Source: a virus. From it: a DNA stretch of 64,000 nucleotides. Shown here one piece after another: positions 1 through 64,000 of the stretch (its first letter is position 1; every line of letters starts with the position of its first letter). The DNA is taken from the IMG/VR virus record IMGVR_UViG_3300017758_000003, positions 14,044 to 78,043 of that record. One strand, written 5' to 3'. Made by a program: the position numbers and the translations under genes. Below the pieces are notes generated by a model, which saw nothing but the letters and a program-made list of their open reading frames with translations, ran no database searches and was not told the origin of the DNA.

Positions 1-5
1 CTATC

Positions 6-233
6 CTATGATAACATCTCGACATTTAATTCTTTTACGAGTTCCCTAACTTGTTCTTGGGTTAATTGAATATGTGCATGTGGTAATCCGTATTTGTCTA
101 CGTCGGGTTGAATATTAATTTGCACCATAACACCATTCTCTCCACCACTAAAGCGAGTTAATTTAATTTCTGATTCGTTGTAACCAAAATCCGTTTCCTT
201 ACGACCTTTGATTGTTTTTAGTTCTGTTGACAT
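6..233 (-). CDS. small early hypothetical protein
   Basis: 75-aa ORF with its own host-type promoter (TTTG-N20-TATCTTTA, ~249-280 minus strand). Confidence 0.75.
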   Translation of the reverse strand: MSTELKTIKGRKETDFGYNESEIKLTRFSGGENGVMVQINIQPDVDKYGLPHAHIQLTQEQVRELVKELNVEMLS

Positions 234-557
234 AATTTATATTTTGTATAAAGATATGAAACTTTTTCTATTATACCAAATTTAAGTTATCTATGTTTGC
301 CAATTACATTACTTGATACCCATTCCCGCGGAGGGTTCTTTACCAGGTGCAGCTGCAGTTTTTTAACTGGTGAAGTTGCATGGTCCTAGCAATGATTTTA
401 ATTGGCAAAAGATTTACTCTGATAATCAACAAGTTACGTTCCCTAATAGTATGGCATGTTGTGCTAGGTGATCACAGCGCTGGTCCAGTATGGATTATAA
501 TTGGCACAAGATCGTACAGAAGACTGGCGAACATGTCTTCAAGAAACTTATCGGCAT

Positions 558-636
558 AAAAAAACCCCCACCATTTCTGATAGGGGTTAATTTTCGTTTC
601 ACATAAATAGACCGATTAAACCTTTGGTTTAACCTA
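558..636 (-). ncRNA. candidate early small RNA (~80 nt)
   Basis: Promoter at 641-672, 5' hairpin TTAAACC-AAA-GGTTTAA, GAAA-loop terminator with U-tract; no ORF. Confidence 0.5.
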
Positions 637-640
637 TGAA

Positions 641-672
641 CAAATATATAACACTATTATATAATAAACAAA
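641..672 (-). promoter_or_regulatory. Bacteroidota housekeeping-type promoter (-33/-7)
   Basis: TTTG-N20-TATATTTG on the minus strand. Confidence 0.75.
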
Positions 673-810
673 CTCTTTATAGTGTTATTTTATGTGCCGA
701 TTAATATCTGACCTGAGACACGGGTGATGAAACGAACGAGAAGTTCGTATAATAAAAAAACCCACTCTGTGAGAAGTGAGTTTTATTTGGTCTACTTATG
801 TTCGATATTA

Positions 811-1050
811 TCAACTTGCAATTAACGAATATCTATTCATACTTTCTAATTCGACATCATATCCAAAACCAATTCGGTTTGTAATACGTTGTCCAAGTCC
901 TCGAGTACATTGAATTTCTTCTAATGGTGTACCAAGATGTTTTTTAACGAATTTATTTAAATTGTTTACGTTGAAGTGATGTTTACATCTACTATTATCA
1001 ACGATAGTAAGGGTGTACCCCCTACGAGTTTTTGTTAGGTAACCTTTCAT
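811..1050 (-). CDS. early hypothetical protein
   Basis: 79-aa ORF between a host-type promoter (~1080-1111) and a terminator (754-784). Confidence 0.75.
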   Translation of the reverse strand: MKGYLTKTRRGYTLTIVDNSRCKHHFNVNNLNKFVKKHLGTPLEEIQCTRGLGQRITNRIGFGYDVELESMNRYSLIAS

Positions 1051-1258
1051 GACATTTTATTTTAGTGATTAACATACCACCAATGTAATACATTCTTTTT
1101 ATATAACCAAATTAATGTGATACTTTTTTATTAACAAAGTTATTAGAGTCTAATTTATCTTCCCCTGCAGGTCCTAGATATTCTATTCGGCAGATCCTGC
1201 CAATTAGTTTGAAGTTATTTTTATTTAAGTTTATTTTATTTTTTATTTTTCGAGTATA

Positions 1259-1287
1259 AAAAAACCCCTCTCTTTCGAGGGGGGTAA
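1259..1287 (-). terminator. intrinsic terminator
   Basis: ACCCCTCTC-loop-GAGGGGGGT hairpin with an A-run on the plus strand, downstream of the 1318-1794 gene. Confidence 0.7.
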
Positions 1288-1317
1288 TTAACAAGTAACA
1301 GAAAAGTTTGAAAACTA

Positions 1318-1794
1318 TTACTCTATTTCATACTTAACACCTTTGTAAGTTATACTTTTTATGTTGTCAAGTTTGATAGTCATAACATTGACATCACGAC
1401 TTTGGTAAGTCGGTAAGTAGGTTTCAAAATCATCTTTAAAAATTTCGTTCCCATTAAATTCGTAGTCATTAGAAGTATGGACATTTTCAAACCCCTCAAT
1501 CATTAGGTATTTGTTATCGTTGTTTCTATGTTTAACTACACAATCTGAAATGTGTTCAAACCAATTTTCTTTTACCTCAAAAGTAGGGTTGGTTTTTTGT
1601 TTCCTTTTTTCATAATCGGGTAACAAACGAACATTCTTTTTTGATGTTTTAAAAACCTTATCAAAATAAGGGTTGTTTTTTTTGTTCATCTTTACTTTGG
1701 TTAAAGTAACCAAGTTAATGAAATCTCCTTTTTCAAAAGAAGTTGTCAATCTCTCAAGTTCATTTTGATTGATTGTTGATACTGATTTTTTCAT
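1318..1794 (-). CDS. early hypothetical phage protein
   Basis: 158-aa ORF with promoter TTTG-N20-TATATTTG upstream. Confidence 0.85.
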   Translation of the reverse strand: MKKSVSTINQNELERLTTSFEKGDFINLVTLTKVKMNKKNNPYFDKVFKTSKKNVRLLPDYEKRKQKTNPTFEVKENWFEHISDCVVKHRNNDNKYLMIEGFENVHTSNDYEFNGNEIFKDDFETYLPTYQSRDVNVMTIKLDNIKSITYKGVKYEIE

Positions 1795-1826
1795 AATTTG
1801 TTTTGTTTTATGTGATTAACTATACT

Positions 1827-1858
1827 CAAATATAACACTTTTTATCTGTTACAACAAA
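1827..1858 (-). promoter_or_regulatory. Bacteroidota housekeeping-type promoter
   Basis: TTTG-ttgtaacagataaaaagtgt-TATATTTG. Confidence 0.75.
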
Positions 1859-2123
1859 ATATAATGAAGTTTTTTTTATATTTCTCTGCCGACTAATTTG
1901 TCAAGAGACCCACTGTCCGTCGTCTACTTGAAGTAGATGAGATGTACGGGTAACATTTCATTGGGCAGTGCCGATTACATTAGGGAAGGATGCATGGTGA
2001 AGGTTTCATTGGGCAGTGCCAATTAGATTAAGACAGGGACGGTGAACCTTCAGTCGTATTAGGGAATAAAAAAACCCCCACAATTTCTGCGGGGGAATCA
2101 AAACAAATTAACTAAACTAACTA

Positions 2124-2258
2124 CTAAACATTCCAAACAATACTAACGATTGTTCTTATCACAAAGTAAGAGAACGACAAACCAATTATCCACCAACATA
2201 AGTTGTCAAATTTATCACTCTCTAACCAAGTGGTTATTTTTTCTAATTTCTCTTCCAT
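2124..2258 (-). CDS. small single-pass membrane protein (44 aa, not in ORF track)
   Basis: MEEKLEKITTWLESDKFDNLCWWIIGLSFSYFVIRTIVSIVWNV*; overlaps the end of 2243-2434 and is followed by a terminator at 2068-2097. Confidence 0.65.
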   Translation of the reverse strand: MEEKLEKITTWLESDKFDNLCWWIIGLSFSYFVIRTIVSIVWNV

Positions 2259-2434
2259 GATAATCTATACTTTTGAATTTGAAATTTAACGTATGAATAC
2301 AAACAATATACTAAGGTTGAATAGAACATTACCAAACAAGTTGCCCAAAAACCAAACAACAATAACATTCCAATTCCATTTTCATTCGTTTCTAAAACGA
2401 ATATGTCTACTAACGATTTAATACTTTCTAACAT
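2243..2434 (-). CDS. small membrane protein
   Basis: One hydrophobic segment; promoter TTTG-N19-TATATTTG at ~2471-2501. Confidence 0.7.
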   Translation of the reverse strand: MLESIKSLVDIFVLETNENGIGMLLLFGFWATCLVMFYSTLVYCLYSYVKFQIQKYRLSWKRN

Positions 2435-2743
2435 AACTTTTTTTTTAAGTGTTTATAAATGATTACATAACAAATATAATAATAATACTTGTATACCCAA
2501 AACAAATCAATATAAAGTTTGAACATAATCTGCCGAATACATTAGGGAAGGATGCATGGTGTGCCTCGGTCACACAGCAACTTCTTCTTCTGATCGCACA
2601 GTGAGTCTGCTGTTGTATTCTATTTGGCACTTGCCAATTACATTAAGGGAGGATGCATGGTGATTCGTGATCAAGAAGAATATGGTATGAGTTATATGGT
2701 GGAGTCGAAGTTACCATCTCAGGATCTGCTATTGTAATTGGCA

Positions 2744-2975
2744 CCCCTCCCCACTATATAGGGGTATAGGGGGACCCCCCTGCAGGTACCCCCTCCCGTA
2801 TCCCCCCTTAATATAGGGTATTTTCGTACTCTGTACAGGGGGGTCAATGCCCTGAGTGAAATTTTTGGCAATTTTTTAGGGAAAATCGACTTTTTTTTTT
2901 CTCGGGGGGTAAAAAACCTCTATAGGGTAAAAGGGGTCATTTATGAAAATAAAAATTTTGCCAATTTTTCGGGGA
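2744..2975. other. G/C-homopolymer-rich non-coding element at the strand switch (candidate origin, packaging site or terminus)
   Basis: Dense C/G runs, palindrome CCTGCAGG, alternating A/T tracts; genes switch from minus to plus strand here. Confidence 0.4.
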
Positions 2976-2977
2976 AT

Positions 2978-3006
2978 TTGACTATCAACAATAAATTATG
3001 TATGTT
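2978..3006 (+). promoter_or_regulatory. sigma70-like promoter
   Basis: TTGACT-N17-TATGTT. Confidence 0.6.
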
Positions 3007-3028
3007 ATCTAATGTAAAAAAGAATGAT

Positions 3029-3313
3029 ATGGTAAAATGGATGAGTAAAGAAGAGGAAGAATTAAATGAGATAATTTGTACATCAACAAGAGAAGGATTC
3101 TTATCGTTTTTAGAAGATACTACTCAAAGATATGTGGATTCTATAGATACATTAGACGAACTTAGTGTTGTTGCCTTGTTATTGGCGGTAAGAATGGGTC
3201 AGTATGAGGAAGATGAAGATTATGAGATTTGTTCAATTGTAAAGGAGAAGATGGATATGATAGATAAACACGGGATGAAACTATTAAAACAAAAGGAAGA
3301 TGAAAAAAATTAA
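3029..3313 (+). CDS. hypothetical protein with UVR-like C-terminal motif
   Basis: YEEDEDYEICSIVKEKM; start moved downstream because the track's TTG is the -35 box. Confidence 0.7.
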   Translation: MVKWMSKEEEELNEIICTSTREGFLSFLEDTTQRYVDSIDTLDELSVVALLLAVRMGQYEEDEDYEICSIVKEKMDMIDKHGMKLLKQKEDEKN

Positions 3314-3434
3314 GTGGGACGTATTGTTTACGTGGATAGTTATATTCGGAATTACTTATTTCATATGGAGTTCTTTATTCTCAATAATGTTCGGGCTTGT
3401 AAATTTCCCAACTATAAACATTCCTTTAAGTTAA
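3300..3434 (+). CDS. small membrane protein (44 aa, not in track)
   Basis: MKKIKWDVLFTWIVIFGITYFIWSSLFSIMFGLVNFPTINIPLS*. Confidence 0.55.
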   Translation: MKKIKWDVLFTWIVIFGITYFIWSSLFSIMFGLVNFPTINIPLS

Positions 3435-3859
3435 GAGAATATCTCTTTTAGATCTGAAATAAATTCAAACTCCAATCCCATAAGGTTCAATAGGTAGTTT
3501 AATAGTATCAGTATTATTACTCCTATGATTAATTGTACTATTATGGTTTGTCTATTTAACCATTTTATCCATAGGGTGTTTTGTGTCCATACTACATATC
3601 GTTTCCACCATTTGGTTTTCTCCATCTTCTCAATTGACTTTTCCTGTAAGTAAGATGATGGGTTTAATATATTACCTATGGTTTCCATTACATACTTGAA
3701 ATGTTTTGTGAATACTATAGGGATGTAGATAAATGGGATCATCATTATTATTAGTCCTAAGAAGAATAACCCTATTGTATCTTGGTATTCTATTAGTATT
3801 AGGTTACCCACCGCAAAGGGTACCACTGTCCATAATGTATGTTTTATCCATTTTTTCAT
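3431..3859 (-). CDS. membrane protein
   Basis: Three hydrophobic segments; start overlaps the GT25 stop. Confidence 0.75.
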   Translation of the reverse strand: MKKWIKHTLWTVVPFAVGNLILIEYQDTIGLFFLGLIIMMIPFIYIPIVFTKHFKYVMETIGNILNPSSYLQEKSIEKMEKTKWWKRYVVWTQNTLWIKWLNRQTIIVQLIIGVIILILLNYLLNLMGLEFEFISDLKEIFS

Positions 3860-4788
3860 ATTAATCCATTCCCTTTTAATTTAACCCACTTCCAAGTTAC
3901 TCCCCATTTCTTATACTCCCTTAATTTCCTATCACAATATTTGTACATAAGTTCAGAGGTATGACTCCAAGGTTGTGGTAATACCTTCGTGAAATGTCTA
4001 TTCACTTGGGATGTTGTACTATAAATAAAGTCAGGATGTGTTTTATCATCTTGTGAGAATCCTGAATCCCATGTAGTTCCTTCAGTATCTAACATATGAG
4101 CTTGTTGAGATATGTAAGAGAAGTATGGGGAATATACATAAGGGAAGACCCCTCTCATTCTTGGTCCTAAGGTATCTAAGTATAAATCAACTGGCATGTT
4201 GATCTTATAGTCCTCCCTAATCTTCCATAGAACTGAACGGTCCAAGATGTATGCGTGTGCACCAATACCATCAAATGGATTGGGTTTTTGTAATGAATCT
4301 GTATATTTCTCTCCCTGTATCTGTTGTGTCGTTCTTCCAACCCACATAATATCAGAATAATATTTCTCTGAGTCGTCTATAAACTTCTTATAGTCTCCAC
4401 TGAATATATGTTCACATAACTCAGGAGATGGTCTTGCATCATCCTCTAAGAATAATACTTTCCTACCTTCAACATTCTCCCATGCAAATTCCCATGCTTT
4501 CCTATGGGCAAGTGCAATACCTATCATATTCTCTGTAAGTCCAAAGTGTTCATAGTCGTGCCATTCCCCATTTAAGGTTCCATCACTTAAAAGTTCCTCA
4601 ACATCAAAGTCCTTTGGAAATACCGAATCTGAGAATACATAATCAAACCCCTCAAAGGAACTCCATGCCTTTATGAAGTCCTCTTTTCTCTTTTTGTTGT
4701 TTGGGTCAGTAATAACCACCGCTGATGATGCACCAAAGTTTCTTAAATGTACCTTGTGATACTTTACTTTACTTTTTTTCTTCGACAT
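3856..4788 (-). CDS. glycosyltransferase family 25-like
   Basis: GIALAHRKAW, LFLEDDA, GAHAYIL and PVDLYL motifs. Confidence 0.8.
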   Translation of the reverse strand: MSKKKSKVKYHKVHLRNFGASSAVVITDPNNKKRKEDFIKAWSSFEGFDYVFSDSVFPKDFDVEELLSDGTLNGEWHDYEHFGLTENMIGIALAHRKAWEFAWENVEGRKVLFLEDDARPSPELCEHIFSGDYKKFIDDSEKYYSDIMWVGRTTQQIQGEKYTDSLQKPNPFDGIGAHAYILDRSVLWKIREDYKINMPVDLYLDTLGPRMRGVFPYVYSPYFSYISQQAHMLDTEGTTWDSGFSQDDKTHPDFIYSTTSQVNRHFTKVLPQPWSHTSELMYKYCDRKLREYKKWGVTWKWVKLKGNGLI

Positions 4789-5020
4789 CTAACATATCCT
4801 GTGTGAATTCATCAACCATGTTCTCCACTTCTTTCTTACCCCCCTTAGTTCTCATATCTACACTCTTACCTCTTCTCGATGCAAGTTCTACAAGTATAAT
4901 GAGTAAAAAAACCTCGGGTATTATAATCTCCCATTCCATTCCTGTTTTCTTCATCGAAATGGTGATCACCACATAAGAGAAGAAACGGATCTTTTTAATA
5001 AAATTGATTAAACGTTTCAT
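4769..5020 (-). CDS. hypothetical protein
   Basis: 83-aa ORF, first gene of the operon. Confidence 0.6.
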   Translation of the reverse strand: MKRLINFIKKIRFFSYVVITISMKKTGMEWEIIIPEVFLLIILVELASRRGKSVDMRTKGGKKEVENMVDEFTQDMLDVEEKK

Positions 5021-5063
5021 ATACTTAAATTATACAGATAAATACTTATAAAATAAAGTCGTT

Positions 5064-5753
5064 ATGTATAAACATGTTTGTTCTTTTGGTACCATTTGTC
5101 ACACCGCAAGGTTTATGCAACGTATCCACCTAAAAAAGGAGTCCTATCCCTTTGATTGGACATTTTCTGATGAAACTATTATAAGTGACTGTCTTGAGGA
5201 TCGTTTTGAAAAGTTTTTGGACAAATCATACTATACTGATGTTAAAAACGACTTCCATGAGTTTAATTGTGGACATACTCACTATCACGAAGATTTCTTC
5301 TTCCATAAAGATCCACGTAGAGATGATCACTATCAGTACTATAAAAGATGTGTTGATCGTTTTAATACTATGTGTGAATCACATAATAGAAAGTTATTCG
5401 TTGTTTTGTTTTCCCCCGAAATTACAAAACACCCCTTAAGTCTCTCTAAGATAGTTGAGAGTGGTTCAGATAAACAAACTATTATTGAGGACATGAAACG
5501 TAGGGGACGTATCATTAATAACTCCTTATCTAACTATACAACTAACTATAAGTTATGTGTTGTTATGAACTTTGGTGATAATGAAGTTCAGACTTATGAT
5601 CTTCAGGTTGATGGTTGTGTAGACTTTCTTACTCTTAATACCATTTCCCCCTCGCAAGGTGTAACATTTTCAGGAGGTTGGAGTACGAACCAACATCCAG
5701 ACAATTATTATATGTCAGGTTTATTTACAGAACTATACAGACTAACTCTCTAA
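5064..5753 (+). CDS. DUF1796-like putative papain-like cysteine peptidase
   Basis: SFGTICHTA...KKESYPFDW N-terminal signature and a Y.R...RF motif. Confidence 0.75.
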   Translation: MYKHVCSFGTICHTARFMQRIHLKKESYPFDWTFSDETIISDCLEDRFEKFLDKSYYTDVKNDFHEFNCGHTHYHEDFFFHKDPRRDDHYQYYKRCVDRFNTMCESHNRKLFVVLFSPEITKHPLSLSKIVESGSDKQTIIEDMKRRGRIINNSLSNYTTNYKLCVVMNFGDNEVQTYDLQVDGCVDFLTLNTISPSQGVTFSGGWSTNQHPDNYYMSGLFTELYRLTL

Positions 5754-5816
5754 CCTCTTCTGACCCTTCGGGGTACCGTCGGATGACCACTTCGTGGGAT
5801 TGAAATATTTATTTGT

Positions 5817-6545
5817 GTGAGATTAGTATGGACATATAGTAGAGATTTTAAAAGAGGTAGTCTTAATAATAAATCTGAAGAAGAGTACATACAATGGTTA
5901 TTTAAGAAATCCATCACATCCTCCCCCGACATTTATGAAAAGATAATCTATACTGATAAGGAGAACGTAGGACTGTTTAAGGATATAGTAGACAAAATTA
6001 TAATACGAGAGAAGAAAGACTTCATTTTTCTTGCCGATCTAAAGTTTGATGTTTCAGAGTTACTACAAGGTGAGTTCTTGATATTGGATGGTGATTTAGT
6101 TATAAATAAACCCCTTATTATCCCCCCGTGTGATTTTGCATTTGAATACCAAGGTAAAATAAAACCAAAAGTAAAAGAATTACATAACATACTTCTTAGT
6201 GAGGGAGTGTCAGATAAAGTTCCTGTATGGGGAACTAACAATGATTACTACTATAACTTAGGTTTAATGTACTTTAATAATGATTTGTTAAAGGAAAAAC
6301 TTTTGTATGAGTATAGATCCACTCAAAACTACTTTATCGAACATATAGAACCTAAGTACGGGTTTAATAAAAGAAATATACAGTTTTCCGCGTGTGGGTC
6401 ACAAATCTTAGTAAAACAATTTGAACTAAACAACGAGTGTAATATAGAAGAACTCAAACATGACAATGTAGATAGTTTTACACACTACGGACACCTAAAG
6501 AAATTCGATTTAATGAATGAGTTTAGACCTAATAAATTAATTTAA
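5817..6545 (+). CDS. glycosyltransferase-like protein
   Basis: IIYTD, LILDGDLVI (DxD), YNLGLM and terminal FTHY, typical of GT-A-like phage proteins. Confidence 0.6.
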   Translation: MRLVWTYSRDFKRGSLNNKSEEEYIQWLFKKSITSSPDIYEKIIYTDKENVGLFKDIVDKIIIREKKDFIFLADLKFDVSELLQGEFLILDGDLVINKPLIIPPCDFAFEYQGKIKPKVKELHNILLSEGVSDKVPVWGTNNDYYYNLGLMYFNNDLLKEKLLYEYRSTQNYFIEHIEPKYGFNKRNIQFSACGSQILVKQFELNNECNIEELKHDNVDSFTHYGHLKKFDLMNEFRPNKLI

Positions 6546-6593
6546 GTAACGTTATTCTATTTTCCTGATATTTATATAGAAAACCACATTAAA

Positions 6594-7724
6594 ATGAAGA
6601 AAATTAAACTAACAGAATCACAATATAATAAACTTATGTTGAATGAAGGTTCATACGATCAGATCGTAGGACTTATGGGTTCTAAACTTAAATCAGGTGC
6701 AAAAACTTTAAGTAGTACCGACCTATCAAGTATTGCTGATAGTATATATGATGCAATCAAAGGTGTGGGTACTGATGAAGACGCAATTAAAGCGGGGTTT
6801 TCAAAATGTGTCAACCTACATGATGTACAAGCATTAGCAAGAACTTTTCAAAAAAATACAGGAGAATCAATAGTCAGTTGGTTAGATGGTGACATTGATA
6901 GTGAAAATGATTGGAACGTTTATGTCTTAAGACCTATTAGAAACGCATACAACACGTCCAAACAACAAGGACACTTTGAAGCGGTGAAGGTAAGTAAGGT
7001 TGAAGAATCAATCATTGCAAAATTTCCTTGTCTAAAAGATACACCTGGTTATAAATTTTATAAGGAAGATGCTGGTAGAGGTATTCTTTACTTTACTGCA
7101 GATGGTGGAAACTATTATGGTATTAAACCTGATGGAACATTATACCTGTATAGTAGAGACGAAAACAAGTATGTTGCCTTCCCTGAAAAAACTAAATGTG
7201 TCGGTGCACAATATACCTCAATAGATGAATTAAACTTACATAATATTGCAGAGTACGGAGATACTCATGAATATGGTAGTGAAATCGAAGAAGCGGGACT
7301 TAACTTAAACCCAGGTGGTGTTACACCTGAGAAGAAGGAAGATCCTGTTAAAAAAGATGATGAAGTTAAAAAAGATGATGAGGTTAAAACAGACGCAAGT
7401 GCTGGTCAAGAAAAACAACCTGTACAATCAACAACAAGATTAATGACAGGGACTGATGTTTCTGAAATCCAAAAAATGTTACACGACGCAGGTCTTGGTG
7501 ACGTTGTTGGGTCTATTGATGGTAAGTTAGGTAAGAATACTTTAGCAGGAATTAAAGAATTTTTGTTAGGTGCTAATAGAAAGAAGATTGAAGCAATTGC
7601 AAAACTTGAACCTAAAGGAATAGAAAAGATTAAGACTAATGTTACCTCCCCTGAATTAAGAGTGGCGGAATATGGTTCAACACTAAACGAAAGTCAGAAA
7701 AGATTTAAAAGATTAATTCGATAA
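6594..7724 (+). CDS. putative virion protein: leader + annexin repeat + peptidoglycan-binding domain
   Basis: IYDAIKGVGTDEDAIK (annexin KGxGTDE) and VSEIQKML..IDGKLGKNT (PG_binding_1). Confidence 0.75.
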   Translation: MKKIKLTESQYNKLMLNEGSYDQIVGLMGSKLKSGAKTLSSTDLSSIADSIYDAIKGVGTDEDAIKAGFSKCVNLHDVQALARTFQKNTGESIVSWLDGDIDSENDWNVYVLRPIRNAYNTSKQQGHFEAVKVSKVEESIIAKFPCLKDTPGYKFYKEDAGRGILYFTADGGNYYGIKPDGTLYLYSRDENKYVAFPEKTKCVGAQYTSIDELNLHNIAEYGDTHEYGSEIEEAGLNLNPGGVTPEKKEDPVKKDDEVKKDDEVKTDASAGQEKQPVQSTTRLMTGTDVSEIQKMLHDAGLGDVVGSIDGKLGKNTLAGIKEFLLGANRKKIEAIAKLEPKGIEKIKTNVTSPELRVAEYGSTLNESQKRFKRLIR

Positions 7725-8062
7725 TGAAAATAGTTCTTACTGAAACACAATTAAACTCTCTTGTTGAGACTGATTATGAAGCATACGTCAAAACAGTATT
7801 TAAAGACGAAGAGAAATTAAAAGACGAAGTAGATACACACATTTCAGAAGACTCTGAAAAATGTAAGTGTGAATGTAACGAGGATGGGGAAGATTGTAAG
7901 TGTCCACCTGAGTGTGAAGAATGTGACTGTAATGAAAAAGAGTTAGGAGAATGGAATCCGAACGAATCTGTACCAACACAACCTGGTGGTTTAATGCAGG
8001 GAGCAATGTTTCCTAAATGGATACAAGAAAATAAAAACAACTTTAAAAGATTAATTAAATAA
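7724..8062 (+). CDS. leader-bearing protein with Cys-rich cluster
   Basis: MKIVLTETQL leader; CKCECNEDGEDCKCPPECEECDC. Confidence 0.75.
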   Translation: MKIVLTETQLNSLVETDYEAYVKTVFKDEEKLKDEVDTHISEDSEKCKCECNEDGEDCKCPPECEECDCNEKELGEWNPNESVPTQPGGLMQGAMFPKWIQENKNNFKRLIK

Positions 8063-8064
8063 TT

Positions 8065-8295
8065 ATGGCAGACCAAGCATCATCAAGACAAACAACTAAT
8101 GATATTAGAAGTAACCTAACCTATATCAACTCACTAATAGATGCTGAAGCGGCTAAAGGTGGAGAATGTATTGTGGTATCACCACAATATATAACAGACC
8201 CAATGATTAATACACTAGTAAATGCTAAAGGTTACAATGTAACTACAAAATCAGATTCATTGGGATCCTATAAAGAATATAAAATATCGTGGTAA
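8065..8295 (+). CDS. hypothetical protein
   Basis: 76-aa ORF within the operon. Confidence 0.75.
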   Translation: MADQASSRQTTNDIRSNLTYINSLIDAEAAKGGECIVVSPQYITDPMINTLVNAKGYNVTTKSDSLGSYKEYKISW

Positions 8296-8624
8296 TGAAA
8301 AATATTAAACTAACAGAAGAACAATATAACAGACTATTTGAAAAGAAACAAATAGAAGAACAATCGTCGCAACAAGTTACATGGCCACAAATGGATGATG
8401 ATGAAAAAAGGGAATACCTACAAAACTTTACATCTGATTCTGAAAAAATAGAACAAATGTTACGTAGTCCTGAAGATCCTACGAAGGAGTTTGAAGGTAT
8501 GAGTGACGATGGTAGTGTCGGTGACATTTCCGTTGAAAGATCAACACAAGAGATACTCGATGATATAGAGGGGGATGCCGATGAAATTCGACGTTCCATA
8601 GAAATTATAAAATCGAGAATGTAG
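8295..8624 (+). CDS. leader-bearing acidic protein
   Basis: MKNIKLTEEQYNRLFE; followed by a terminator at 8635-8662. Confidence 0.75.
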   Translation: MKNIKLTEEQYNRLFEKKQIEEQSSQQVTWPQMDDDEKREYLQNFTSDSEKIEQMLRSPEDPTKEFEGMSDDGSVGDISVERSTQEILDDIEGDADEIRRSIEIIKSRM

Positions 8625-8706
8625 GTAGGTGGTTAAGAGGGACGTTTGTCCCTCTTTTTTTTGCCCCCTTGACTTCCAAGATAAAATTCCTTACTTTTAG
8701 TATAGA

Positions 8707-8865
8707 ATGAAACAACAATACAAAATCAAAATAACTCCATTATCAGAAGAAAAGTTCTGTTCAGTTAAACCTCATGTAATTGAAATAGAAACAGATAATT
8801 TAGAGTGGAGTATGGACCAATACCAAAGGAATAGAAATCCACTCAAGTGGGAATTAGTAAAGTAG
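8707..8865 (+). CDS. small hypothetical protein (52 aa, not in track)
   Basis: MKQQYKIKIT...WSMDQYQRNRNPLKWELVK*; promoter TTGACT-N17-TACTTT at 8669-8697. Confidence 0.7.
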   Translation: MKQQYKIKITPLSEEKFCSVKPHVIEIETDNLEWSMDQYQRNRNPLKWELVK

Positions 8866-9225
8866 TTGTTTGTGTTTATCTAATACTTTGTATCCATAAT
8901 CAATTCTTGTCTCAATCAAAGGAGCGGAAAAACCAACAATCTCCTTTATCTCTAAAACCAATTCATTATCCTCACCAATTAATTTGGGGTTATCAAAGTA
9001 AACATACCTGTTTTTTTCAAAACCATTTAACATCTTATAATACGTAGACTCAAAGGTATTGAGTTCGTCAAGTAATTTTTCTAAATGTAGTAGATAAGGT
9101 GATACTTTCTTTTCGACGATAAAAGAGTAATCGACCGATTGTAAATAACCAAGTACCATATAAGACTTATGTTCAAAATCAATCGGATCATTAATATACC
9201 AACCTATAGGTAGAGTTGTAATCAT
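8854..9225 (-). CDS. hypothetical protein
   Basis: 123 aa; TATTTAT 4 nt upstream of the ATG. Confidence 0.8.
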   Translation of the reverse strand: MITTLPIGWYINDPIDFEHKSYMVLGYLQSVDYSFIVEKKVSPYLLHLEKLLDELNTFESTYYKMLNGFEKNRYVYFDNPKLIGEDNELVLEIKEIVGFSAPLIETRIDYGYKVLDKHKQLLY

Positions 9226-9240
9226 ACCTATAAATAGTTT

Positions 9241-9894
9241 TTAAATTAATCTTTTTTCTTTGAATTCATTTAATATTAAACCTGCAAAATCTCTGTGACC
9301 CTTTGGGGACCAATGACTATCTTGGGATAGACCTTTAGTGTAATTTTTGAATCCTTGATATTGTGACCACTTTGTGTGATCCCAAACAACACATGTAACT
9401 CCTCTCATATTAAGTTCTTGTTTAAGTGAGTAACCTAACATCATATAGTACGTGTCTAATGAAGGTCCCACATCTCTAAAATCAACGAGAAATGAATTCC
9501 ATGTATTTTCTTTGTTCTTATCTTCACACTCTATCGGTCCACTTGAAATTATTGGGTCTCCTCTTTTCCCCCCGTTCCATATTCCTAAGTCATCAGCAGT
9601 ACTTTTTTTCATGTAGTTTCTTGCGGGATAAGATAAACCAATACTAACATAATCTCCCTCCTCAATCTTACTTAGTTTTTCAATAACCTTAAATAAGATA
9701 TGTGGTGAAGAGTTACCACCCACACCATAATCTTGTCTTAATAGGTTTAATTCTTTTGATACAATTTTTTGCCAAACGATCATTTTATCACCTCGATCTT
9801 CTAAGATATCATCCCACTGATTTTGTGTCATATCCAAAGGTCGTCCGAATTTATCTGAAAAACTATCACCAAAGACCCACAGTTTACTTTTCAT
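9241..9894 (-). CDS. SGNH/GDSL hydrolase-like protein
   Basis: LWVFGDSFS, GVGGNS and DSHWSPKGH. Confidence 0.8.
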   Translation of the reverse strand: MKSKLWVFGDSFSDKFGRPLDMTQNQWDDILEDRGDKMIVWQKIVSKELNLLRQDYGVGGNSSPHILFKVIEKLSKIEEGDYVSIGLSYPARNYMKKSTADDLGIWNGGKRGDPIISSGPIECEDKNKENTWNSFLVDFRDVGPSLDTYYMMLGYSLKQELNMRGVTCVVWDHTKWSQYQGFKNYTKGLSQDSHWSPKGHRDFAGLILNEFKEKRLI

Positions 9895-10727
9895 CAGTTT
9901 ACTGCCCTACCTTTCATCAGTTCCCAATCTCTAAGTGCCCTCACGTCATCGTTTGTTGATTCTGTAGCACATAACACATTATTGGTTGTGTGTAACTTGA
10001 AAGATAAATCAATCATTGCCGCCAAGTCTTTTGGGAAACAGTGACCACCAAAACCAAAGTCACCATCAGGTCCTGGTACCGACCAATGTGAATCACCAAG
10101 TCTTGGATCTAATGTTGCATATTCCACAACCTTATCATAGTCAATTTCAAGTTTATTACACAGTTGATATATTTCATTTGCAAAACTAACTTTTACAGAT
10201 AGAAACGTGTTAGTTAGGTACTTTACCATTTCAGCGTGTGTCGAGTCAGTTTTAATAATCTTAGCATTAGGAAATACTTTTGCAAATATTTGTTTAAGAT
10301 TTGTTGTGTGAGGTCTTGGACCTCCTAATATAATCCTATCTTGATTGTTATAATCCTCTACTGCATTTCTTTCTGTAAGAAATTCGGGATTAAAAATTAT
10401 ATTAAGGAACTCATAACTTGAATTTAATCTTTCTGTTGTACCACATACAACAGTAGATTTTAAAATAATTGTTTTCTTTTCGTTGTTATTTGAACAAATT
10501 AAATCAACGGCATCAAGTGTACTTTCAATGATGGAAGTATCACAACTTCTATCACTATTCATCGGTGTGGGTAGACACACGAATATATAAAGTGAACTCG
10601 TAACAACCTCTTCTAATGTTGAGTTACTTAAATGTTCTTTTTTATCATACGTATTAACCTTAAAATATTTACTAAATTTTTGAGTCACTGCGTTTCCTAC
10701 AAATCCTTGTCCTATTACTCCAATCAT
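9894..10727 (-). CDS. ugd: UDP-glucose/GDP-mannose 6-dehydrogenase family (no C-terminal domain)
   Basis: GQGFVG, CLPTP, KSTV, NPEFL, GFGGHCFPKD. Confidence 0.9.
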   Translation of the reverse strand: MIGVIGQGFVGNAVTQKFSKYFKVNTYDKKEHLSNSTLEEVVTSSLYIFVCLPTPMNSDRSCDTSIIESTLDAVDLICSNNNEKKTIILKSTVVCGTTERLNSSYEFLNIIFNPEFLTERNAVEDYNNQDRIILGGPRPHTTNLKQIFAKVFPNAKIIKTDSTHAEMVKYLTNTFLSVKVSFANEIYQLCNKLEIDYDKVVEYATLDPRLGDSHWSVPGPDGDFGFGGHCFPKDLAAMIDLSFKLHTTNNVLCATESTNDDVRALRDWELMKGRAVN

Positions 10728-11638
10728 AATAATTCTGTTCTTAAATACTCCATTAGGTTTATGGTCGGGTCGAAATCAAACCTATCTCTTAGTTTGGTAC
10801 AATCCAATCCATACCTTCTGTCGTGTCCCATCCTGTCTTGTATAAATTCAAATTTAACAGGGTAGTTTATTATACCTCCGATATTACGGAGGATTTCTTT
10901 ATTTGTATAACGGTCACCAGTACCGATATTCCATATTCCAATATCCGATAACATCAAATCAAAAATGATATTAACATTATCCTCAACCCAAATCCATTCT
11001 CTTATTTGACTACCATCACCATATACGGGGACAACTTGATTATTACTAATACAATCCATGACCTTTGGTAAGAACTTTTCTTTGTGTTGAAACTTACCAT
11101 AATTGTTACACGATCTTGTTATCACATAAGGAAGTTCAAATGTTCTACCCGCTGAGATAACAATTTGATCTGCAGAAGATTTGGATGCGGAATAGTAAGA
11201 TGATGGTTTACAAACATCACCTTCTAATGACATTTTTTTATGGGATCCCGTATCGTTTAAATCACCATAAACTTCATCTGTAGATATTTGTACAAACTTG
11301 TAAAAGGTTTTCATTTTACGTGCTAATTCAACTAAATTGTATGTACCATTTATGTTTGTTTGTATAAATGGGTTACCGTCATCAATAGAATTATCAACGT
11401 GTGATTCGGCAGCGAAGTTTACGATGTACTGTACATCACCTATATCTTCTTTAGTTAAATCACAAATATCTTTTTCAATAAACTCAACGTTAGGTGGTAT
11501 TCTTTCTAAATTAGAGGCGTATGTTAGTTTATCCACCACAATTATCTCAAAACCTTTATGTCCCGAATTATGTTTATTCAATAGATGTACAAAGGATGAT
11601 CCTATAAACCCTGCACCACCTGTGATTAAAACTTTCAT
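10724..11638 (-). CDS. rfbB: dTDP-glucose 4,6-dehydratase
   Basis: TGGAGFIG, FAAESHVD, STDEVYG, YSASK, GHDRRY. Confidence 0.93.
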   Translation of the reverse strand: MKVLITGGAGFIGSSFVHLLNKHNSGHKGFEIIVVDKLTYASNLERIPPNVEFIEKDICDLTKEDIGDVQYIVNFAAESHVDNSIDDGNPFIQTNINGTYNLVELARKMKTFYKFVQISTDEVYGDLNDTGSHKKMSLEGDVCKPSSYYSASKSSADQIVISAGRTFELPYVITRSCNNYGKFQHKEKFLPKVMDCISNNQVVPVYGDGSQIREWIWVEDNVNIIFDLMLSDIGIWNIGTGDRYTNKEILRNIGGIINYPVKFEFIQDRMGHDRRYGLDCTKLRDRFDFDPTINLMEYLRTELL

Positions 11639-11725
11639 TGTGTAAAATACCTATATGTATTTATGAACAAGAATGTTCCATAAAATAGAAGCGCTGTTAT
11701 TAAGAACACATCTATAGTTTCAATT

Positions 11726-12445
11726 TTATTCAAAAAATTCTTCATATCTCCTTGTGTTTAAGGAAAAGTCTTTAGTCTGATGTAGACTTGACTTTTTTAT
11801 ATCTGTATTCCTTGTGGTTGCGTAGTCATAAATTGACTTTCTTTTAGTACCAACATTTATCACACCTTTAAAATCCTTGTTTTTACAGATATTAATAATC
11901 ATCGGACTAATAACATCAACATAATCTTTGGATGTGTACAGATTATCGTACGCATTTTCGTAGGGAAATTTACCATTTCCAAAACTTGTTCGTACTATTA
12001 CGTGGTTAGGTACGAATTTGACAGATGATTCACCCCCTAATTTTGACCAAGCATATAAATTATATGGGTTAATTGGATCAACTTCAGAATAATTACCTGA
12101 CATACCATCATAAACATAGTCAGTTGAAATGTATATTAACCTTTTATTGGTTTTAATACAAAATCTTGACAAGTTTGCAGTCCCAACAATATTTGTCTGT
12201 ATAAATTGGTCTTTTTCTGACAAAGTTTCACTAACGTCTATCATGGCAGCAGTGTGTATTATGGTATTAAAGGGTAATAACTCCTCAAAATGGTGTTTCG
12301 AACCTATTGTACACATTTCTCTACTGAAATTTGTCATAATAAGTCCGTTAGAATCCTTTTTTAGTTGTTTCCCTAATAGACCATTACCGCCAGTGACAGC
12401 AATTCTATCGATATCATTAACGGGATATGTATTTTGTACCTCCAC
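11726..12445 (-). CDS. rfbD: dTDP-4-dehydrorhamnose reductase-like
   Basis: TGGNGLLG, YISTDYVYDG, PYNLYAWSKLGGE. Confidence 0.85.
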   Translation of the reverse strand: MEVQNTYPVNDIDRIAVTGGNGLLGKQLKKDSNGLIMTNFSREMCTIGSKHHFEELLPFNTIIHTAAMIDVSETLSEKDQFIQTNIVGTANLSRFCIKTNKRLIYISTDYVYDGMSGNYSEVDPINPYNLYAWSKLGGESSVKFVPNHVIVRTSFGNGKFPYENAYDNLYTSKDYVDVISPMIINICKNKDFKGVINVGTKRKSIYDYATTRNTDIKKSSLHQTKDFSLNTRRYEEFFE

Positions 12446-12515
12446 CCTATAATCTAAGAAAAATATTCCTAAAAGTCCACCCCCACCAAACTAATAAAAC
12501 CACATATTTATAGAT

Positions 12516-13406
12516 ATGGATAAAAAGACACTATTAGAAGATATTAAAAGAATACACACACTAACTTATGGTGGTCAGAAGACAAATATGATTGTTGAGG
12601 GGTTATTTGATAGTGATGATACGAAAGCGGACGAAGTTTCTGACGATGTTAGTGAATTCATAGATAGTTTAAAACAGACTTCTATTAGTGGTTTATCTCA
12701 AGAGGAAAAGGGTAGTATGGAATACAAGAAAAGTGTAGAATCCATGCAAATTTCATTAGTTTTATTGGGTTATGAGTTACCTGTACACGGTATAGATGGT
12801 TTATTTGGTCCTGAAACTGCAAGTGCAGTGAAACAATTCATGAGTGATAACCAAATGGAGATTGGTAGTGAGGAAATGTTAATGGTTACTCCTGAAGTAA
12901 TGAGTTTATTAACTAAAAAAGTACAAGAAAAGGGTGTTAGTAGTGAAGATCTTAAAAAACACATAAATAAACCGTTAAAACACGATGGTTCTTTAGGTGA
13001 AAAAACTGATGGTATAACAATTGCCACTTATTTAATGAAGAAAAACTATTCCAAAGCACAATCGGCAGGAATTGCAGGTAATTTGTATGTGGAGTCGGGT
13101 TATAGGACTGGTGTTATAGGCGATAATGGTACTTCCTATGGGTTAGCACAATGGCACAAGACAAGATGGGAACGTTTGAATAAGTTCTGTGAATCTGAAG
13201 GATTAGATCCATCAGAAGCAGAAGCCCAACTAATATATTTAGATTGGGAACTACGTACACGTGAGAAAAGGGCATATAAAGAGTTAATGAAAACCGATAC
13301 ACCCTATGATTCAGCATATGCGTTTGCAAAGTACTTCGAAAGACCACGCAAAATAAACCCCAAAAGAATGTCTAAGGCTGAGGAGATATATAAACGTTTA
13401 GGATAG
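12516..13406 (+). CDS. PG-binding domain + phage tail lysozyme domain protein
   Basis: HGIDGLFGPETASAVKQF; AGIAGNLYVES, GLAQW, FERP. Confidence 0.85.
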   Translation: MDKKTLLEDIKRIHTLTYGGQKTNMIVEGLFDSDDTKADEVSDDVSEFIDSLKQTSISGLSQEEKGSMEYKKSVESMQISLVLLGYELPVHGIDGLFGPETASAVKQFMSDNQMEIGSEEMLMVTPEVMSLLTKKVQEKGVSSEDLKKHINKPLKHDGSLGEKTDGITIATYLMKKNYSKAQSAGIAGNLYVESGYRTGVIGDNGTSYGLAQWHKTRWERLNKFCESEGLDPSEAEAQLIYLDWELRTREKRAYKELMKTDTPYDSAYAFAKYFERPRKINPKRMSKAEEIYKRLG

Positions 13407-13407
13407 T

Positions 13408-13623
13408 ATGAAAGTATCAATAACCGAAAGTCAACTTAAATTAATAGTAGAGGACAGTAAAAAGTCCAAAAAAGACAAAAAAACACCCAAAAAAGACCAA
13501 AACAAGGGTGATTTTGACCGTTTGGCCTATTATTTAGAGTATTATAGTAATCTCACACCATCAGGATTTGATATCTGTAAAAAAGGTGATGATATCATCA
13601 TTTCCATCCCTGAACGTAACTAA
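13408..13623 (+). CDS. leader-bearing small protein
   Basis: MKVSITESQLKLIVE. Confidence 0.75.
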   Translation: MKVSITESQLKLIVEDSKKSKKDKKTPKKDQNKGDFDRLAYYLEYYSNLTPSGFDICKKGDDIIISIPERN

Positions 13624-13730
13624 ACTTGTTTTTTTCGTTTTTTTCATGTAACATTGTATTAACAATTACTTAACATTGGATATTTATTAAGTAACGAATC
13701 ACAATAAACAGACTTAAAAAAACAAGTAAC

Positions 13731-14102
13731 ATGAAAAATTTATTTTTAGTAATGTCTATACTTCTGTCGACCACAATTTACGGTCAAGAGTTCAACACAG
13801 ATGTAAAGAAGTCTACAAAAGAGTTTGAACTTATGTATGATGATTACTATAAAGTTACCATGAGTGAAATTGATGGTACGATAACACAAGAAGGTTTTTA
13901 CTCTGTCGGTGAGGACGGTAAATTAGACAGAGAAGGTAAGTGGGTGTTATATAGTGATGGAGAAATCCTTAGTGTTGGTCAATTTAGTAACGATCAACTT
14001 GTTTGGATTAAAAGTGGTGGTGAGAAATTCACAAGACAACAAATCATAGATGAAAGAAAAAGATTAAGGTCAACGTCAGTTGCACTTAACACAATTAAGT
14101 AA
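13731..14102 (+). CDS. exported protein with MORN-variant/YwqK-like repeats
   Basis: Signal peptide ending TTIYG|Q; QEGFY...REGKWVLYSDG. Confidence 0.65.
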   Translation: MKNLFLVMSILLSTTIYGQEFNTDVKKSTKEFELMYDDYYKVTMSEIDGTITQEGFYSVGEDGKLDREGKWVLYSDGEILSVGQFSNDQLVWIKSGGEKFTRQQIIDERKRLRSTSVALNTIK

Positions 14103-14160
14103 TAACTTAAACACATCACAAAAAAAGGGGACTATATGTCCCCTTTCTTATTTCCTTAAT

Positions 14161-14478
14161 CTAACGATTATTTTTTCCTTTAGGTTTCCTACCTTTTCTT
14201 TTCGTCCCTTTGACGGCTCCAACCACATCACTTGTTTGATCAACAAGATCTTTAGCTGCGTTCTTAACGTCACCAAGTTCTTCTTTGACTCTCTTAGCTC
14301 TACGTTTTACTTCTTTTGTTGTTTTCTTTACAGTGTCTTTTACATCTTCAACTGCGTCTTCCACAACATCGGGGATATAATCTTGATCTTCGTCTTTGAT
14401 CTTACCTTTTTTAATAAGGTAAACAACTACTCCCGCTGCGATTGCTGTAAGCAATAAAATAATTAAAATTGTTTTCAT
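14161..14478 (-). CDS. membrane-anchored coiled-coil protein with basic tail
   Basis: N-terminal TM helix, amphipathic repeats, KRKGRKPK tail. Confidence 0.75.
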   Translation of the reverse strand: MKTILIILLLTAIAAGVVVYLIKKGKIKDEDQDYIPDVVEDAVEDVKDTVKKTTKEVKRRAKRVKEELGDVKNAAKDLVDQTSDVVGAVKGTKRKGRKPKGKNNR

Positions 14479-14651
14479 ACGAATTGTTTTTTGAATAAAT
14501 ACGAAATTATACGGGGAAAGTAAATGGTTGGGTGAAAATTTACCCAGTATACTAGTTTATATTATACTAGTTATAAAAGCTAGGCCTAGTATAAATATAT
14601 AATACTGGGCAAAAATCTTTTCTTTAATAATATATTTTGATATTTATTAGT

Positions 14652-15578
14652 ATGAGGAACCTAACAATACTATTATTCGTAATTACCATAACAAGTTGTT
14701 CACCCCTACAATTTAAATATTCAACTCTAAATCACGCAGGTCAGATTGATGGAATTTATAATAATAAGACGGTAAAAATAGACACCATTGAAAATGAGTT
14801 TCAGTTAGCGAGAAAATTTAGAACCGACGATAGATTCAGATGGGATTTTGCCCAATATGCGATGAGACAAGATATGAGATGGAGTTATGATTTCTATTGG
14901 AATAATAGAATGTATAGACGTGGAGTTGGTTCTCCATTCAATTTCTACTGGAACTCTCAACAATATTGGTGGAGTTGGGCTAGTAATTCCCCTTTCAATA
15001 TGGGATTCAATCAATGGGACCCATTTGGATTTAACAACTATGGTTGGGGTAGTACATACTATGGATATAACTATGGTTGGAATTTATACAATAACTATGG
15101 TTGGGGTTTTAATAATTGGGGATCGAGAGATACATGGAATACATACGCTTGGAATAATAGAGACGATTTAAGGGACGTTGTAAGAGTAAGAGGTAGAAGA
15201 GGGTCAAATAGTGTTGTTAACACAAATAATGATGTCTCAAATACTCCTAACAAAAGAATTGTGATTAATAATGAAGATGGTATTGTTATAAGAAATAATA
15301 ACGGAGAAATCATAAGAATTAATAATGGGAGGAACAATAATAATATTAGAGTTTACAACAACCCAAATAGGGTACCCAATAATCTGAGACCTAACAATAA
15401 CAATAGAGTTATTAATAACAATAATGTTAGGGGTTCGTGGAGACCAAACAACAATAATAACAACGTCAACTCAAGAAGTTCTTCATCACCGAGATCTTAT
15501 GTTCCACCACCAAATGGAGGAAACACAAGTGGTGGAAAAGTGATAAGTAGAGGTTCAAGAGGAAATAACAAACAATAA
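14652..15578 (+). CDS. lipoprotein with W/Y/G/N-rich and Asn/Arg-rich low-complexity regions
   Basis: Lipobox ITSC; TATTTAT 4 nt before ATG 14652. Confidence 0.8.
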   Translation: MRNLTILLFVITITSCSPLQFKYSTLNHAGQIDGIYNNKTVKIDTIENEFQLARKFRTDDRFRWDFAQYAMRQDMRWSYDFYWNNRMYRRGVGSPFNFYWNSQQYWWSWASNSPFNMGFNQWDPFGFNNYGWGSTYYGYNYGWNLYNNYGWGFNNWGSRDTWNTYAWNNRDDLRDVVRVRGRRGSNSVVNTNNDVSNTPNKRIVINNEDGIVIRNNNGEIIRINNGRNNNNIRVYNNPNRVPNNLRPNNNNRVINNNNVRGSWRPNNNNNNVNSRSSSSPRSYVPPPNGGNTSGGKVISRGSRGNNKQ

Positions 15579-15847
15579 TGAAAAAAGTAATCATTACAGA
15601 AACACAAGTAAAAAAACTAATTGATAATGTCGTTGAAGATTTAGATTATCACAGGGTTGATGATGCGTCTCCTGAAAAAGACAAATACGTCATGTCTCAA
15701 GAAAATGAAGAGGATGAAGTAGGTGAGGGGAGAAGGTCTCTTTCAAGAACAAGAAAGAAAAGATTATTCTCCAAGGCGGAAGTAATGGCAAACCCCGCAA
15801 GATTTAAACACCACGATAGAAAATTAAAAGGGGTAAAACTTAAATAG
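15578..15847 (+). CDS. leader-bearing protein with basic C-terminus
   Basis: MKKVIITETQVKKLIDNVVE. Confidence 0.75.
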   Translation: MKKVIITETQVKKLIDNVVEDLDYHRVDDASPEKDKYVMSQENEEDEVGEGRRSLSRTRKKRLFSKAEVMANPARFKHHDRKLKGVKLK

Positions 15848-16331
15848 AATAAGTAATAACATTGATTGACGAAGCAACAATATTTCCGTCAGAATCATTC
15901 TCTAATTCAATTTCAATATTTTCATCAATACCAATAATACCTCTTGGTTCTTGTTGATCAATATCCGCAGAATCCCAATCAATTTTTACTTTGATTGTTG
16001 CATCCGTTGGATCTTCTGAACCTTCAGGATAATATTGAATATACAAATCTAATTCTTCAGGACCTTGAACGTCATATACTGAAATTGTTTTGATTCCCCA
16101 ACTACGGTGTTCTGATTCGATCAGGTAGTTTACGGTGAACTCTAAATTTTCAATATCTTCTATCTCTTGACCTTTGAATGTTAAACTCGAACTATAGTTA
16201 AAATCAAGTTCACATTTCATTTCATATCTGTTATCACCCATACCTTCATTTAGTTCATTCGTTTCACCCTCAGATGAAACATATTCGTTTATTTTATTCA
16301 TTTGTTCAGTAGTCAAAACAATTTTTTTCAT
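15840..16331 (-). CDS. leader-bearing acidic protein
   Basis: Start reassigned to MKKIVLTTEQMNKINE, downstream of a TATTTAT motif. Confidence 0.75.
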   Translation of the reverse strand: MKKIVLTTEQMNKINEYVSSEGETNELNEGMGDNRYEMKCELDFNYSSSLTFKGQEIEDIENLEFTVNYLIESEHRSWGIKTISVYDVQGPEELDLYIQYYPEGSEDPTDATIKVKIDWDSADIDQQEPRGIIGIDENIEIELENDSDGNIVASSINVITYSI

Positions 16332-16510
16332 AATATTCTTTTTATAATAAATACACCCAAAGTGATTAATATATATGAGAAATACCAAGATTTCAATATT
16401 TATTTGATACTGTAGTTTGTCTTAGTTGTACAAATATATAACATATTTTTTGTAATATCAAAAAAATATACTATATTTGTTGGGTCAACATAAAATAGAA
16501 AAAAGACTAT

Positions 16511-16825
16511 ATGAGTTATATTATTGGTTCTTCATGTGTTGGAGTATGTGACACAGTCTGTGTTGAGGTTTGTCCCGTAGACTGTATTCATGGACCCATA
16601 GATCCTAACGGAAGTGGTGGCGAAGTGAACACATTTTCATCAGAAGAACTAAAAGACAAACAACTTTTCATAAATCCTGACGAATGTATTGATTGTGGTG
16701 CTTGTTTACCCGAGTGTCCCGTTGATGCTATTTACCCCGACGAAGAAACAACAATATCAGTTGAGGGTAATGATGTATCTGTAATTAAAAATTACACATT
16801 CTTTGGACAACAATATACTCGTTAG
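16511..16825 (+). CDS. fdxA: dicluster [4Fe-4S] ferredoxin
   Basis: CVGVCDTVCVEVCPVDC and CIDCGACLPECPVDAI; host-type promoter at 16449-16479. Confidence 0.9.
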   Translation: MSYIIGSSCVGVCDTVCVEVCPVDCIHGPIDPNGSGGEVNTFSSEELKDKQLFINPDECIDCGACLPECPVDAIYPDEETTISVEGNDVSVIKNYTFFGQQYTR

Positions 16826-16850
16826 CGGTAATCCACTAAAAACAATAATC

Positions 16851-17429
16851 ATGAAAAATCATTTTACAATTAAATCGTTATGTCTTTTCGCAATACTATT
16901 AGTTTCCGCGAAAGTACACAAAACAGGTGAGATCAATGCCATGGTAAGACCACAAATCGAACCAATAGTGTTTATTGAACCACTACCAATTGAACCTGTC
17001 ATTATTAAAGATGAATTAGATCCTTTTTTAAATTCGATAGGGCAAAAAGAAAGTGGTAACAATTATAAAATAGTTAACACTTACGGTTATATGGGTAAGT
17101 ACCAGTTTGGTAAAGGTACCCTGAAAGGATTAGGTTACGATCTAACAAGGGAGGAGTTTTTAAATCACCCTGAAATCCAAGAGAAGGCAATGTTAGATCT
17201 TCTAAGACATAATAAAAAGAAACTACAGAAATACATCAACAAATACGAAGGTAAAGTAGTACATGGTGTTCATATTACTGAATCAGGTATTTTAGCGGCA
17301 GCACATCTTGCTGGTCAAGGTAATGTTAGAAAATTCTTTAGGAAAGGATACCAATTCAAAGATGGTTATGGTACGACCTTAACTTCATATATGACAAAAT
17401 TTGCAGGGTACGATCTGAGATTAGATTGA
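16851..17429 (+). CDS. membrane-anchored lysozyme-like/transglycosylase-fold protein
   Basis: Signal-anchor followed by ESGNNY..GYMGKYQFG and LAAAHLAG. Confidence 0.7.
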   Translation: MKNHFTIKSLCLFAILLVSAKVHKTGEINAMVRPQIEPIVFIEPLPIEPVIIKDELDPFLNSIGQKESGNNYKIVNTYGYMGKYQFGKGTLKGLGYDLTREEFLNHPEIQEKAMLDLLRHNKKKLQKYINKYEGKVVHGVHITESGILAAAHLAGQGNVRKFFRKGYQFKDGYGTTLTSYMTKFAGYDLRLD

Positions 17430-17454
17430 TAGAATAAAGAGGGGGGGGTTTTAA

Positions 17455-19245
17455 TTAACCCCTTTTTTCGTTTACTCCCTTTTGTGTGTAATCATCTACA
17501 TTATCGTAAGGTTTGTCGAAATCATAGTTTACATCTGTAATATCCATAAACGATGGTTCTCCTAAGTCTTTCCAAGTTCTTTGGGACATGATACTAACAG
17601 TTGCGTCATTATCTAAAACATTACTAATAACGTAAAAATTAGAGTTATCATCTTTGTTCCCTGAACGACTATAAGTAGTTACCAAATATGTGATTTGACC
17701 ATCCATTTGTTCTTGTAGTTGGTCTTCAGTATCTGTATCGTCATTCTGTGTTGTATCAGGTACATCTTGGGTAGGTTCTTCAGGTTTTTCTTGGTCATCA
17801 CCTTTTTTCTTTATACCTAATTTACCTTCAATATCGAAAACACCATAAGTCGGATCTAACATTTCTTTATAATCAGGAGTATACTGTACACCACCATGTT
17901 CTAACCACTCACCTCTACCTGCGTTATAGATACCAACCAATTCATTTTCTTTGTTTTCCATGATCTTAATATCTGCGTCTTGTTTAGATACAAATATCGG
18001 TTTGAATGAAGATTCAAGTAATTTTGTAAAGATTTTACCAATTCCAAAGTCTTTAGGTTGTAATCCTGCTTCAGATGCTACTCTAAATAACCTATCGGAT
18101 AAAGCTCTACGAATACCACTTTTCTTAATTATAAATTTAAAAGTTTCATAAGATTGGAACATATCATCTACATTCCCTTGATTTATTTGTTCAAAATAAC
18201 TTCTGACCAAGTTTTCGTCCATGGCCTCAAAAGATCTTATCTTACTCAGAACACCACCATTTTGTATAAATCTTAATTTAAGTGGTCTACGAACCCTTCT
18301 AAACTCAAATTCGTGTCCCTCTCTTTCGTTTACTCTTGATGCCTCATCTCTTGATACATTTAACTCTTTCGATTCGTCATAATCAACAGATGCAATTAAT
18401 TCTTGTACATCTCTTTTATTTAATTCAGGATAAATACAACTAATACATGTGTTATAATCATCATCTTGCATCCTCATATCTCTATCACCACCCGTGTTGT
18501 ACATGTTAGTGAGTTTATATGGGTATGTTTGGTTAGGATCTTTCTTTGGTTGAAGTACACTGATAAAATACTTATCACTCTCTTCTTTAGATTCATCGAT
18601 GATCATATAATAAGTCCTACCTTCCGATCTATATGTTGCCCACATATTACCTGGTCTATCCCATGTGATACACCATTGATTACTTGCATTAGGGTTATGT
18701 TTGGATCTTACCATATCCTGCCAATAACCAAATTTTATACTTTCTTTTTGGTTTTTGGGTCTATATATTCTGAACCCCTCCCCATTATCATAAACCAAGT
18801 ATTTGTTCCCAAACCACAAATCTCTTGATGCTTCGATTTTATCGGTTTTAGAGACACCAGCCTTTTCGAAGAACGGATCTTCTTCATCAACTTCTTCTTC
18901 TAAGTTAATACCGAAATCTAAAAATAGACTTTTGATTTGGGGGTACGTATAACTTATGATGTTCTTTAATTCCTTTTCTTCGAATTTAGACGTACCATAC
19001 TCACCATCATACCTTGATAGAAATGAAATGATTTCAGGTCTTTTGGTACTTAATTTTCCTTGTAGTGCGGGTATATTATTGCCGTCGACATCTCTGCCAC
19101 CTTTGAATTTGGTTAGGATGTACTCAACATCCTCCATTGTAATAGAGTCGTTGTCTACACTCCACTTTTTAAAGAGATTCTCAAGAAGTTTCTTGTTTTG
19201 AACTTCCTCGAGTAACATCTCATAGATTATATCCTTAATTTCCAT
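17455..19245 (-). CDS. large hypothetical protein (NQWCIT motif)
   Basis: 596 aa; MEIKDIIYEMLLEE start, TATTTAT upstream. Confidence 0.8.
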   Translation of the reverse strand: MEIKDIIYEMLLEEVQNKKLLENLFKKWSVDNDSITMEDVEYILTKFKGGRDVDGNNIPALQGKLSTKRPEIISFLSRYDGEYGTSKFEEKELKNIISYTYPQIKSLFLDFGINLEEEVDEEDPFFEKAGVSKTDKIEASRDLWFGNKYLVYDNGEGFRIYRPKNQKESIKFGYWQDMVRSKHNPNASNQWCITWDRPGNMWATYRSEGRTYYMIIDESKEESDKYFISVLQPKKDPNQTYPYKLTNMYNTGGDRDMRMQDDDYNTCISCIYPELNKRDVQELIASVDYDESKELNVSRDEASRVNEREGHEFEFRRVRRPLKLRFIQNGGVLSKIRSFEAMDENLVRSYFEQINQGNVDDMFQSYETFKFIIKKSGIRRALSDRLFRVASEAGLQPKDFGIGKIFTKLLESSFKPIFVSKQDADIKIMENKENELVGIYNAGRGEWLEHGGVQYTPDYKEMLDPTYGVFDIEGKLGIKKKGDDQEKPEEPTQDVPDTTQNDDTDTEDQLQEQMDGQITYLVTTYSRSGNKDDNSNFYVISNVLDNDATVSIMSQRTWKDLGEPSFMDITDVNYDFDKPYDNVDDYTQKGVNEKRG

Positions 19246-19287
19246 ATTATATAAGAAGTGTTTGTTTCTTATATAAATATAGGGGTT

Positions 19288-19629
19288 TTAACTAATCGTT
19301 GGAACTTGTGATGAAAGTGAAAGTTTTATAGTTTGAATCTCTTCTAACGCATTTTGAAGTAGTCTTTCAGTCATAATTAATTTCACTATAACCTCGGCGT
19401 TAGGATTCATGTGGTCACTCACAAGATTGTTAAGTATCATATTTTTTACAATATCCTCACTTTGATTAATCTTCAACTTATTCTTCTTTCTTTGATGATA
19501 TTTCTGTGAGTTTTCACGAGTACAAGAAACACAGTAGATACTATGACCATCGTGCATACGCTTATTTTTGTAAAATTGTGAAATGGGCAATTCTTCTTTA
19601 CAACCACTACATTTTTTCTTATTAATCAT
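19288..19629 (-). CDS. CxxC-CxxC zinc-finger protein
   Basis: KKCSGCKEELPISQFY...YCVSC; start reassigned to MINKKK. Confidence 0.7.
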   Translation of the reverse strand: MINKKKCSGCKEELPISQFYKNKRMHDGHSIYCVSCTRENSQKYHQRKKNKLKINQSEDIVKNMILNNLVSDHMNPNAEVIVKLIMTERLLQNALEEIQTIKLSLSSQVPTIS

Positions 19630-19687
19630 AATATATTTCTTATTATTTATACAAAAGTAAGTATTATTTAGAATATCACCAAAATAT

Positions 19688-20254
19688 ATGGAAAAATTTT
19701 TATTCAAGAAAGGTTACTACAGTATCTATGAAATCAAAACCAAAGGTAAGGTAAAGTATATGGTTGATAACGGTAAAACCTTGTTTGTTGCGAGGTTCAA
19801 TAAATGGATAACAAACCCATACAGAGACAAAAAAACATTCACAACTTTAAAGAAAGCTCAAGAATATGTTTCTAAAAAACTTATGATATCAAAACAAAAA
19901 AAGAAAAAGAAACTTGATAAATTACCTAAATCACTTTATTTGGTACTTCTCAAAGAAGAGAAATCAGGTAATCTTTTTGTTAAGGTTGGTATAACATCCA
20001 AAAAATATATAATGAGAAGATTTTCTAAAAAGTATGGGTACGAGGGGTATACACTTGAAAAGATACTTCGTAGGATTAATACTCCACGTGCGGAGAGATT
20101 AGAAGAGAGTATAAAACTTACATTAAAAAAGAAAAGGTCCGTAAAAAGTTACAGACCCTTGTTGGAAAACTTCGGTGGTTATACCGAATGTTATAATATT
20201 GATTCTCTTGATTCTATAGTTCAGGTATTTGACTCTGCAACGAAGAATGATTAA
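19688..20254 (+). CDS. GIY-YIG/T5orf172-like nuclease domain protein
   Basis: LYLVLL..FVKVGITS..RRF, LEE and GYTEC. Confidence 0.6.
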   Translation: MEKFLFKKGYYSIYEIKTKGKVKYMVDNGKTLFVARFNKWITNPYRDKKTFTTLKKAQEYVSKKLMISKQKKKKKLDKLPKSLYLVLLKEEKSGNLFVKVGITSKKYIMRRFSKKYGYEGYTLEKILRRINTPRAERLEESIKLTLKKKRSVKSYRPLLENFGGYTECYNIDSLDSIVQVFDSATKND

Positions 20255-20601
20255 CCGATCCCAATAAAAGATAAAAACTTATCTATAAGGTCACCGTGTT
20301 TACTTTTACAATCTCTCATAATATCTTTCTCTTTTTCAGTAAGAGAAGAACCTGTGGAGTAACCCCAAACACCGTCCATATCTAAACCTCTTTTAGTTCT
20401 TTGGAACTTTGCGATTGCTGATGAAGTTCCATCACCATGTAATCCATCAATTTCTAATTTAGATCCGACTACTTTATTCAAAAAACATTGAATTGCTTTC
20501 TTCGCATTTAATTCTGCGGTCTGTTCGGTCAATACTTGTTCCTCGACAACATTGTCCAATATACTCTTGATTTGAGATTCAGTAAAAATGTATTTCTTCA
20601 T
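20251..20601 (-). CDS. leader + peptidoglycan-binding domain protein
   Basis: IQCFLN..LEIDGLHGDGTSSAIAKFQ..DGVWG. Confidence 0.8.
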   Translation of the reverse strand: MKKYIFTESQIKSILDNVVEEQVLTEQTAELNAKKAIQCFLNKVVGSKLEIDGLHGDGTSSAIAKFQRTKRGLDMDGVWGYSTGSSLTEKEKDIMRDCKSKHGDLIDKFLSFIGIG

Positions 20602-20632
20602 AATATTATAAATATATCAAAATAAGGAACTG

Positions 20633-21034
20633 TTAGAATTTACTCATCTGACGTAAATCGTCAATTTCTTCTTGAATTTCCACCAAATCTTTAGGTAGTA
20701 TTAAATCTAAACCAGATTTAATTGATTTCTCTAAAACCCCATCAACGAAAATAAGAAGAGTTGGAGCCATTCGGATCCTATATTTCTTTTTAGATACTGG
20801 TGCAGATTCTACATCACATCTAAAATAAGTAACACCTCTTAAAGATTCCCATTCTTTAAATTCATTTGATTTATTAAACTCAACCCAAAACTCAACAACC
20901 GTTATGGTTACATCATCATCCCCAAAAGGATGACTTTCATGTACCTCATCTTCAAAATCAGAATCCGTAATCCATTGTTGTGAATATAATTGTGTAGATA
21001 TTAATAGGGATAATAATATAAATATACCTTTCAT
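20633..21034 (-). CDS. exported thioredoxin-fold protein lacking CxxC
   Basis: Signal peptide QLYS|Q; VVEFWVEFN; YRIRMAPTLLIFVDG. Confidence 0.7.
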   Translation of the reverse strand: MKGIFILLSLLISTQLYSQQWITDSDFEDEVHESHPFGDDDVTITVVEFWVEFNKSNEFKEWESLRGVTYFRCDVESAPVSKKKYRIRMAPTLLIFVDGVLEKSIKSGLDLILPKDLVEIQEEIDDLRQMSKF

Positions 21035-21035
21035 T

Positions 21036-21320
21036 TTAGTTCTGTTTTTGTAACTCGTACAATCTTCCATCAATCTTCTCTAACTCCCTTAATATGGACT
21101 CCACGTCTTCTTGAGTATCCATAATGGTTTGTCTAATCAATTCATCTTTAAGATCGTATTCTGTTCTGGTTATGTTCGGTTTAGGTAATTCCTTAGCTTC
21201 TTGTATGTCACCTTGAATTGTAAACCACATACCAACCACAGTAGCTATAAAAAATATGACTATTCCTATTGTTTTTAAATCTAATGTGATTTTAGTTCCT
21301 TCTCCTATTTCTTTTGCCAT
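21036..21320 (-). CDS. single-TM coiled-coil protein
   Basis: TM helix IGIVIFFIATVVGMWF followed by a coiled coil. Confidence 0.75.
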   Translation of the reverse strand: MAKEIGEGTKITLDLKTIGIVIFFIATVVGMWFTIQGDIQEAKELPKPNITRTEYDLKDELIRQTIMDTQEDVESILRELEKIDGRLYELQKQN

Positions 21321-21324
21321 GTCT

Positions 21325-21891
21325 TTAATCTATTAAATAACTGTAAGGTGTGTCATTAGTGTTTGAACCTATTGGAAAGTTTTCTAATCTCATTGATACA
21401 GTCATGTTAGATTGTATATAAGGGTTATAAAACTCACCTTCAGCGGTTAAACATATTAATCCACTATGTTGACCACCTAATTGACCCGCATCTTGAACTA
21501 TTACTTCATTCCAAACTACATACTCTTGGTCACCTGGTATTTCAACACCTGCGTACTTATCATCGGGATTTTCCCAAGTGTAAGTACCAATATCTAATAA
21601 CTCACCATCATCTGTTGCGTCTGAATCTAAACAATATAATGCAAAGTGTTGTCTGTCTAATCTTATTTCCCCATCATCTACTTGGAGATAAAGGATAAAT
21701 ATTTTTCTTAATTTACCATCTACCACTTTTGAACCACCATATGACTTTACTTGAGCGTATCTCTCATAAGGATCAAATGTGTCACCATTTAAAGTAATTT
21801 CGAAAACAGGAACTAATGGTTCTTGAACTTCTTCCTTTTCACAAGACCACATTAGTGAAAGAAGTAAAAATATTAATGATAATTTTTTCAT
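21325..21891 (-). CDS. lipoprotein
   Basis: Lipobox LMWSC|EKEE. Confidence 0.8.
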   Translation of the reverse strand: MKKLSLIFLLLSLMWSCEKEEVQEPLVPVFEITLNGDTFDPYERYAQVKSYGGSKVVDGKLRKIFILYLQVDDGEIRLDRQHFALYCLDSDATDDGELLDIGTYTWENPDDKYAGVEIPGDQEYVVWNEVIVQDAGQLGGQHSGLICLTAEGEFYNPYIQSNMTVSMRLENFPIGSNTNDTPYSYLID

Positions 21892-21902
21892 GATTATTGA
21901 TT

Positions 21903-23129
21903 TTATCTAAATGTATAGTTTAATCCGAATGTACTGTAGAAAAATTCTGTATCCCACATTTTTGTATATTCTCCTTCTACAAAGATTCCTAACTTTCTTC
22001 CTACTTTCCAACCAATGTTAGCTCCAAATTGGAAGTCCTCCCATTGTTCAAATTCAGAATCCTGTCTTAGTCCACCTTTGCCCCAATTATCTCTATTACC
22101 ATAATTGAAGATATCGTCACCCCTTAGATAGGTGTGATATGGTAGTAGATAATTACCGTAAACGTGTGCCCAAAATTTTGGGGAGTAGTGGTAAAAATCA
22201 AAACCAACTACAGGTGATATAAGTCCAAACTGACCTATCTCATCCCATATTCCATTGTTAAAATCATTGATTAAATCTCTAAAGATACCATCTCTAAATT
22301 CTAAATCAGAATCTGCCACTCTTTCACCATCTTCATTTTGCCAAAACCAACCCTGTCTTACTTGTTCGTTACCAAACTCATCTATATATGTTTCAGTATA
22401 GAACTGATCCGTATAACCACTATCGTATCCTAAAGTGTACCAAGGATTCATTGGGTTACCAAATTCATCTTCTTCATTTACCCACACTTCAAATGGATTG
22501 TATCCATACGCTCTGTCATGTGTTCTGTACATTGCTCCTGCTGATAATGAGAATTTCTTACCGATTGGTAATCTTGCTCTTACTTCGGCCGATTGATATT
22601 TGAAATCAAACGCTCCTTGTTCTCTTGATTCTAATTTAACTATATGGTATTTACCTGTATGTCTAAGGAAGTATCTTGAGTTAGTCCAAATATCACCTCT
22701 GTTACGTTCTTTCTCCCAATGGAATAAATATTCGAATCCCTTTACGGCTGATGTTGGTGCGGATAATGCAATTTGTCTTTCTCTGTCTGCGTTACCTGTC
22801 CAAAAGTTACCTGGTTTTCTTTCATAATCAAATCTAGCTAACTTTCTAATACCAAACCCTATTCTATAATCAAATGGATTATATTCTGTACCATCCACAA
22901 CCTGTGGGATGCTATAGACACTACCATTATCGTTAGTTCTCACAAAATATTCTTTCCTTGATGGTTCATATGAGTTGCGGATGTCTCCCGCCCCATAAAT
23001 TGTTCCATATTTTAAAAAGTCATTGTAGAATTCTTTAAGAAAAGAGTCTTTTTTCTCTTTTACTTCCTTTTGTGCAAGTGCTGGTGTGGCACAAAGAATG
23101 CACATTAATAATACTATTACGTTTCTCAT
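21903..23129 (-). CDS. putative outer-membrane beta-barrel protein
   Basis: Signal peptide PALA|Q, alternating aromatic beta-strands, C-terminal TFGLNYTFR beta-signal. Confidence 0.7.
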   Translation of the reverse strand: MRNVIVLLMCILCATPALAQKEVKEKKDSFLKEFYNDFLKYGTIYGAGDIRNSYEPSRKEYFVRTNDNGSVYSIPQVVDGTEYNPFDYRIGFGIRKLARFDYERKPGNFWTGNADRERQIALSAPTSAVKGFEYLFHWEKERNRGDIWTNSRYFLRHTGKYHIVKLESREQGAFDFKYQSAEVRARLPIGKKFSLSAGAMYRTHDRAYGYNPFEVWVNEEDEFGNPMNPWYTLGYDSGYTDQFYTETYIDEFGNEQVRQGWFWQNEDGERVADSDLEFRDGIFRDLINDFNNGIWDEIGQFGLISPVVGFDFYHYSPKFWAHVYGNYLLPYHTYLRGDDIFNYGNRDNWGKGGLRQDSEFEQWEDFQFGANIGWKVGRKLGIFVEGEYTKMWDTEFFYSTFGLNYTFR

Positions 23130-23219
23130 CTTTTAATTAAAGTGTTTTTTAATCATTATTTTTACTTTAACTATAAATATCTTTTAAACACAATAACGAT
23201 ACCCAAGAAGTAAAAAAAT

Positions 23220-23825
23220 TTACTGATTTTCTAAATACGAAGATAAGTAACCTGAAATCCTACCAGCCTGAATTTGAACGTGCTCCCAGTCATCTTTAGT
23301 TAATTTCTTCTTTTTAGATACATAATCCATACCTATGTTTCCTATGTATTTGTCATCTAATGTGAATAAAGGAATTACATAAGATGATTTAGTACCTACA
23401 GAGTCTGCAGCACCTTTGAGTCCAAAAGTTGCAGTTTTAGGGTCTGCAAAATTTGGAATGAAAATACCATTACCTTCCATCAAGAAATGCATTGCTTTTG
23501 GATATAAAGAACATGGTATATTATTAAAAATGTGACTTACTGATGAGACCCCCGCTTTAGATACTTCGTAAAAGATTGAGAATTTCTGAATTGACTTACC
23601 TGTTGGGTAGAAATTACCTCCGTTATGAAATTGTGCAATCCACACTCTATCAGCACCGTACTCAGTCCTTATTTGTTCAATTTCGTTATCAATAATCGAT
23701 GTATTGATAATATTCTCTTTGATTTTGTCTCTTTTTTTGTCGTGATGTCTTTTCATCCTTTGATTGATGAATAGGTAGAGGACAGGTCCTACAACACCAG
23801 TTAAAAACGCTCCTAATAACTCCAT
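23220..23825 (-). CDS. TM + GAF-like domain protein (candidate T4 T-like holin)
   Basis: N-terminal TM; ADRVWIAQFHNGG and SSYVIPLF..YIGNIGMDY GAF-like pattern. Confidence 0.55.
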   Translation of the reverse strand: MELLGAFLTGVVGPVLYLFINQRMKRHHDKKRDKIKENIINTSIIDNEIEQIRTEYGADRVWIAQFHNGGNFYPTGKSIQKFSIFYEVSKAGVSSVSHIFNNIPCSLYPKAMHFLMEGNGIFIPNFADPKTATFGLKGAADSVGTKSSYVIPLFTLDDKYIGNIGMDYVSKKKKLTKDDWEHVQIQAGRISGYLSSYLENQ

Positions 23826-24002
23826 TTAGTTGGTATATTTTTTAATATAAATTAATATATCAATAAATACATGAATACTTGGTCTTATTGACCTATTTTT
23901 GAATTTTAGGTGCGAAAAAAACAATTATTATTGTAAAAGTCTCGATACCATTGATTGTATGGGGAATTTTATGTATTATAAATTAAATGATAGTTATATA
24001 TA

Positions 24003-24554
24003 ATGACCAAAATTATAAATCTTTTTGGTGGTCCAGGTATTGGGAAATCATCCATTTCTGCTGGACTAACCTATAATTTGAAGAAAAGACACATAACTTG
24101 TGACAATCCTTATGAGTTTCCTAAACTATTAGCGTGGGATGAAAACCATTCTGCAATTGCGGACCAACTATTCGTACTTGCAAACCAACATAGAGGGATC
24201 GTTAAGTCGTACGGTAAGGTAGAATTTATAATATTAGACTCACCAATATTATTATCATTAACATATAAAACTTACTATGATAAGAATGGTGGAGACGTGT
24301 ATCCCTCCAATTTATATGGTGAGACATTTGATAAGTTATTAATTGAAATAAATAACAAATACGATAATATTAATATTTTATTAGATCGTACAAAAGGTAT
24401 ACATAACGACATAGAGAGATACCAAAACTTAGAGGAATCGATTGAATTGGATAGGGAAATCGAAAACACTCTTATACAACATAGTCTTCCCTATCACAAA
24501 ATAAAAGTTGATGATCAAACAGTAAATAATATCGTAGATCTCCTTTTACAATAA
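24003..24554 (+). CDS. P-loop NTPase/kinase (NadR/AAA_28-like)
   Basis: GGPGIGKS and ILDSPILL. Confidence 0.8.
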   Translation: MTKIINLFGGPGIGKSSISAGLTYNLKKRHITCDNPYEFPKLLAWDENHSAIADQLFVLANQHRGIVKSYGKVEFIILDSPILLSLTYKTYYDKNGGDVYPSNLYGETFDKLLIEINNKYDNINILLDRTKGIHNDIERYQNLEESIELDREIENTLIQHSLPYHKIKVDDQTVNNIVDLLLQ

Positions 24555-24563
24555 TTTAATTAT

Positions 24564-25184
24564 ATGAAAATAATGTACAAAAAAATAATCAATCTAATAA
24601 TAATATGTTTTGTTATTGGCACATCATCTCTTTATGGTCAAGTTAAAACCTACAAGGGAGAATTATATACGGTAATCTATTCTGAGGATTACCAACAACC
24701 GTTACAAGTCACTTATAAGGTTTTATGTCCTACGGGAGTAGTAAGTAGAAGTGGAATGGATTTTTGGAAGCCCGATGGTTGGAAAACTTCAGATAATGGT
24801 GACTACAAGGCAAATGTTTATGACAAAGGTCATATGGCTCCCGCAGCGAATTTTAATTGTTATGATAAGAAAACATTAAAGAAAACTTTTAATTATCTAA
24901 ATTGTGCATTACAACATGAATCTTTAAATAGGGGACCATGGAAGGAACTTGAAAGATTCGAAAGAGATTTGGCAAAGGTATTTGAAACTGTAAAGGTGAG
25001 TATAACAATACACTTCAATAATGAACCAAAGTACGTAGAAGGTGGAGCATTAATACCAAGTGGTTTTACTAAAGTTATATGGGCAGGAAAACATGAGTGG
25101 ACGTTTTATTTTGATAATATAAATTTAAAAGGTAGGGATTGGAGTGATTTCCAAATACCTAATGAAAGACCCGCCGATTATTAA
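24564..25184 (+). CDS. exported DNA/RNA non-specific endonuclease (NucA family)
   Basis: Signal peptide SLYG|Q; YDKGHMAPA, NCALQ, LNRGPWKELE. Confidence 0.9.
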   Translation: MKIMYKKIINLIIICFVIGTSSLYGQVKTYKGELYTVIYSEDYQQPLQVTYKVLCPTGVVSRSGMDFWKPDGWKTSDNGDYKANVYDKGHMAPAANFNCYDKKTLKKTFNYLNCALQHESLNRGPWKELERFERDLAKVFETVKVSITIHFNNEPKYVEGGALIPSGFTKVIWAGKHEWTFYFDNINLKGRDWSDFQIPNERPADY

Positions 25185-25393
25185 TGTCCCGTTACCCCCC
25201 GTATAAAAGACCTATTCAAAAAATAAACGGTTATTTGTATATAATACATGCGGAATACGACATGGATCGTGTTAAAGATACAAGTTCAGTAAAAGAATGG
25301 TTAGGGGTTGATCACGTATTTAAGGTACACAGTAAAGGTACCTTAATTTTTTGTGAACAAATACATGATGTTGAGTGGGAAGAAGTTACCTAA
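25184..25393 (+). CDS. hypothetical protein
   Basis: 69-aa ORF translationally coupled to the nuclease. Confidence 0.7.
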   Translation: MSRYPPYKRPIQKINGYLYIIHAEYDMDRVKDTSSVKEWLGVDHVFKVHSKGTLIFCEQIHDVEWEEVT

Positions 25394-25733
25394 CTTTTAT
25401 TTGTCTGACCTTTTTAACGGGTTTTACCGACTTATAAATTAACTTAAAGTTTTCCATAATATCCTTGTATACCGCAGCTAACTCGTAATTTTCTATTTCT
25501 TCATTTCTCTTCCATAAAATTGTAATAAAACTTAGTAATTCATTTTCTGAAAGTTTCATTTTATTACCTAAGGAGGTGTTAACCAACTTCAAAGTAAGAT
25601 ATGATATACCTTTTCTTTTACCGTCAGCTAATGAAAAATATTGATCAACCTTAATACCCGATAACACTTTTGTGTTAACCTTATCTAGGAGTTTTAAGAA
25701 TGATGGATGGTTAATGTCTACATTTATTGCCAT
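25386..25733 (-). CDS. hypothetical protein with UVR-like motif
   Basis: EEIENYELAAVYKD. Confidence 0.75.
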   Translation of the reverse strand: MAINVDINHPSFLKLLDKVNTKVLSGIKVDQYFSLADGKRKGISYLTLKLVNTSLGNKMKLSENELLSFITILWKRNEEIENYELAAVYKDIMENFKLIYKSVKPVKKVRQIKVR

Positions 25734-25779
25734 AGTTCTCGTTTTACTATAAATATGTTGATAGTTAGGTTATGTTTGG

Positions 25780-26163
25780 TTATTTACCCCATTTTCCTTC
25801 TTTAACTATCTGACATATTACACCGTAAACCGATAAGTCTTGGTATGTGTCAACAACAGATTCCCCTACATTGTCTTTGTTTCCAAGGACTATCAACTGT
25901 TTCAGTCTTTGAATCTTATCATTCATTCTAAACCATAAACCTGTTTGAGACATTTTTCTATCTTCCTTACGAGTTAAGTCAGTTCCCAATGAAATATTGT
26001 CAGGACCGTAGTTTGATTGTTTTAAACAAAATAATTCGTATTGTTCCTTTTGAATTTTCTTAAATAATTCAGTAGTTTCAGGATATAATGATTCTACATG
26101 GTCAACAACTGTGGTTGTTTTAGTGTTAATGGTTTCTACTTCTAAAGTTTCTGTGTCTATCAT
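25780..26163 (-). CDS. DUF1599/nucleotide-modification-associated domain protein
   Basis: KQSNYG, RMNDKIQRL, DTYQDLSVYG; promoter TTGACT-N17-TATTAT at 26181-26209. Confidence 0.75.
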   Translation of the reverse strand: MIDTETLEVETINTKTTTVVDHVESLYPETTELFKKIQKEQYELFCLKQSNYGPDNISLGTDLTRKEDRKMSQTGLWFRMNDKIQRLKQLIVLGNKDNVGESVVDTYQDLSVYGVICQIVKEGKWGK

Positions 26164-26267
26164 CTTTAATGTTTTTTTAAATAATACAGAAAAAAAAGTG
26201 TAAAGTCAAATCTTACTATGATAGATTATTTCAAATAATATAGTATTTATTAGATAAAGACATAACA

Positions 26268-26507
26268 ATGGCATCAAAGGCATCAAAAAGAAAAAGTAAC
26301 CAAAATTCAAATTCACAGAAACCTAAGAATCAACAGTTGATTCAAATGTTGTCATTTAGAATCGTTCCTGCATACTTTAAAGAAATTGAAAAGGTTGCCG
26401 ACAAAAAGGAAATGACTGTTTCTAAATTAATTAGATCCTATATCAAAGATGGTATGCATAGAGATAAGGATTTCACAGCAGACGACAAAGGTTTTAATAT
26501 CGGTTAA
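26268..26507 (+). CDS. ribbon-helix-helix DNA-binding protein
   Basis: MLSFRI...IEKVADKKEMTVSKLIRSYI. Confidence 0.7.
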   Translation: MASKASKRKSNQNSNSQKPKNQQLIQMLSFRIVPAYFKEIEKVADKKEMTVSKLIRSYIKDGMHRDKDFTADDKGFNIG

Positions 26508-27545
26508 TTACTTATTAAATCTCTCAAACGAATTTTTTGTTATCAGATTATAATTAACTCCACCAATAAAATTGGGGAGTTTTTTATTATTAGTATAACT
26601 CATCGCGGATTTAAGGTACGATGTGAAGTTATCAACCCATCCCTTTAGAGTGTATTCAACTTTGTGTGTTCTTACAACACCCTCAGAGGTTTTCAATTCG
26701 TCATTACCCCATGATTTCTGAACCTCTTTAGTACTCATACCTCTAAAATTTTTAAATAGGGGTATATCTACATTAAACATCTCAAGGGAGGTCTTACTAT
26801 ATTGATCGATAACCTCACCCTTTGAGTCGGTTGTGAGACCACAACTCTCAAGGGACTTGTTGAATATCGAACCTAACATTACATAATCAGCACCAAGAGC
26901 CAACGCCTTAATTACATCGGCGTATTTTTTGAATCCACCGTCAGCGACAATTTTAGTTTTAATGAAAGGATTTCTTTTTTTAATGTCATTACACTCACTA
27001 ATCAAACTCGCCATAGGATATCCAACACCTGTTTGTACGGTTGTTAAACAACCACCACCATTACCAATTCCGATCCTCACATAGTCGACTCCCGCCAAAC
27101 CATAATCGTAAAATGTCGTTGGATTTGCGACATTACCGACCATTAGAACAATTTGATCACCATATTTTTGTTTGGCAGTTTTACTACTTTGGATTAGGTC
27201 TTTCATATGACCGTTCGCAATGTCAATTAATACTCTGTATTGTTTTCCATCAGGTATTTCCACGTCATTTTCTAAAAAATACATATCAAAATCAGTTAGA
27301 CTAAATGATGTGAAATGTTCATCATTAAGAAAATCCTCCATCCATGGTTGGGGTGTATTGCGGGGAAAAACCACCGTTATACCCAAATCACTAAAGTAAT
27401 GATGGTTATTCCCATCAACAACGGTATCCATTGGTGCGGTCATCAAAGGTAGTTTATCTCCATAATATGGATTTGTCTCAGAACGAGAACGAATTGCACT
27501 AATTTTTGCAGGTTGGATCAAAAGATCATCGAAATCGAATAACAT
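26508..27545 (-). CDS. IMP dehydrogenase/GMP reductase family (no CBS domains)
   Basis: APMDTV, IDIANGH, GIGNGGGCLT, ADGG, FRGMS, SEG. Confidence 0.9.
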   Translation of the reverse strand: MLFDFDDLLIQPAKISAIRSRSETNPYYGDKLPLMTAPMDTVVDGNNHHYFSDLGITVVFPRNTPQPWMEDFLNDEHFTSFSLTDFDMYFLENDVEIPDGKQYRVLIDIANGHMKDLIQSSKTAKQKYGDQIVLMVGNVANPTTFYDYGLAGVDYVRIGIGNGGGCLTTVQTGVGYPMASLISECNDIKKRNPFIKTKIVADGGFKKYADVIKALALGADYVMLGSIFNKSLESCGLTTDSKGEVIDQYSKTSLEMFNVDIPLFKNFRGMSTKEVQKSWGNDELKTSEGVVRTHKVEYTLKGWVDNFTSYLKSAMSYTNNKKLPNFIGGVNYNLITKNSFERFNK

Positions 27546-27564
27546 GTGTTTTGGTTTTTTAAAA

Positions 27565-27972
27565 TTAATTTTCCTCCGACGGATAGAACAGACTTGCGAT
27601 ATCCTCTAATAATAATTGACTAAATTTTTTGTTTGAGTCGGGAAATCCCTTTTTACCCTTTTCAGTTAGGAAGAAGACCTCTTCGGTATTTTCGTCTTCA
27701 TATGAATTTACAATACCTTCTTTTTTTAATTCGTAAAGAACAGAACCTGTGAATATTCTTCTTAGTATTTTATCTAATTGACCGTTAGACCATTCAACTG
27801 TGAAATCAGGAGTTAGTTGTTTGACGTACTCTTCAGTGACTACATGTGTTAACTCTTTTCTCGCATAATTCTCACCAATCTCAAAGATATCGAAAAATCC
27901 CGATTCCCTAATAATATCAAGTATACCGTCCACTTTACGATCCACAATCTTCGGTGAGTTAATCTGTTCCAT
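27565..27972 (-). CDS. hypothetical protein (possible winged helix)
   Basis: LYELKKEGIV..FFLTEKG; promoter TTGACT-N17-TATAAT at 27979-28007. Confidence 0.7.
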   Translation of the reverse strand: MEQINSPKIVDRKVDGILDIIRESGFFDIFEIGENYARKELTHVVTEEYVKQLTPDFTVEWSNGQLDKILRRIFTGSVLYELKKEGIVNSYEDENTEEVFFLTEKGKKGFPDSNKKFSQLLLEDIASLFYPSEEN

Positions 27973-28065
27973 ACTTAAATTATAAGGAAAAAAAACAAAT
28001 AAGTCAAGTACGTCATAGGCTTTACGATTACACTTATTTTATTTATATTCTAAAAAAAAGAATAG

Positions 28066-29319
28066 ATGAAAAACAACGGTAAAATTTTTATACAAATTGC
28101 GTCGTACAGAGATCCCGAATTATTACCTACTTTGAGGGACTGTATTGAAAAGGCGCACAAACCCAAAAATTTGGTTTTCAGTATCTGTTGGCAACATTCA
28201 AAAGAAGATGAATGGGACAACCTTGACGAATTTAAAAATGATAAACGTTTTAAAATTGTAGATGTTGATTACACCAAATCAAAAGGGGCTTGTTGGGCGA
28301 GAAACTCTCTACAACAACAATATGATGGTGAACAATATACACTTCAATTAGATTCACATCATAGATTTATCCAAGATTGGGATAAGGAACTTATTGATAT
28401 GTTAAAAGGGTTACAGAAAAAGGGACACAAAAAACCACTATTAACCAGTTACATATCGTCTTATAATCCTGAAACTGACCCTGATGGTCGTATTCAGGTA
28501 CCATGGAAGATGAACTTCGATAGATTTATTCCTGAAGGTGCAATTTTCTTCTTACCCGCATCGATTGAGAATCATAAAGAATTATCAGAACCAATTACTT
28601 CAAGGTTTTATTCCGCACACTTCGCATTTAGTGTTGGATCTTTTGTTGAGGAAGTTCCTCACGACCCCGAATATTATTTCCACGGAGAAGAAATATCAAT
28701 TGCTGTAAGGGCATTTACTTGGGGATATGATTTATTCCATCCACATAAAGTGATTGCTTGGCACGAATACACAAGAAAGGGTAGAACTAAACAATGGGAT
28801 GACGATAAAACATGGGGAAACAGGAACAGTAGTTCACACCTTAGAAATAGAAAATTGTTTGGGATGGATGGTCACGAAAAAGATATTGATTTTGGTATTT
28901 ATGACTTTGGTACTGTGAGAACACTTGAGGATTATGAAAAATATGCTGGAATATCTTTTGGTAAGAGGGCAGTTCAAAAGTATACTATGGATAGGGGATT
29001 ACCTCCAAACCCACAATTAAGTGACGAGGAGTATGAAAACTCATTTATGAGAATATTTAAACATTGTATTGACATACATAAATCAAGTTTAAAATTAGAG
29101 GACTACAATTTCATTGCTGTTATTTTCGAAAATGAAAAGGGTGAATCTTTAGATAGGAAAGATTTACAACCAAGTGAAATTAGAGGATTACAGACAACTC
29201 CTGATGAATGGGTGAAAATATGGAGAGAATTTAACGTGGAGGAGAAACCACATAAATGGATTGTTTGGCCACACTCAGAAAAAGAGGGTTGGTGTGAAAA
29301 ATTAGAAGGAATACTATAA
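28066..29319 (+). CDS. GT60-like polypeptide GlcNAc-transferase
   Basis: IFIQIASYRDPEL, GACWAR, LQLDSHHRF, FHGEE, HEY. Confidence 0.85.
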   Translation: MKNNGKIFIQIASYRDPELLPTLRDCIEKAHKPKNLVFSICWQHSKEDEWDNLDEFKNDKRFKIVDVDYTKSKGACWARNSLQQQYDGEQYTLQLDSHHRFIQDWDKELIDMLKGLQKKGHKKPLLTSYISSYNPETDPDGRIQVPWKMNFDRFIPEGAIFFLPASIENHKELSEPITSRFYSAHFAFSVGSFVEEVPHDPEYYFHGEEISIAVRAFTWGYDLFHPHKVIAWHEYTRKGRTKQWDDDKTWGNRNSSSHLRNRKLFGMDGHEKDIDFGIYDFGTVRTLEDYEKYAGISFGKRAVQKYTMDRGLPPNPQLSDEEYENSFMRIFKHCIDIHKSSLKLEDYNFIAVIFENEKGESLDRKDLQPSEIRGLQTTPDEWVKIWREFNVEEKPHKWIVWPHSEKEGWCEKLEGIL

Positions 29320-29322
29320 AAT

Positions 29323-30162
29323 ATGAAAAAAGCGTTATTAGGTGTGGCAAATAACTTGGGGAGTAATATCCAAAAAGTTAGTTTATGGTCACAAAGTTTT
29401 AAAGATGTCACTAACGGTGAGGTCATTTTGTTATTGGCGAACGGAACAGAAGATGATTTGAAAGTCTGTGAAGAATTAGGGATTGAATCTCATTTAGTTA
29501 CAGTAGAAAATGAGTGGTTTTTTAATCATAAAAGATTAGGACATACACTAGACTTCTTGAGATCAACTGACATTGATTTATTTATGATTACTGACGTATT
29601 CGATGTAGTCTTTCAAGGGGACCCATTTGAACTTATGGATACATCAACCTACTCTGTATTTGCGGGTGGTGAGGGTGTAGATATAAATCAGGAACCATGG
29701 AATATGGATAACATTAAAAAGATCTTCCCTGAATATATTGATGGATGTATTGGAAAAGAAATAGTAAACTCGGGTGTTATTGGTGGTACCAAAGAGGGTT
29801 TAATTCCTGTTTATGAAAGAATGTATCAATTATGTGAAGATGGTTCAGATGACCATAACATTAAAGATCAAGCGGCATTTAATGTGATGATATCAAGAAA
29901 CGAGATTGAAGGTTTTAAAATGTTCAATTTAGATGAAGGTTGGGTACAACACAGTGCGGTATCAGGACCAACACAATTTTTTAAATCATGGGGATTCATT
30001 AACAATCTTAAGTATGGGATTCCTCAAATGATAGATAAAACTGTTTGTACATCTGAAGGTACACCATTTAGAATTGCACACCAATTCAACAGAGTACCTG
30101 AATGGCACAATTTAATAAACGAAAAGTATAATATAAAATTTGAAAAGGATGTCCATAGATAA
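29323..30162 (+). CDS. glycosyltransferase-like protein
   Basis: ITDVFDVVFQGDPF, NSGVIGG, DQAAFN, HQFNR. Confidence 0.75.
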   Translation: MKKALLGVANNLGSNIQKVSLWSQSFKDVTNGEVILLLANGTEDDLKVCEELGIESHLVTVENEWFFNHKRLGHTLDFLRSTDIDLFMITDVFDVVFQGDPFELMDTSTYSVFAGGEGVDINQEPWNMDNIKKIFPEYIDGCIGKEIVNSGVIGGTKEGLIPVYERMYQLCEDGSDDHNIKDQAAFNVMISRNEIEGFKMFNLDEGWVQHSAVSGPTQFFKSWGFINNLKYGIPQMIDKTVCTSEGTPFRIAHQFNRVPEWHNLINEKYNIKFEKDVHR

Positions 30163-30958
30163 ACTCGATAATACATCTGTAGTCGTATGTTCATATCATA
30201 GAACTTTAGACCCTACAGTAAATTATGATGGGCACCATATTGTAAGATCTTTCCACGAAGAAAAATTCCCAAACTTTCATGTATTGTTTGATGATCATCA
30301 CGGATATAGTGAGGAATATGTTTCAGAAAAATATGGTGGACCAAACATTTGTATTTACAACGACGAAGACTTCGCAAAATATGGTTTTGATAAACCAATA
30401 AGTAGTTATCATTTTTGGGGTTCACATCAGAATCCTAAGTACTTCTTTGCACACTTTAGAATGTTAACTTTCTTTTTAAAGAACCCAAACTATGAATATT
30501 ATTGGTTCTTTGATGACGATGTAAAATTTGAAGGATCAGTAAAAAGTCTATTAGAAAATTATTCGGACGTAGATGATGATTTTATAGTTGTTCAAGCTTT
30601 CAAAAAAGAAGACTATCCTGAACACCCAAATGTTTCAGTGATCAATAGTAGAATGGAAGGATCAAGAGGTCATTGGTTAGGACATTGTCCTGGTCCTGGT
30701 GACAACTTCAAATCTACTGAAAAACATATTGGTTCTTTCTATCCTGTAGTTAGATATTCTAAGAGATCGATGGAACACTTAATGAAATTACATGAAGAAG
30801 GTTATTATGGTTATTCGGAAGGTTTTGTACCAACATCGTTGGCATCTGATGGCTTTAAAGTTTCATCAATGATGGATGAACATAATAATTTCTTTATTAA
30901 AAACGAAGTGTGTACATTACTTCATAAAGGACAAGAATTTACTTGGGAATGGCTGTAA
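30149..30958 (+). CDS. glycosyltransferase-like protein
   Basis: YEYYWFFDDDV, FYPVVRYS, YSEGFVPT. Confidence 0.65.
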   Translation: MSIDKLDNTSVVVCSYHRTLDPTVNYDGHHIVRSFHEEKFPNFHVLFDDHHGYSEEYVSEKYGGPNICIYNDEDFAKYGFDKPISSYHFWGSHQNPKYFFAHFRMLTFFLKNPNYEYYWFFDDDVKFEGSVKSLLENYSDVDDDFIVVQAFKKEDYPEHPNVSVINSRMEGSRGHWLGHCPGPGDNFKSTEKHIGSFYPVVRYSKRSMEHLMKLHEEGYYGYSEGFVPTSLASDGFKVSSMMDEHNNFFIKNEVCTLLHKGQEFTWEWL

Positions 30959-32340
30959 TTAACAAACCTGTAATTGTCATGGCTTTATATGACATAGGAC
31001 GAGACAATTGGAAGAATTTTAATCTTTCTTATAACACATATCTATGGTGGATGAAAAACACACTTTCATTAGACGCAGATTTTGTTATCTATACGGAAGA
31101 AAAATTTTCTGATGAGATTAGGAAGATGAGAGAGGAGTTTGATCCTACCTTTCAAAGAACTAAACTTATTGTAAAACCCATAGAGGAATTAGAATATTAT
31201 ATTGAGTATAATGATAGACTAACACAATTAATGTTTTCGGATCAGTTTAAAGAGAAGGCACATCATAACGTACCTGAAATGACCCAACCATTATATAACA
31301 TCATAATGTTTAATAAGTTAAGTTTCCTAAAAGATTCTAAAGACAATGGATATTTTGATGGTGACTTATTTATTTGGGCTGATGCGGGTGGTCTTAGAGA
31401 AAACATAGATACCTATCAAGGTATTAAATGGCCCGATTTGGATAAATTGAGAGGTCTCGATACAAAGAAAGTAACATTCTTTTCTCACTCACCCGAATTT
31501 GATATAGACAACAATGAGTTTCACTCTCTTTCACAAGTAAGACATATACAAGGGACTTGTTTCTTTGTACCAAAAGACTGTTTAGATAAATTTGTTACTA
31601 CATTCAAAGAAACAGTAAATGAATCTTTGGATTCGGGTTATATAGGAAGTGATGAAAAGGTTTTAGATATTACATACTGTAAATCAAAACAAGATTACAA
31701 TCTTATTCATTGTACGTGGAGAGAATACTTTGACATTTTTCATGGAAACCCTGTTGTGGATATTCCTGAAGAGGTGGTCGTTGAAAAAACCAATGTATTT
31801 CTTGATTTAGGAACACATGGATGTCAAGGTTTACATGGATTTGCAACATCAGTCCTGAGTTTCGACGAAACTTGGGATATACACACTTTTGAACCAAATA
31901 AGTTATTACACCCAATAAACTGTATTGAACAATTTGATTTTAAAGTTACTTCACATAAGAAAGCGGTATGGATTAAGGAAGGTACTAGTGTTTTTAAACA
32001 ATACGGTGGTGACGGTAAGAGTCAGGGAAGTCTATTAGAAGAAACATATGGTGATAAACACTATAACGATTATCACGATTCAATAGAGGTAGAAACGATT
32101 GATTTCTTGAACTTCATTCACACCTTTGACCCAAATCAAAATATCTATATAAAAATGGACATCGAATGGGCTGAATGGGCGGTATTAGAAGACTTACTTA
32201 GTAGGGGTTGGCCAAAAAACATTAAACATATATGGATTGAATTCCATGGGGTAATAGGTAATCAGTTCTATAAAAATAAATCAATATGGTTAATGGATCA
32301 AATCAGAGAAAAGGGTTGTGAAGTTACTGAATGGCACTAA
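30949..32340 (+). CDS. HtrL/WlaTC-like glycosyltransferase fused to FkbM methyltransferase
   Basis: ALYDIGR, YNIIMFNK, WADAG; LDLGTH, FEPN, KMDIEWAE. Confidence 0.8.
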   Translation: MAVINKPVIVMALYDIGRDNWKNFNLSYNTYLWWMKNTLSLDADFVIYTEEKFSDEIRKMREEFDPTFQRTKLIVKPIEELEYYIEYNDRLTQLMFSDQFKEKAHHNVPEMTQPLYNIIMFNKLSFLKDSKDNGYFDGDLFIWADAGGLRENIDTYQGIKWPDLDKLRGLDTKKVTFFSHSPEFDIDNNEFHSLSQVRHIQGTCFFVPKDCLDKFVTTFKETVNESLDSGYIGSDEKVLDITYCKSKQDYNLIHCTWREYFDIFHGNPVVDIPEEVVVEKTNVFLDLGTHGCQGLHGFATSVLSFDETWDIHTFEPNKLLHPINCIEQFDFKVTSHKKAVWIKEGTSVFKQYGGDGKSQGSLLEETYGDKHYNDYHDSIEVETIDFLNFIHTFDPNQNIYIKMDIEWAEWAVLEDLLSRGWPKNIKHIWIEFHGVIGNQFYKNKSIWLMDQIREKGCEVTEWH

Positions 32341-32350
32341 AACATAGAAA

Positions 32351-33808
32351 ATGAATATAAAATTAATAACAGTAACGTGGTCACATGAAAATACATATGA
32401 CATAGAAAATACCACATTATATAAATCTTTTAAACGATATAATCCTCATAAAGAAATTGTACACCATCATTTTAACAGAGGTCACTTCCATAAAGAAGAA
32501 AATGAATTTAGAAATAGGTTTGGTAACGAGAGTGAATACCTTCTTTATAAAATACATTTATGGAGAGACATAGTCAGAAATATTGAGTGTGATTACATAG
32601 TATTTTGTGATGCAAACGATGTTGTATGTTTAGGTAATGTGGGTGACTTAATAGGTCAGTTTGATTTGGAGAATAATATCATATGTGGACACGAAAAAAA
32701 TCAGTGGCCAACACCTGAAGCAAAACAATCTTGGCCAGAGTACAAAGATTATAATCAATACGACACAAGTGAGCGTAAGTACTTAAACTCAGGAATGATT
32801 TTATCAAAAAAAGATAAGTATGTTGAAATGTTAGATGTTATGGTTGAAAAATTAATGTTTGGAAAAGACATTAAAACTTTCAATAATGACCAAGGTGTTT
32901 TTACGTATTATTATAATACGGGGGTTGAACCGAGAATTAAATTAGATTACTCCAATGTCTTCACAGTAAACACATTCTCAAGATCACACGACGAATATGA
33001 GATGGTGGGTCACAGAATACAATCTAAAAAAAATGAGACTCAACCTTTATTTGTACACGATAATGGTTGGAATCACGGAAGTCCAAGATTTTTAAATCAT
33101 TTTGAGTTAAAAAGACATTTTATTAACTCATATCCGAGACTTAAAGACATATCTAGAGAAAGACCGATTAATGCGACTCATCAAGAGTACTTAATCAGAA
33201 TGAGAGATGAGTTTGGTTTTAATCCAAATATTATATATGATGTTGGTGCTTGTGTAAATCATTGGAATACAATTGCGAAAGAGGTTTGGCCAAATGCTAA
33301 GTATTATTTATTCGAAGCGATGGAAGAATCAGAAGATTTATTTTTAGAGGGAAATGACCCATATGAAATTGGTGTATTTAGTGATGTCGATGATAAAGAG
33401 GTTACATTTTATAAAAATGTTACATTCCCTGGTGGTAATTCCTATTACATGGAAAACCCACAACATAGTAGTATGGCATCCGCTTTATTTGAGAATCCAT
33501 CCAACCAATTTGCGAGAAAAACAAAGACTTTAGATACGGTTATGAAGAGAAGAGGATTTCCACTACCACAACTTTTGAAAATAGACGTACAAGGTTGTGA
33601 AATTGACATCCTAAAAGGTTGTCCTGAAATACTTAATAATGTAGAACATCTGATTGTTGAGTTACAACATGTTGAATATAACATTGGAGCTCAATTACAA
33701 GACGAATCAATACCAATTATAGAGTCGTTAGGTTTTGAATTAATAACACCTTCCTTCTCACTGTCAAGTCACGCAGATAGTGACTATCATTTTAAAAAAA
33801 TAAAATAA
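32351..33808 (+). CDS. PLOD-type glycosyltransferase domain fused to FkbM methyltransferase
   Basis: FCDANDV, EKNQWP, YLNSG, NDQ, HDNG; YDVGA, LKIDVQGCE. Confidence 0.8.
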   Translation: MNIKLITVTWSHENTYDIENTTLYKSFKRYNPHKEIVHHHFNRGHFHKEENEFRNRFGNESEYLLYKIHLWRDIVRNIECDYIVFCDANDVVCLGNVGDLIGQFDLENNIICGHEKNQWPTPEAKQSWPEYKDYNQYDTSERKYLNSGMILSKKDKYVEMLDVMVEKLMFGKDIKTFNNDQGVFTYYYNTGVEPRIKLDYSNVFTVNTFSRSHDEYEMVGHRIQSKKNETQPLFVHDNGWNHGSPRFLNHFELKRHFINSYPRLKDISRERPINATHQEYLIRMRDEFGFNPNIIYDVGACVNHWNTIAKEVWPNAKYYLFEAMEESEDLFLEGNDPYEIGVFSDVDDKEVTFYKNVTFPGGNSYYMENPQHSSMASALFENPSNQFARKTKTLDTVMKRRGFPLPQLLKIDVQGCEIDILKGCPEILNNVEHLIVELQHVEYNIGAQLQDESIPIIESLGFELITPSFSLSSHADSDYHFKKIK

Positions 33809-33818
33809 ATTAATAACT

Positions 33819-34031
33819 ATGAAACAACATGTATATAACTTTTTAAAGTCTCAAGCCGAGGCAGATAAAAACAAGGCACTTGCAAGTATTGAACTACTAA
33901 CTAATAATCCTGCAGGTATTGGGGATCACTCAACAAAGGATTATTGGGACAATTGTACTGAAACACTTAAATTACTTTCATCTGCTGATGAGAGATTAGA
34001 AATATTAGAGAAATACTTCAAACAGTCATAG
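33819..34031 (+). CDS. small phage protein
   Basis: NPAGIGDH motif. Confidence 0.75.
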   Translation: MKQHVYNFLKSQAEADKNKALASIELLTNNPAGIGDHSTKDYWDNCTETLKLLSSADERLEILEKYFKQS

Positions 34032-35591
34032 ATGGGTTTACCAAACATTGCATTACACAGTCATCATAATGCTGCATTTGCCGTTGAATTAGACGGTGAT
34101 ATTGTGACGGTCATTGAGTTAGAAAGATTTGTAAATCAGAAAAACGCAAGTCATTGTTTTTTTCAACCAATCCATGTTCATGAACCTATCATAGGTGAAG
34201 TATATCAGTATTTGAAACTGAACTATGGTTTTACAAAATACGAAAACTTTATTATGGGTCATGGTCATCAAGAATTTCCTGAATCATGGAAAAAAATGAT
34301 CCCCGCAAATAATTACATAAAAAATGAAGATCACCATATTTCACATGCATCTTCAAGTTTTTATCAGTCACCACATGATGAAGCAGTTATCATTTCTTTT
34401 GATGGTGGTGCAAATGATGGTTTCTTTAGAATCCTACACGGAATAAAAGGACAGGACCTAAAAGATATAAAACACTACTCGATTGATTTAGGTAGTCATT
34501 ACCACCTTATAGGTTTGTTTTGTGAAGATATAAAACATTATAACCAACTAACTGCCGCAGGTAAGGTCTTAGGTTTACAATCATACGGTAAAATTAGAGA
34601 CGAATGGGTACAACCATTGAAAGATTTCTTTAATTCAAGGATACCCTATTTCGTGGATTTAGAACAAAAGAAGAAAACACTATCAGACAGAATCGGTATA
34701 CCATTTTCTGAAGAAAATAAATTAAAGGGACAAGATCAATACGACTTTGCCCGTACTGCACAACATGCATTTGAATTAATATTTTTCGAGTTGGTAGATG
34801 AGAGTATCAAACAGTACCAACTACCTATAATACTTACAGGTGGTTGTGCATTGAATATAACTCTTAACAGTAGAGTTAAAGACACTTACCCTCATTTAGA
34901 TGTGTTTATTGCACCTAATTCGAGTGATTGTGGTATTCCCGTAGGTTTACTTTGTACACTCGTTAAACCAAAGAAAATTATAGACGTAACGTATAAAGGT
35001 GTTGCTGCGTTAGACCGAACTTTACTTATGGAGTATGTCAATACACATAACGCTAAAAAGGTTAATGTAGATGCAATCGTTGAGGATCTGAGTATTCAAA
35101 GGATATTAGGGTTAGTACAAGGTAATTCCGAACATGGTCCAAGGGCATTAGGTAACAGAAGTATTATATGTTCCCCAATTCCATTAGATATGAAAGACAC
35201 TTTAAACCACAAAGTAAAACACAGAGAATGGTTTAGACCATTTGCACCAATAGTTCGTTTAGAAGATGTTTCTGAATATTTTGAATGGGAAGGTGAAAGT
35301 AGATGGATGAACTTCTGTCCAATGGTAAAAGAAGAGTGGAGGGATAGATTACCCGCAATAACCCACATTGATGGTACTGCGAGAGTACAAACAGTAACTA
35401 AAGAACAAAATCCTTTAGTTTATGAAATACTAACTAAATTTAAAGAGAAAACAGGTGTGGGGGTTTTGGTAAATACATCTTTTAACGTAGATAGGAAACC
35501 AATATTATCATCATATAAAGATGCATTTAAAGTATTCAACGAAACTGAATTAGATAGATTATACTTAGACGGATATTACTTTACTAAATAA
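34032..35591 (+). CDS. carbamoyltransferase (NodU/CmcH family)
   Basis: HHISHA, GGCALN, GPRALGNRS, REWFRPFAP, NTSFN. Confidence 0.93.
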   Translation: MGLPNIALHSHHNAAFAVELDGDIVTVIELERFVNQKNASHCFFQPIHVHEPIIGEVYQYLKLNYGFTKYENFIMGHGHQEFPESWKKMIPANNYIKNEDHHISHASSSFYQSPHDEAVIISFDGGANDGFFRILHGIKGQDLKDIKHYSIDLGSHYHLIGLFCEDIKHYNQLTAAGKVLGLQSYGKIRDEWVQPLKDFFNSRIPYFVDLEQKKKTLSDRIGIPFSEENKLKGQDQYDFARTAQHAFELIFFELVDESIKQYQLPIILTGGCALNITLNSRVKDTYPHLDVFIAPNSSDCGIPVGLLCTLVKPKKIIDVTYKGVAALDRTLLMEYVNTHNAKKVNVDAIVEDLSIQRILGLVQGNSEHGPRALGNRSIICSPIPLDMKDTLNHKVKHREWFRPFAPIVRLEDVSEYFEWEGESRWMNFCPMVKEEWRDRLPAITHIDGTARVQTVTKEQNPLVYEILTKFKEKTGVGVLVNTSFNVDRKPILSSYKDAFKVFNETELDRLYLDGYYFTK

Positions 35592-35601
35592 AAAAACCCT
35601 C

Positions 35602-35751
35602 TTATTTTGAGGGTTTTTCTTCTTGTTTCTTTTCAGGTATTTGAACACCTTTCTTAAGAGTTTCTTGTTTTACATAATGGTTTTTAGTTGCCGTCTTATG
35701 TTTTTCTAAAATCTTTTTTTTGTCCTCGTCGGACATTCCTAATACACTCAT
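35602..35751 (-). CDS. small basic protein (49 aa, not in track)
   Basis: MSVLGMSDEDKKKILEKH...EKPSK*. Confidence 0.6.
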   Translation of the reverse strand: MSVLGMSDEDKKKILEKHKTATKNHYVKQETLKKGVQIPEKKQEEKPSK

Positions 35752-35754
35752 ATT

Positions 35755-36060
35755 TTAATTTTTTAAAATGTTTATTGCTTGTTCTTTCTTGGACTTTAAT
35801 TCATCACACTTTTCATATTCTTCAGTATCTTCATATATCTCTATAAGTCGATCAACAATCTCAAGAAACAATTCTAAATCCGAAGAATAAACAATGATCG
35901 ACGATGTTATATTATAATGATTTAATATCTCATTGTCAACACTTACAATGAAATTATATATCATTTCAAGTTCTTCCTCTTCATAATTACCAACGTGAAG
36001 AACTCTTGTGGCTTGTAGTAGAAAATTTATAGACATTCTCATTTGTAATGAACTAATCAT
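35755..36060 (-). CDS. hypothetical protein with UVR-like motif
   Basis: YEDTEEYEKCDELK. Confidence 0.75.
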   Translation of the reverse strand: MISSLQMRMSINFLLQATRVLHVGNYEEEELEMIYNFIVSVDNEILNHYNITSSIIVYSSDLELFLEIVDRLIEIYEDTEEYEKCDELKSKKEQAINILKN

Positions 36061-36379
36061 AACTCAATTGTTTATTCAAGACATTAAAACACTTAATAAA
36101 CCCGTCGACTTCAATTTCATCTCTTGTTTTACGAGATTCTTGTCTAGGACAAAGGACAGTTCCGTCCCCTAATGAGATGGTATATAACCATTGGTGATTA
36201 CCAAACCTTTCTATTGTTAAGTACACTTTTTGTTTGTCAAAAAAGTAATATAACTTTTTAGTTTCAAAAAGGTATAGGGTAGAGAGGCCCAATACACCTA
36301 CATACGGGAACATTACTCCAACGAACCTATCATAGGATTTTGGATATTGTGTCTTTATTTTCTTCCAGTTCAACATCAC
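36053..36379 (-). CDS. hypothetical protein
   Basis: 108-aa ORF. Confidence 0.75.
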   Translation of the reverse strand: MMLNWKKIKTQYPKSYDRFVGVMFPYVGVLGLSTLYLFETKKLYYFFDKQKVYLTIERFGNHQWLYTISLGDGTVLCPRQESRKTRDEIEVDGFIKCFNVLNKQLSYD

Positions 36380-36420
36380 TATAAATTACAGATTTTCTTT
36401 TTAATTGTATATTTATTAGT

Positions 36421-37017
36421 ATGAATATTAAACTGACAGAGTCTCAACTTATAAATATCATCGAAAATGTGGATAAACTGACAGGTGCAGAGAAATTCGC
36501 AGATACCGTTGATAAATTAGCCAGTTTATATAAAGATGAATTACCTGATAGTGTCATTAATAAAATGATTGATGACGTTGATGGTGCTCACTTCACTGAG
36601 GAGGAATTTCAAGTACCACTCAAACAATATAAATTAACAAGTCCCTATGGTCCGAGAAATATTGGCGGTAATGCAAGTAGAAATCATAAGGGGGTTGATT
36701 TGGGAGTACCTTCGGGAACTCCAATTTATTGTCCTGCCGATGGTAAGGTTATAAGATCTAAAAATGCTGGTGGTAAATGTGGTGGTTTTTTAAAAATTAA
36801 ACACACCAACGGTTTTGAAACAAAATATTGTCATTTGACTAATTTTAATATAGTCAAAAAAGGTCAACAGGTGATAAAGGGACAACTTGTAGGTAAAACA
36901 GGTGGTGGACCAAATGACCCGTACAGAGGTAACTCAATGGGACCACACTTACATTATGAGGTTTTAAAGGGTGGCACACATGTTGACCCACAAACCATTC
37001 ACACTACACTTTCTTAA
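36421..37017 (+). CDS. leader + M23 metallopeptidase
   Basis: HKGVDL, YCHL, GPHLHYEV. Confidence 0.9.
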   Translation: MNIKLTESQLINIIENVDKLTGAEKFADTVDKLASLYKDELPDSVINKMIDDVDGAHFTEEEFQVPLKQYKLTSPYGPRNIGGNASRNHKGVDLGVPSGTPIYCPADGKVIRSKNAGGKCGGFLKIKHTNGFETKYCHLTNFNIVKKGQQVIKGQLVGKTGGGPNDPYRGNSMGPHLHYEVLKGGTHVDPQTIHTTLS

Positions 37018-37063
37018 CTTTTTTAATTTTTTACGATAGTTATATGTAATTTTTATTACGTAT

Positions 37064-37303
37064 ATGGAAATTATAGAATTTTATTACGAAGAATCTGACC
37101 AAACACTCGAAGTTAGATTTTCTACAGAGACAGATGGTGAATATTATAGGTTACTAACTCTTAGGTTAGATGAAATACAATACTACGCTCCTACGGTCGT
37201 AGATGAACACGATTTAATTGACGGAATAGAATCCGATTTCGTATTGGAAATACTTGAGACTTATTACTCTGAAAATTCTTTAGGTTCTGAGGAACTTTTG
37301 TAA
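37064..37303 (+). CDS. acidic hypothetical protein
   Basis: 79-aa ORF. Confidence 0.75.
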   Translation: MEIIEFYYEESDQTLEVRFSTETDGEYYRLLTLRLDEIQYYAPTVVDEHDLIDGIESDFVLEILETYYSENSLGSEELL

Positions 37304-37448
37304 GACTCAGGTCCGAAATCCCATTATAGTATATTTATCATTTGATCATGGAAAACATAATTCTATTGTGTAAATTAATCGGGATATTAGTACTTTTTTG
37401 GTTTATTATGAATAGATGGTTTAAGTGGTTAGATAAATAATTAATATA

Positions 37449-37652
37449 ATGGGAATAAAATTAAAACCAAGTAGTAAAGAATACGTAAGAGATTCAAAAG
37501 GGAAAATGACCAATAAATGGACATGGAAACACTATACACCTAGTAATACCTCCACTGAAGAATTAAAAAAACTTTATGAAAGCCCGAGTCAAAGTAGAAA
37601 CAAAACCAAAATCAAAAAAGAGTTAATCAAACGAGGAGTTATCAAAGATTAA
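37449..37652 (+). CDS. basic hypothetical protein
   Basis: 67-aa ORF. Confidence 0.7.
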   Translation: MGIKLKPSSKEYVRDSKGKMTNKWTWKHYTPSNTSTEELKKLYESPSQSRNKTKIKKELIKRGVIKD

Positions 37653-37665
37653 CATATTTATTGGT

Positions 37666-38037
37666 ATGAGTTTCTTAGAACAAAGGGATAAAGACAGAAT
37701 TGTTGCATTTATAAGATTCGTTAAAGACGAGTTAGGCATTAAAACCATGCCCTCAATCAAACTATTGAATGGTAGAGGAGTCTTGAAGACAACGGCACAT
37801 TACAATTATTCTCAACCCACGAAAGTTATTAAAGTAAATTCAAAAAATAGACATATTGTTGATATTATGAGGAGTTGTGCACATGAATTAGTTCATCACT
37901 CACAATACGAACAAGGTCTTTTAGACGGTCCCAAACCACCCGACATTGGTGGAAATATAGAAGATGAAGCAAACTCAAGGGCGGGACAGTTTATCAAGTT
38001 GTACTCGAAGATGGATAGTACAATTTATGATGAATAA
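37666..38037 (+). CDS. HExxH zincin-like protein
   Basis: RSCAHELVHHSQ and EDEAN. Confidence 0.75.
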   Translation: MSFLEQRDKDRIVAFIRFVKDELGIKTMPSIKLLNGRGVLKTTAHYNYSQPTKVIKVNSKNRHIVDIMRSCAHELVHHSQYEQGLLDGPKPPDIGGNIEDEANSRAGQFIKLYSKMDSTIYDE

Positions 38038-38077
38038 AACACCATTCATCATATAAACCAATATAATATTTCATAGT

Positions 38078-38284
38078 ATGAAGAAGAAGATGATGGTAAT
38101 AGCGTTAAGTTCAATATTATTAGTAGGATGTGGGTCCACTAAGGAACTAGACAAATGTTGCAAAGAAACAACTCAAGAGGAAAACAAAGTAGAGAAAATT
38201 GTAAGTAAAGACCCATTGATGAAATTATTAGCGTCTGCCTTAATTATATTCGCAATTAATACAATTGTGACTGGTGGTCGATAA
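38078..38284 (+). CDS. small lipoprotein with C-terminal hydrophobic helix
   Basis: Lipobox LVGC; LLASALIIFAI at the C-terminus. Confidence 0.7.
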   Translation: MKKKMMVIALSSILLVGCGSTKELDKCCKETTQEENKVEKIVSKDPLMKLLASALIIFAINTIVTGGR

Positions 38285-38289
38285 GTGAA

Positions 38290-38664
38290 CTAATTTTCAT
38301 GTTCAAAGAGTTTATTTACCCTCTTTAATACTCGGTCACATAAAGACCTATAGTTTTTGTCGTATTGGTAATTACTTTGGTGTACTTTGTTCCCATATAG
38401 AATAGTTGCGTGGTTCCTACGAAGTAAACTACCTATTTTTGCGTATGGATAACCGAAACGTTCTCTTAGAATGTATGAAAATAGTTGTCTACCTTCAACA
38501 ATATCTCTTAATCTCGATCTTGAAGTTAATTCTTCAATACTAATCGATCGTTCTTCTGATATTATTTTTAAAACCATATCGGTGTTAACAATCATTTTTT
38601 TGTTCGAAATAATTCTTGCTTTAGTGTTGGGATTTAATCCAACATACAAATACGGATGTACCAT
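38290..38664 (-). CDS. stand-alone DnaA domain IV (HTH)-like protein
   Basis: SRSRLRDIVEGRQLFSYILR..IGSLLRRNHATILY. Confidence 0.8.
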   Translation of the reverse strand: MVHPYLYVGLNPNTKARIISNKKMIVNTDMVLKIISEERSISIEELTSRSRLRDIVEGRQLFSYILRERFGYPYAKIGSLLRRNHATILYGNKVHQSNYQYDKNYRSLCDRVLKRVNKLFEHEN

Positions 38665-38666
38665 TA

Positions 38667-39248
38667 TTAAAATTTATGTAAAGTGATTTCTAAATGTGAT
38701 TCGATGGCCTTGTCGTATTGGTTACCATCAATTAAAATATTAGTATAGAAAACTTGGGACGTTAGTTTTAAAACATTTGAAGGCATTGCTCCATAGGTGT
38801 CAAGTGAGAATGTATATCTCGTTTTTTCACCCATATAATCAGTTTCAAGAATAGTTCGTTCTGTACAATATACACATGGAAAATCAATAGGTATCCATTC
38901 ATCACCTAAACCATCGGTGATTCTTAAGTCATAATAATCGAATTCCCATTGAGTATCATCAATATCAAATCTTCTATTAATAATCGTACTTTCAAAATCT
39001 TGAGTTAGTAATAGATTACCTTGACTATCGACACCCGTCACATAGAAAGAACCCACAGACGCTTGATCTTCAGAAGTTACTGTAACTTCACTATCATAGT
39101 TTACATTGTCAATAACAACATCAATATCTACAACATCCCACCTACCATTTAAGTTAAGTTGGGGGTTACTTTCAAGTTCGTATTTTTCACATGATGCGAA
39201 CAGTAAAACTGTTACTATCCACAAAAATATTGTTCTAAATTTATTCAT
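38667..39248 (-). CDS. lipoprotein (lipocalin-like start)
   Basis: FASC|EKY and LNGRWDV. Confidence 0.75.
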   Translation of the reverse strand: MNKFRTIFLWIVTVLLFASCEKYELESNPQLNLNGRWDVVDIDVVIDNVNYDSEVTVTSEDQASVGSFYVTGVDSQGNLLLTQDFESTIINRRFDIDDTQWEFDYYDLRITDGLGDEWIPIDFPCVYCTERTILETDYMGEKTRYTFSLDTYGAMPSNVLKLTSQVFYTNILIDGNQYDKAIESHLEITLHKF

Positions 39249-39329
39249 CTCATCTAATTTTAAACAAATATAAGTATTTTTTTTGATATCACAACAAATT
39301 TCAAAATATTTTTATGATATTTATGTATA

Positions 39330-39557
39330 ATGAGAATAGTAGTAAGTGAAAAACAGTTAGGTATGCTAGCGTCATACCAGTCTGATCTTGACGAACAAGA
39401 ATCAGGTGATACAGGTGGTTCAGGAACTACGGCAGGATCTAAAGGACAGTGGGAAACAGGGGTATCAAGAGGTCCTGATAACCAAATTGGTCTTACTAAA
39501 TGGTCTGACATAGTTGGATCTAAAATAAGTAGAGGTAAAGCAAACCCACTATATTAA
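39330..39557 (+). CDS. leader-bearing small protein
   Basis: MRIVVSEKQL; W...SRGxxNxL/I occurs twice. Confidence 0.75.
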   Translation: MRIVVSEKQLGMLASYQSDLDEQESGDTGGSGTTAGSKGQWETGVSRGPDNQIGLTKWSDIVGSKISRGKANPLY

Positions 39558-39558
39558 G

Positions 39559-40812
39559 ATGGTAGTACAAAGAGACGGTTTAATATTAGAAAGACATAAT
39601 AGTATGATTAACTATAATGGTCATTCTTCAATTACCAAAGAAAAAAGAAATTATGTATTTGAAGCACATCTAACGGTAGACGAGAGATATTTCGTTTTAC
39701 ATGATGAAGTGTTCGATATTCAAGAACAGACGAAATTGGGTAACTTATGGGAGTCTGTAGATATATTTAAAACGATATTTTCAAATGTACAGGTGGATAA
39801 CCCCGAATATAAAGAAATTCAAGAAGGATGGGCAAACTTACCTGTATTAGAAAATAGTGATAATTTATATAAATTAAGAGACTTCCTATTAGAATGGGAC
39901 TTTTTTGATGATACATGGGTTGGTAGAAAAGTATCTGACGCAGGTACCGCAATAAAAGACACCGCAAGTGCTGCATGGGATAAAGTTAAGGAAATGGGTG
40001 TCGCCATAAGTAAGGGAGATTGGACAGAAATATTAAGTTTATTAGGAAAGGGTGTTTTATTTATATTAAGAAAATTAAAAGATGCCGCTTATAGTACTAT
40101 AGGTATTATTGTGGATGCGATACTAGTAGCTACAGGTATTGGTAAAACAGCACAGGTTGTTGTTTGGGGATTAATCACGGCATTGGATGTATACCAAATT
40201 GCAAATAACGATTGGCCCGACGGTGATGATCGTGAACCACTATGGAAATACTTGGACTTAGGTTTTGATATTTTAGGATTAACACTCGCAGGGGTTGCCG
40301 CTAAAGGTGCACGTGCAGTCTTTAAACCATTATCAGGATTAAGTTCAAAACAAATGGCGGTAAAGGTTGCAAAGAGTCCAAGAATGAAAAGTTTTATTCA
40401 AAAGATGTATAATGGTAGTAAGAAAACTGCAAGTAAATTAAAAAGTATACAATCGAGAATTGCGAAGAAGTGGCCATCAGGTGCTAAGTTCATCGGTAAG
40501 ATAATTGGGGGGTTAGCATCAATAGTAAAAAAATTACAATCTTATTTAGGTAGGATACTAAGTAAATCTAACTTAAAAGGAGTACAAAAGGGTGTAAAAC
40601 CAGGAAAAGGTTTCGTACCTACAGTAAAAACAGGTAAAGAGTTTGCCAAGAGGGCGGCTGTTGCTGGTGGTGTCGCAGGAGGAATCTCCTACGGTGCAGA
40701 AAAAATAATCGGGGCTAAGGGTAATCAAGAAGACCCACTTGACTATATTAATAATACAGGTAGGGGTCCTGCCTTTGGTGTGGAACTCGATCAGGACGCA
40801 ATCGATTTATAA
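39559..40812 (+). CDS. putative internal virion/ejection protein with hydrophobic hairpins
   Basis: Gly/Ala-rich hydrophobic helices and a Lys-rich C-terminal half; late operon. Confidence 0.6.
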   Translation: MVVQRDGLILERHNSMINYNGHSSITKEKRNYVFEAHLTVDERYFVLHDEVFDIQEQTKLGNLWESVDIFKTIFSNVQVDNPEYKEIQEGWANLPVLENSDNLYKLRDFLLEWDFFDDTWVGRKVSDAGTAIKDTASAAWDKVKEMGVAISKGDWTEILSLLGKGVLFILRKLKDAAYSTIGIIVDAILVATGIGKTAQVVVWGLITALDVYQIANNDWPDGDDREPLWKYLDLGFDILGLTLAGVAAKGARAVFKPLSGLSSKQMAVKVAKSPRMKSFIQKMYNGSKKTASKLKSIQSRIAKKWPSGAKFIGKIIGGLASIVKKLQSYLGRILSKSNLKGVQKGVKPGKGFVPTVKTGKEFAKRAAVAGGVAGGISYGAEKIIGAKGNQEDPLDYINNTGRGPAFGVELDQDAIDL

Positions 40813-40835
40813 CATATTTATATATAAAATTAAAA

Positions 40836-43043
40836 ATGAAATTATTAGACGTATTAACCGAAAGTAATAAAGAAGTTGAAGAACAACTACAAGGTATTCT
40901 TAGAGGTGCCGCGAAAAACATATCTAAAGTAAAGGGAGCTATAGATGATGTTGTAAAATTTGCACTTAATTCAGGTCAAGTTATTAAAAATGTAGATGGT
41001 GTTGCATTAGCAACATCTGATGACATTATAAAAGCGATGAAAGCGGGAACTTTAGGTTCTACGGGAGCATCTCAATTAGCATCTGGATTACTCAAATCAA
41101 ACAGGTTACCTAAAGACATACAAAGAACATTAGTTAATGAAATTGCTGCGGGGTCTAAATTTCAGAAAGTCGTTGGTAGTGTTAAATCTGAGAAAGCATT
41201 AAAAACAAGACTCAGTAAAAAAGGTTATACTGCAGAGACTATCGAACTTATGATTGGTAGGGCTAAAGACCAAAAGATTGGTCCTTTTGCAGTAGTAAGT
41301 AAGGTTAAACCTAAAGTAAAGACAACCACAACAAAGAAAGCCACAACGACTACCAAAGCAACCACTACCAAGGCAGCAACAACAGGTACGAGTACAGTAA
41401 GTAAAAAATTAGATGATATTCTTGCCGCCCTAACGGGTACCGCTAAGAAGTCGGGTCAGGGTCAAAGAATATTAAAGTCTGCAAATAGATGGAAAAATTC
41501 TAAACTTGGAAAAGGTTTAGTTGGTGTTGTTACGAGAGTTGGATCTTTTGCACTCATCAAGAATTTACTATGGTTATTACTAATTGCGGGTGTTGGAGGA
41601 TACATTATTTCAAAAATGTGGAAAAACTTTTGGTCTGAGGGAGATCCAATCCCATCTGATGACGATTTGATACCAGTAAACGATTGGCTTGAATGTATTG
41701 TAACACCTTTAGGTGATGACGCAAATGCAGAGATCATCGAACAAAATGGTGTAGCAGTAAAATATAAAATTGATAAGTTTGGTGGTAAAGAAACAGGTGG
41801 TCATGTAATTTTCACACCTGACTATAGAGTGAAGGCGGCGAACGGTATTGAAGGTACTTGGTCTTGTAACCAAACAGGTTTAGAGGAATCAATCAATGAA
41901 CAAGGATTAAGTGGAATTGGTGATTCAAACTCATCTAATTCAAACTCATCTAATTCAGATTCATCTAAAATTGAGATATCAGCGAAAGATATGAGTAGAG
42001 CCATAGACAGTATTGAAGACAACTTAAGTGGTGATTATTTAGAATCAGATTCTACAGACCTTAAAGACGCTTATAATATCGTAAAAGGTTTACAAAACAG
42101 ATCATATAAAGGTAGAGATGCCATACGTGTACTTATTAAGAATTACCCAAAAATTAAGGGTAAAGAATTAGGTACTCACATATTAGAACTTGAAAACTTA
42201 GATTTTGAAGCAACTGAAATAAGAGACGAACTTTTAAGTTTACTTGGATATTCAGTAGAAAAAAGTGGTGGTAACGATGATTCATCTAATAAGAAAGGTG
42301 ATTCTGATGGTGGTGATGGAAACCCTAAAACAGGTTTATCACATATTACAGTTGTATGGGATGGTAAAGATGGTGGAGGAAAAGGAAAAGGTATTAAGTA
42401 TGTACCATGTGATAGTTTCCCATTCAAGATCGGATGTATCAGTGATAAAATTAAAGACGTTCAAAAATGTGCTGGTGATTTAAAGGTGGATGGTTATTAT
42501 GGACCAAAGACTGATGCAAGACTTGCCAAAGTTATAATTGGTTATTCTAAAACAATTACAAAAAAGAGTTATGATAAAATAACAAAAGAATGTAAAGGTA
42601 AAAAGTCTGACGGTGTTACTAAATTGAAGGCAGTTGATCCTGTAAAAAAGAGAGAGAAACTTACTAAGATCACACCATTAGAAATACAACCTATTGTATT
42701 ACCAAAATTAGACATAGAAAAAATGATCAAGGTTCATGGACCTGAGAAGTTAGAGAATTACATTCAAAAAACTATTGACGGTAAACGAATAAAAGATATC
42801 ATTGATAATGAGGTAAAATTCAGAGGTGGAAGGTTCATATTGAAATTGAAAGAAGAACTTACTGAGAAACAGTTAAAGGCAATAAATTACTATTTTGCAT
42901 CAAAAGGTTTCAGTTTAGATAAAAAGAAAGAAACCCTTAAACAAGGAAAGTATGTTTGGAAGGCGGAGACATCAACCGCAAGAAGAATTGCAAGAAAGGA
43001 ATTATCAATTGAGAAACTAAAAGACAAGCAAAATGAAAATTAA
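40836..43043 (+). CDS. putative internal virion protein with TM helix and PG-binding motif
   Basis: LLWLLLIAGVGGYII TM; IKDVQKC..LKVDGYYGPKT. Confidence 0.65.
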   Translation: MKLLDVLTESNKEVEEQLQGILRGAAKNISKVKGAIDDVVKFALNSGQVIKNVDGVALATSDDIIKAMKAGTLGSTGASQLASGLLKSNRLPKDIQRTLVNEIAAGSKFQKVVGSVKSEKALKTRLSKKGYTAETIELMIGRAKDQKIGPFAVVSKVKPKVKTTTTKKATTTTKATTTKAATTGTSTVSKKLDDILAALTGTAKKSGQGQRILKSANRWKNSKLGKGLVGVVTRVGSFALIKNLLWLLLIAGVGGYIISKMWKNFWSEGDPIPSDDDLIPVNDWLECIVTPLGDDANAEIIEQNGVAVKYKIDKFGGKETGGHVIFTPDYRVKAANGIEGTWSCNQTGLEESINEQGLSGIGDSNSSNSNSSNSDSSKIEISAKDMSRAIDSIEDNLSGDYLESDSTDLKDAYNIVKGLQNRSYKGRDAIRVLIKNYPKIKGKELGTHILELENLDFEATEIRDELLSLLGYSVEKSGGNDDSSNKKGDSDGGDGNPKTGLSHITVVWDGKDGGGKGKGIKYVPCDSFPFKIGCISDKIKDVQKCAGDLKVDGYYGPKTDARLAKVIIGYSKTITKKSYDKITKECKGKKSDGVTKLKAVDPVKKREKLTKITPLEIQPIVLPKLDIEKMIKVHGPEKLENYIQKTIDGKRIKDIIDNEVKFRGGRFILKLKEELTEKQLKAINYYFASKGFSLDKKKETLKQGKYVWKAETSTARRIARKELSIEKLKDKQNEN

Positions 43044-43683
43044 TATAGATAACTTAGTTAAACAGACCTTAAATGAGAGGTACGAATTAAATAATAAATT
43101 CAAACTCATTTTAGAGAATGAAGAAACTAACGACGATGGTAAGTTTGATGATGTTGTGGATGCACTTGCCGATTTAGAAGGAATGGGTAAGAGTGATGAT
43201 GAAATCGAAGGTTCTTTAGATGAAGGTATTACTGATTTCTTATCTCAGTATATTTCACCAGGTGGTGACAACGCATCTGATTCCGAAGGTAATTCTTTAT
43301 CAAAGGGGGATCTGAAAAATAAAGTTAGTAGTGGTTTAATGTCACAAATACGTGAGTATATTATTAGAAAACTATTAGGTATGGTTGGATTCACTGGTGA
43401 TTTACGTGATGCTGTAGCAGCTGCACTTGCAGATTTAAATTTGGGTGATGTATTAATTGTGTTCAAAGGACAAGAAAGTTGTAAAAAACATGGAGATAAA
43501 TTAGCCGATGCATTTATGGAAGGATTATTTGTATATGTTTCGGGTGGTGCAGAAAAAAATTCAGCAGCAGCCAACTTCCTAAGACAGGTTGGTGGTGAGT
43601 ATTTGAAAGGTACTAACTTTGGGGAGATGTTGGCAGATTCTATCTGTGGTATGAACCTTAGAAGTAAGTTGAAAGTTAATTAA
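43033..43683 (+). CDS. putative virion protein
   Basis: MKINIDNLVKQTLNE start; followed by a terminator at 43717-43746. Confidence 0.7.
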   Translation: MKINIDNLVKQTLNERYELNNKFKLILENEETNDDGKFDDVVDALADLEGMGKSDDEIEGSLDEGITDFLSQYISPGGDNASDSEGNSLSKGDLKNKVSSGLMSQIREYIIRKLLGMVGFTGDLRDAVAAALADLNLGDVLIVFKGQESCKKHGDKLADAFMEGLFVYVSGGAEKNSAAANFLRQVGGEYLKGTNFGEMLADSICGMNLRSKLKVN

Positions 43684-43767
43684 CATTCACAAAAAAATCT
43701 GTTCAAAAAAATGTTAAATACCCTGTTGATTCGGGGTATTTTTTTTATCTAAAAGATATTTATAGTA

Positions 43768-43875
43768 AGAGATTGGGATTTTGGTCGATCCACAATTGAT
43801 AAACGAGAACAAAACAAAAGGAGGTGTAATCTAATATCTCGGCAAAGGGGTCATATGACCTCTTTGTTCGTTTTA
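43768..43875 (+). ncRNA. candidate late small RNA R1 carrying AAAGGAGGTGT
   Basis: TATTTAT at 43757-43763; 5' hairpin; terminator CAAAGGGGTCA-TA-TGACCTCTTTG whose G-U pair fits the plus strand. Confidence 0.55.
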
Positions 43876-43927
43876 CACTTCAGAGTTTAGCATAAAAAAA
43901 ATGAACCATTTTCACAGTTCATTTTAG

Positions 43928-44310
43928 TGGAGGTGGAGGGTTTCGAACCCTCGTCTTGCTAGTCCCAACTATAGAGGACTACACGTTTAGGATAGTATTT
44001 TCTAATACTCCAAAATTTGATGACCATTTTTTAACTATTGTGATCAACACCCAATAGACCATTCGATTTTGGGTTCAATGGTAATCCACCTTTTTAGGAG
44101 TTTCTGTTTCTAGGTATTTCACTCTCTAACCCATTGTAGTAATAACCTTAGGATACTGCTACTTTAGAATCAACAGATACTAGACCCATTAATTCCATTT
44201 GTGAATAAACGTCTCCGTTTAAAAATATTCTCCATAGATTTAAGTGATAGGAAACATCTCACTACGTGCCCTGTTATAATTGATTACTCCAATCAATTCC
44301 AGTCACCCCC
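43928..44310 (-). ncRNA. ssrA: tmRNA
   Basis: 5' GGGGGTG pairs with 3' CACCTCC-A (G3-U70 Ala identity); T-arm GAGGG-TTCGAAA-CCCTC; 383 nt; tag ORF at 44216-44148. Confidence 0.9.
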
Positions 44311-44312
44311 AA

Positions 44313-44492
44313 TTATTTTACCTCTTTTATAAGATCTTTTGTTGGTTTCTTAGGTGATTTTGGTTTAGAACCACCACCTGATGTCTTTTTTCTTGGTTTT
44401 CTGTTTGGTTTTGGTTTAGAAACCACTACAGGTTTCACCTCTTCCTTTTTGATACCAAAGAGTTTTTTAAAAAAGTCGATAATTTTTTTCAT
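44313..44492 (-). CDS. small Lys/Pro-rich protein (59 aa, not in track)
   Basis: MKKIIDFFKKLFGIKKEEVKP...DLIKEVK*; stops 2 nt before the tmRNA; TATTTAT upstream. Confidence 0.7.
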   Translation of the reverse strand: MKKIIDFFKKLFGIKKEEVKPVVVSKPKPNRKPRKKTSGGGSKPKSPKKPTKDLIKEVK

Positions 44493-44546
44493 AATTTTAG
44501 TTTGTTTTTAGATAAATATACTGTTATATGTGTTAATTGTAAATCT

Positions 44547-45272
44547 TTATTTTGTTGGTACATACTCGACTATTGAGGGAGACTCAGTGTTAATAGGGTT
44601 TTCACCTTGACAATTTAGTGGAAAATGTTTCTCATATAACGCCTCAAAAAATAGTTTGTTTTTTAACCATTTTTTATCAGTTTCACCAATAGACTTATGA
44701 TAGAGTTTAATTTTAGTTGTTACACCAATCTTTATACCTTCAATATAATTTAAAAGACATATTGGTAGATCATAAAAGTGAAACCCTTCAAATTGAGGGT
44801 CAAAGTTATGTTTAATTCTTTTTTTATGTACCATCATAAATAACCCGTCAATTACTACGACATCTTTGATTGTGTCCCCAAACGATTTAGAATAATTAGA
44901 CATGTATTTTTTTGGTCCATTGATATGACCCACCTGACCTTGCATTGATTCTCTATCTTTCCACCATTGTCCTGAAATAAGTTTATCTGTTCCCGCAATT
45001 CCTAAAATACCATATTCGGGATTTTTGTTAAACAACTTTAAGATTTTAGGTGTAATGTTTTTGGTTTCAAACTCTAAATCATCATGAATGAATACAACAA
45101 CATCGTTTGATGATTTTTCTAATCCTTCGTTATATATGTCTGATAAAGATCTTTCACCATTATTTTCATAAACCAAATATTCATTTTTTGGGTGTGAGAA
45201 AAACTTCTTTACATGACTTAAATAATCTTGATCTATTTTTCTTGTTGAGTAAACTACGGTAATTGTATTCAT
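44547..45272 (-). CDS. glycosyltransferase (GT2-like)
   Basis: YNEGLEKSSNDVVVFIHDD, VIDGLFM, FHFYD. Confidence 0.85.
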   Translation of the reverse strand: MNTITVVYSTRKIDQDYLSHVKKFFSHPKNEYLVYENNGERSLSDIYNEGLEKSSNDVVVFIHDDLEFETKNITPKILKLFNKNPEYGILGIAGTDKLISGQWWKDRESMQGQVGHINGPKKYMSNYSKSFGDTIKDVVVIDGLFMMVHKKRIKHNFDPQFEGFHFYDLPICLLNYIEGIKIGVTTKIKLYHKSIGETDKKWLKNKLFFEALYEKHFPLNCQGENPINTESPSIVEYVPTK

Positions 45273-45299
45273 GTAGTAATAATAAATAAAAAACTACAA

Positions 45300-45488
45300 T
45301 TAATCAACTTCTTTTTTCTCCTCGATAAGTTTATTAAGTTCTTCTTGTGTGAAAGTTACTGCAAGATTCATATCCCAATCCTTATCAGACTCTGAAAATC
45401 TTTTTTCTACTCTCTTTCTTAATATGGACAAAACTCCGAGGTCATGTGCTCGATGGTACAATTCTTCATAAAAATCACTATTTGTCAT
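45300..45488 (-). CDS. hypothetical protein
   Basis: 62-aa ORF with TATTTAT upstream. Confidence 0.65.
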   Translation of the reverse strand: MTNSDFYEELYHRAHDLGVLSILRKRVEKRFSESDKDWDMNLAVTFTQEELNKLIEEKKEVD

Positions 45489-45526
45489 TGAACTAGTTTT
45501 TAAGTGTTTTATAAATACATCAAAAA

Positions 45527-45898
45527 TTAAACTCTATCATAGTCATCCTCTACTCTTATAATATCATCTTCACCGAAGTAATCACCTGTTTGAACTTCTA
45601 TAAATTCAATAATCTCATCAGTTTCATTTATCGCTCTGTGTCTACCCCCTAAAGGTATTCTTATACTTTCACCGTAAGATCTAAATATCTTTTGGTCGTC
45701 TAATATTATCGATAGTTCACCTTTAATTACTGTCCATGATTCCCTTCTTCTTAAGTGGTATTGATATGAGAGTTTAGAATTGGGGTTTATTCTTATATGT
45801 TTTACTTTAACATTTTCGTTTTCAAATAATATTGTATAGTCACCCCACGGGCAATCAACTTTTGATTTGTCTACACCTTTCCACTTTATATCTATCAT
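45527..45898 (-). CDS. mannose-6-phosphate isomerase type II cupin domain
   Basis: PWG, LSYQYH..RESW, EVQTGDYFGEDDIIRVEDDY; start shortened to avoid overlapping the RNA genes. Confidence 0.9.
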   Translation of the reverse strand: MIDIKWKGVDKSKVDCPWGDYTILFENENVKVKHIRINPNSKLSYQYHLRRRESWTVIKGELSIILDDQKIFRSYGESIRIPLGGRHRAINETDEIIEFIEVQTGDYFGEDDIIRVEDDYDRV

Positions 45899-45918
45899 AT
45901 TCATAAATATACCTTGGG

Positions 45919-45995
45919 TTGGGAAGATGGGGATTGAACCCATATGTAACCAATTACTCTTTCTACTGCGTATAAGACAGAGGAGATACTTCCCA
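45919..45995 (-). ncRNA. D-armless tRNA-like RNA, anticodon UAU (Ile-like)
   Basis: Acceptor TGGGAAG/CTTCCCA-A; T-arm ATGGG-TTCAATC-CCCAT; anticodon arm CTGT-CTTATAC-GCAG. Confidence 0.65.
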
Positions 45996-46001
45996 ATATA
46001 G

Positions 46002-46080
<79 letters not shown>

Positions 46081-46166
46081 TACCGAAGGACGGACTCGAA
46101 CCGTCACGGACATTACTGTCCAAGGGATTTTAAGTCCCTCGTGTCTACCAATTCCACCACTTCGGC
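46081..46166 (-). tRNA. tRNA-Leu(UAA)
   Basis: Class II cloverleaf; anticodon loop CTTAAAA. Confidence 0.95.
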
Positions 46167-46278
46167 ATGGTGTAAATGTATGAACCAAATTATTTAGAAT
46201 CAACCCCCCACCCCATATAAACAAAAAAACCCCACATTTCTGTGGGGTTTACTATCATTCTTTAACGTTTATTTTTGA

Positions 46279-46602
46279 CTATTCAGTCAACAACTGTTTA
46301 GATGTTTTTACGGGTTCACACCCATCTTTATCGATCTTAGTTAACCTATTCTCGAACTTATCAAATCTACTGTCAATGTGACGATATAGATTATCAATTT
46401 GATTGTTGAGGTCTTTCACCTCACCATCCACCCTAAGGTGGATCTCTCTTTGATTATTGTCTAAATCTAATTGTGTTCCATTTATGACTTCCTCGAAATC
46501 ATTGGAACGTTGTTTAACCTTAAATATACCTACTATAGCATACCCTAAACCGAGCACACCAATTGATGTAAACATACCTAAAACGAATTCTAAATTTTCC
46601 AT
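46279..46602 (-). CDS. TM + coiled-coil protein
   Basis: N-terminal TM helix. Confidence 0.75.
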   Translation of the reverse strand: MENLEFVLGMFTSIGVLGLGYAIVGIFKVKQRSNDFEEVINGTQLDLDNNQREIHLRVDGEVKDLNNQIDNLYRHIDSRFDKFENRLTKIDKDGCEPVKTSKQLLTE

Positions 46603-46645
46603 AATTTATAATTTTAATTTAATTTATGTCAAAGAACGATAGTTG

Positions 46646-46717
46646 TACTCCGTAGGAGAATCGAACTCCTATTACCAGGATGAAAACCTGGCGTCCTAAC
46701 CGTTAGACGAACGGAGC
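46646..46717 (-). tRNA. tRNA-Glu(UUC)
   Basis: Canonical cloverleaf; anticodon loop TTTTCAT. Confidence 0.95.
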
Positions 46718-46826
46718 ATCTGTCTAAAATAAATAATAAGAAATATAATTTAGATAATCAATCCCATAGTTCCGACTATTTATATATTAGGGTGAATGAC
46801 CCATTAAAAAAGTAAAAATAAAAATT

Positions 46827-47069
46827 ATGGCATTTAAAGACTTATTTAAAGACGAAAACGACATTAATGAAAAATCTGTCGTTGGATTTGCATCATTTGC
46901 AATTATGACTTTGTTCGCACTTGCAGATTTACTTACAGGGTATTTTGGTACAGACCTTGTAATCAATGAGTTTATCTATAACTCATTCGTAGTTATTACA
47001 TTAGGTTCTTTTGGTATTGCTGAAGTTGGTAAAATCTTTGGTAAAAAAGGACAAGAAGGACAAGAATAA
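46827..47069 (+). CDS. putative holin (two TM helices)
   Basis: Two hydrophobic helices, directly upstream of the amidase. Confidence 0.6.
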   Translation: MAFKDLFKDENDINEKSVVGFASFAIMTLFALADLLTGYFGTDLVINEFIYNSFVVITLGSFGIAEVGKIFGKKGQEGQE

Positions 47070-47079
47070 AAAACAAAGA

Positions 47080-47961
47080 ATGATTTTAAAAATTGGATCA
47101 AGAGGAAAAGAAGTCAAAGAACTTCAAGAATTTCTTGAAATCGGAGCGGATGGTGTCTTCGGTTCAGGAACTGAATCTGCAGTTAAGAAATGGCAGTCCG
47201 AAAATGGTTTGGGGAGTGACGGTATTGTCGGTCCTGCCACTTGGGATGCTATGGGTATTGCTACTACTGATAATTCAGAAAAAATATATGAAACGGAAAA
47301 TGGATTGATTGTTAATAGACATCTTTTACCTGTGGGGGAATATAAACAAGGTCCCACAAATAAAGAATATGTTTTCATACACCACACAGCGGGGTGGCAT
47401 AATCCATATAATTGTATTGACCAATGGGCCAGAGATACTAGAGGTGCGGTAGCCACTGAATTTGTATTAGGTGGTCCGTCCGTAAAAGGTAACGACACTA
47501 AATATGATGGAGAAATGGTACAATGTATACCCGAGGGTGGATACGGTTGGCATTTAGGAAAAAATGGTTCACGACACATGCACACACACTCAGTTGGTAT
47601 CGAGGTTTGTAACTTCGGTTGGGTTAAGAATGGTAAAACATACGCAGGTACAAGAGTACACGAAAGTCAATTAGTTACACTTGACCAAGAGTTTAGAGGA
47701 CACAAAACATGGCATCGTTATTCTGATACACAAATAGAATCACTAAGAAAGTGGATTTTATGGGTTGGTGAGAGAGATTCAATAGATGTTCGTAAAGGTT
47801 TACCTGAATCAATTAAAAAAATTGGTGTCTCCGCATTTGAATTTAATGAAGATGCATACTACGGTAGAATCAAAGGGTTATGGACCCATACTAACACTCG
47901 TAAAGATAAGGTTGACATGTTCCCACAAAAAGAGTTGGTAGACATGTTAGTTAGTTTATAG
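47080..47961 (+). CDS. endolysin: PG-binding domain + N-acetylmuramoyl-L-alanine amidase
   Basis: LKIGSRGKEVKELQ..DGIVGPATW; FIHHTAG, SVGIEVC, HTN..KDKVD. Confidence 0.9.
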   Translation: MILKIGSRGKEVKELQEFLEIGADGVFGSGTESAVKKWQSENGLGSDGIVGPATWDAMGIATTDNSEKIYETENGLIVNRHLLPVGEYKQGPTNKEYVFIHHTAGWHNPYNCIDQWARDTRGAVATEFVLGGPSVKGNDTKYDGEMVQCIPEGGYGWHLGKNGSRHMHTHSVGIEVCNFGWVKNGKTYAGTRVHESQLVTLDQEFRGHKTWHRYSDTQIESLRKWILWVGERDSIDVRKGLPESIKKIGVSAFEFNEDAYYGRIKGLWTHTNTRKDKVDMFPQKELVDMLVSL

Positions 47962-47964
47962 GGC

Positions 47965-48068
47965 AAAAATAAACCCCAACAAGGATTGCTGGGGTTTTAG
48001 GTCTTCAACGGTTTCAACACCATTGATTAACGAGAAAAACGAGAAGGTTATCGGCAAAGAGAACCTCT
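47965..48068 (-). ncRNA. candidate late small RNA R2, complementary to R1
   Basis: TATTTATA on the minus strand (48073-48080); internal hairpin and terminator whose G-U pairs fit only the minus strand. Confidence 0.55.
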
Positions 48069-48111
48069 GATGTATAAATATATATAAAAATCAAAAAAGT
48101 TACGATATCTC

Positions 48112-50130
48112 CTAAATTAGGGGTAAATTTCCTAAAAAAGTTAAAGAATCATTTTCGTACTTGATCTCCACTGTCGTGTTTTCTACAATTTGACCTAATA
48201 AAATTTGATCACTTATAAAGTCTTCACACATATTTTGTATAATTCTCCTAATAGGTCTTGCACCATATTCCTCTTCAGAATTTCTTGAAAGAATTTCCTT
48301 ATACACTGTTGGATGAAATTTTATATTGTAATTCTTATCTCTCAATCTACTCTTCAATTTGTTCATTTCGATAGTGACAATCTTCTTCAAAGACTTATTA
48401 TCTAATTTATTGAATACGATTATATCATCAACCCTATTGAGAAACTCAGGACTAAATTGTTGTTTCAAAGATTTTCTAATTATAGAGTCTTTAACCTTTT
48501 CTCTATTAGTTCCATCGTCAAAACCTACACCACTACCAAAATCAGCAACTTTTTTAGCACCGATATTAGATGTCATGATTATTAAAGTATTTGTAAAGTT
48601 TACTTTTCTACCGAAAGAATCAGTTAAATGTCCTTCGTCCAAAATTTGAAGTAATAAATTAAAAACGTCTTTATGTGCCTTTTCAATCTCATCAAATAGT
48701 ATAACAGAGAAAGGATTGTTTTTAATTTTTTCTGTTAATTGACCACCTTCATCATAACCAACATACCCTGGTGGAGAACCAATTAGTTTTGATAAATTAT
48801 GTTTCTCCATAAACTCACTCATATCAACCCTGATTATTTTTTCGGGATCATTGAATAGTGTTTCGGCTAAAGTTTTTGCGAGGTAAGTTTTTCCCACCCC
48901 CGTTGAACCTAAGAACATGAATGACCCAATCGGTCTATTAGAACCTCTAACACCAACTCTATTTCTTCTTATCGCTTTAGAGATTGTTGCGATGGCATCG
49001 TGTTGTCCGATAACCTTTTTCGTTATGTGGTTCTCTAAATTGAGTAAGTTTTTAGATTCTTTAGTATCGAGTTTATTGATGGGTACACCAACAGTATCAC
49101 TTATCATTTCGTAAACATCATCAATATCGATAGGTTTCTTATTTTGTTTTTGTTCTTCATTCCATTTCCTTTTCTCAGTTTCCAATTTTTTGAGGACGTT
49201 CTTTTCTTGATCTCTTAGATTTGCCGCCAGTTCATAGTTTTGGTCTTTAACTACTTCAAGTTTCTGAAGTTTAATGTCTTCCGCATTTTTTTTCAATTTT
49301 TCTATTGAGTCAGGAACTTTCACAGTAATTTTCTTTTCAGAACCCAACTCGTCTAATATGTCAATTGCCTTATCGGGAAATTGTTTGTCTGTTATATATC
49401 TCTTTGATAATTTGACTATGGTTTCAATAACACCTTTAGTATATAAGACCCTATGATAATCCTCGTAAGATAATTTTAAGTTCTTTAATATTTCAGTAGT
49501 CTCATCAGATGTTGGTTCTCTAAGGATAATTTTTTGGAATCTTCTAACCAACGCACCATCTTTCTCAATGTTCTTTTTAAATTCATCGAAAGTGGTTGCC
49601 CCAATACATTGTATTTCACCTCGGGCTAATGCGGGTTTAAGTATGTTTGCTGCATCCATAGAACCTGAAGCATTACCTGCACCCACCATCGTGTGTAATT
49701 CATCAATGAATACAATTACGTTTGGTGCATCTTCTAATTCATTTAGTATTGCCTTGATTCTCTCCTCGAATTGTCCACGGTATTTTGTTCCCGCAACCAA
49801 TGCCGTTAGATCAAGTGCCATAATCCTCTTATCTAACAAGTTAGTTGGACAGGTACCTTCTGTTATCATAATTGCCAATTTTTCAACAAGTGCGGACTTA
49901 CCGACACCCGCTTCACCGACAATAACAACATTATTTTTCTTTTTCCTTGATAGGATCCTCGCAATTCTCATTACCTCTTTATCCCTACCAATAATAGGGT
50001 CAATCAAGCCCTCACTTGCAAGTTTTGTTAGGTCCCTTGAAAAATTATCGAGTACAGGTGTGTTACTGTTTTTCTTACCTTTTCTTTGAGTTTGACCCTC
50101 ATCCTTGTCTTCATAAAAATCTATAGACAT
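48112..50130 (-). CDS. clpC: ClpC-like AAA+ unfoldase lacking the N-terminal domain
   Basis: Two Walker A motifs (GEAGVGKS, GSTGVGKT), UVR M-domain, GYVGY pore loop, VGF ClpP-docking loop; promoter TTGACA-N17-TATATT at 50149-50177. Confidence 0.93.
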   Translation of the reverse strand: MSIDFYEDKDEGQTQRKGKKNSNTPVLDNFSRDLTKLASEGLIDPIIGRDKEVMRIARILSRKKKNNVVIVGEAGVGKSALVEKLAIMITEGTCPTNLLDKRIMALDLTALVAGTKYRGQFEERIKAILNELEDAPNVIVFIDELHTMVGAGNASGSMDAANILKPALARGEIQCIGATTFDEFKKNIEKDGALVRRFQKIILREPTSDETTEILKNLKLSYEDYHRVLYTKGVIETIVKLSKRYITDKQFPDKAIDILDELGSEKKITVKVPDSIEKLKKNAEDIKLQKLEVVKDQNYELAANLRDQEKNVLKKLETEKRKWNEEQKQNKKPIDIDDVYEMISDTVGVPINKLDTKESKNLLNLENHITKKVIGQHDAIATISKAIRRNRVGVRGSNRPIGSFMFLGSTGVGKTYLAKTLAETLFNDPEKIIRVDMSEFMEKHNLSKLIGSPPGYVGYDEGGQLTEKIKNNPFSVILFDEIEKAHKDVFNLLLQILDEGHLTDSFGRKVNFTNTLIIMTSNIGAKKVADFGSGVGFDDGTNREKVKDSIIRKSLKQQFSPEFLNRVDDIIVFNKLDNKSLKKIVTIEMNKLKSRLRDKNYNIKFHPTVYKEILSRNSEEEYGARPIRRIIQNMCEDFISDQILLGQIVENTTVEIKYENDSLTFLGNLPLI

Positions 50131-50312
50131 ACTTTTTTAGTTTTTAAAAATATACAAAAAATTATACCAAATGTCAACCTCGACATATACCTAAATTATA
50201 TAATGTCAATATGTCACGTATAATTATTATATTTGTGACAAAATAACATGTTTTGTCTATTGGTACGTATTTGGTACTATAAATTATAAATAAACAATTA
50301 AAATTTAAACAC

Positions 50313-50681
50313 ATGTTATTATTTAAAAAAGACCCATTTTTTAATTTGGTTGGTGAGTTCCTTAACGATCATAATGTATCTCATAGAGAATCAATAAATG
50401 TTTTAAGGAACGTTACAGAAAACGAATATGAATTAGAGTTCGTTTTACCTGGCCTTTCAAAAGAGGATGTTAATGTAGTCGTTGAAGACAATAAACTAAA
50501 GGTGTCTTATAAAGACGAAGAAAATGAAAATTCTTATACAAGATCATTCGATAGATCTTATGAATTACCCGAAGATGTTAATCAAACTAAGATTAGTGCC
50601 AAGTCACAAGACGGTATTTTAAAGATTACAATACCGAAAGTAAAGAAGTCGTCTAAACAACGAACCATCTTAATCAAATAA
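50313..50681 (+). CDS. small heat-shock protein (Hsp20)
   Basis: LPGLSKEDVNV, SFDRSYELP, AKSQDGILKITIPK. Confidence 0.93.
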   Translation: MLLFKKDPFFNLVGEFLNDHNVSHRESINVLRNVTENEYELEFVLPGLSKEDVNVVVEDNKLKVSYKDEENENSYTRSFDRSYELPEDVNQTKISAKSQDGILKITIPKVKKSSKQRTILIK

Positions 50682-50792
50682 ATTAAACCCCCGTAATTGG
50701 GGGTTTATTTTTTTACAGATATTTATTTAGAACATCAGACTAACTTGATTTTGTCTTGAATAATTGGTATAATTAATATAAAACAGAATAAT

Positions 50793-51038
50793 ATGGCAAT
50801 TATAACAGAAAAAATCGAAGGGAAAAACATTTTCGTAGAGATTCAATCGTCGAATTTACAGTCTGCGTCTTATAATACTGAAGACGAAACATTACAAGTC
50901 ACTTTCAAGAGTGGTGTTGTTTATGAGTATTATAAAGTTCCGTGGCAGAAGTTCACAAAACTTAGAATGGCGGAATCGCAAGGTAGGTACTTTAATTTGA
51001 ATATATCTAAGACCTATGAGTATAAGAAAATGGAATAA
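50793..51038 (+). CDS. KTSC domain protein
   Basis: SSNLQSASYN..LQVTFKSG..YEYYKVP..AESQGRYFN. Confidence 0.9.
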   Translation: MAIITEKIEGKNIFVEIQSSNLQSASYNTEDETLQVTFKSGVVYEYYKVPWQKFTKLRMAESQGRYFNLNISKTYEYKKME

Positions 51039-51805
51039 TGAATAACACGATTGTTGATGAACTGATTGAGGAAATCGGAAACAACCAAGAGATTGTTAAA
51101 TCTTTTGAAATAAGAACTTCACTATCAGAAGATATTTTTGAAAATAAGGATGGTGAATTTTCTATGCATGATGAGATCAGAAATAGACTTGTTGAAGTAA
51201 CTCAGAAATTCATGGATTTTTTAGATATCGAATTCTTTATACATGATATCATTCTTACAGGTTCCCTATCAAACTATAATTGGTCAAAATATTCAGACGT
51301 TGATTTACATATATTAATTGACTACAACGAGACAGAGTACAATTTAGACTTATTAAAGGGTTTCTTTAATAGTAAAAGAAGTTTGTGGAACAAACAACAC
51401 GAAATTTTAATAAAAGGTTTTGATTGTGAAATTTATGTTCAAGACGTAAATGAAAAACATACCGCTTCGGGTATATATTCTGTATTGAATGATAATTGGA
51501 TTGTTGAACCTAAACAGACAATACAATCTATTGATAAGAGTATGATCATAAAAAAGGCATCAATTTTCGAAGATAAAATCGATGAAATAGAAGAAAACTT
51601 CTCTAAAGGAGAGGATGTAAGTGACGATATCCTTAAGACTAAAAAGAAGTTAAAAAAGTTTAGACAGAGTGGTTTAGATAAAGGGGGAGAGTTTTCCTAT
51701 GAAAATCTCGCATTCAAATTATTAAGGAGAAATGGATACATAGGCAAGTTATTAGACATCCAAACTAAAACCACTGATAAGAAATTATCTATAGCACAAC
51801 AATAA
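51038..51805 (+). CDS. Pol-beta superfamily nucleotidyltransferase
   Basis: LTGSLSNYNWSKYSDVDLHI and EIYVQD. Confidence 0.8.
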   Translation: MNNTIVDELIEEIGNNQEIVKSFEIRTSLSEDIFENKDGEFSMHDEIRNRLVEVTQKFMDFLDIEFFIHDIILTGSLSNYNWSKYSDVDLHILIDYNETEYNLDLLKGFFNSKRSLWNKQHEILIKGFDCEIYVQDVNEKHTASGIYSVLNDNWIVEPKQTIQSIDKSMIIKKASIFEDKIDEIEENFSKGEDVSDDILKTKKKLKKFRQSGLDKGGEFSYENLAFKLLRRNGYIGKLLDIQTKTTDKKLSIAQQ

Positions 51806-51873
51806 ACGATATTTTTTTCTCGATATTGTAGTATTTATAGAATAAGAATAAGTTATTAACTAATATTTATAAT

Positions 51874-52920
51874 ATGTCAGATCTTAAACCATTAGGTAGT
51901 GAAAAATTATCTGGTGACGATAAATTAAAAAGAATTATGGAGATCGCCAACTACGGTAGGTCAACTAAAAATTCTGTCACCGAAAATAAAAACTCCTCTA
52001 TTGAATTCTCAAAAGAATCAAATAACGGTACATATGGTATCGTAAGAGAGAAAGATGGATACTACGTAAAGAAAGGACTTAATGAAAGTACCTTAGATTA
52101 TATCGGTGGTATTTTCATGAAGAATAAAAATCGTTTTAAATCATACGCAGAAGCGTTTAAAAGATTGGAATTGATTAGTGGTCAAGAATCACTCAATGAA
52201 GCGAAAAAGTACGTTTTAAAATCCAAAAGTAAACCTGCGGAATCGGTAGCACCCGAGGCACCAATAGAAGATATTCCTGCACCTGTTGCGGAACCTGAAA
52301 TTGGTCCTGAACCTGAAGAGGCTCCTGTTGACGATTTACCACCTGCAGATGCGGGTATCGAAGGTGATGAAGAAATGGGTGGTGAAGATGATGGTAAAAG
52401 GTCAGACTATATGGCTGAAGTACAAAAATTCTCAGGAAAATTAGGACAATCGTTAAGAGACGTTAAAGAGAGAATGGAAAGTGACGACATCAAATATGTT
52501 ATTAATATGGTTCTTTCAGCGGTAAATCTTGATTCACTTGATGAAGATGATAGAGAAGAAATTGCGGAAAAATTCGAACCAAAAGACGAAGATTTCGGTG
52601 GTGATGAATTACCATCTGTAGACGATGAACTACCTTCTAATGATGGTGAAGAGGGTGACGAAGAAGAAGTAGATGAAATCATGGATAAACTTGAGAGTTT
52701 TGTTAACGACGAACCCACTATTCAAAAAGAAGAATTACCTGAAGATGAGAAATCCATCGAAGACTACGCAGATTTAAGTGTTAAACACGAAGAAGAAGTG
52801 GGTGAAATGGAAACTTACGAAGGTGATACTAACGAAATAGAAACTGAAATAGATTTGGATGAGCTTAAGTCGGAAATCAACAAACACGTTGACGAGACTA
52901 TAAGCAAATATTTCGAATAA
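51874..52920 (+). CDS. acidic low-complexity head-associated protein
   Basis: D/E/P-rich, with LKRIMEI motif and [LIV]xE sites. Confidence 0.7.
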   Translation: MSDLKPLGSEKLSGDDKLKRIMEIANYGRSTKNSVTENKNSSIEFSKESNNGTYGIVREKDGYYVKKGLNESTLDYIGGIFMKNKNRFKSYAEAFKRLELISGQESLNEAKKYVLKSKSKPAESVAPEAPIEDIPAPVAEPEIGPEPEEAPVDDLPPADAGIEGDEEMGGEDDGKRSDYMAEVQKFSGKLGQSLRDVKERMESDDIKYVINMVLSAVNLDSLDEDDREEIAEKFEPKDEDFGGDELPSVDDELPSNDGEEGDEEEVDEIMDKLESFVNDEPTIQKEELPEDEKSIEDYADLSVKHEEEVGEMETYEGDTNEIETEIDLDELKSEINKHVDETISKYFE

Positions 52921-52921
52921 A

Positions 52922-53326
52922 ATGAGACTGATCTATATCAATGAAATTGGATCTGACTATAAGGGACAGAAACAATATGAGTTCATTTTCAGTAAACATA
53001 CTGAGTTTGATATAGATGAGTGGTACCACATTCCCGCATCCTCTTACCCCGATTCACTATCCCCCGATTTAGAATATGTCGATTTAGTTGGTGTTTTAAA
53101 GAACACTAACATTGATTTGGACCTTGTGCAGAAATCTGATTATTTTGGTATAATCGATGCTGTTGATGGGGTCATATCTTTAGGATGGGAAAAATTTGAT
53201 GAAGAAGGTGAAGAAGATAGACTCACTTTCAAATTTTCAGAGAAAATAGAGAGTGTAAAAGAAAAATTAAAAAGTAGAGGGTACAACCTTATAAACGAAG
53301 AACTAAAATATAATTTAGGGGTATGA
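52922..53326 (+). CDS. hypothetical phage protein
   Basis: 134 aa, within the late operon. Confidence 0.75.
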   Translation: MRLIYINEIGSDYKGQKQYEFIFSKHTEFDIDEWYHIPASSYPDSLSPDLEYVDLVGVLKNTNIDLDLVQKSDYFGIIDAVDGVISLGWEKFDEEGEEDRLTFKFSEKIESVKEKLKSRGYNLINEELKYNLGV

Positions 53327-53913
53327 AAAATAGAAAACAAATTATAAATAAACTTATAAATGAGGGTTTATCAGATAAACTTTTAAGTGGTTTGAATGAC
53401 AAACAATTAACTGAATTGTCTGAAAGACTCATTTCGGAACAAACCCTAAACATCTCTAAAGATGATAATCAAGCCATAGACAAGGCGAAGAATGACAATA
53501 AAACTTTTGTAACTTATGAAGAAGATCAAACAGACGTTGATGAAGAAAACGATTGTGATGAGTGTCAAGAAAATGTTGAAGAAGATCAAGAAGAAATTAA
53601 CGAATGGGTTGAAGGGTTAGTAAATGAAAAATACTATCACGGTACAACAACTAAAAAAGAAATTTTCGAATTGATTGGGTCATTATCTGACACGGCAGAT
53701 AGTTTAGTTGATGCACAGAGTATGTTCGACGTTGATGAACAACAACCTGCACCTTCTAAACCTGATGTAGACACACCAACAAGGGAGAAACCAAGTAAAC
53801 CAGGAAGAGAAAATCCTTTCAAACCAAAACATAAACCAAAACCAAAGGCAAGATTACCTAAAGTATTGTCATTTGACGCGATTGGTATCAATTTAAAACA
53901 AGCGGCAGAATGA
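53323..53913 (+). CDS. hypothetical virion-associated protein
   Basis: Acidic core and PKPKA Pro/Lys tail. Confidence 0.75.
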   Translation: MKNRKQIINKLINEGLSDKLLSGLNDKQLTELSERLISEQTLNISKDDNQAIDKAKNDNKTFVTYEEDQTDVDEENDCDECQENVEEDQEEINEWVEGLVNEKYYHGTTTKKEIFELIGSLSDTADSLVDAQSMFDVDEQQPAPSKPDVDTPTREKPSKPGRENPFKPKHKPKPKARLPKVLSFDAIGINLKQAAE

Positions 53914-55226
53914 TAACGAAAAAAAACTTATTAGAAACAATCAAAAAAATTAAGGAAGCACCAATGGATTATGGTGACAATCCCGAAAGAATTGAAAAAG
54001 GTATTGAGGATAAATTAAGAGATAAAGAAACACCCTTCAAAGATAACCCATCTTTTCCTGAAGAACAACCAGACGGTTTACCTTCTAATTGGGAGGAATT
54101 ATTAGCGTCTAAAAGATTTAAGGACGTTGTAGAAAAGGTAAAAAGATATACAGGATTTGAAGGTGATGTAAGTACACAAGGGTCATTAATGTCCTTACAA
54201 CAAACATTAATGGGCACTCTAAGATCTGTTATGTCTTTTGAAGTAGAGAATAAAGAATACTTAGAAAACTTAGCGGTAGAATTAGTAAAGAAAGAAATGG
54301 CACTTCCTGAAGATCAATTACAGTTTGATGCCAAGATAGTACCAATGGGTGGTATTGACCCTGAAGGTTTTCAAATGCAAGGTGAAGACCCAAGTGAGGA
54401 AGAAGTAGAACAACAATTTGGTGTTGATAATGAAAGTGCAGAAGATGATGTGGAAGAGTTTATCACCGCAATGGAAAAATTTGATGCTGAGACCGCAAAA
54501 AGAAGATTTATAAACGCACTTATACAAGGTGCATCGAAGAAAGGACATTACATGTTTGAATTAGTTGCAAATGAGTTAACTGATAGAAACCCTAATATTG
54601 TAAACCAATATGGTGTATTAATGTCTGTAAATGATTTGATGTATTGGTTATTACCCGATGGGGTTATCGAAGGTCAATTTGGTCAAGGTGGTTTTGCGGG
54701 TAAAGAAGAAGTTGATACGGAAACAGATCCACCAACAGTTAAGGCAAGGGCGGTGTTTTTTCCTGCACTTGTACATGAACTAATTAAAGGTGTAATGGAA
54801 ATTTTAGGTACACAAGGTTTACCTGATGACCCAAGATCTGCAGAAATGGTTATGAATAAAACAGATACTATACCTTCTGAAATTTGGGATTTAAGATTAG
54901 GACCTATTATTTGGGAAAAATTCTACGAGTCATACCCAAACAAATTATTTGATGAGGATTTAAGATACATACAAAACTACCTATTCTCAAGGTTCTCCGC
55001 ATTGAATACAGAAGAATTCTTTAAAGTTTCAAGAGAAATACTTAGAGGTAGTGAACTTGGTAAAGACATTGTAAATAAAATGGTTAATCAAATTATCGAA
55101 GATTTGAAAAGAGAAGATTATGAGGAGGACGAATATAATCGAGAAATTGGTAATGACGATGACGATGGGTTAAGTGGTTTGTTAGGATCTTTAGGAATAA
55201 CCTTAGGACCCGAAGACGACAACTAA
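53910..55226 (+). CDS. hypothetical phage protein
   Basis: 438 aa; RRFINALIQG and LVHELIKG; directly upstream of terL. Confidence 0.8.
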   Translation: MITKKNLLETIKKIKEAPMDYGDNPERIEKGIEDKLRDKETPFKDNPSFPEEQPDGLPSNWEELLASKRFKDVVEKVKRYTGFEGDVSTQGSLMSLQQTLMGTLRSVMSFEVENKEYLENLAVELVKKEMALPEDQLQFDAKIVPMGGIDPEGFQMQGEDPSEEEVEQQFGVDNESAEDDVEEFITAMEKFDAETAKRRFINALIQGASKKGHYMFELVANELTDRNPNIVNQYGVLMSVNDLMYWLLPDGVIEGQFGQGGFAGKEEVDTETDPPTVKARAVFFPALVHELIKGVMEILGTQGLPDDPRSAEMVMNKTDTIPSEIWDLRLGPIIWEKFYESYPNKLFDEDLRYIQNYLFSRFSALNTEEFFKVSREILRGSELGKDIVNKMVNQIIEDLKREDYEEDEYNREIGNDDDDGLSGLLGSLGITLGPEDDN

Positions 55227-55282
55227 TCTACACGAATTATAGGAAAGTGGTCATAGGACCACTTTTTTTGTATTTATAGGAT

Positions 55283-57070
55283 ATGGATAAACATAAATTA
55301 ATACAGTTAAAGGAGTACGCTAAGATCATGAAGGATACTCCGTATGCCCTAAAAACGTATTTGACTACATATGATAACACAAAAAAGACATATGTACCAT
55401 TAGAACTGTTTCCTGACCAAGTTCAATTACTTGAGGACTACGATAATTACAATGAAAATATTACTCGTAAATATAGACAGGCAGGTGTATCAACTGTAAC
55501 CGCAGCATGGTTATCTAAAAGAATACAAACAGCAAAACCTGACAATCCCGAAAGAATTCTTATTATTGCGAATAAGAGAGATACCGCAATTGAGATGGCT
55601 AACAAAGTAAGAAGTTTCTTAGAACAGTGGCCTGAGTGGATTAACGTAGGTTTCTCCGCAGATAAAAACTCTGAAAGTCGTTACAGAATGAATAACGGTT
55701 GTGAGGTTAAAGCCGTCGCAACATCCGCAGATGCATTACGTGGTTATACACCAACAGTACTTGTATTTGACGAAGCGGCATATATTGAAGCGGGAGAAGA
55801 CTTTTGGGCTGCGTGTATGGCATCTCTATCTACGGGTGGTAAGGTTATTTTAATTTCAACACCTAACGGACATGATCCGATATACTACGGTGTTTATGAT
55901 CAAGCACTAAGAGGTATGAATGACTTTAAAATTACAGATGTAAGATGGTTTAAAGATCCTCGTTATGCTGGTGATTTAAAGTGGATACGAGTTGATGATA
56001 TTATTCATTATATGTTGAATAGAGAACAATATAATGATGACGAAATAATTTTAGAACAAGGTTGGAAGGGTTATGAGGATTTACTCGAAAAAGGATATAA
56101 ACCCTATTCTCACTGGTTTGAGAATATGGCAAAAAAATTCAAATATGATAAGAGAAAAATCGCACAGGAATTGGAGTGTGACTTCCTCGGGTCTGGTGAT
56201 GGTGTTATCCCAAACACCGTACAGGACATCATAAGAAAAACTATGATCAAGGACCCCATTGAAAAATATATGCAGGGCACTTTTTGGTTATGGAAAGAAC
56301 CTATTGAAGGTCACAGATATATTATGGGTGTTGACGTATCCCGAGGTGATAGTGCCGATTCATCATCAATATGTGTTATTGATTTTGATGAAAATGAACA
56401 AGTCGCAGAATATGTTGGTAAGATCCCCCCTGATGATTTAGCGTCAATAGTTTATAAGTGGGGTACGTTATATAAGGCGTTTGTTGCTACTGACATAACA
56501 GGTGGAATGGGTATTGCAACATCTCGTAAATTACAGGAGATGGGTTATAACGACCAATATGTTGACGGTGTAAACACAAATGATATTTGGAAGTATAACA
56601 AAAAAGCACAGGAAAAGATACCTGGCATTAATTTTAACAATAAAAGAACACAGATAGTTGCCGCTTTTGAGGAGAGACTTAGACACGGTTTTCTTGTCAG
56701 ATCCTCAAGGTTACTTAATGAATTAAACACATTCGTTTATATTAACGGTAGACCTAACCACATGAAAGGTGCTCATGATGACGCAATAATGGCAATGGCG
56801 ATTGCTATGTATGTGGGTGATGTTTGTTTTACTCAGTTAAAGAGAAACGACACCGCAAATAAAGCGATGTTAGATTCTTGGGTATTATCTGAAAGAACAT
56901 ATGAGACTAAGAAATCGTTTTATTCCCATGGAACCGCGTTTGATGCAATTGGTTCTATGAAAACTGACCAAGGAACAATACCTATGAACCCTAATGGTGA
57001 CGGTAATTTAAGTCTTGATCAATACAAAGAATATATGTGGTTATTCGGGGGTAGAAATAAACAGGTTTAA
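55283..57070 (+). CDS. terL: terminase large subunit (T4 gp17-like)
   Basis: KYRQAGVST Walker A, VFDEAAYI, ISTPNG, QELECDF, MGVDVSRG, HDDAIMA. Confidence 0.95.
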   Translation: MDKHKLIQLKEYAKIMKDTPYALKTYLTTYDNTKKTYVPLELFPDQVQLLEDYDNYNENITRKYRQAGVSTVTAAWLSKRIQTAKPDNPERILIIANKRDTAIEMANKVRSFLEQWPEWINVGFSADKNSESRYRMNNGCEVKAVATSADALRGYTPTVLVFDEAAYIEAGEDFWAACMASLSTGGKVILISTPNGHDPIYYGVYDQALRGMNDFKITDVRWFKDPRYAGDLKWIRVDDIIHYMLNREQYNDDEIILEQGWKGYEDLLEKGYKPYSHWFENMAKKFKYDKRKIAQELECDFLGSGDGVIPNTVQDIIRKTMIKDPIEKYMQGTFWLWKEPIEGHRYIMGVDVSRGDSADSSSICVIDFDENEQVAEYVGKIPPDDLASIVYKWGTLYKAFVATDITGGMGIATSRKLQEMGYNDQYVDGVNTNDIWKYNKKAQEKIPGINFNNKRTQIVAAFEERLRHGFLVRSSRLLNELNTFVYINGRPNHMKGAHDDAIMAMAIAMYVGDVCFTQLKRNDTANKAMLDSWVLSERTYETKKSFYSHGTAFDAIGSMKTDQGTIPMNPNGDGNLSLDQYKEYMWLFGGRNKQV

Positions 57071-57116
57071 AAATTGAAATTTTTTTCTTATATTATAATG
57101 TATAATATTTATTAAT

Positions 57117-58940
57117 ATGGCCAAACAAAATCTAACAGTATATCAAAGACTTACAAAGGTGTTCGGGTTTACCGCAGAGAGACCTACTACACCACAATAT
57201 AAGTTCGATAGAGATCAAATTCTTAAAACAGATAGTAGAGAGGATTATGAGAAGGAGATGTTGCAACAACAACAGTCTGCATACATATCTGACAAGTGGA
57301 CAAAACTTGATCAGTCACTTTATAATCAATCAGTATACTATGAACCAAATAGGTTAGCAGCATACTACGATTACGAATCAATGGAGTTTACACCTGAGAT
57401 TTCTGCGGCATTGGATATATACTCTGAAGAGTCAACAACACTTTCAGAAAAAGGTGAAATCTTAACCATATATTCAGAATCTAAAAGAGTAAAAAATATT
57501 TTAGAAGATTTATTTTATAACATATTAGATATTAATACAAATCTACAAATGTGGTGTCGTGGTACTTCAAAGTACGGTGACAACTTCGTTTATTTAAAAA
57601 TAGATCCAAGTAAAGGTGTTATTGGTTGTCAACAACTACCAAACATAGAAATAGAAAGACAAGAGGGGGCAGCATCACAAGTACATAAGTCAGAACAACC
57701 TTCAGGTGTTCAACTACCGAGTAGAGAACTTAGGTTTACATGGAAAAACAAAGACATGGAATTCCAAGCTTGGGAGGTTGCACACTTTAGACTTTTAGGT
57801 GATGATAGAAAATTACCTTATGGTACATCGATGTTAGATAAGGTTAGACGTATATGGAAACAATTACTTCTTGCGGAAGATGCGATGTTAATATATAGAA
57901 CATCAAGAGCACCTGAAAGAAGAGTATTCAAAGTCTTTGTTGGTAATATGGATGATAAAGATATTGAATCATACGTACAAAGAATTGCAAACAAGTTCAA
58001 AAGAGATACTATAGTAGATCCAAAAAATGGTCAGGTTGATATGAGATATAACCAAATGGCTGTTGACCAAGATTATTTTATACCTGTTAGGGATCCTTCA
58101 CAAACATCACCTATTGAAACTCTACCAGGAGCACAAAATTTAGGTGAGATTGCGGATATAGAATATATCCAAAAGAAATTATTAGCGGCACTAAGAATAC
58201 CTAAGGCATTTTTAGGTTTCGAAGAAATAGTGGGTGAAGGTAAAAGTCTCGCATTGATGGACATTCGTTTTGCGAGAACAATCAATAGAATTCAAAAATC
58301 ATTGATTCAAGAACTTAATAAGATTGCATTAGTACACTTATATCTATTAGGTTTGGAAGATGAGTTAGATAATTTTACATTATCATTAACTAACCCATCG
58401 GCACAATCTGATCTCTTAAGAATTGAACAATGGAAAGAAAAAGTAACTCTATATAAAGATGCAACTTCAGATCAATCACAAATAGGTATTCAACCTGTTT
58501 CACATACTTGGGCTAAAAAGAATATCCTTGGTATGAGTGATAATGATGTAGTTCTTGATTTACAACAACAACGACTCGAAAGAGCGATGGGTGCGGAATT
58601 AGGTATTACTCAGAACATTATTAAACGAACGGGCATATTTGATGAGGTAGATAAGAAATATGGTATTCCTGAAGAAGAAAGACAATCGATGGATGATTCA
58701 GGTCAATCCGCACCCGCAGATGGTGGGGGAGGTGATGACTTTTTATCGGGAGGTGGAGATAGTTCGCCACCACCGCCAGACGATGCACCTTTAAGTGAAG
58801 GTCAAAAAACAAAAAAGACTAAAATATTAGGTGAATTGGGAGACGAAAAATTAGAATTTGATGATCTTTTTGATTCCGAGAAGGCACAACGTAATATTTA
58901 TGAGATAGAGAATAAACTCAAAGACATTATAAACGAGTAA
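57117..58940 (+). CDS. portal protein (T4 gp20-like)
   Basis: AEDAMLIYRTSRAPERRVF, DYFIPVR, IETLPGAQNLGEIADIEY. Confidence 0.95.
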   Translation: MAKQNLTVYQRLTKVFGFTAERPTTPQYKFDRDQILKTDSREDYEKEMLQQQQSAYISDKWTKLDQSLYNQSVYYEPNRLAAYYDYESMEFTPEISAALDIYSEESTTLSEKGEILTIYSESKRVKNILEDLFYNILDINTNLQMWCRGTSKYGDNFVYLKIDPSKGVIGCQQLPNIEIERQEGAASQVHKSEQPSGVQLPSRELRFTWKNKDMEFQAWEVAHFRLLGDDRKLPYGTSMLDKVRRIWKQLLLAEDAMLIYRTSRAPERRVFKVFVGNMDDKDIESYVQRIANKFKRDTIVDPKNGQVDMRYNQMAVDQDYFIPVRDPSQTSPIETLPGAQNLGEIADIEYIQKKLLAALRIPKAFLGFEEIVGEGKSLALMDIRFARTINRIQKSLIQELNKIALVHLYLLGLEDELDNFTLSLTNPSAQSDLLRIEQWKEKVTLYKDATSDQSQIGIQPVSHTWAKKNILGMSDNDVVLDLQQQRLERAMGAELGITQNIIKRTGIFDEVDKKYGIPEEERQSMDDSGQSAPADGGGGDDFLSGGGDSSPPPPDDAPLSEGQKTKKTKILGELGDEKLEFDDLFDSEKAQRNIYEIENKLKDIINE

Positions 58941-58942
58941 TT

Positions 58943-59686
58943 ATGGAGACATTCGGAACAATTAAAAACAAAATATTAATAAAACTCACCGAAAGTTACG
59001 GTGATGATAAATTCAAAGAACACCTTAATAAGGTTTTTAGACCTATTATGGAAAATGAGTCTCTTAAAGAATTATATTCTTTATATGAAGAGATAGAGAC
59101 AATGTCTTTTGGAGATAAAGAAACAGCAATAATTTATGTGGATGAAATATCTAAAGTATTAAATACAAGATATGATAAGATGACAGATACGTTCCACACA
59201 AGATTATTAAAGACGATAAATGAACATTTAAAGGATGTTGAGTGTAAACCAAATGAATTGTATGAACACTTAGATACTCTATTAATTCCTGATACTTTAA
59301 CAAACATATCAAAGAAAGTCTTGGCAAAGAAAAAACTTGTAGAACATCTTACAACTCCAAAGACGATTGAAAATGTTACATTTAAGTCAGTGAATGAAAA
59401 CTTATTAAATTCAGTTTTAGTAAATAACTTTAACGTTTCATATGATGAACAGTTAACAGAAAATGAGAGGGAGAAATTGAAAGATTATATGTCTTTAAGT
59501 GGAAAAGAGATCCAAGAAAAATTTTCTGAACTAAAGGAATCTGTATATGAAAAGTTAGATACACTTAGTGAGGGTGAGAAAGATTTCACAGAGAAATCTA
59601 AGCAAGTCAAAGACGAGGTAGGGGAAATGGGAGTAACCCGTTACAATCTATTTCGATTAGAGGATTTATCAAACAATCTAATTTAA
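58943..59686 (+). CDS. hypothetical head-module protein
   Basis: 247 aa, helical, follows the portal. Confidence 0.8.
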   Translation: METFGTIKNKILIKLTESYGDDKFKEHLNKVFRPIMENESLKELYSLYEEIETMSFGDKETAIIYVDEISKVLNTRYDKMTDTFHTRLLKTINEHLKDVECKPNELYEHLDTLLIPDTLTNISKKVLAKKKLVEHLTTPKTIENVTFKSVNENLLNSVLVNNFNVSYDEQLTENEREKLKDYMSLSGKEIQEKFSELKESVYEKLDTLSEGEKDFTEKSKQVKDEVGEMGVTRYNLFRLEDLSNNLI

Positions 59687-59719
59687 AACAATTAAAGTGT
59701 CCCATCGGACACTTTTTTT

Positions 59720-59917
59720 TTACTTCTCTTCTTCGGTCCTAATTTTTTGAATGTAGATTGCCTTTTGTTTTTGAAGTCTTTTTTTAACAGAGGGTTTTGT
59801 GAATTGTTTACCTTCTCTTAATTTGTTAATTTGTTTTGTTCGTCTAACCTTTTTTCTGAGTCTTTTTATTGCCGACTCAATTCCACCTTTATCTTTATTT
59901 ACTTTTATTATTAACAT
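59720..59917 (-). CDS. rpsU: ribosomal protein bS21
   Basis: MLIIKV..IESAIKRLRKK...FTKPSVKKR...KAIYIQ resembles Flavobacteria-type bS21. Confidence 0.9.
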   Translation of the reverse strand: MLIIKVNKDKGGIESAIKRLRKKVRRTKQINKLREGKQFTKPSVKKRLQKQKAIYIQKIRTEEEK

Positions 59918-60013
59918 ACTAGAATATATAATAAATATACTAGAAAAATTTGATATAATAAATAATTTTACGTATTATTTTATTACACCATAAAAGAGAT
60001 AAGATGGAAAAAA

Positions 60014-60439
60014 ATGAAATTAGGAAGATTTATCCCATTAGGAAACTACAGGGATGTCAAAATAGGTTATGGTACAATTAACCATAGAGATTTAAAAACA
60101 ATATATCTGAAATTAAATTCGTGGTTAGAACCACAAGATTCTGATATTAATTATGATTCGATAGTAAAACTTTCGAGAACCAAAGTAAGAAAACTAATAT
60201 ATAATTTAGGTTTTGATATTTTTAGACCTGAGAGTATTGTTGATTTAGATATAAGAACAAAAGGTATTAGTAAAGAAAAAAGGTCTTTTATGGATTTGGA
60301 GATTACTTTATACGTCCTCAAAGACATCAATATTAAAAGTGAACAACTAAAACAAGACATAAATTCTTTAGTAAGAGAGATAGTTGACACTTGTCTAAAC
60401 GACGAATTATTATTTAATTTCAACAAAAAGAAAAAATAA
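60014..60439 (+). CDS. hypothetical phage protein
   Basis: IVDLDIRTKGI..KRSFMDLEITLY. Confidence 0.8.
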   Translation: MKLGRFIPLGNYRDVKIGYGTINHRDLKTIYLKLNSWLEPQDSDINYDSIVKLSRTKVRKLIYNLGFDIFRPESIVDLDIRTKGISKEKRSFMDLEITLYVLKDINIKSEQLKQDINSLVREIVDTCLNDELLFNFNKKKK

Positions 60440-60481
60440 CTTAGATATTGATGTATTTATAGGTAATAAAACTATAGATAC

Positions 60482-61165
60482 ATGAAGGTACTAGGACCAA
60501 ACGAAATAGGTAAAGGAATTCTCATAGAGTATGATGCAGGTCATATATCTCCTGAGGAGAATAAAAAGGTGATACGAGAAATGAAGGGGATTGATTTCTC
60601 TGAAGATATCGTTCTTTACGCTGTTTTACAGAAATTCGACACACCAAATAAGAATGGTAGAATATATCCTGAAAAACTTCTCAAGAGAGAAGTAGAGAAA
60701 TATCAGGATGTTATTGGTAAAGGTTCTGCACTAAATGAACTAAACCACCCCTCATCATCACTAATAGATTTAGATAGAGTTTCCCACACAATTGAAGAAA
60801 CGTGGTGGGACGGTAAAATATTAATGGGTAAGATAAAACTACTCTTATCCCCTGGTTGGAAGAAATCAGGAATTGTAAGTACTAAAGGTGACCAAGCCGC
60901 AATGTTACTTATGAACGGTGTTACTCTCGGTATATCCTCAAGAGGAGTAGGATCACTAAAATCAGAAAAAGGACAGAATATAGTCCAAGGAGACTTTGAA
61001 TTGGTTTGTTTTGACTTAGTTTCATCTCCATCTACACCAGGGGCATACGTTTTTAAAGATATTGAAGATAGAGATCAATATGAAGAATCTATTGAAGAAC
61101 AACCTGTTGTCGATGAAAAAATGTCAAGGTTAATGGGTAAGTTAGACAATTTCCTGTCAAGATAG
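60482..61165 (+). CDS. prohead core protease (T4 gp21-like)
   Basis: NKNGRIYP, ELNHP, GISSRGVGS, FDLVSSPSTPGAY. Confidence 0.95.
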   Translation: MKVLGPNEIGKGILIEYDAGHISPEENKKVIREMKGIDFSEDIVLYAVLQKFDTPNKNGRIYPEKLLKREVEKYQDVIGKGSALNELNHPSSSLIDLDRVSHTIEETWWDGKILMGKIKLLLSPGWKKSGIVSTKGDQAAMLLMNGVTLGISSRGVGSLKSEKGQNIVQGDFELVCFDLVSSPSTPGAYVFKDIEDRDQYEESIEEQPVVDEKMSRLMGKLDNFLSR

Positions 61166-61247
61166 TTAATTTTTCTTTGATCCGAACATCATTAAACTTA
61201 TTTTTTCTGAATTACGAAGTATTTATTAGTAAACAATTTTATAACAA

Positions 61248-62612
61248 ATGAAAAAATCCATTTTAGAACAAGCATTGCTACAAGTCCAAGACTTGGAAGA
61301 GGCAGTTAAGCAAAACGCAAAAGGTATACTTGCTTCCACGATGAAGGAAGAACTAAACGATGTGCTTAATGAAACCATGGAAGAAGAGGTAGTTGAGGGT
61401 AACAAAACTCCTATAACAGAAGACGAACAAGATATACCAATCTCGGAACAATTTGATGACGAGGAAGGGAATGAAGACGAAGCTTCGATAAATGACGAAC
61501 CATCAGACGAAGAAGATCCTGATTTAGAAGATGAGGGTTCTGCGGAATCAGACGAACTTGATATAGATGATATTGATAGTGAAGATGAGGAAGAAGAATC
61601 AGCAATGGATGATGAAGGTGACGATGATGTCTTAGATATGACCGATGCTTCTGACGACGAAGTTCTTAAGGTATTCAAATCAATGAAACCTGAGGATGGG
61701 ATTGTTGTAAAGAAGGACGGTGATAACGTCGAATTAGAAGACGGAGACGACGAATACATTATTAAACTTGATAGCGAAGAAGGTGACATCGATGAAACAA
61801 ACGAAGGTGACGCTCACGAAATGGGTGAGGGTGACATGGAAGCGGAAGAAGAAGTATCAGAAGAAACTGAAGAAGAAGTAGCTGAAGAAGCTGTGGAAGA
61901 AGAAGTATCAGAAGATATGGAAGCGGAAGAAGAGGTTTCAGAAGGTGATGACACTGTATACGAAATTGAGTTAGATGACGTAGACGAAGGTGAAGTCTCT
62001 GAAGAGGTTACAGAAGGTGACGCTCACGAAGGTGAGGGTGACGATGATGTGGCTGAAGAAGTTTCCGAAGAAGAGGTATCTGAAGAAGAAGTCTCTGAAG
62101 AGGAAGAAACTCATGAAGAGGACGTAGACGAAGCTGCAAGAACAACTTCAAACGTTCACGGTGATAAAGGTGGTCAAAACAGGGCAGGTATTAAAGGTAA
62201 GACTAAATACAAGTCAGGTGCGATCAACGAGGAAGTTAAAACTTTAAAGAAACAAAACACTGAATATAAAAAGGCGTTAATTTTATTTAAAGAGAAACTT
62301 AATGAAGTCGCTGTGTTTAACGCTAATCTAGCGTACGCTACGAGATTGTTCACAGAACATTCTACTACTCGTCACGAGAAATTAAACATTTTGAAGAGAT
62401 TTGACTCAGTCACTTCTTTAACAGAATCGAAGAGTACATACAAAACAATTAAAACAGAATTGGATTCTTCGAAGAACATTACAGAAACTGTAGTCGATAA
62501 GATCGCTTCAACCCCGACAACATCTTCATCTCAAGAAGTACTTTCAGAAACAAAAGCTTACGAAAGTCCTCAGTTCAAGAGAATGAAAGATTTAATGTCA
62601 AAAATAAAATAA
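61248..62612 (+). CDS. prohead scaffold/core protein
   Basis: Very acidic EEVSEE repeats, C-terminal coiled coil and FKRMKDLM; lies between protease and MCP. Confidence 0.8.
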   Translation: MKKSILEQALLQVQDLEEAVKQNAKGILASTMKEELNDVLNETMEEEVVEGNKTPITEDEQDIPISEQFDDEEGNEDEASINDEPSDEEDPDLEDEGSAESDELDIDDIDSEDEEEESAMDDEGDDDVLDMTDASDDEVLKVFKSMKPEDGIVVKKDGDNVELEDGDDEYIIKLDSEEGDIDETNEGDAHEMGEGDMEAEEEVSEETEEEVAEEAVEEEVSEDMEAEEEVSEGDDTVYEIELDDVDEGEVSEEVTEGDAHEGEGDDDVAEEVSEEEVSEEEVSEEEETHEEDVDEAARTTSNVHGDKGGQNRAGIKGKTKYKSGAINEEVKTLKKQNTEYKKALILFKEKLNEVAVFNANLAYATRLFTEHSTTRHEKLNILKRFDSVTSLTESKSTYKTIKTELDSSKNITETVVDKIASTPTTSSSQEVLSETKAYESPQFKRMKDLMSKIK

Positions 62613-62642
62613 TAAATAACTTAAATTAAAACTCAATTAAAA

Positions 62643-64000
62643 ATGGGAGCATTATTAGAAAGTGGTATGGTTGGTAACATCGGGTTAAAACACCTGAGAG
62701 TTATCAAAGAAGATACCATCAAAAAATGGGATGACCTCGGGTTCTTAGAAGGACTTGAAGGACACCAAAAAGACAATATCGCCCAATTATATGAGAACCA
62801 AGCTTCACACTTGATTAACGAAGCTGCAGTATCTGATTCATCTGGATCATTTGAAACTGTAGTATTCCCGATCATTAGAAGAGTATTCTCAAAATTGTTA
62901 GCGAATGACATTGTATCTGTACAAGCAATGAACTTACCAATCGGTAAATTGTTCTACTTTGTACCTAAAATTCAGGATAGAAACGTAGCAGGAACTGTTC
63001 AAAGTCATAACGAACCATACGGTATGCCAGGGAACGCTGATGCGTCTACTAAAGGTTATGGTGCAAACCAAAGAAACCTTTATGATAGATTCTATGAAGA
63101 AGGTGACGGTGCTGAAGAAGGATTATTCGATTACTCTAAAGGAGAATTCGATGTAATCACTCTAACGGCTAATAACTTTGTTACTTTCGCTGAAGGTATT
63201 GCAACTGAAGACGCTACTGCATTAGCAGCAGACGGACCAAGTGTAATTATCACAGCTACTGGATTTGCAAAAGCAGGTCAAGGAAAGATCTCAGGTCCTA
63301 ACGGAAACGAAATGGATTCTGAAGAATTTTTGGCTTCATTAGAAGTAATAAAAGGTGGTAAATCATTACCATTTAACATTGTAACTCAAAAGTACGGTAA
63401 AGGTCTTGTTGAGTACGGTGGAAAAGGAACAGGTATTACGGGTCAATTCCCTGACATCTGTGACGAAGACGGTAAAATCTTCATAAACGTGGACTTACAA
63501 AGTTATTCAGCAGCTACAGGTTTTGCAGACGCTGGACAAGGTGATGTACCAACTGACTTTACTCTTACATACAGACAGTATTCTTCTCTTGAATTTGAAG
63601 ATGCTATCGGTGAGGTATCTTTTGATTTAGAATCAGTAACAGTTTCTGTAACTGAAAGAAAATTAAGAGCTAGCTGGTCTCCTGAACTTGCACAAGACGT
63701 GTCTGCTTTCCACAACATCGACGCTGAAGCTGAGTTAACTGCATTGTTATCTGAGCAAATCGCGGCTGAGGTTGATAGAGAGATCTTAAGAGACTTAAGA
63801 AAAGGAGCGGCTTGGAACTTAAAGTGGGACTACAATGAGTGGAAATACGGTGGAGACGCTGGAAAAACACTACAGGGTTATACTCAAAAGGATTGGAACC
63901 AAACGTTAATTACTAAAATTAACCAATTATCGGCTCAAATCCATAAAACTACACTTAGAGGTGGTGCTAACTGGATCGTTGTTTCTTCTGAAGTTTCAGC
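62643..64000 (+). CDS. major capsid protein (T4 gp23-like), 3' truncated, absent from ORF track
   Basis: MGALLESG...FPIIRRVFSKLLANDIVSVQAM...RKLRASWSPELAQDVSAFHNIDAEAELTALLSEQIAAEVDREIL. Confidence 0.96.
   Translation, partial: MGALLESGMVGNIGLKHLRVIKEDTIKKWDDLGFLEGLEGHQKDNIAQLYENQASHLINEAAVSDSSGSFETVVFPIIRRVFSKLLANDIVSVQAMNLPIGKLFYFVPKIQDRNVAGTVQSHNEPYGMPGNADASTKGYGANQRNLYDRFYEEGDGAEEGLFDYSKGEFDVITLTANNFVTFAEGIATEDATALAADGPSVIITATGFAKAGQGKISGPNGNEMDSEEFLASLEVIKGGKSLPFNIVTQKYGKGLVEYGGKGTGITGQFPDICDEDGKIFINVDLQSYSAATGFADAGQGDVPTDFTLTYRQYSSLEFEDAIGEVSFDLESVTVSVTERKLRASWSPELAQDVSAFHNIDAEAELTALLSEQIAAEVDREILRDLRKGAAWNLKWDYNEWKYGGDAGKTLQGYTQKDWNQTLITKINQLSAQIHKTTLRGGANWIVVSSEVS

Follow-up and report, generated by a model that had tools for sequence, protein, structure and literature searches.

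Why should nine proteins with unrelated bodies begin with the same short peptide? This question is raised by a 64,000-nucleotide (64-kb) stretch of DNA, hereafter the window, from an uncultured, T4-related phage with a genome of ~300 kb, of which the window represents about a quarter. A sequence-only reading had proposed that the peptide is a portable tag that loads diverse cargo into the head and is cleaved by the prohead protease. Our analysis bears out the portability of the tag and makes it moderately probable that this lineage has, in the leader, its own analogue of the T4 capsid-targeting sequence (CTS), in which case the tagged proteins would be packaged and the leader cut off.

All nine N-termini translate as originally quoted, and every leader start is the first ATG of its frame (9/9). 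On the plus strand, the starts lie at 6594, 7724, 8295, 13408, 15578, 36421 and 39330; on the minus strand, they lie at 16331 (ORF 15840-16331) and 20601 (ORF 20251-20601). Leader protein 1 (6594..7724, +; 376 aa) has its leader in residues 1-18, ending in L-N-E, and a weak PG_binding_1 match near its C-terminus. Its stop overlaps the start of leader protein 2 (7724..8062, +; 112 aa), the leader of which ends in L-V-E at residue 15, followed by an acidic body with 8 Cys. Leader protein 3 (8295..8624, +; 109 aa) ends its leader with L-F-E at residue 16 and has an acidic body, while leader protein 4 (13408..13623, +; 71 aa), encoded downstream of a tail-lysozyme gene (12516-13406), has I-V-E at residue 15 and a basic, Lys-rich body. 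A long-form leader with V-V-E at residue 20 is found in leader protein 5 (15578..15847, +; 89 aa), which has a basic body, and in leader protein 7 (20251..20601, −; 116 aa), the body of which is a PG_binding_1 domain. Leader protein 6 (15840..16331, −; 163 aa) shows a divergent T-T-E-Q register with I-N-E at residue 16; its orthologue in the related genome G001 likewise begins with a leader. In leader protein 8 (36421..37017, +; 198 aa), I-I-E at residue 15 closes the leader, and a ~45-residue low-confidence linker and an M23 metallopeptidase domain follow. Leader protein 9 (39330..39557, +; 75 aa), which also has a leader-bearing orthologue in a related genome, carries a variant leader with V-S-E-K-Q and L-D-E at residue 22; its gene heads a conserved module with 39559-43683, which encodes large, partly hydrophobic proteins. 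None of the remaining 116 genes on the contig carries the leader, not even the highly expressed head genes or a canonical endolysin (47080-47961).

The leader takes the form M-K-K-[IV]-x-[LI]-T-E-x-Q-[LFY]-x-x-[LI]-[IV]-(E) and is 15-22 residues long, often being extended by a second hydrophobic-x-E at residue 20-22. In the predicted proteins (22,826 residues), the core motif occurs seven times within 6 residues of an N-terminus and never internally. When the genome was scanned with a profile HMM built only from 31 foreign (IMG/VR) leaders, seven window leaders scored 17-26 bits, against a background maximum of 6-9 bits in this genome and two control phages of 160-190 kb. The leader at 16331, with its register shift, was borderline at 7.1 bits, and the divergent variant at 39330 was not recovered by this HMM. 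Conservation is at the level of amino acids, not DNA, with synonymous and six-fold codon variation at conserved positions. Sec, Tat and lipoprotein signal peptides were rejected as identities for the leader: the nine N-termini alternate polar and hydrophobic residues, are rich in Lys, Glu and Gln and have no hydrophobic run, as judged by direct reading for a twin-arginine motif, a lipobox Cys or a hydrophobic core of at least 10 residues. Neighbouring genes with genuine signal-peptide and lipoprotein starts served as comparison. In an AlphaFold model of the M23 protein, residues 7-18 form a helix on a low-confidence arm of ~60 residues, which is not packed against the M23 domain.

The bodies are indeed unrelated, with no significant pairwise similarity among the nine. 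The predicted M23 peptidase was confirmed (Pfam, 4e-27), as were the PG-binding body (PG_binding_1 at 8e-7 in the protein starting at 20601; weak in that starting at 6594) and the Cys cluster of the protein starting at 7724, while the proposed annexin body fell below threshold (16.5 bits vs a cut-off of 25) and is not supported. Tagged cell-wall proteins include M23 peptidase and PG-binding proteins in the window and a glucosaminidase elsewhere, where a SAM-lyase-like protein, a nucleotidyltransferase and many small uncharacterised proteins are also tagged. Phage M23 orthologues on contigs of 190-290 kb all carry the leader, in place of which a membrane anchor or signal peptide is found in the M23 homologues of bacteria.

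The leader extends well beyond the window. It is present on more than 114 IMG/VR contigs, the first 114 loci of which fall into 48 unrelated body clusters, and on ~122 cluster representatives among 1.84 billion library proteins, nearly all at residue 1; the dozens of body families found outside the window further support a portable tag. Tandem duplications and internal copies of the leader occur, in fused proteins. Among the matches to the leader pattern is a transposase (L111), and unrelated helix-turn-helix proteins start similarly. No cultured member of the clade was found in our search; the nearest cultured phages have a portal identity of at most 43% and lack the leader, and phage RB43 gave no match to the leader pattern. 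Sister lineages without this leader have x-E-terminated leaders of their own, which favours a general principle. Flavobacterium phage immuto, which has S77 and lacks both this leader and a Clp ATPase, possesses two leader groups of its own that end in hydrophobic-x-E, some of them encoded in the head module. Microcystis phage Mel-JY01 has yet another shared leader of its own.

The window contains a T4-type head module with a gp20 portal, a Peptidase_S77 protease, an acidic scaffold and a gp23 capsid protein. By its sequence, the portal gene (57117..58940, +; Portal_T4, 1.2e-77) places the phage among T4-related viruses. The prohead protease of the gp21 family (60482..61165, +; Peptidase_S77, 3.4e-23) bears I-L-I-E at its own residues 12-15, resembling the L-I-E of T4 gp21, and we infer that this enzyme removes the leader. 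At the gp22 position lies a very acidic protein of 454 aa (61248..62612, +), which had no match in a family search and holds 26 [LIV]-x-E sites; it is presumed to form the scaffold core and may be the docking partner of the leader. The major capsid protein (62643..64000, +; Gp23, 1e-42), the gene of which is cut by the contig end, has the claimed site L-I-N-E/A at residues 57-61, within a putative propeptide boundary L-I-N-E/A-A (residues 57-62; the slash marks the cut), and [LI]-x-E/A is kept at this boundary in 5 clade members.

A promoter-like motif and gene order link the leader genes to this module. As had been claimed, all nine lie in units headed by TATTTAT, a promoter-like box that 28 of the 125 genes have in the 45 nt before them, against ~2 expected. 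The box at 6569..6575 (+) heads the unit of leader proteins 1-3; further boxes heading leader units are located at 12505, 14641, 36410 and 39318 on the plus strand and at 16353 and 20614 on the minus strand. As the terminase, portal, protease and scaffold genes also have this box ahead of them, the leader genes are probably expressed late. Sister genomes have leader genes within the head module itself, beside the protease, portal, terminase or capsid genes. S77 was detected in 17 of 42 leader-bearing contig fragments, vs ~17 expected if it were universal (summed CheckV completeness, assuming one copy per source genome), so that all leader source genomes appear to carry S77. This association holds at clade level only and therefore cannot separate function from shared descent.

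The hydrophobic-x-Glu motif with which the leader ends is a candidate cut site. [LIV]-x-E, which had been noted for most leaders, is present in 9/9, ending at residues 15-22, and in 45 of 63 non-redundant IMG/VR leaders vs 28% in two controls. In the IMG/VR leaders, it peaks at residue 16 and at residues 20-22, positions that were left free by the search pattern. Among library hits, 33 have the Glu at residue 16 and 67 have it at residue 21, the latter peak being partly circular because the search profile already contained that Glu. Two features temper this evidence for capsid loading. Hydrophobic-x-Glu is frequent in Lys/Glu-rich helices, with a background of 28% per 16-residue window, and what follows the Glu in leaders is mostly N, E, Q or D, vs A in the capsid protein.

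In T4, the internal proteins IPI, IPII and IPIII and Alt carry a CTS that is removed by the prohead protease gp21 (Mullaney and Black 1996; reviewed in PMC9026906 and PMC3012670); propeptides of 10-19 residues target unrelated proteins into the core before gp21 removes them. The present system is similar in that a short N-terminal leader, ending in hydrophobic-x-Glu, stands on otherwise unrelated proteins in a genome with a gp21-family protease, gp20 portal and gp23 capsid protein; in both, tagged genes are dispersed beyond the head module while sharing a promoter-like box with head genes, and the cargo set differs between relatives. Unlike that of T4, the leader is about twice as long (15-22 residues vs 10), has a conserved T-E-x-Q core and two alternative Glu positions (16 and 21), marks at least nine genes in 64 kb, includes cell-wall enzymes among its candidate cargo and occurs in tandem and internal copies in fused proteins. 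Comparison by eye with the T4 decapeptide revealed only the M-K start and the x-E end in common, and the leader thus reads as an analogue, not a demonstrable homologue, of the T4 tag. Propeptides of ejection and inner-body proteins in the giant phages phiKZ, 201phi2-1 and SPN3US are cut by gp175/gp245 after [SAG]-x-E; in SPN3US, the first 15 residues, which include cut motifs, are identical between the paralogues gp53 and gp54 (PMC5694885, PMC9026906). These are likewise large phages with a T4-related head protease, which trims many head proteins after Glu, and their propeptides have several cut sites each, as the leader may. However, those propeptides are mostly longer than 100 residues and belong to paralogous families, rather than being one short tag on unrelated bodies, and their P3 residue is small where that of the leader is hydrophobic. 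Encapsulin cargo-loading peptides are also short and portable, directing unrelated enzymes into an HK97-fold shell, but they are usually C-terminal, are kept on and serve a cellular nanocompartment with no protease involved.

Cell-wall enzymes are odd cargo for a T4-type head interior; proteins that bind or cut peptidoglycan would be of little use if freed into the cytoplasm with the DNA, which is how T4 delivers its internal proteins. Myovirus cell-wall enzymes are usually located in tail structures. The leader might accordingly dock its proteins elsewhere in the virion, for instance at the baseplate, at the portal or in the tail tube lumen, either uncleaved or cut by something other than the head protease, and the tagged enzymes would then work in the periplasm during penetration. 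This would suit the several cell-wall bodies (M23, PG_binding_1, glucosaminidase), the tandem and internal leader copies, which suggest a binding module with no need of a free N-terminus, and the position of leader protein 9 at the head of its conserved module of large, partly hydrophobic proteins. Nevertheless, we regard docking as unlikely: no tail gene was identified adjoining the window leader genes, sister leader genes lie in head rather than tail modules, the SAM-lyase-like and nucleotidyltransferase bodies would act in the cytoplasm, and the fixed hydrophobic-x-Glu ends are left without explanation. A live rival partner, just as clade-wide as S77, is a ClpC-like AAA+ unfoldase (48112-50130, −), a two-ring Clp ATPase without an N-domain, the gene of which is usually separated from that of the protease by 12-25 kb. 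Short terminal tags are what AAA+ unfoldases typically recognise, and the leader could single out late proteins to be unfolded, or degraded at a set time, together with ClpP of phage or host origin. Consistent with this, the ATPase has a V-G-F loop (residues 535-537), which presumably, as in the ClpC literature, serves ClpP docking; the ATPase was detected in all 5 clade genomes checked and among 38 fragments in 12 (~14 expected if universal), ClpP is present in G001 and G002, and immuto lacks both leader and ATPase. Yet this is a clade-level correlation checked against just two or three controls, and immuto has x-E-terminated leaders of its own, showing that such leaders do not need Clp. Given also that a fixed-position Glu matching the capsid-protein site would go unexplained, and that it is not obvious why a phage should have about ten of its own late proteins destroyed, we consider this role quite improbable.

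About as improbable, or slightly more so, is that the leader has no address at all, being what stays conserved at the N-terminus of a gene family that otherwise diverges fast, or a generic aid to the expression or folding of late proteins. AT-rich genomes have many proteins that start with M-K-K, unrelated helix-turn-helix proteins such as the transposase start alike, and homologues in the relative G001, which is 93% complete, exist for only 3/9 bodies, a share much like the 46% seen genome-wide. Set against this, the bodies differ in Pfam domains and show no mutual similarity, amino acids are conserved over 16-21 residues although the codons vary, only these nine genes of the contig bear the tag, bacterial M23 homologues have a different N-terminus, and tandem leader duplications occur. 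Finally, a block of glycosyl- and carbamoyl-transferase genes (28066-35591) lies among the window leader genes, as might be expected if the leader were a RiPP-like recognition sequence for a modifying enzyme. We give this very little credence: the 78-kb contig has no Radical_SAM gene, the radical-SAM gene of G001 is ~105 kb from its leader genes, none was found in two out of four clade genomes, phage RB43 gave no match to the leader pattern, and the bodies are full-size enzymes, not short core peptides.

Capsid loading draws together the portability and peptide-level conservation of the leader, the promoter-like motif shared with head genes, the hydrophobic-x-Glu ends, the gp21-family protease with a matching capsid site and the head-module location in sister genomes. 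Of the original proposal, the portable tag thus stands as observed, and delivery into and out of the head is retained in conditional form. Because the common leader ends in the cut motif of the head protease, the nine tagged proteins are probably loaded into the capsid and trimmed, by analogy with T4 internal proteins. Based on these data, we propose a plausible route. The short strand and amphipathic helix of the leader would bind the scaffold core during prohead assembly, thereby enclosing the tagged proteins in the head. The gp21-family protease would then cut after Glu 16 and/or Glu 21, with a possible extra cut after the conserved [LI]-T-E at residue 8, and the freed cargo would exit the head with the DNA at infection.

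A common leader of 15–22 residues begins nine proteins of the window, with starts at 6594, 7724, 8295, 13408, 15578, 16331, 20601, 36421 and 39330, of which those at 16331 and 20601 lie on the minus strand. All nine N-termini translate as the sequence-only reading had written them, and each start is the first ATG of its own reading frame. All seven occurrences of the core motif in 22,826 residues of predicted protein are N-terminal, with none internal. To keep the test non-circular, a leader HMM was trained on 31 leaders from other contigs. The genome scan that the sequence-only reading had proposed recovered seven window leaders with this model at 17–26 bits, the next matches scoring 7.1 and 6.3 bits, and in two complete control phages (160 and 190 kb) the maxima were 9.4 and 6.2 bits. 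The leader at 16331 is register-shifted and borderline in the HMM, while that at 39330 is a variant, V-S-E-K-Q, and the orthologue of its protein in a related genome also carries the leader. At the conserved positions codon use varies freely: hydrophobic position 6 is encoded by eight different codons, Thr by three and Ser by members of both its families. What is conserved, and under selection, is therefore the peptide and not the DNA or RNA.

The nine bodies show no significant similarity to one another, as had been claimed, and the leader is a common tag on them. The domain names proposed for the bodies held in part: Pfam analysis supported M23 in the 36421 protein (4e-27) and PG_binding_1 in that at 20601, gave a weak PG_binding_1 match in that at 6594 and found nothing else, and the "annexin" label was dropped because its Pfam match fell below threshold. 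Searches of PHROGs and Pfam found no function for most leader bodies or for the leader proteins in the head modules of sister genomes. The first two leader proteins have a common C-terminal ending, F-K-R-L-I-[RK] (7680–7724 and 8024–8062, plus strand), preceded in the first by N-E-S-Q, which resembles a second, C-terminal copy of the leader's helical half. In the related genome G001, a full leader-like copy forms the end of a 138-aa ORF (locus L157, ~5830–5894) and is almost identical to the leader of a gene ~900 bp downstream (6804), with a lipoprotein gene between the two. The ninth leader protein is the first of a plus-strand module at 39330–43683, followed by proteins of 417 aa (Gly- and hydrophobic-rich), 735 aa and 216 aa. 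The 735-aa protein combines a membrane-like segment with a PG-binding-like stretch and carries, ~60 residues before its C-terminal end, a leader-like motif. In G001 too, the module's first two genes are adjacent; no member gave a family match, and its proteins are candidate ejection or channel proteins.

The tag is also portable. M23 homologues split mainly into a phage-type and a bacterial group. All of the ~45 phage-type proteins (200–230 residues, on contigs up to 287 kb) start with the leader or a close variant, followed by a hypervariable linker; the bacterial homologues match in the catalytic domain alone and have membrane anchors or signal peptides as N-termini. A third, small group from another lineage (library proteins P0049–P0051, ~300 aa) carries a different, T4-like leader, M-[RK]-[ED]-L-I-R-K-I-L-K-E, so one kind of cargo is found behind two unrelated tags. 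In an AlphaFold model on the M23 alignment, the M23 domain is confident, and the leader (helix 7–18) sits on a low-confidence arm of ~60 residues, unpacked against the domain. Leader-bearing bodies in other genomes include a glucosaminidase, a SAM-lyase-family protein and a nucleotidyltransferase; a 2206-residue WG-repeat protein has three internal leader copies, and several smaller proteins have tandem or internal ones. The ordinary endolysin of the window (PG_binding_1 and Amidase_2, 47080–47961) is without a leader, as is a late-unit protein with PG_binding_1 and Phage tail lysozyme domains (12516–13406, plus strand; 1e-31). With these two and the 735-aa protein, the number of window proteins that have PG-binding-type domains is at least five.

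A degenerate DNA pattern for leader residues 1–14 matched at least 114 IMG/VR loci, and nearly all of the matches listed begin long ORFs. Among the loci listed there are 48 unrelated body clusters, and 22 of these loci each contain between two and six leader ORFs. With a CheckV completeness of 15–79%, the larger leader contigs point to source genomes of ~300 kb. A 40-leader profile searched against 1.84 billion cluster representatives gave 133 matches at E ≤ 0.001, of which ~122 are genuine and nearly all lie at residue 1. Large proteins of 500–2000 aa with tandem I-T-I-T-E-S-Q-I-S-D-L repeats (P0118, P0119, P0124, P0135 and P0175) gave a weak cross-match to the leader profile; they score 8–11 bits on a 22-column model and were set aside as probably an unrelated repeat family. 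Among cultured phages, tblastn with a 25-residue leader gave chance matches only, a pattern search did not find the leader in phage RB43, and an 18-column leader alignment, searched without a positive control, had no match in three phages; a scan of complete genomes with an HMM then found that the nearest cultured phages lack the leader. A word-indexed search limited to residues 1–40 returned near-identical orthologues only, and a full-text literature search found no paper describing the motif.

One mark of the proposed proteolytic processing is at the end of the leader. The sequence-only reading had most leaders ending in [LIV]-x-E; all nine in the window do so, at residues 15–22. Among 63 non-redundant IMG/VR leaders, 45 have [LIV]-x-E within residues 11–26, against a control rate of 28% both in internal windows of leader proteins and at other N-termini of this genome. 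Glu positions are fixed, with peaks at residue 16 (11 cases) and residues 20–22 (22 cases), the latter unconstrained by the search pattern. Of the library matches, 33 have Glu at residue 16 and 67 have it at residue 21, a count that is partly circular because the search profile contained Glu 21; Asn is the commonest residue before Glu. The conserved [LI]-T-E at residues 6–8 is itself a possible cut site. Another mark is a matching site in the capsid protein, where the proposed L-I-N-E|A-A was found ~nine residues before the first segment aligning to mature T4 gp23, and [LI]-x-E|A is kept there in five clade members. By alignment to the solved T4 gp23, the boundary of the propeptide lies near residues 45–61, which fits L-Y-E (residue 51) and I-N-E (residue 60) alike. 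I-L-I-E at the N-terminus of the prohead protease resembles the L-I-E that T4 gp21 has close to its own N-terminus.

The protease belongs to a T4-type head module at the 3′ end of the window, comprising genes for the large terminase (55283–57070), portal (Portal_T4, 57117–58940; 1e-77), gp21-family prohead protease (Peptidase_S77, 60482–61165; 3e-23), an extremely acidic 454-residue protein in the scaffold position (61248–62612) and a Gp23-family capsid protein truncated by the end of the contig (62643–64000). The window is 64 kb of a 78,043-bp contig with a CheckV completeness of 25%, which implies a genome near 300 kb. Among cultured phages, the closest portal sequences are those of Microcystis phage Mel-JY01 (43% identity) and Flavobacterium phage immuto (38%). 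The many lipoprotein-type starts, the nearest bacterial M23 homologues and kinship with immuto point to a probable host in the Bacteroidota. Elsewhere, the window encodes sugar-nucleotide enzymes (a UDP-glucose dehydrogenase-like enzyme and two epimerase/dehydratases; 9241–12445, minus strand) and a block with a GlcNAc-type glycosyltransferase and a carbamoyltransferase (28066–35591, plus strand); both regions have distant DNA matches to jumbo Xanthomonas/Stenotrophomonas phages and cyanophage genes. The stretch at 13731–25184 is unusually dense in ORFs with signal-peptide or lipoprotein starts, among them a predicted secreted non-specific endonuclease (Endonuclease_NS, 24564–25184; 1e-21), and a protein with a putative papain-like cysteine peptidase domain (DUF1796; 1e-7) is encoded just 5′ of the first leader unit (5064–5753, plus strand).

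Leader and head genes have a promoter-like box in common. TATTTAT is overall no more frequent than base composition predicts, yet 28 of 125 genes (~2 expected) have a copy within the 45 nt upstream of them. As had been noted, it heads every leader-containing unit; it also stands in front of the terminase, portal, protease and scaffold genes, and the 14-kb block upstream of the window has a single copy. Co-regulation of leader and head genes is therefore plausible from the motif. In relatives, leader genes are placed in the head module itself. G001 (310,691 bp, 93% complete, portal identity 77%, syntenic head module) has at least seven leader ORFs, most at 11–36 kb and one adjoining the capsid gene. 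In more distant clade members they lie inside the module, one directly 3′ of the protease gene in G002 and four among the portal, terminase, protease and capsid genes in G003. Three of the nine leader bodies are common to G001, versus 46% of all proteins; a hyperplastic cargo locus is not claimed, because the cargo turns over no faster than the remaining accessory genome.

Cell-wall cargo would favour a tag that docks proteins at a tail or portal site, but such docking is unlikely in view of the Glu signature, the cargo of cytoplasmic type and the position of leader genes in head modules. A leader without any addressing function is hard to reconcile with unrelated bodies, replacement of the bacterial N-terminus and tandem copies, and we regard it as quite improbable. 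A radical-SAM or RiPP-type tag was dropped as scarcely credible after a search found no such enzyme encoded near leader genes.

The leader might instead be read by the phage's ClpC-like unfoldase, a two-ring AAA+ ATPase of 672 aa (48112–50130, minus strand) without a Clp N-domain and with a V-G-F loop at residues 535–537. All five clade genomes examined encode the ATPase, as do 12 of 38 fragments, usually 12–25 kb from the prohead protease gene; G001 and G002 encode ClpP, and immuto, which lacks this leader, lacks the ATPase. Its clade-wide presence is a real confounder of the association with Peptidase_S77, which occurs in 17 of 42 leader-bearing fragments (~17 predicted from summed completeness if each source genome has one copy). 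However, when shared N-termini were sought de novo in immuto (NC_055915.1, loci L134–L142), which has S77 without the Clp ATPase, this phage proved to have two leader groups of its own ending in hydrophobic-x-Glu, each of four proteins (1803, 103806, 117631 and 118632; 102294, 102880, 113188 and 123355). Some of these genes lie in the head module, either just 5′ of the terminase gene or flanked by those for portal and protease. A further group occurs in Mel-JY01: three proteins starting M-I-K-L-K-S-L-L-x-E, which resemble each other beyond the leader and may be paralogues. Leaders ending in x-E thus track S77 phages generally, not Clp, and recognition by the unfoldase seems improbable.

We consider it fairly probable that the leader is this lineage's own analogue of the T4 capsid-targeting sequence. 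The N-terminal propeptides of T4, 10–19 residues long, attach unrelated proteins to the scaffold core and are cut off by gp21 after hydrophobic-x-Glu, and foreign proteins are packaged and delivered when fused to the first ten IPIII residues (PMC9026906, PMC3012670). By analogy, the leader would bind a tagged protein to the scaffold and be cleaved off, leaving the protein in the head for release at infection. The address-peptide principle goes back to Mullaney and Black (1996), and processed head proteins with common N-termini have already been described in SPN3US (PMC5694885, PMC9026906). Particular to this clade are the 21-residue tag with its T-E-x-Q core and two alternative Glu positions, its occurrence on more than 100 protein clusters of uncultured ~300-kb phages, cell-wall enzymes as cargo, and tandem and internal leader copies. 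Our fuller proposal is tentative: in this clade, probably of Bacteroidota phages, a two-site address peptide, sometimes doubled or at fusion joints, may load well over 100 unrelated families, including cell-wall hydrolases and a SAM-lyase-like enzyme, into the capsid.

Anti-restriction proteins of T4 belong to the set that is carried in the head and released, so the tagged set, if our reading is right, would be a source of counter-defence and cell-entry functions and a ready-made list of candidate injected counter-defence proteins. The tag would serve as a sequence label that picks out head-carried, infection-released proteins of uncultured phages from metagenomes alone, and with the protease it would provide a packaging handle for engineering Bacteroidota phages. 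A T4-type head would deliver cell-wall enzymes besides cytoplasmic effectors, and peptidoglycan enzymes as cargo raise the question of where the head-stored proteins of a contractile-tailed phage end up. The load-then-trim device of T4 would then be general in phages with gp21-type proteases, each lineage using a peptide of its own.

Follow-up and report, generated by a model that had tools for sequence, protein, structure and literature searches.

R1, a phage RNA of ~110 nt, carries at its core a conserved sequence resembling the extended Shine-Dalgarno (SD) of flavobacterial rpsU, the gene for ribosomal protein bS21, with no start codon at the usual distance. It is encoded on the + strand at positions 43768-43878 of a 64,000-nt stretch of viral DNA (the window) and is defined by a covariance model, a set of 22 variants, and the z-score of its fold. 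From comparison of these variants, R1 is very probably a genuine gene for a non-coding RNA, and it represents a new RNA family. The same comparison partly supports the idea, raised in a reading of the sequence alone (the sequence-only reading), that R1 acts as a decoy for 30S ribosomal subunits.

The R1 gene and its setting

The window runs from base 14044 to base 78043 of an IMG/VR virus record of 78 kb, for which CheckV estimates a completeness of 25%; thus, it covers only part of the genome of a very large phage, one of marine Flavobacteria. The window contains genes for a terminase and a portal protein, three tRNAs, a tmRNA, and a reverse-strand bS21 gene within the head module, and the same layout is described for large Bacteroidota bS21 phages (PMC9723584). 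The translation start regions of the phage are of the Bacteroidia type. Among 104 crudely called genes, G accounts for 4-13% of the bases from -15 to -5, A peaks at -12 to -10 and again at -3, and GGAGG is present at SD spacing in one gene. The remark in the sequence-only reading that the protein genes it checked lack SDs is confirmed in this set. The count of GGAGG that it had suggested gives 41 occurrences in the window, somewhat fewer than the 55.7 +/- 7.4 expected.

R1 is located within the 240 nt that separate two convergent units. On its upstream side, a gene on the + strand (43033-43683) encodes a protein of 216 aa, and a terminator scan finds the intrinsic terminator of this gene, followed by a T run, at 43716-43741 of the same strand. 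An equivalent hairpin and T run precede R1 in every relative; the transcription unit before R1 ends at this terminator. Shortly downstream is a TATTTAT element (43757-43763, + strand, within the context GATATTTATAG at 43755-43765), which is present upstream of R1 in all variants that could be read with their flanks, although the flanks themselves diverge. The same element is found no more than 60 nt upstream of 28 of the 104 crudely called genes, when 2.4 would be expected (an enrichment of ~12-fold), and among these genes are those for the terminase, the portal protein, and bS21. Its distance to the ATG shows a sharp peak at 4 nt, suggesting that the transcripts are leaderless or nearly so. 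By its distribution, TATTTAT behaves as a promoter element of this phage, and its spacing puts the predicted 5' end of R1 near 43768.

The 3' end of R1 is deduced from its terminator (43843-43874, + strand), which consists of the hairpin P3, formed by CAAAGGGGUC and GACCUCUUUG (43843-43866) and supported by conservation of its pairs, and a U-rich tail; the sequence 3' of the hairpin is UUCGUUUU. Sequence identity with the relatives stops just beyond this tail. Downstream, on the - strand, lies the phage tmRNA gene (43925-44310; Rfam RF00023, 68.6 bits), which is convergent with R1 and not part of it. The tmRNA gene adjoins R1 in the relatives as well, and even a distant phage of 269 kb has the same order of terminator, TATTTAT, R1, and convergent tmRNA. 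Thus, as is expected of a small-RNA gene, promoter and terminator are conserved as a unit with R1.

A search of Rfam 15 returned nothing at the gathering score in 43684-43924, where the sub-threshold matches are attributable to chance (E >= 0.2), and the R1 region has no DNA match in the phage database. The z-score of the fold is -3.85 on the + strand vs. -2.68 on the - strand, and the G.U pairs of P3 are possible in the + sense alone; R1 is assigned to the + strand on these grounds. Contigs assembled from four RNA runs, out of 24 runs, cover the tmRNA and part of the upstream gene, as far as 43787, and not 43788-43880; such assemblies usually lose small RNAs, so this gap is neutral as to the expression of R1. 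One of the contigs (43933-44302) falls within the tmRNA gene.

Two other explanations of the locus were considered and rejected. A leaderless mini-ORF could be read over the 5' hairpin, P1, but its ATG, which in a count by eye stands at the leaderless position in several variants, is AAG, ACG, or absent elsewhere, and covariation in the stem favours an RNA. Since the 5' ATG is not conserved and 1-nt indels in the hairpin loop shift the frames, R1 contains no conserved ORF. In an attenuator, the SD-like motif would pair with the 3' arm of the terminator; this pairing can form, but because the downstream genes are convergent, read-through would have no target in cis.

The R1 family was assembled from viral and metagenome contigs by way of the 216-aa neighbour protein and a three-block DNA pattern; removal of chance matches left 21 distinct sequences. 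A covariance-model search added the 22nd and more distant member, which belongs to the 269-kb phage; the bS21 of this phage is only 55% identical. (Scanning viral contigs with a 15-mer proved uninformative, the more than 80 matches being due to chance.) The covariance model finds exactly one R1 in each phage record, with E ~1e-20. In most R1 phages the neighbouring protein is 44-50% identical, while the columns of R1 average 81%. A pattern scan for host-encoded copies across 185,579 species genomes returned four GC-rich chance matches and one 248-kb phage contig, placed in a metagenome-assembled genome (MAG) of a member of the Flavobacteriaceae. This MAG is the sole candidate host, although binning is weak evidence of a host, and its rpsU has no SD.

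An extended Shine-Dalgarno sequence without a start codon

The motif at the centre of R1 is an orphan extended SD, AAAGGAGGUGU (43817-43827, + strand), with an A-rich linker on its 5' side. AAAGGAGGTGT occurs exactly once in the window, at these positions, and all 11 of its bases are complementary to ...ACACCUCCUUU within GGCUGGAACACCUCCUUUCU, the 3' end (tail) of 16S rRNA. This tail was found with zero mismatches in each of the 25 Flavobacteriaceae genomes, out of 41 sampled, that include the end of the rRNA; thus, the 11-mer is a perfect complement of the tail, and the observation from which the sequence-only reading started is borne out. When all 156,056 positions on both strands of the 78-kb record are ranked by pairing with the 13-nt tail, 43817-43827 comes first (-17.8 kcal/mol), followed by a site at -16.1 kcal/mol. 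Also as that reading had claimed, the motif has no start codon at SD spacing. In the window there is no ATG, GTG, or TTG 4-13 nt downstream, and the sole GTG lies within the motif itself and is followed immediately by TAA. Among the R1 variants, none has AUG, GUG, or UUG at ~5-10 nt, and the positions of frames and stops downstream differ from one variant to another, leaving no conserved ORF after the motif. Consequently, R1 has the tail complementarity of an SD region and neither of its downstream features.

The sequence-only reading had staked its proposal on conservation of the motif, and conservation is what the family displays. AAGGAG is present in 21/21 aligned variants, between a linker and a loop that vary in sequence and length, and the variant of the 269-kb phage retains the motif as AACGAAAAGGAGGUGU, together with the promoter and the tmRNA neighbour. 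The commonest form, AAAAGGAGGUGU, makes 11 pairs with the tail, and GGAAAGGAGGUGU, found in variant L137, pairs with all 13 tail bases. When pairing was computed against ACACCUCCUUUCU, the best site fell on the motif in every variant, with energies from -13.4 to -21.9 kcal/mol (mostly -16.5 to -18.2). The mean over the 22 variants is -17.4 kcal/mol, a value equalled by none of 500 shuffled tails. The main helices are of 9-13 pairs, or of 8+4 pairs with a bulged A in variants L126 and L134.

In two separate clades the motif is interrupted by an extra A (GGAG-A-GUG), and in these the A run on its 5' side is shortened by one base or has an A changed to G. The G or GG thereby gained pairs with the extreme 3' bases of the tail (...CUUUCU-3'), and in 6 of the 7 variants concerned the energy is held at -16.8 and -17.6 kcal/mol; the outlier is L162 (GGAGAAUG), at -13.4 kcal/mol. 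No 16S tail with an extra U that would match GGAG-A-GUG was found in 301 sampled Flavobacteriales genomes, so the extra A is read as a bulge. Extension on the 5' side accompanying interruption on the 3' side is the pattern expected under selection for total pairing with the tail; resting on only two independent events, it is suggestive, not proof.

The class of site that R1 resembles has been described in the presumed hosts' order. Bacteroidia ribosomes disregard SDs, and the 16S tail of the host is hidden by bS21, bS18, and bS6 (PMC9976891; PMC13000453). Among Flavobacteriales, rpsU is the sole gene with a strong SD, which pairs over 9-13 bp at -14 to -21 kcal/mol (PMC9976891). It is translated by ribosomes that lack bS21 and have the tail free, and in F. 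johnsoniae the anti-SD essentially serves the autoregulation of bS21 (PMC9976891; PMC13000453). The sequence-only reading had given as background both the occluded anti-SD and the control of rpsU through its own rare, strong SD, and these papers agree with it.

In sampled Flavobacteriaceae, 24 of 30 bS21 loci have (A/G)A(A/G)AGGAGGU(G/U), then ~7-9 nt, then ATG. By the method used for R1, the pairing of host rpsU sites with the tail amounts to -16.8 to -21.3 kcal/mol, and that of SD-less bS21 paralogues to +1.4 to -3.4 kcal/mol; R1 falls in the rpsU class. The likeness to the extended SD of rpsU (PMC9976891; PMC13000453; PMC13000457) extends beyond energy range: both belong to the class (G)AAAGGAGGUG(U), address 16S nucleotides ~1532-1544, and have an A-rich leader upstream, and both would address the same population of ribosomes. 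R1 also reaches the extent and energy of pairing that characterize rpsU sites in PMC9976891, with helices of 8+4 pairs in L126 and L134. However, an rpsU site stands directly 5' of a bS21 coding sequence, whereas R1 is followed by neither an AUG nor a gene and has a terminator instead. In addition, R1 belongs to a phage, whose own bS21 gene is 16 kb away and has no SD, and its motif forms part of a structured RNA that contains further invariant elements.

The fold of R1 and alternative readings of the motif

The predicted folds of all variants share an architecture of P1, a long-range helix AAACGA/UCGUUU, and the terminator hairpin. P1 (43771-43797, + strand) has the invariant loop UUUGGUCG (43780-43787) and compensatory changes at several pairs, for example UA in 10 and CG in 11 sequences at one pair and GC and UA in 10 each at another. 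The long-range helix, P4, joins AAACGAG (43801-43807, + strand) to UUCGUUU (43867-43873) in the consensus fold; its five core positions are paired in 20-21 of 21 sequences, with one-sided changes only. In P3, the eight positions nearest the base are paired in 21/21, and L163 has a double compensatory change. Between motif and terminator is the block UAUCUCGGCA (43835-43844, + strand), which starts with a U conserved in at least 90% of the sequences and continues with nine invariant bases, AUCUCGGCA (43836-43844).

The motif lies in the internal loop between P4 and the terminator hairpin in both the minimum free energy (MFE) and consensus folds. There it is weakly masked, since GAGGUGU is weakly paired with AUAUCUC (43834-43840). 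This segment can pair either in that way (P2) or with a GAGAU on the 5' side. P2, the pairing of 5' GAGAU with AUCUC, and pairings between the SD and the terminator arm all fit the sequences, none of them with covariation. Opening the 11 bases of the motif is calculated to cost 2.5-5.8 kcal/mol, far below the gain from pairing with the tail. The sequence-only reading had placed the motif in a loop closed by CGAGA/TCTCG. The window sequence allows this stem, but only 2 of 21 members have the central G-C pair, and neither the MFE fold nor the consensus fold includes the stem.

To judge from these comparisons, it is slightly more likely than not that the motif works by pairing with the 16S tail. 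It is very unlikely that the motif is a chance purine run in a spacer, or the fossil leader of an rpsU gene, with no present function: an 11-mer may arise at random, and the runner-up site in the record is just 1.7 kcal/mol weaker, but chance does not account for a motif that is invariant or compensated in 22 deeply diverged variants while the adjacent linker and loop bases vary, nor for 0/500 shuffled tails that match it, and conservation brings this reading close to refutation. Some weight, although little, is given to a working SD that loads ribosomes lacking bS21 onto a near-cognate AUC and so yields a tiny or non-stop product, possibly one linked to the tmRNA. The invariant AUC (43836-43838) begins 6-9 nt after GGAGGUG, at the position of the AUG in rpsU; in the window its frame, read by eye, has no stop before the U tract, and the tmRNA gene adjoins R1. 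However, AUC is a poor start codon and the hairpin starts 5 nt after it, 1-nt indels in the loop change the frames, some variants (L163, L125) have early in-frame stops, and no peptide is conserved.

The motif could instead be conserved mainly for the fold of R1, through P2, with R1 acting by its shape, for example on a phage protein or on the adjacent tmRNA system. P2 is part of the MFE and consensus folds, a G-to-A change at the fourth position turns a G.U pair of GAGGUGU with AUAUCUC into A-U, and the adjacency of R1 and tmRNA is retained even in the distant phage. We consider this improbable, since P2 is weak, as the opening cost indicates, lacks two-sided covariation, and involves only 4-5 of the 11-13 bases that are conserved or compensated, leaving unexplained the invariant AAA and the G or GG extension 5' of GGAG. 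Another reading, to which we give a minor but real share of belief, is that R1 acts in trans and that its purine motif is a seed for some other C/U-rich RNA or a protein site, the likeness to an SD being incidental. The loop UUUGGUCG, UGAUAAACG, and AUCUCGGCA are as invariant as the motif, so R1 may well have partners beyond the 16S tail, and in one lineage the - strand RNA of a second locus (R2, below) pairs extensively with R1, GGAGGU included. Yet R2 is lineage-specific, duplexes of R1 with tmRNA are no better than those of shuffled R1 in 5 of 6 pairs, and a scan inside the phage for exact complements of 9 nt gives scattered matches, none at conserved gene starts. Apart from the 16S tail, no invariant host sequence of this kind was found, and the 5' extension of the interrupted motifs fits the extreme 3' end of that tail (CUUUCU-3').

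R2 (48022-48080, - strand) is a partial look-alike of R1 when read on the + strand, where its positions 48022-48068 have three words in common with R1, and may be an antisense partner of it; it has a two-way terminator, and a TATTTAT-type motif lies on the - strand at 48073-48080. It is present only in the window and in a 98%-identical relative, and the covariance model of R1 does not detect it in the five records searched. The duplex of R1 with the - strand RNA of R2 has a calculated energy of -63.4, vs. -34 +/- 4.9 for shuffles, and includes GGAGGU paired with ACCUUC. For R2 the sequence-only reading had offered two roles. That of targeting the SD of host rpsU finds no support, as the - strand RNA lacks CCUCC and matches an rpsU-type site only poorly, in scattered stretches (-14.6, vs. 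-20.6 for the 16S tail). Release of R1 by R2 is possible in this lineage, on the basis of the modelled duplex; R2 is at most a lineage-specific antidote to R1, outside the conserved device.

A proposed decoy for ribosomes that lack bS21

In the reading favoured here, R1 would be transcribed from the + strand by way of its TATTTAT-type phage promoter, ending at its own terminator, and its core would serve as a start-codon-less copy of the extended SD of rpsU. Over 9-13 bp, R1 would pair only with 30S subunits or ribosomes in which the absence of bS21 leaves the tail free. By taking the tail without offering a start codon, it would compete with the rpsU mRNA of the host, so that host ribosomes are not refilled with host bS21; in a more active variant, R1 would pull the tail out and dislodge the host bS21 already bound. 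The phage bS21, whose synthesis is independent of an SD, would then be made and fill the vacated site. The net benefit to the phage is not obvious, because a 30S subunit bound by R1 would exclude the phage bS21 as well. Transcription of R1, its binding to 30S, and its effect on rpsU or on the exchange of bS21 are all inferred. Taken as a whole, the proposal of a decoy ribosome-binding site that competes with the rpsU mRNA of the host has, on the comparative evidence, a little less than an even chance. More tentatively, R1 and the phage bS21 might form a two-part device, in which a start-less mimic of rpsU shuts the SD-dependent loop of the host and the phage bS21 replaces that of the host.

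bS21 is the ribosomal protein most commonly encoded by phages, and phage-encoded bS21 was reportedly described by Mizuno et al. in 2019. In this phage its gene (59720-59917, - strand) reads as having a TATTTAT promoter and no SD. Matches to PF01165 were obtained in 5/5 R1-bearing relatives searched, and the bS21 genes of all six R1 records (these five and the window) have a TATTTAT-type upstream region and no SD. The R1 phages form one lineage, which makes this co-occurrence one observation instead of several independent ones. A search of several further bS21 phage fragments, including one with an estimated completeness of 77%, did not find R1; R1 is therefore a non-obligatory partner of phage bS21. 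Phage bS21 is proposed as the functional partner of R1. Orphan SDs were looked for in other bS21 phages. The occurrences of AAGGAGGTG in G047, G049, and G051 are GGA GGT codons for Gly in the Gly-rich tail of the portal coding sequence, outside any intergenic RNA, and were rejected as candidates; AAGGAGGTG is absent from G050.

Decoy RNAs as a kind are well known: 6S RNA for RNA polymerase, CsrB/RsmZ for CsrA, and sponges for small RNAs. Like these, R1 is proposed to be an abundant non-coding RNA that imitates a ligand and ties up its binder, and the imitation itself is seen in a motif and a tail-pairing energy that are indistinguishable from those of host rpsU sites. Unlike them, it would have as its target the 16S tail in a subpopulation of ribosomes and would offer a single binding site instead of many; neither its sequence nor Rfam relates it to them. 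A literature search turned up no natural RNA reported to act through occupancy of the anti-SD. Both the target of the decoy and the mimicry of rpsU would be new. For the large Bacteroidota phages with bS21 (Chen et al. 2022, PMC9723584), a term search of that paper gave no mention of an RNA or tmRNA alongside bS21, and R1 would add a second component, an RNA, to the same takeover.

How phage bS21 displaces the host protein and copes with its feedback loop is an open question in previous work, whose authors speculate that phages with bS21 encode aids to the exchange of bS21 and that the host uses the rpsU loop as a counter-defence (PMC9976891; PMC13000453). A conserved, start-less SD of rpsU strength in a phage RNA makes the question of displacement testable, as strains of F. 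johnsoniae, reporters, and ribosome preparations exist. If the proposal is true, R1 would be the first known natural case of a regulatory RNA that works through occupancy of the anti-Shine-Dalgarno of the ribosome. It would then provide a new RNA family for annotating the large phages of marine and freshwater Flavobacteria, and RNA mimicry of a ribosome-binding site would be a new viral route to the takeover of translation.

Promoter elements and apparently leaderless mRNAs

In the whole phage record, 28 of 104 crudely called genes have the promoter element TATTTAT within 60 nt upstream, against 2.4 expected. Examples within the window lie at 12504, 14640, 36409, 37654, 51863, 55270 and 57105. 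The commonest position of the element is exactly 4 nt before the ATG and, on account of this spacing, many phage mRNAs, including those for terminase and portal, look leaderless.

The tmRNA gene and R2

The phage tmRNA gene, which is convergent with R1, occupies 43925-44310 (-), and its RNA is present in public RNA libraries. A 370-nt contig from one public RNA run spans 43933-44302 exactly; other public runs contain diverged tmRNA relatives in which internal segments are replaced. Read by eye, the distant relatives L121-L126 have an apparent ORF of roughly 90 codons between R1 and tmRNA, at about 4830-5100 (-). Neither the window nor the related locus L120 has this minus-strand ORF.

R2 (48022-48080), a partial look-alike of R1 with a possible minus-strand promoter, was detected elsewhere only in the nearest relative of the window. 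A minus-strand transcript of R2 would be strongly complementary to R1.

Other SD-like sites in the record

Among the protein genes of the record, GGAGG stands at SD spacing in just one, G000:C1:4398-4883 (-), which lies outside the window (window coordinates -9646..-9161). Its site, AAATGGAGGTTGAATATG, pairs with the 16S tail at -13.7 kcal/mol, and bS21-less ribosomes may translate the gene. Of all anti-SD complements in the record, those ranking third and sixth lie in the portal gene at 58720-58760 (+), where it encodes a Gly-rich C-terminal tail (GGGGDDFLSGGGDSSPPPP), and tandem AAGGAGGTG words occur in the portal tail of other bS21 phages.

Flavobacteriaceae bS21 genes that lack an SD

Binning placed a 248,233-bp contig of an R1 phage (L173 / G002:C1; see also locus L176), probably its near-complete genome, in a 1.7-Mb Flavobacteriaceae MAG. 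Unlike that of most Flavobacteriaceae, the rpsU of this MAG has no SD. The SD is also missing from bS21 genes L203, L204, L207 and L210 in Flavobacteriaceae genomes G046, G036, G014 and G045, respectively, each of which has two bS21 matches; the encoded proteins start MLKIIV. The single-copy bS21 gene of another member of the family (L209 in G037) likewise has no SD, and its product starts MLIIKV, as phage bS21 does. These five bS21 copies may be of phage origin or SD-independent.
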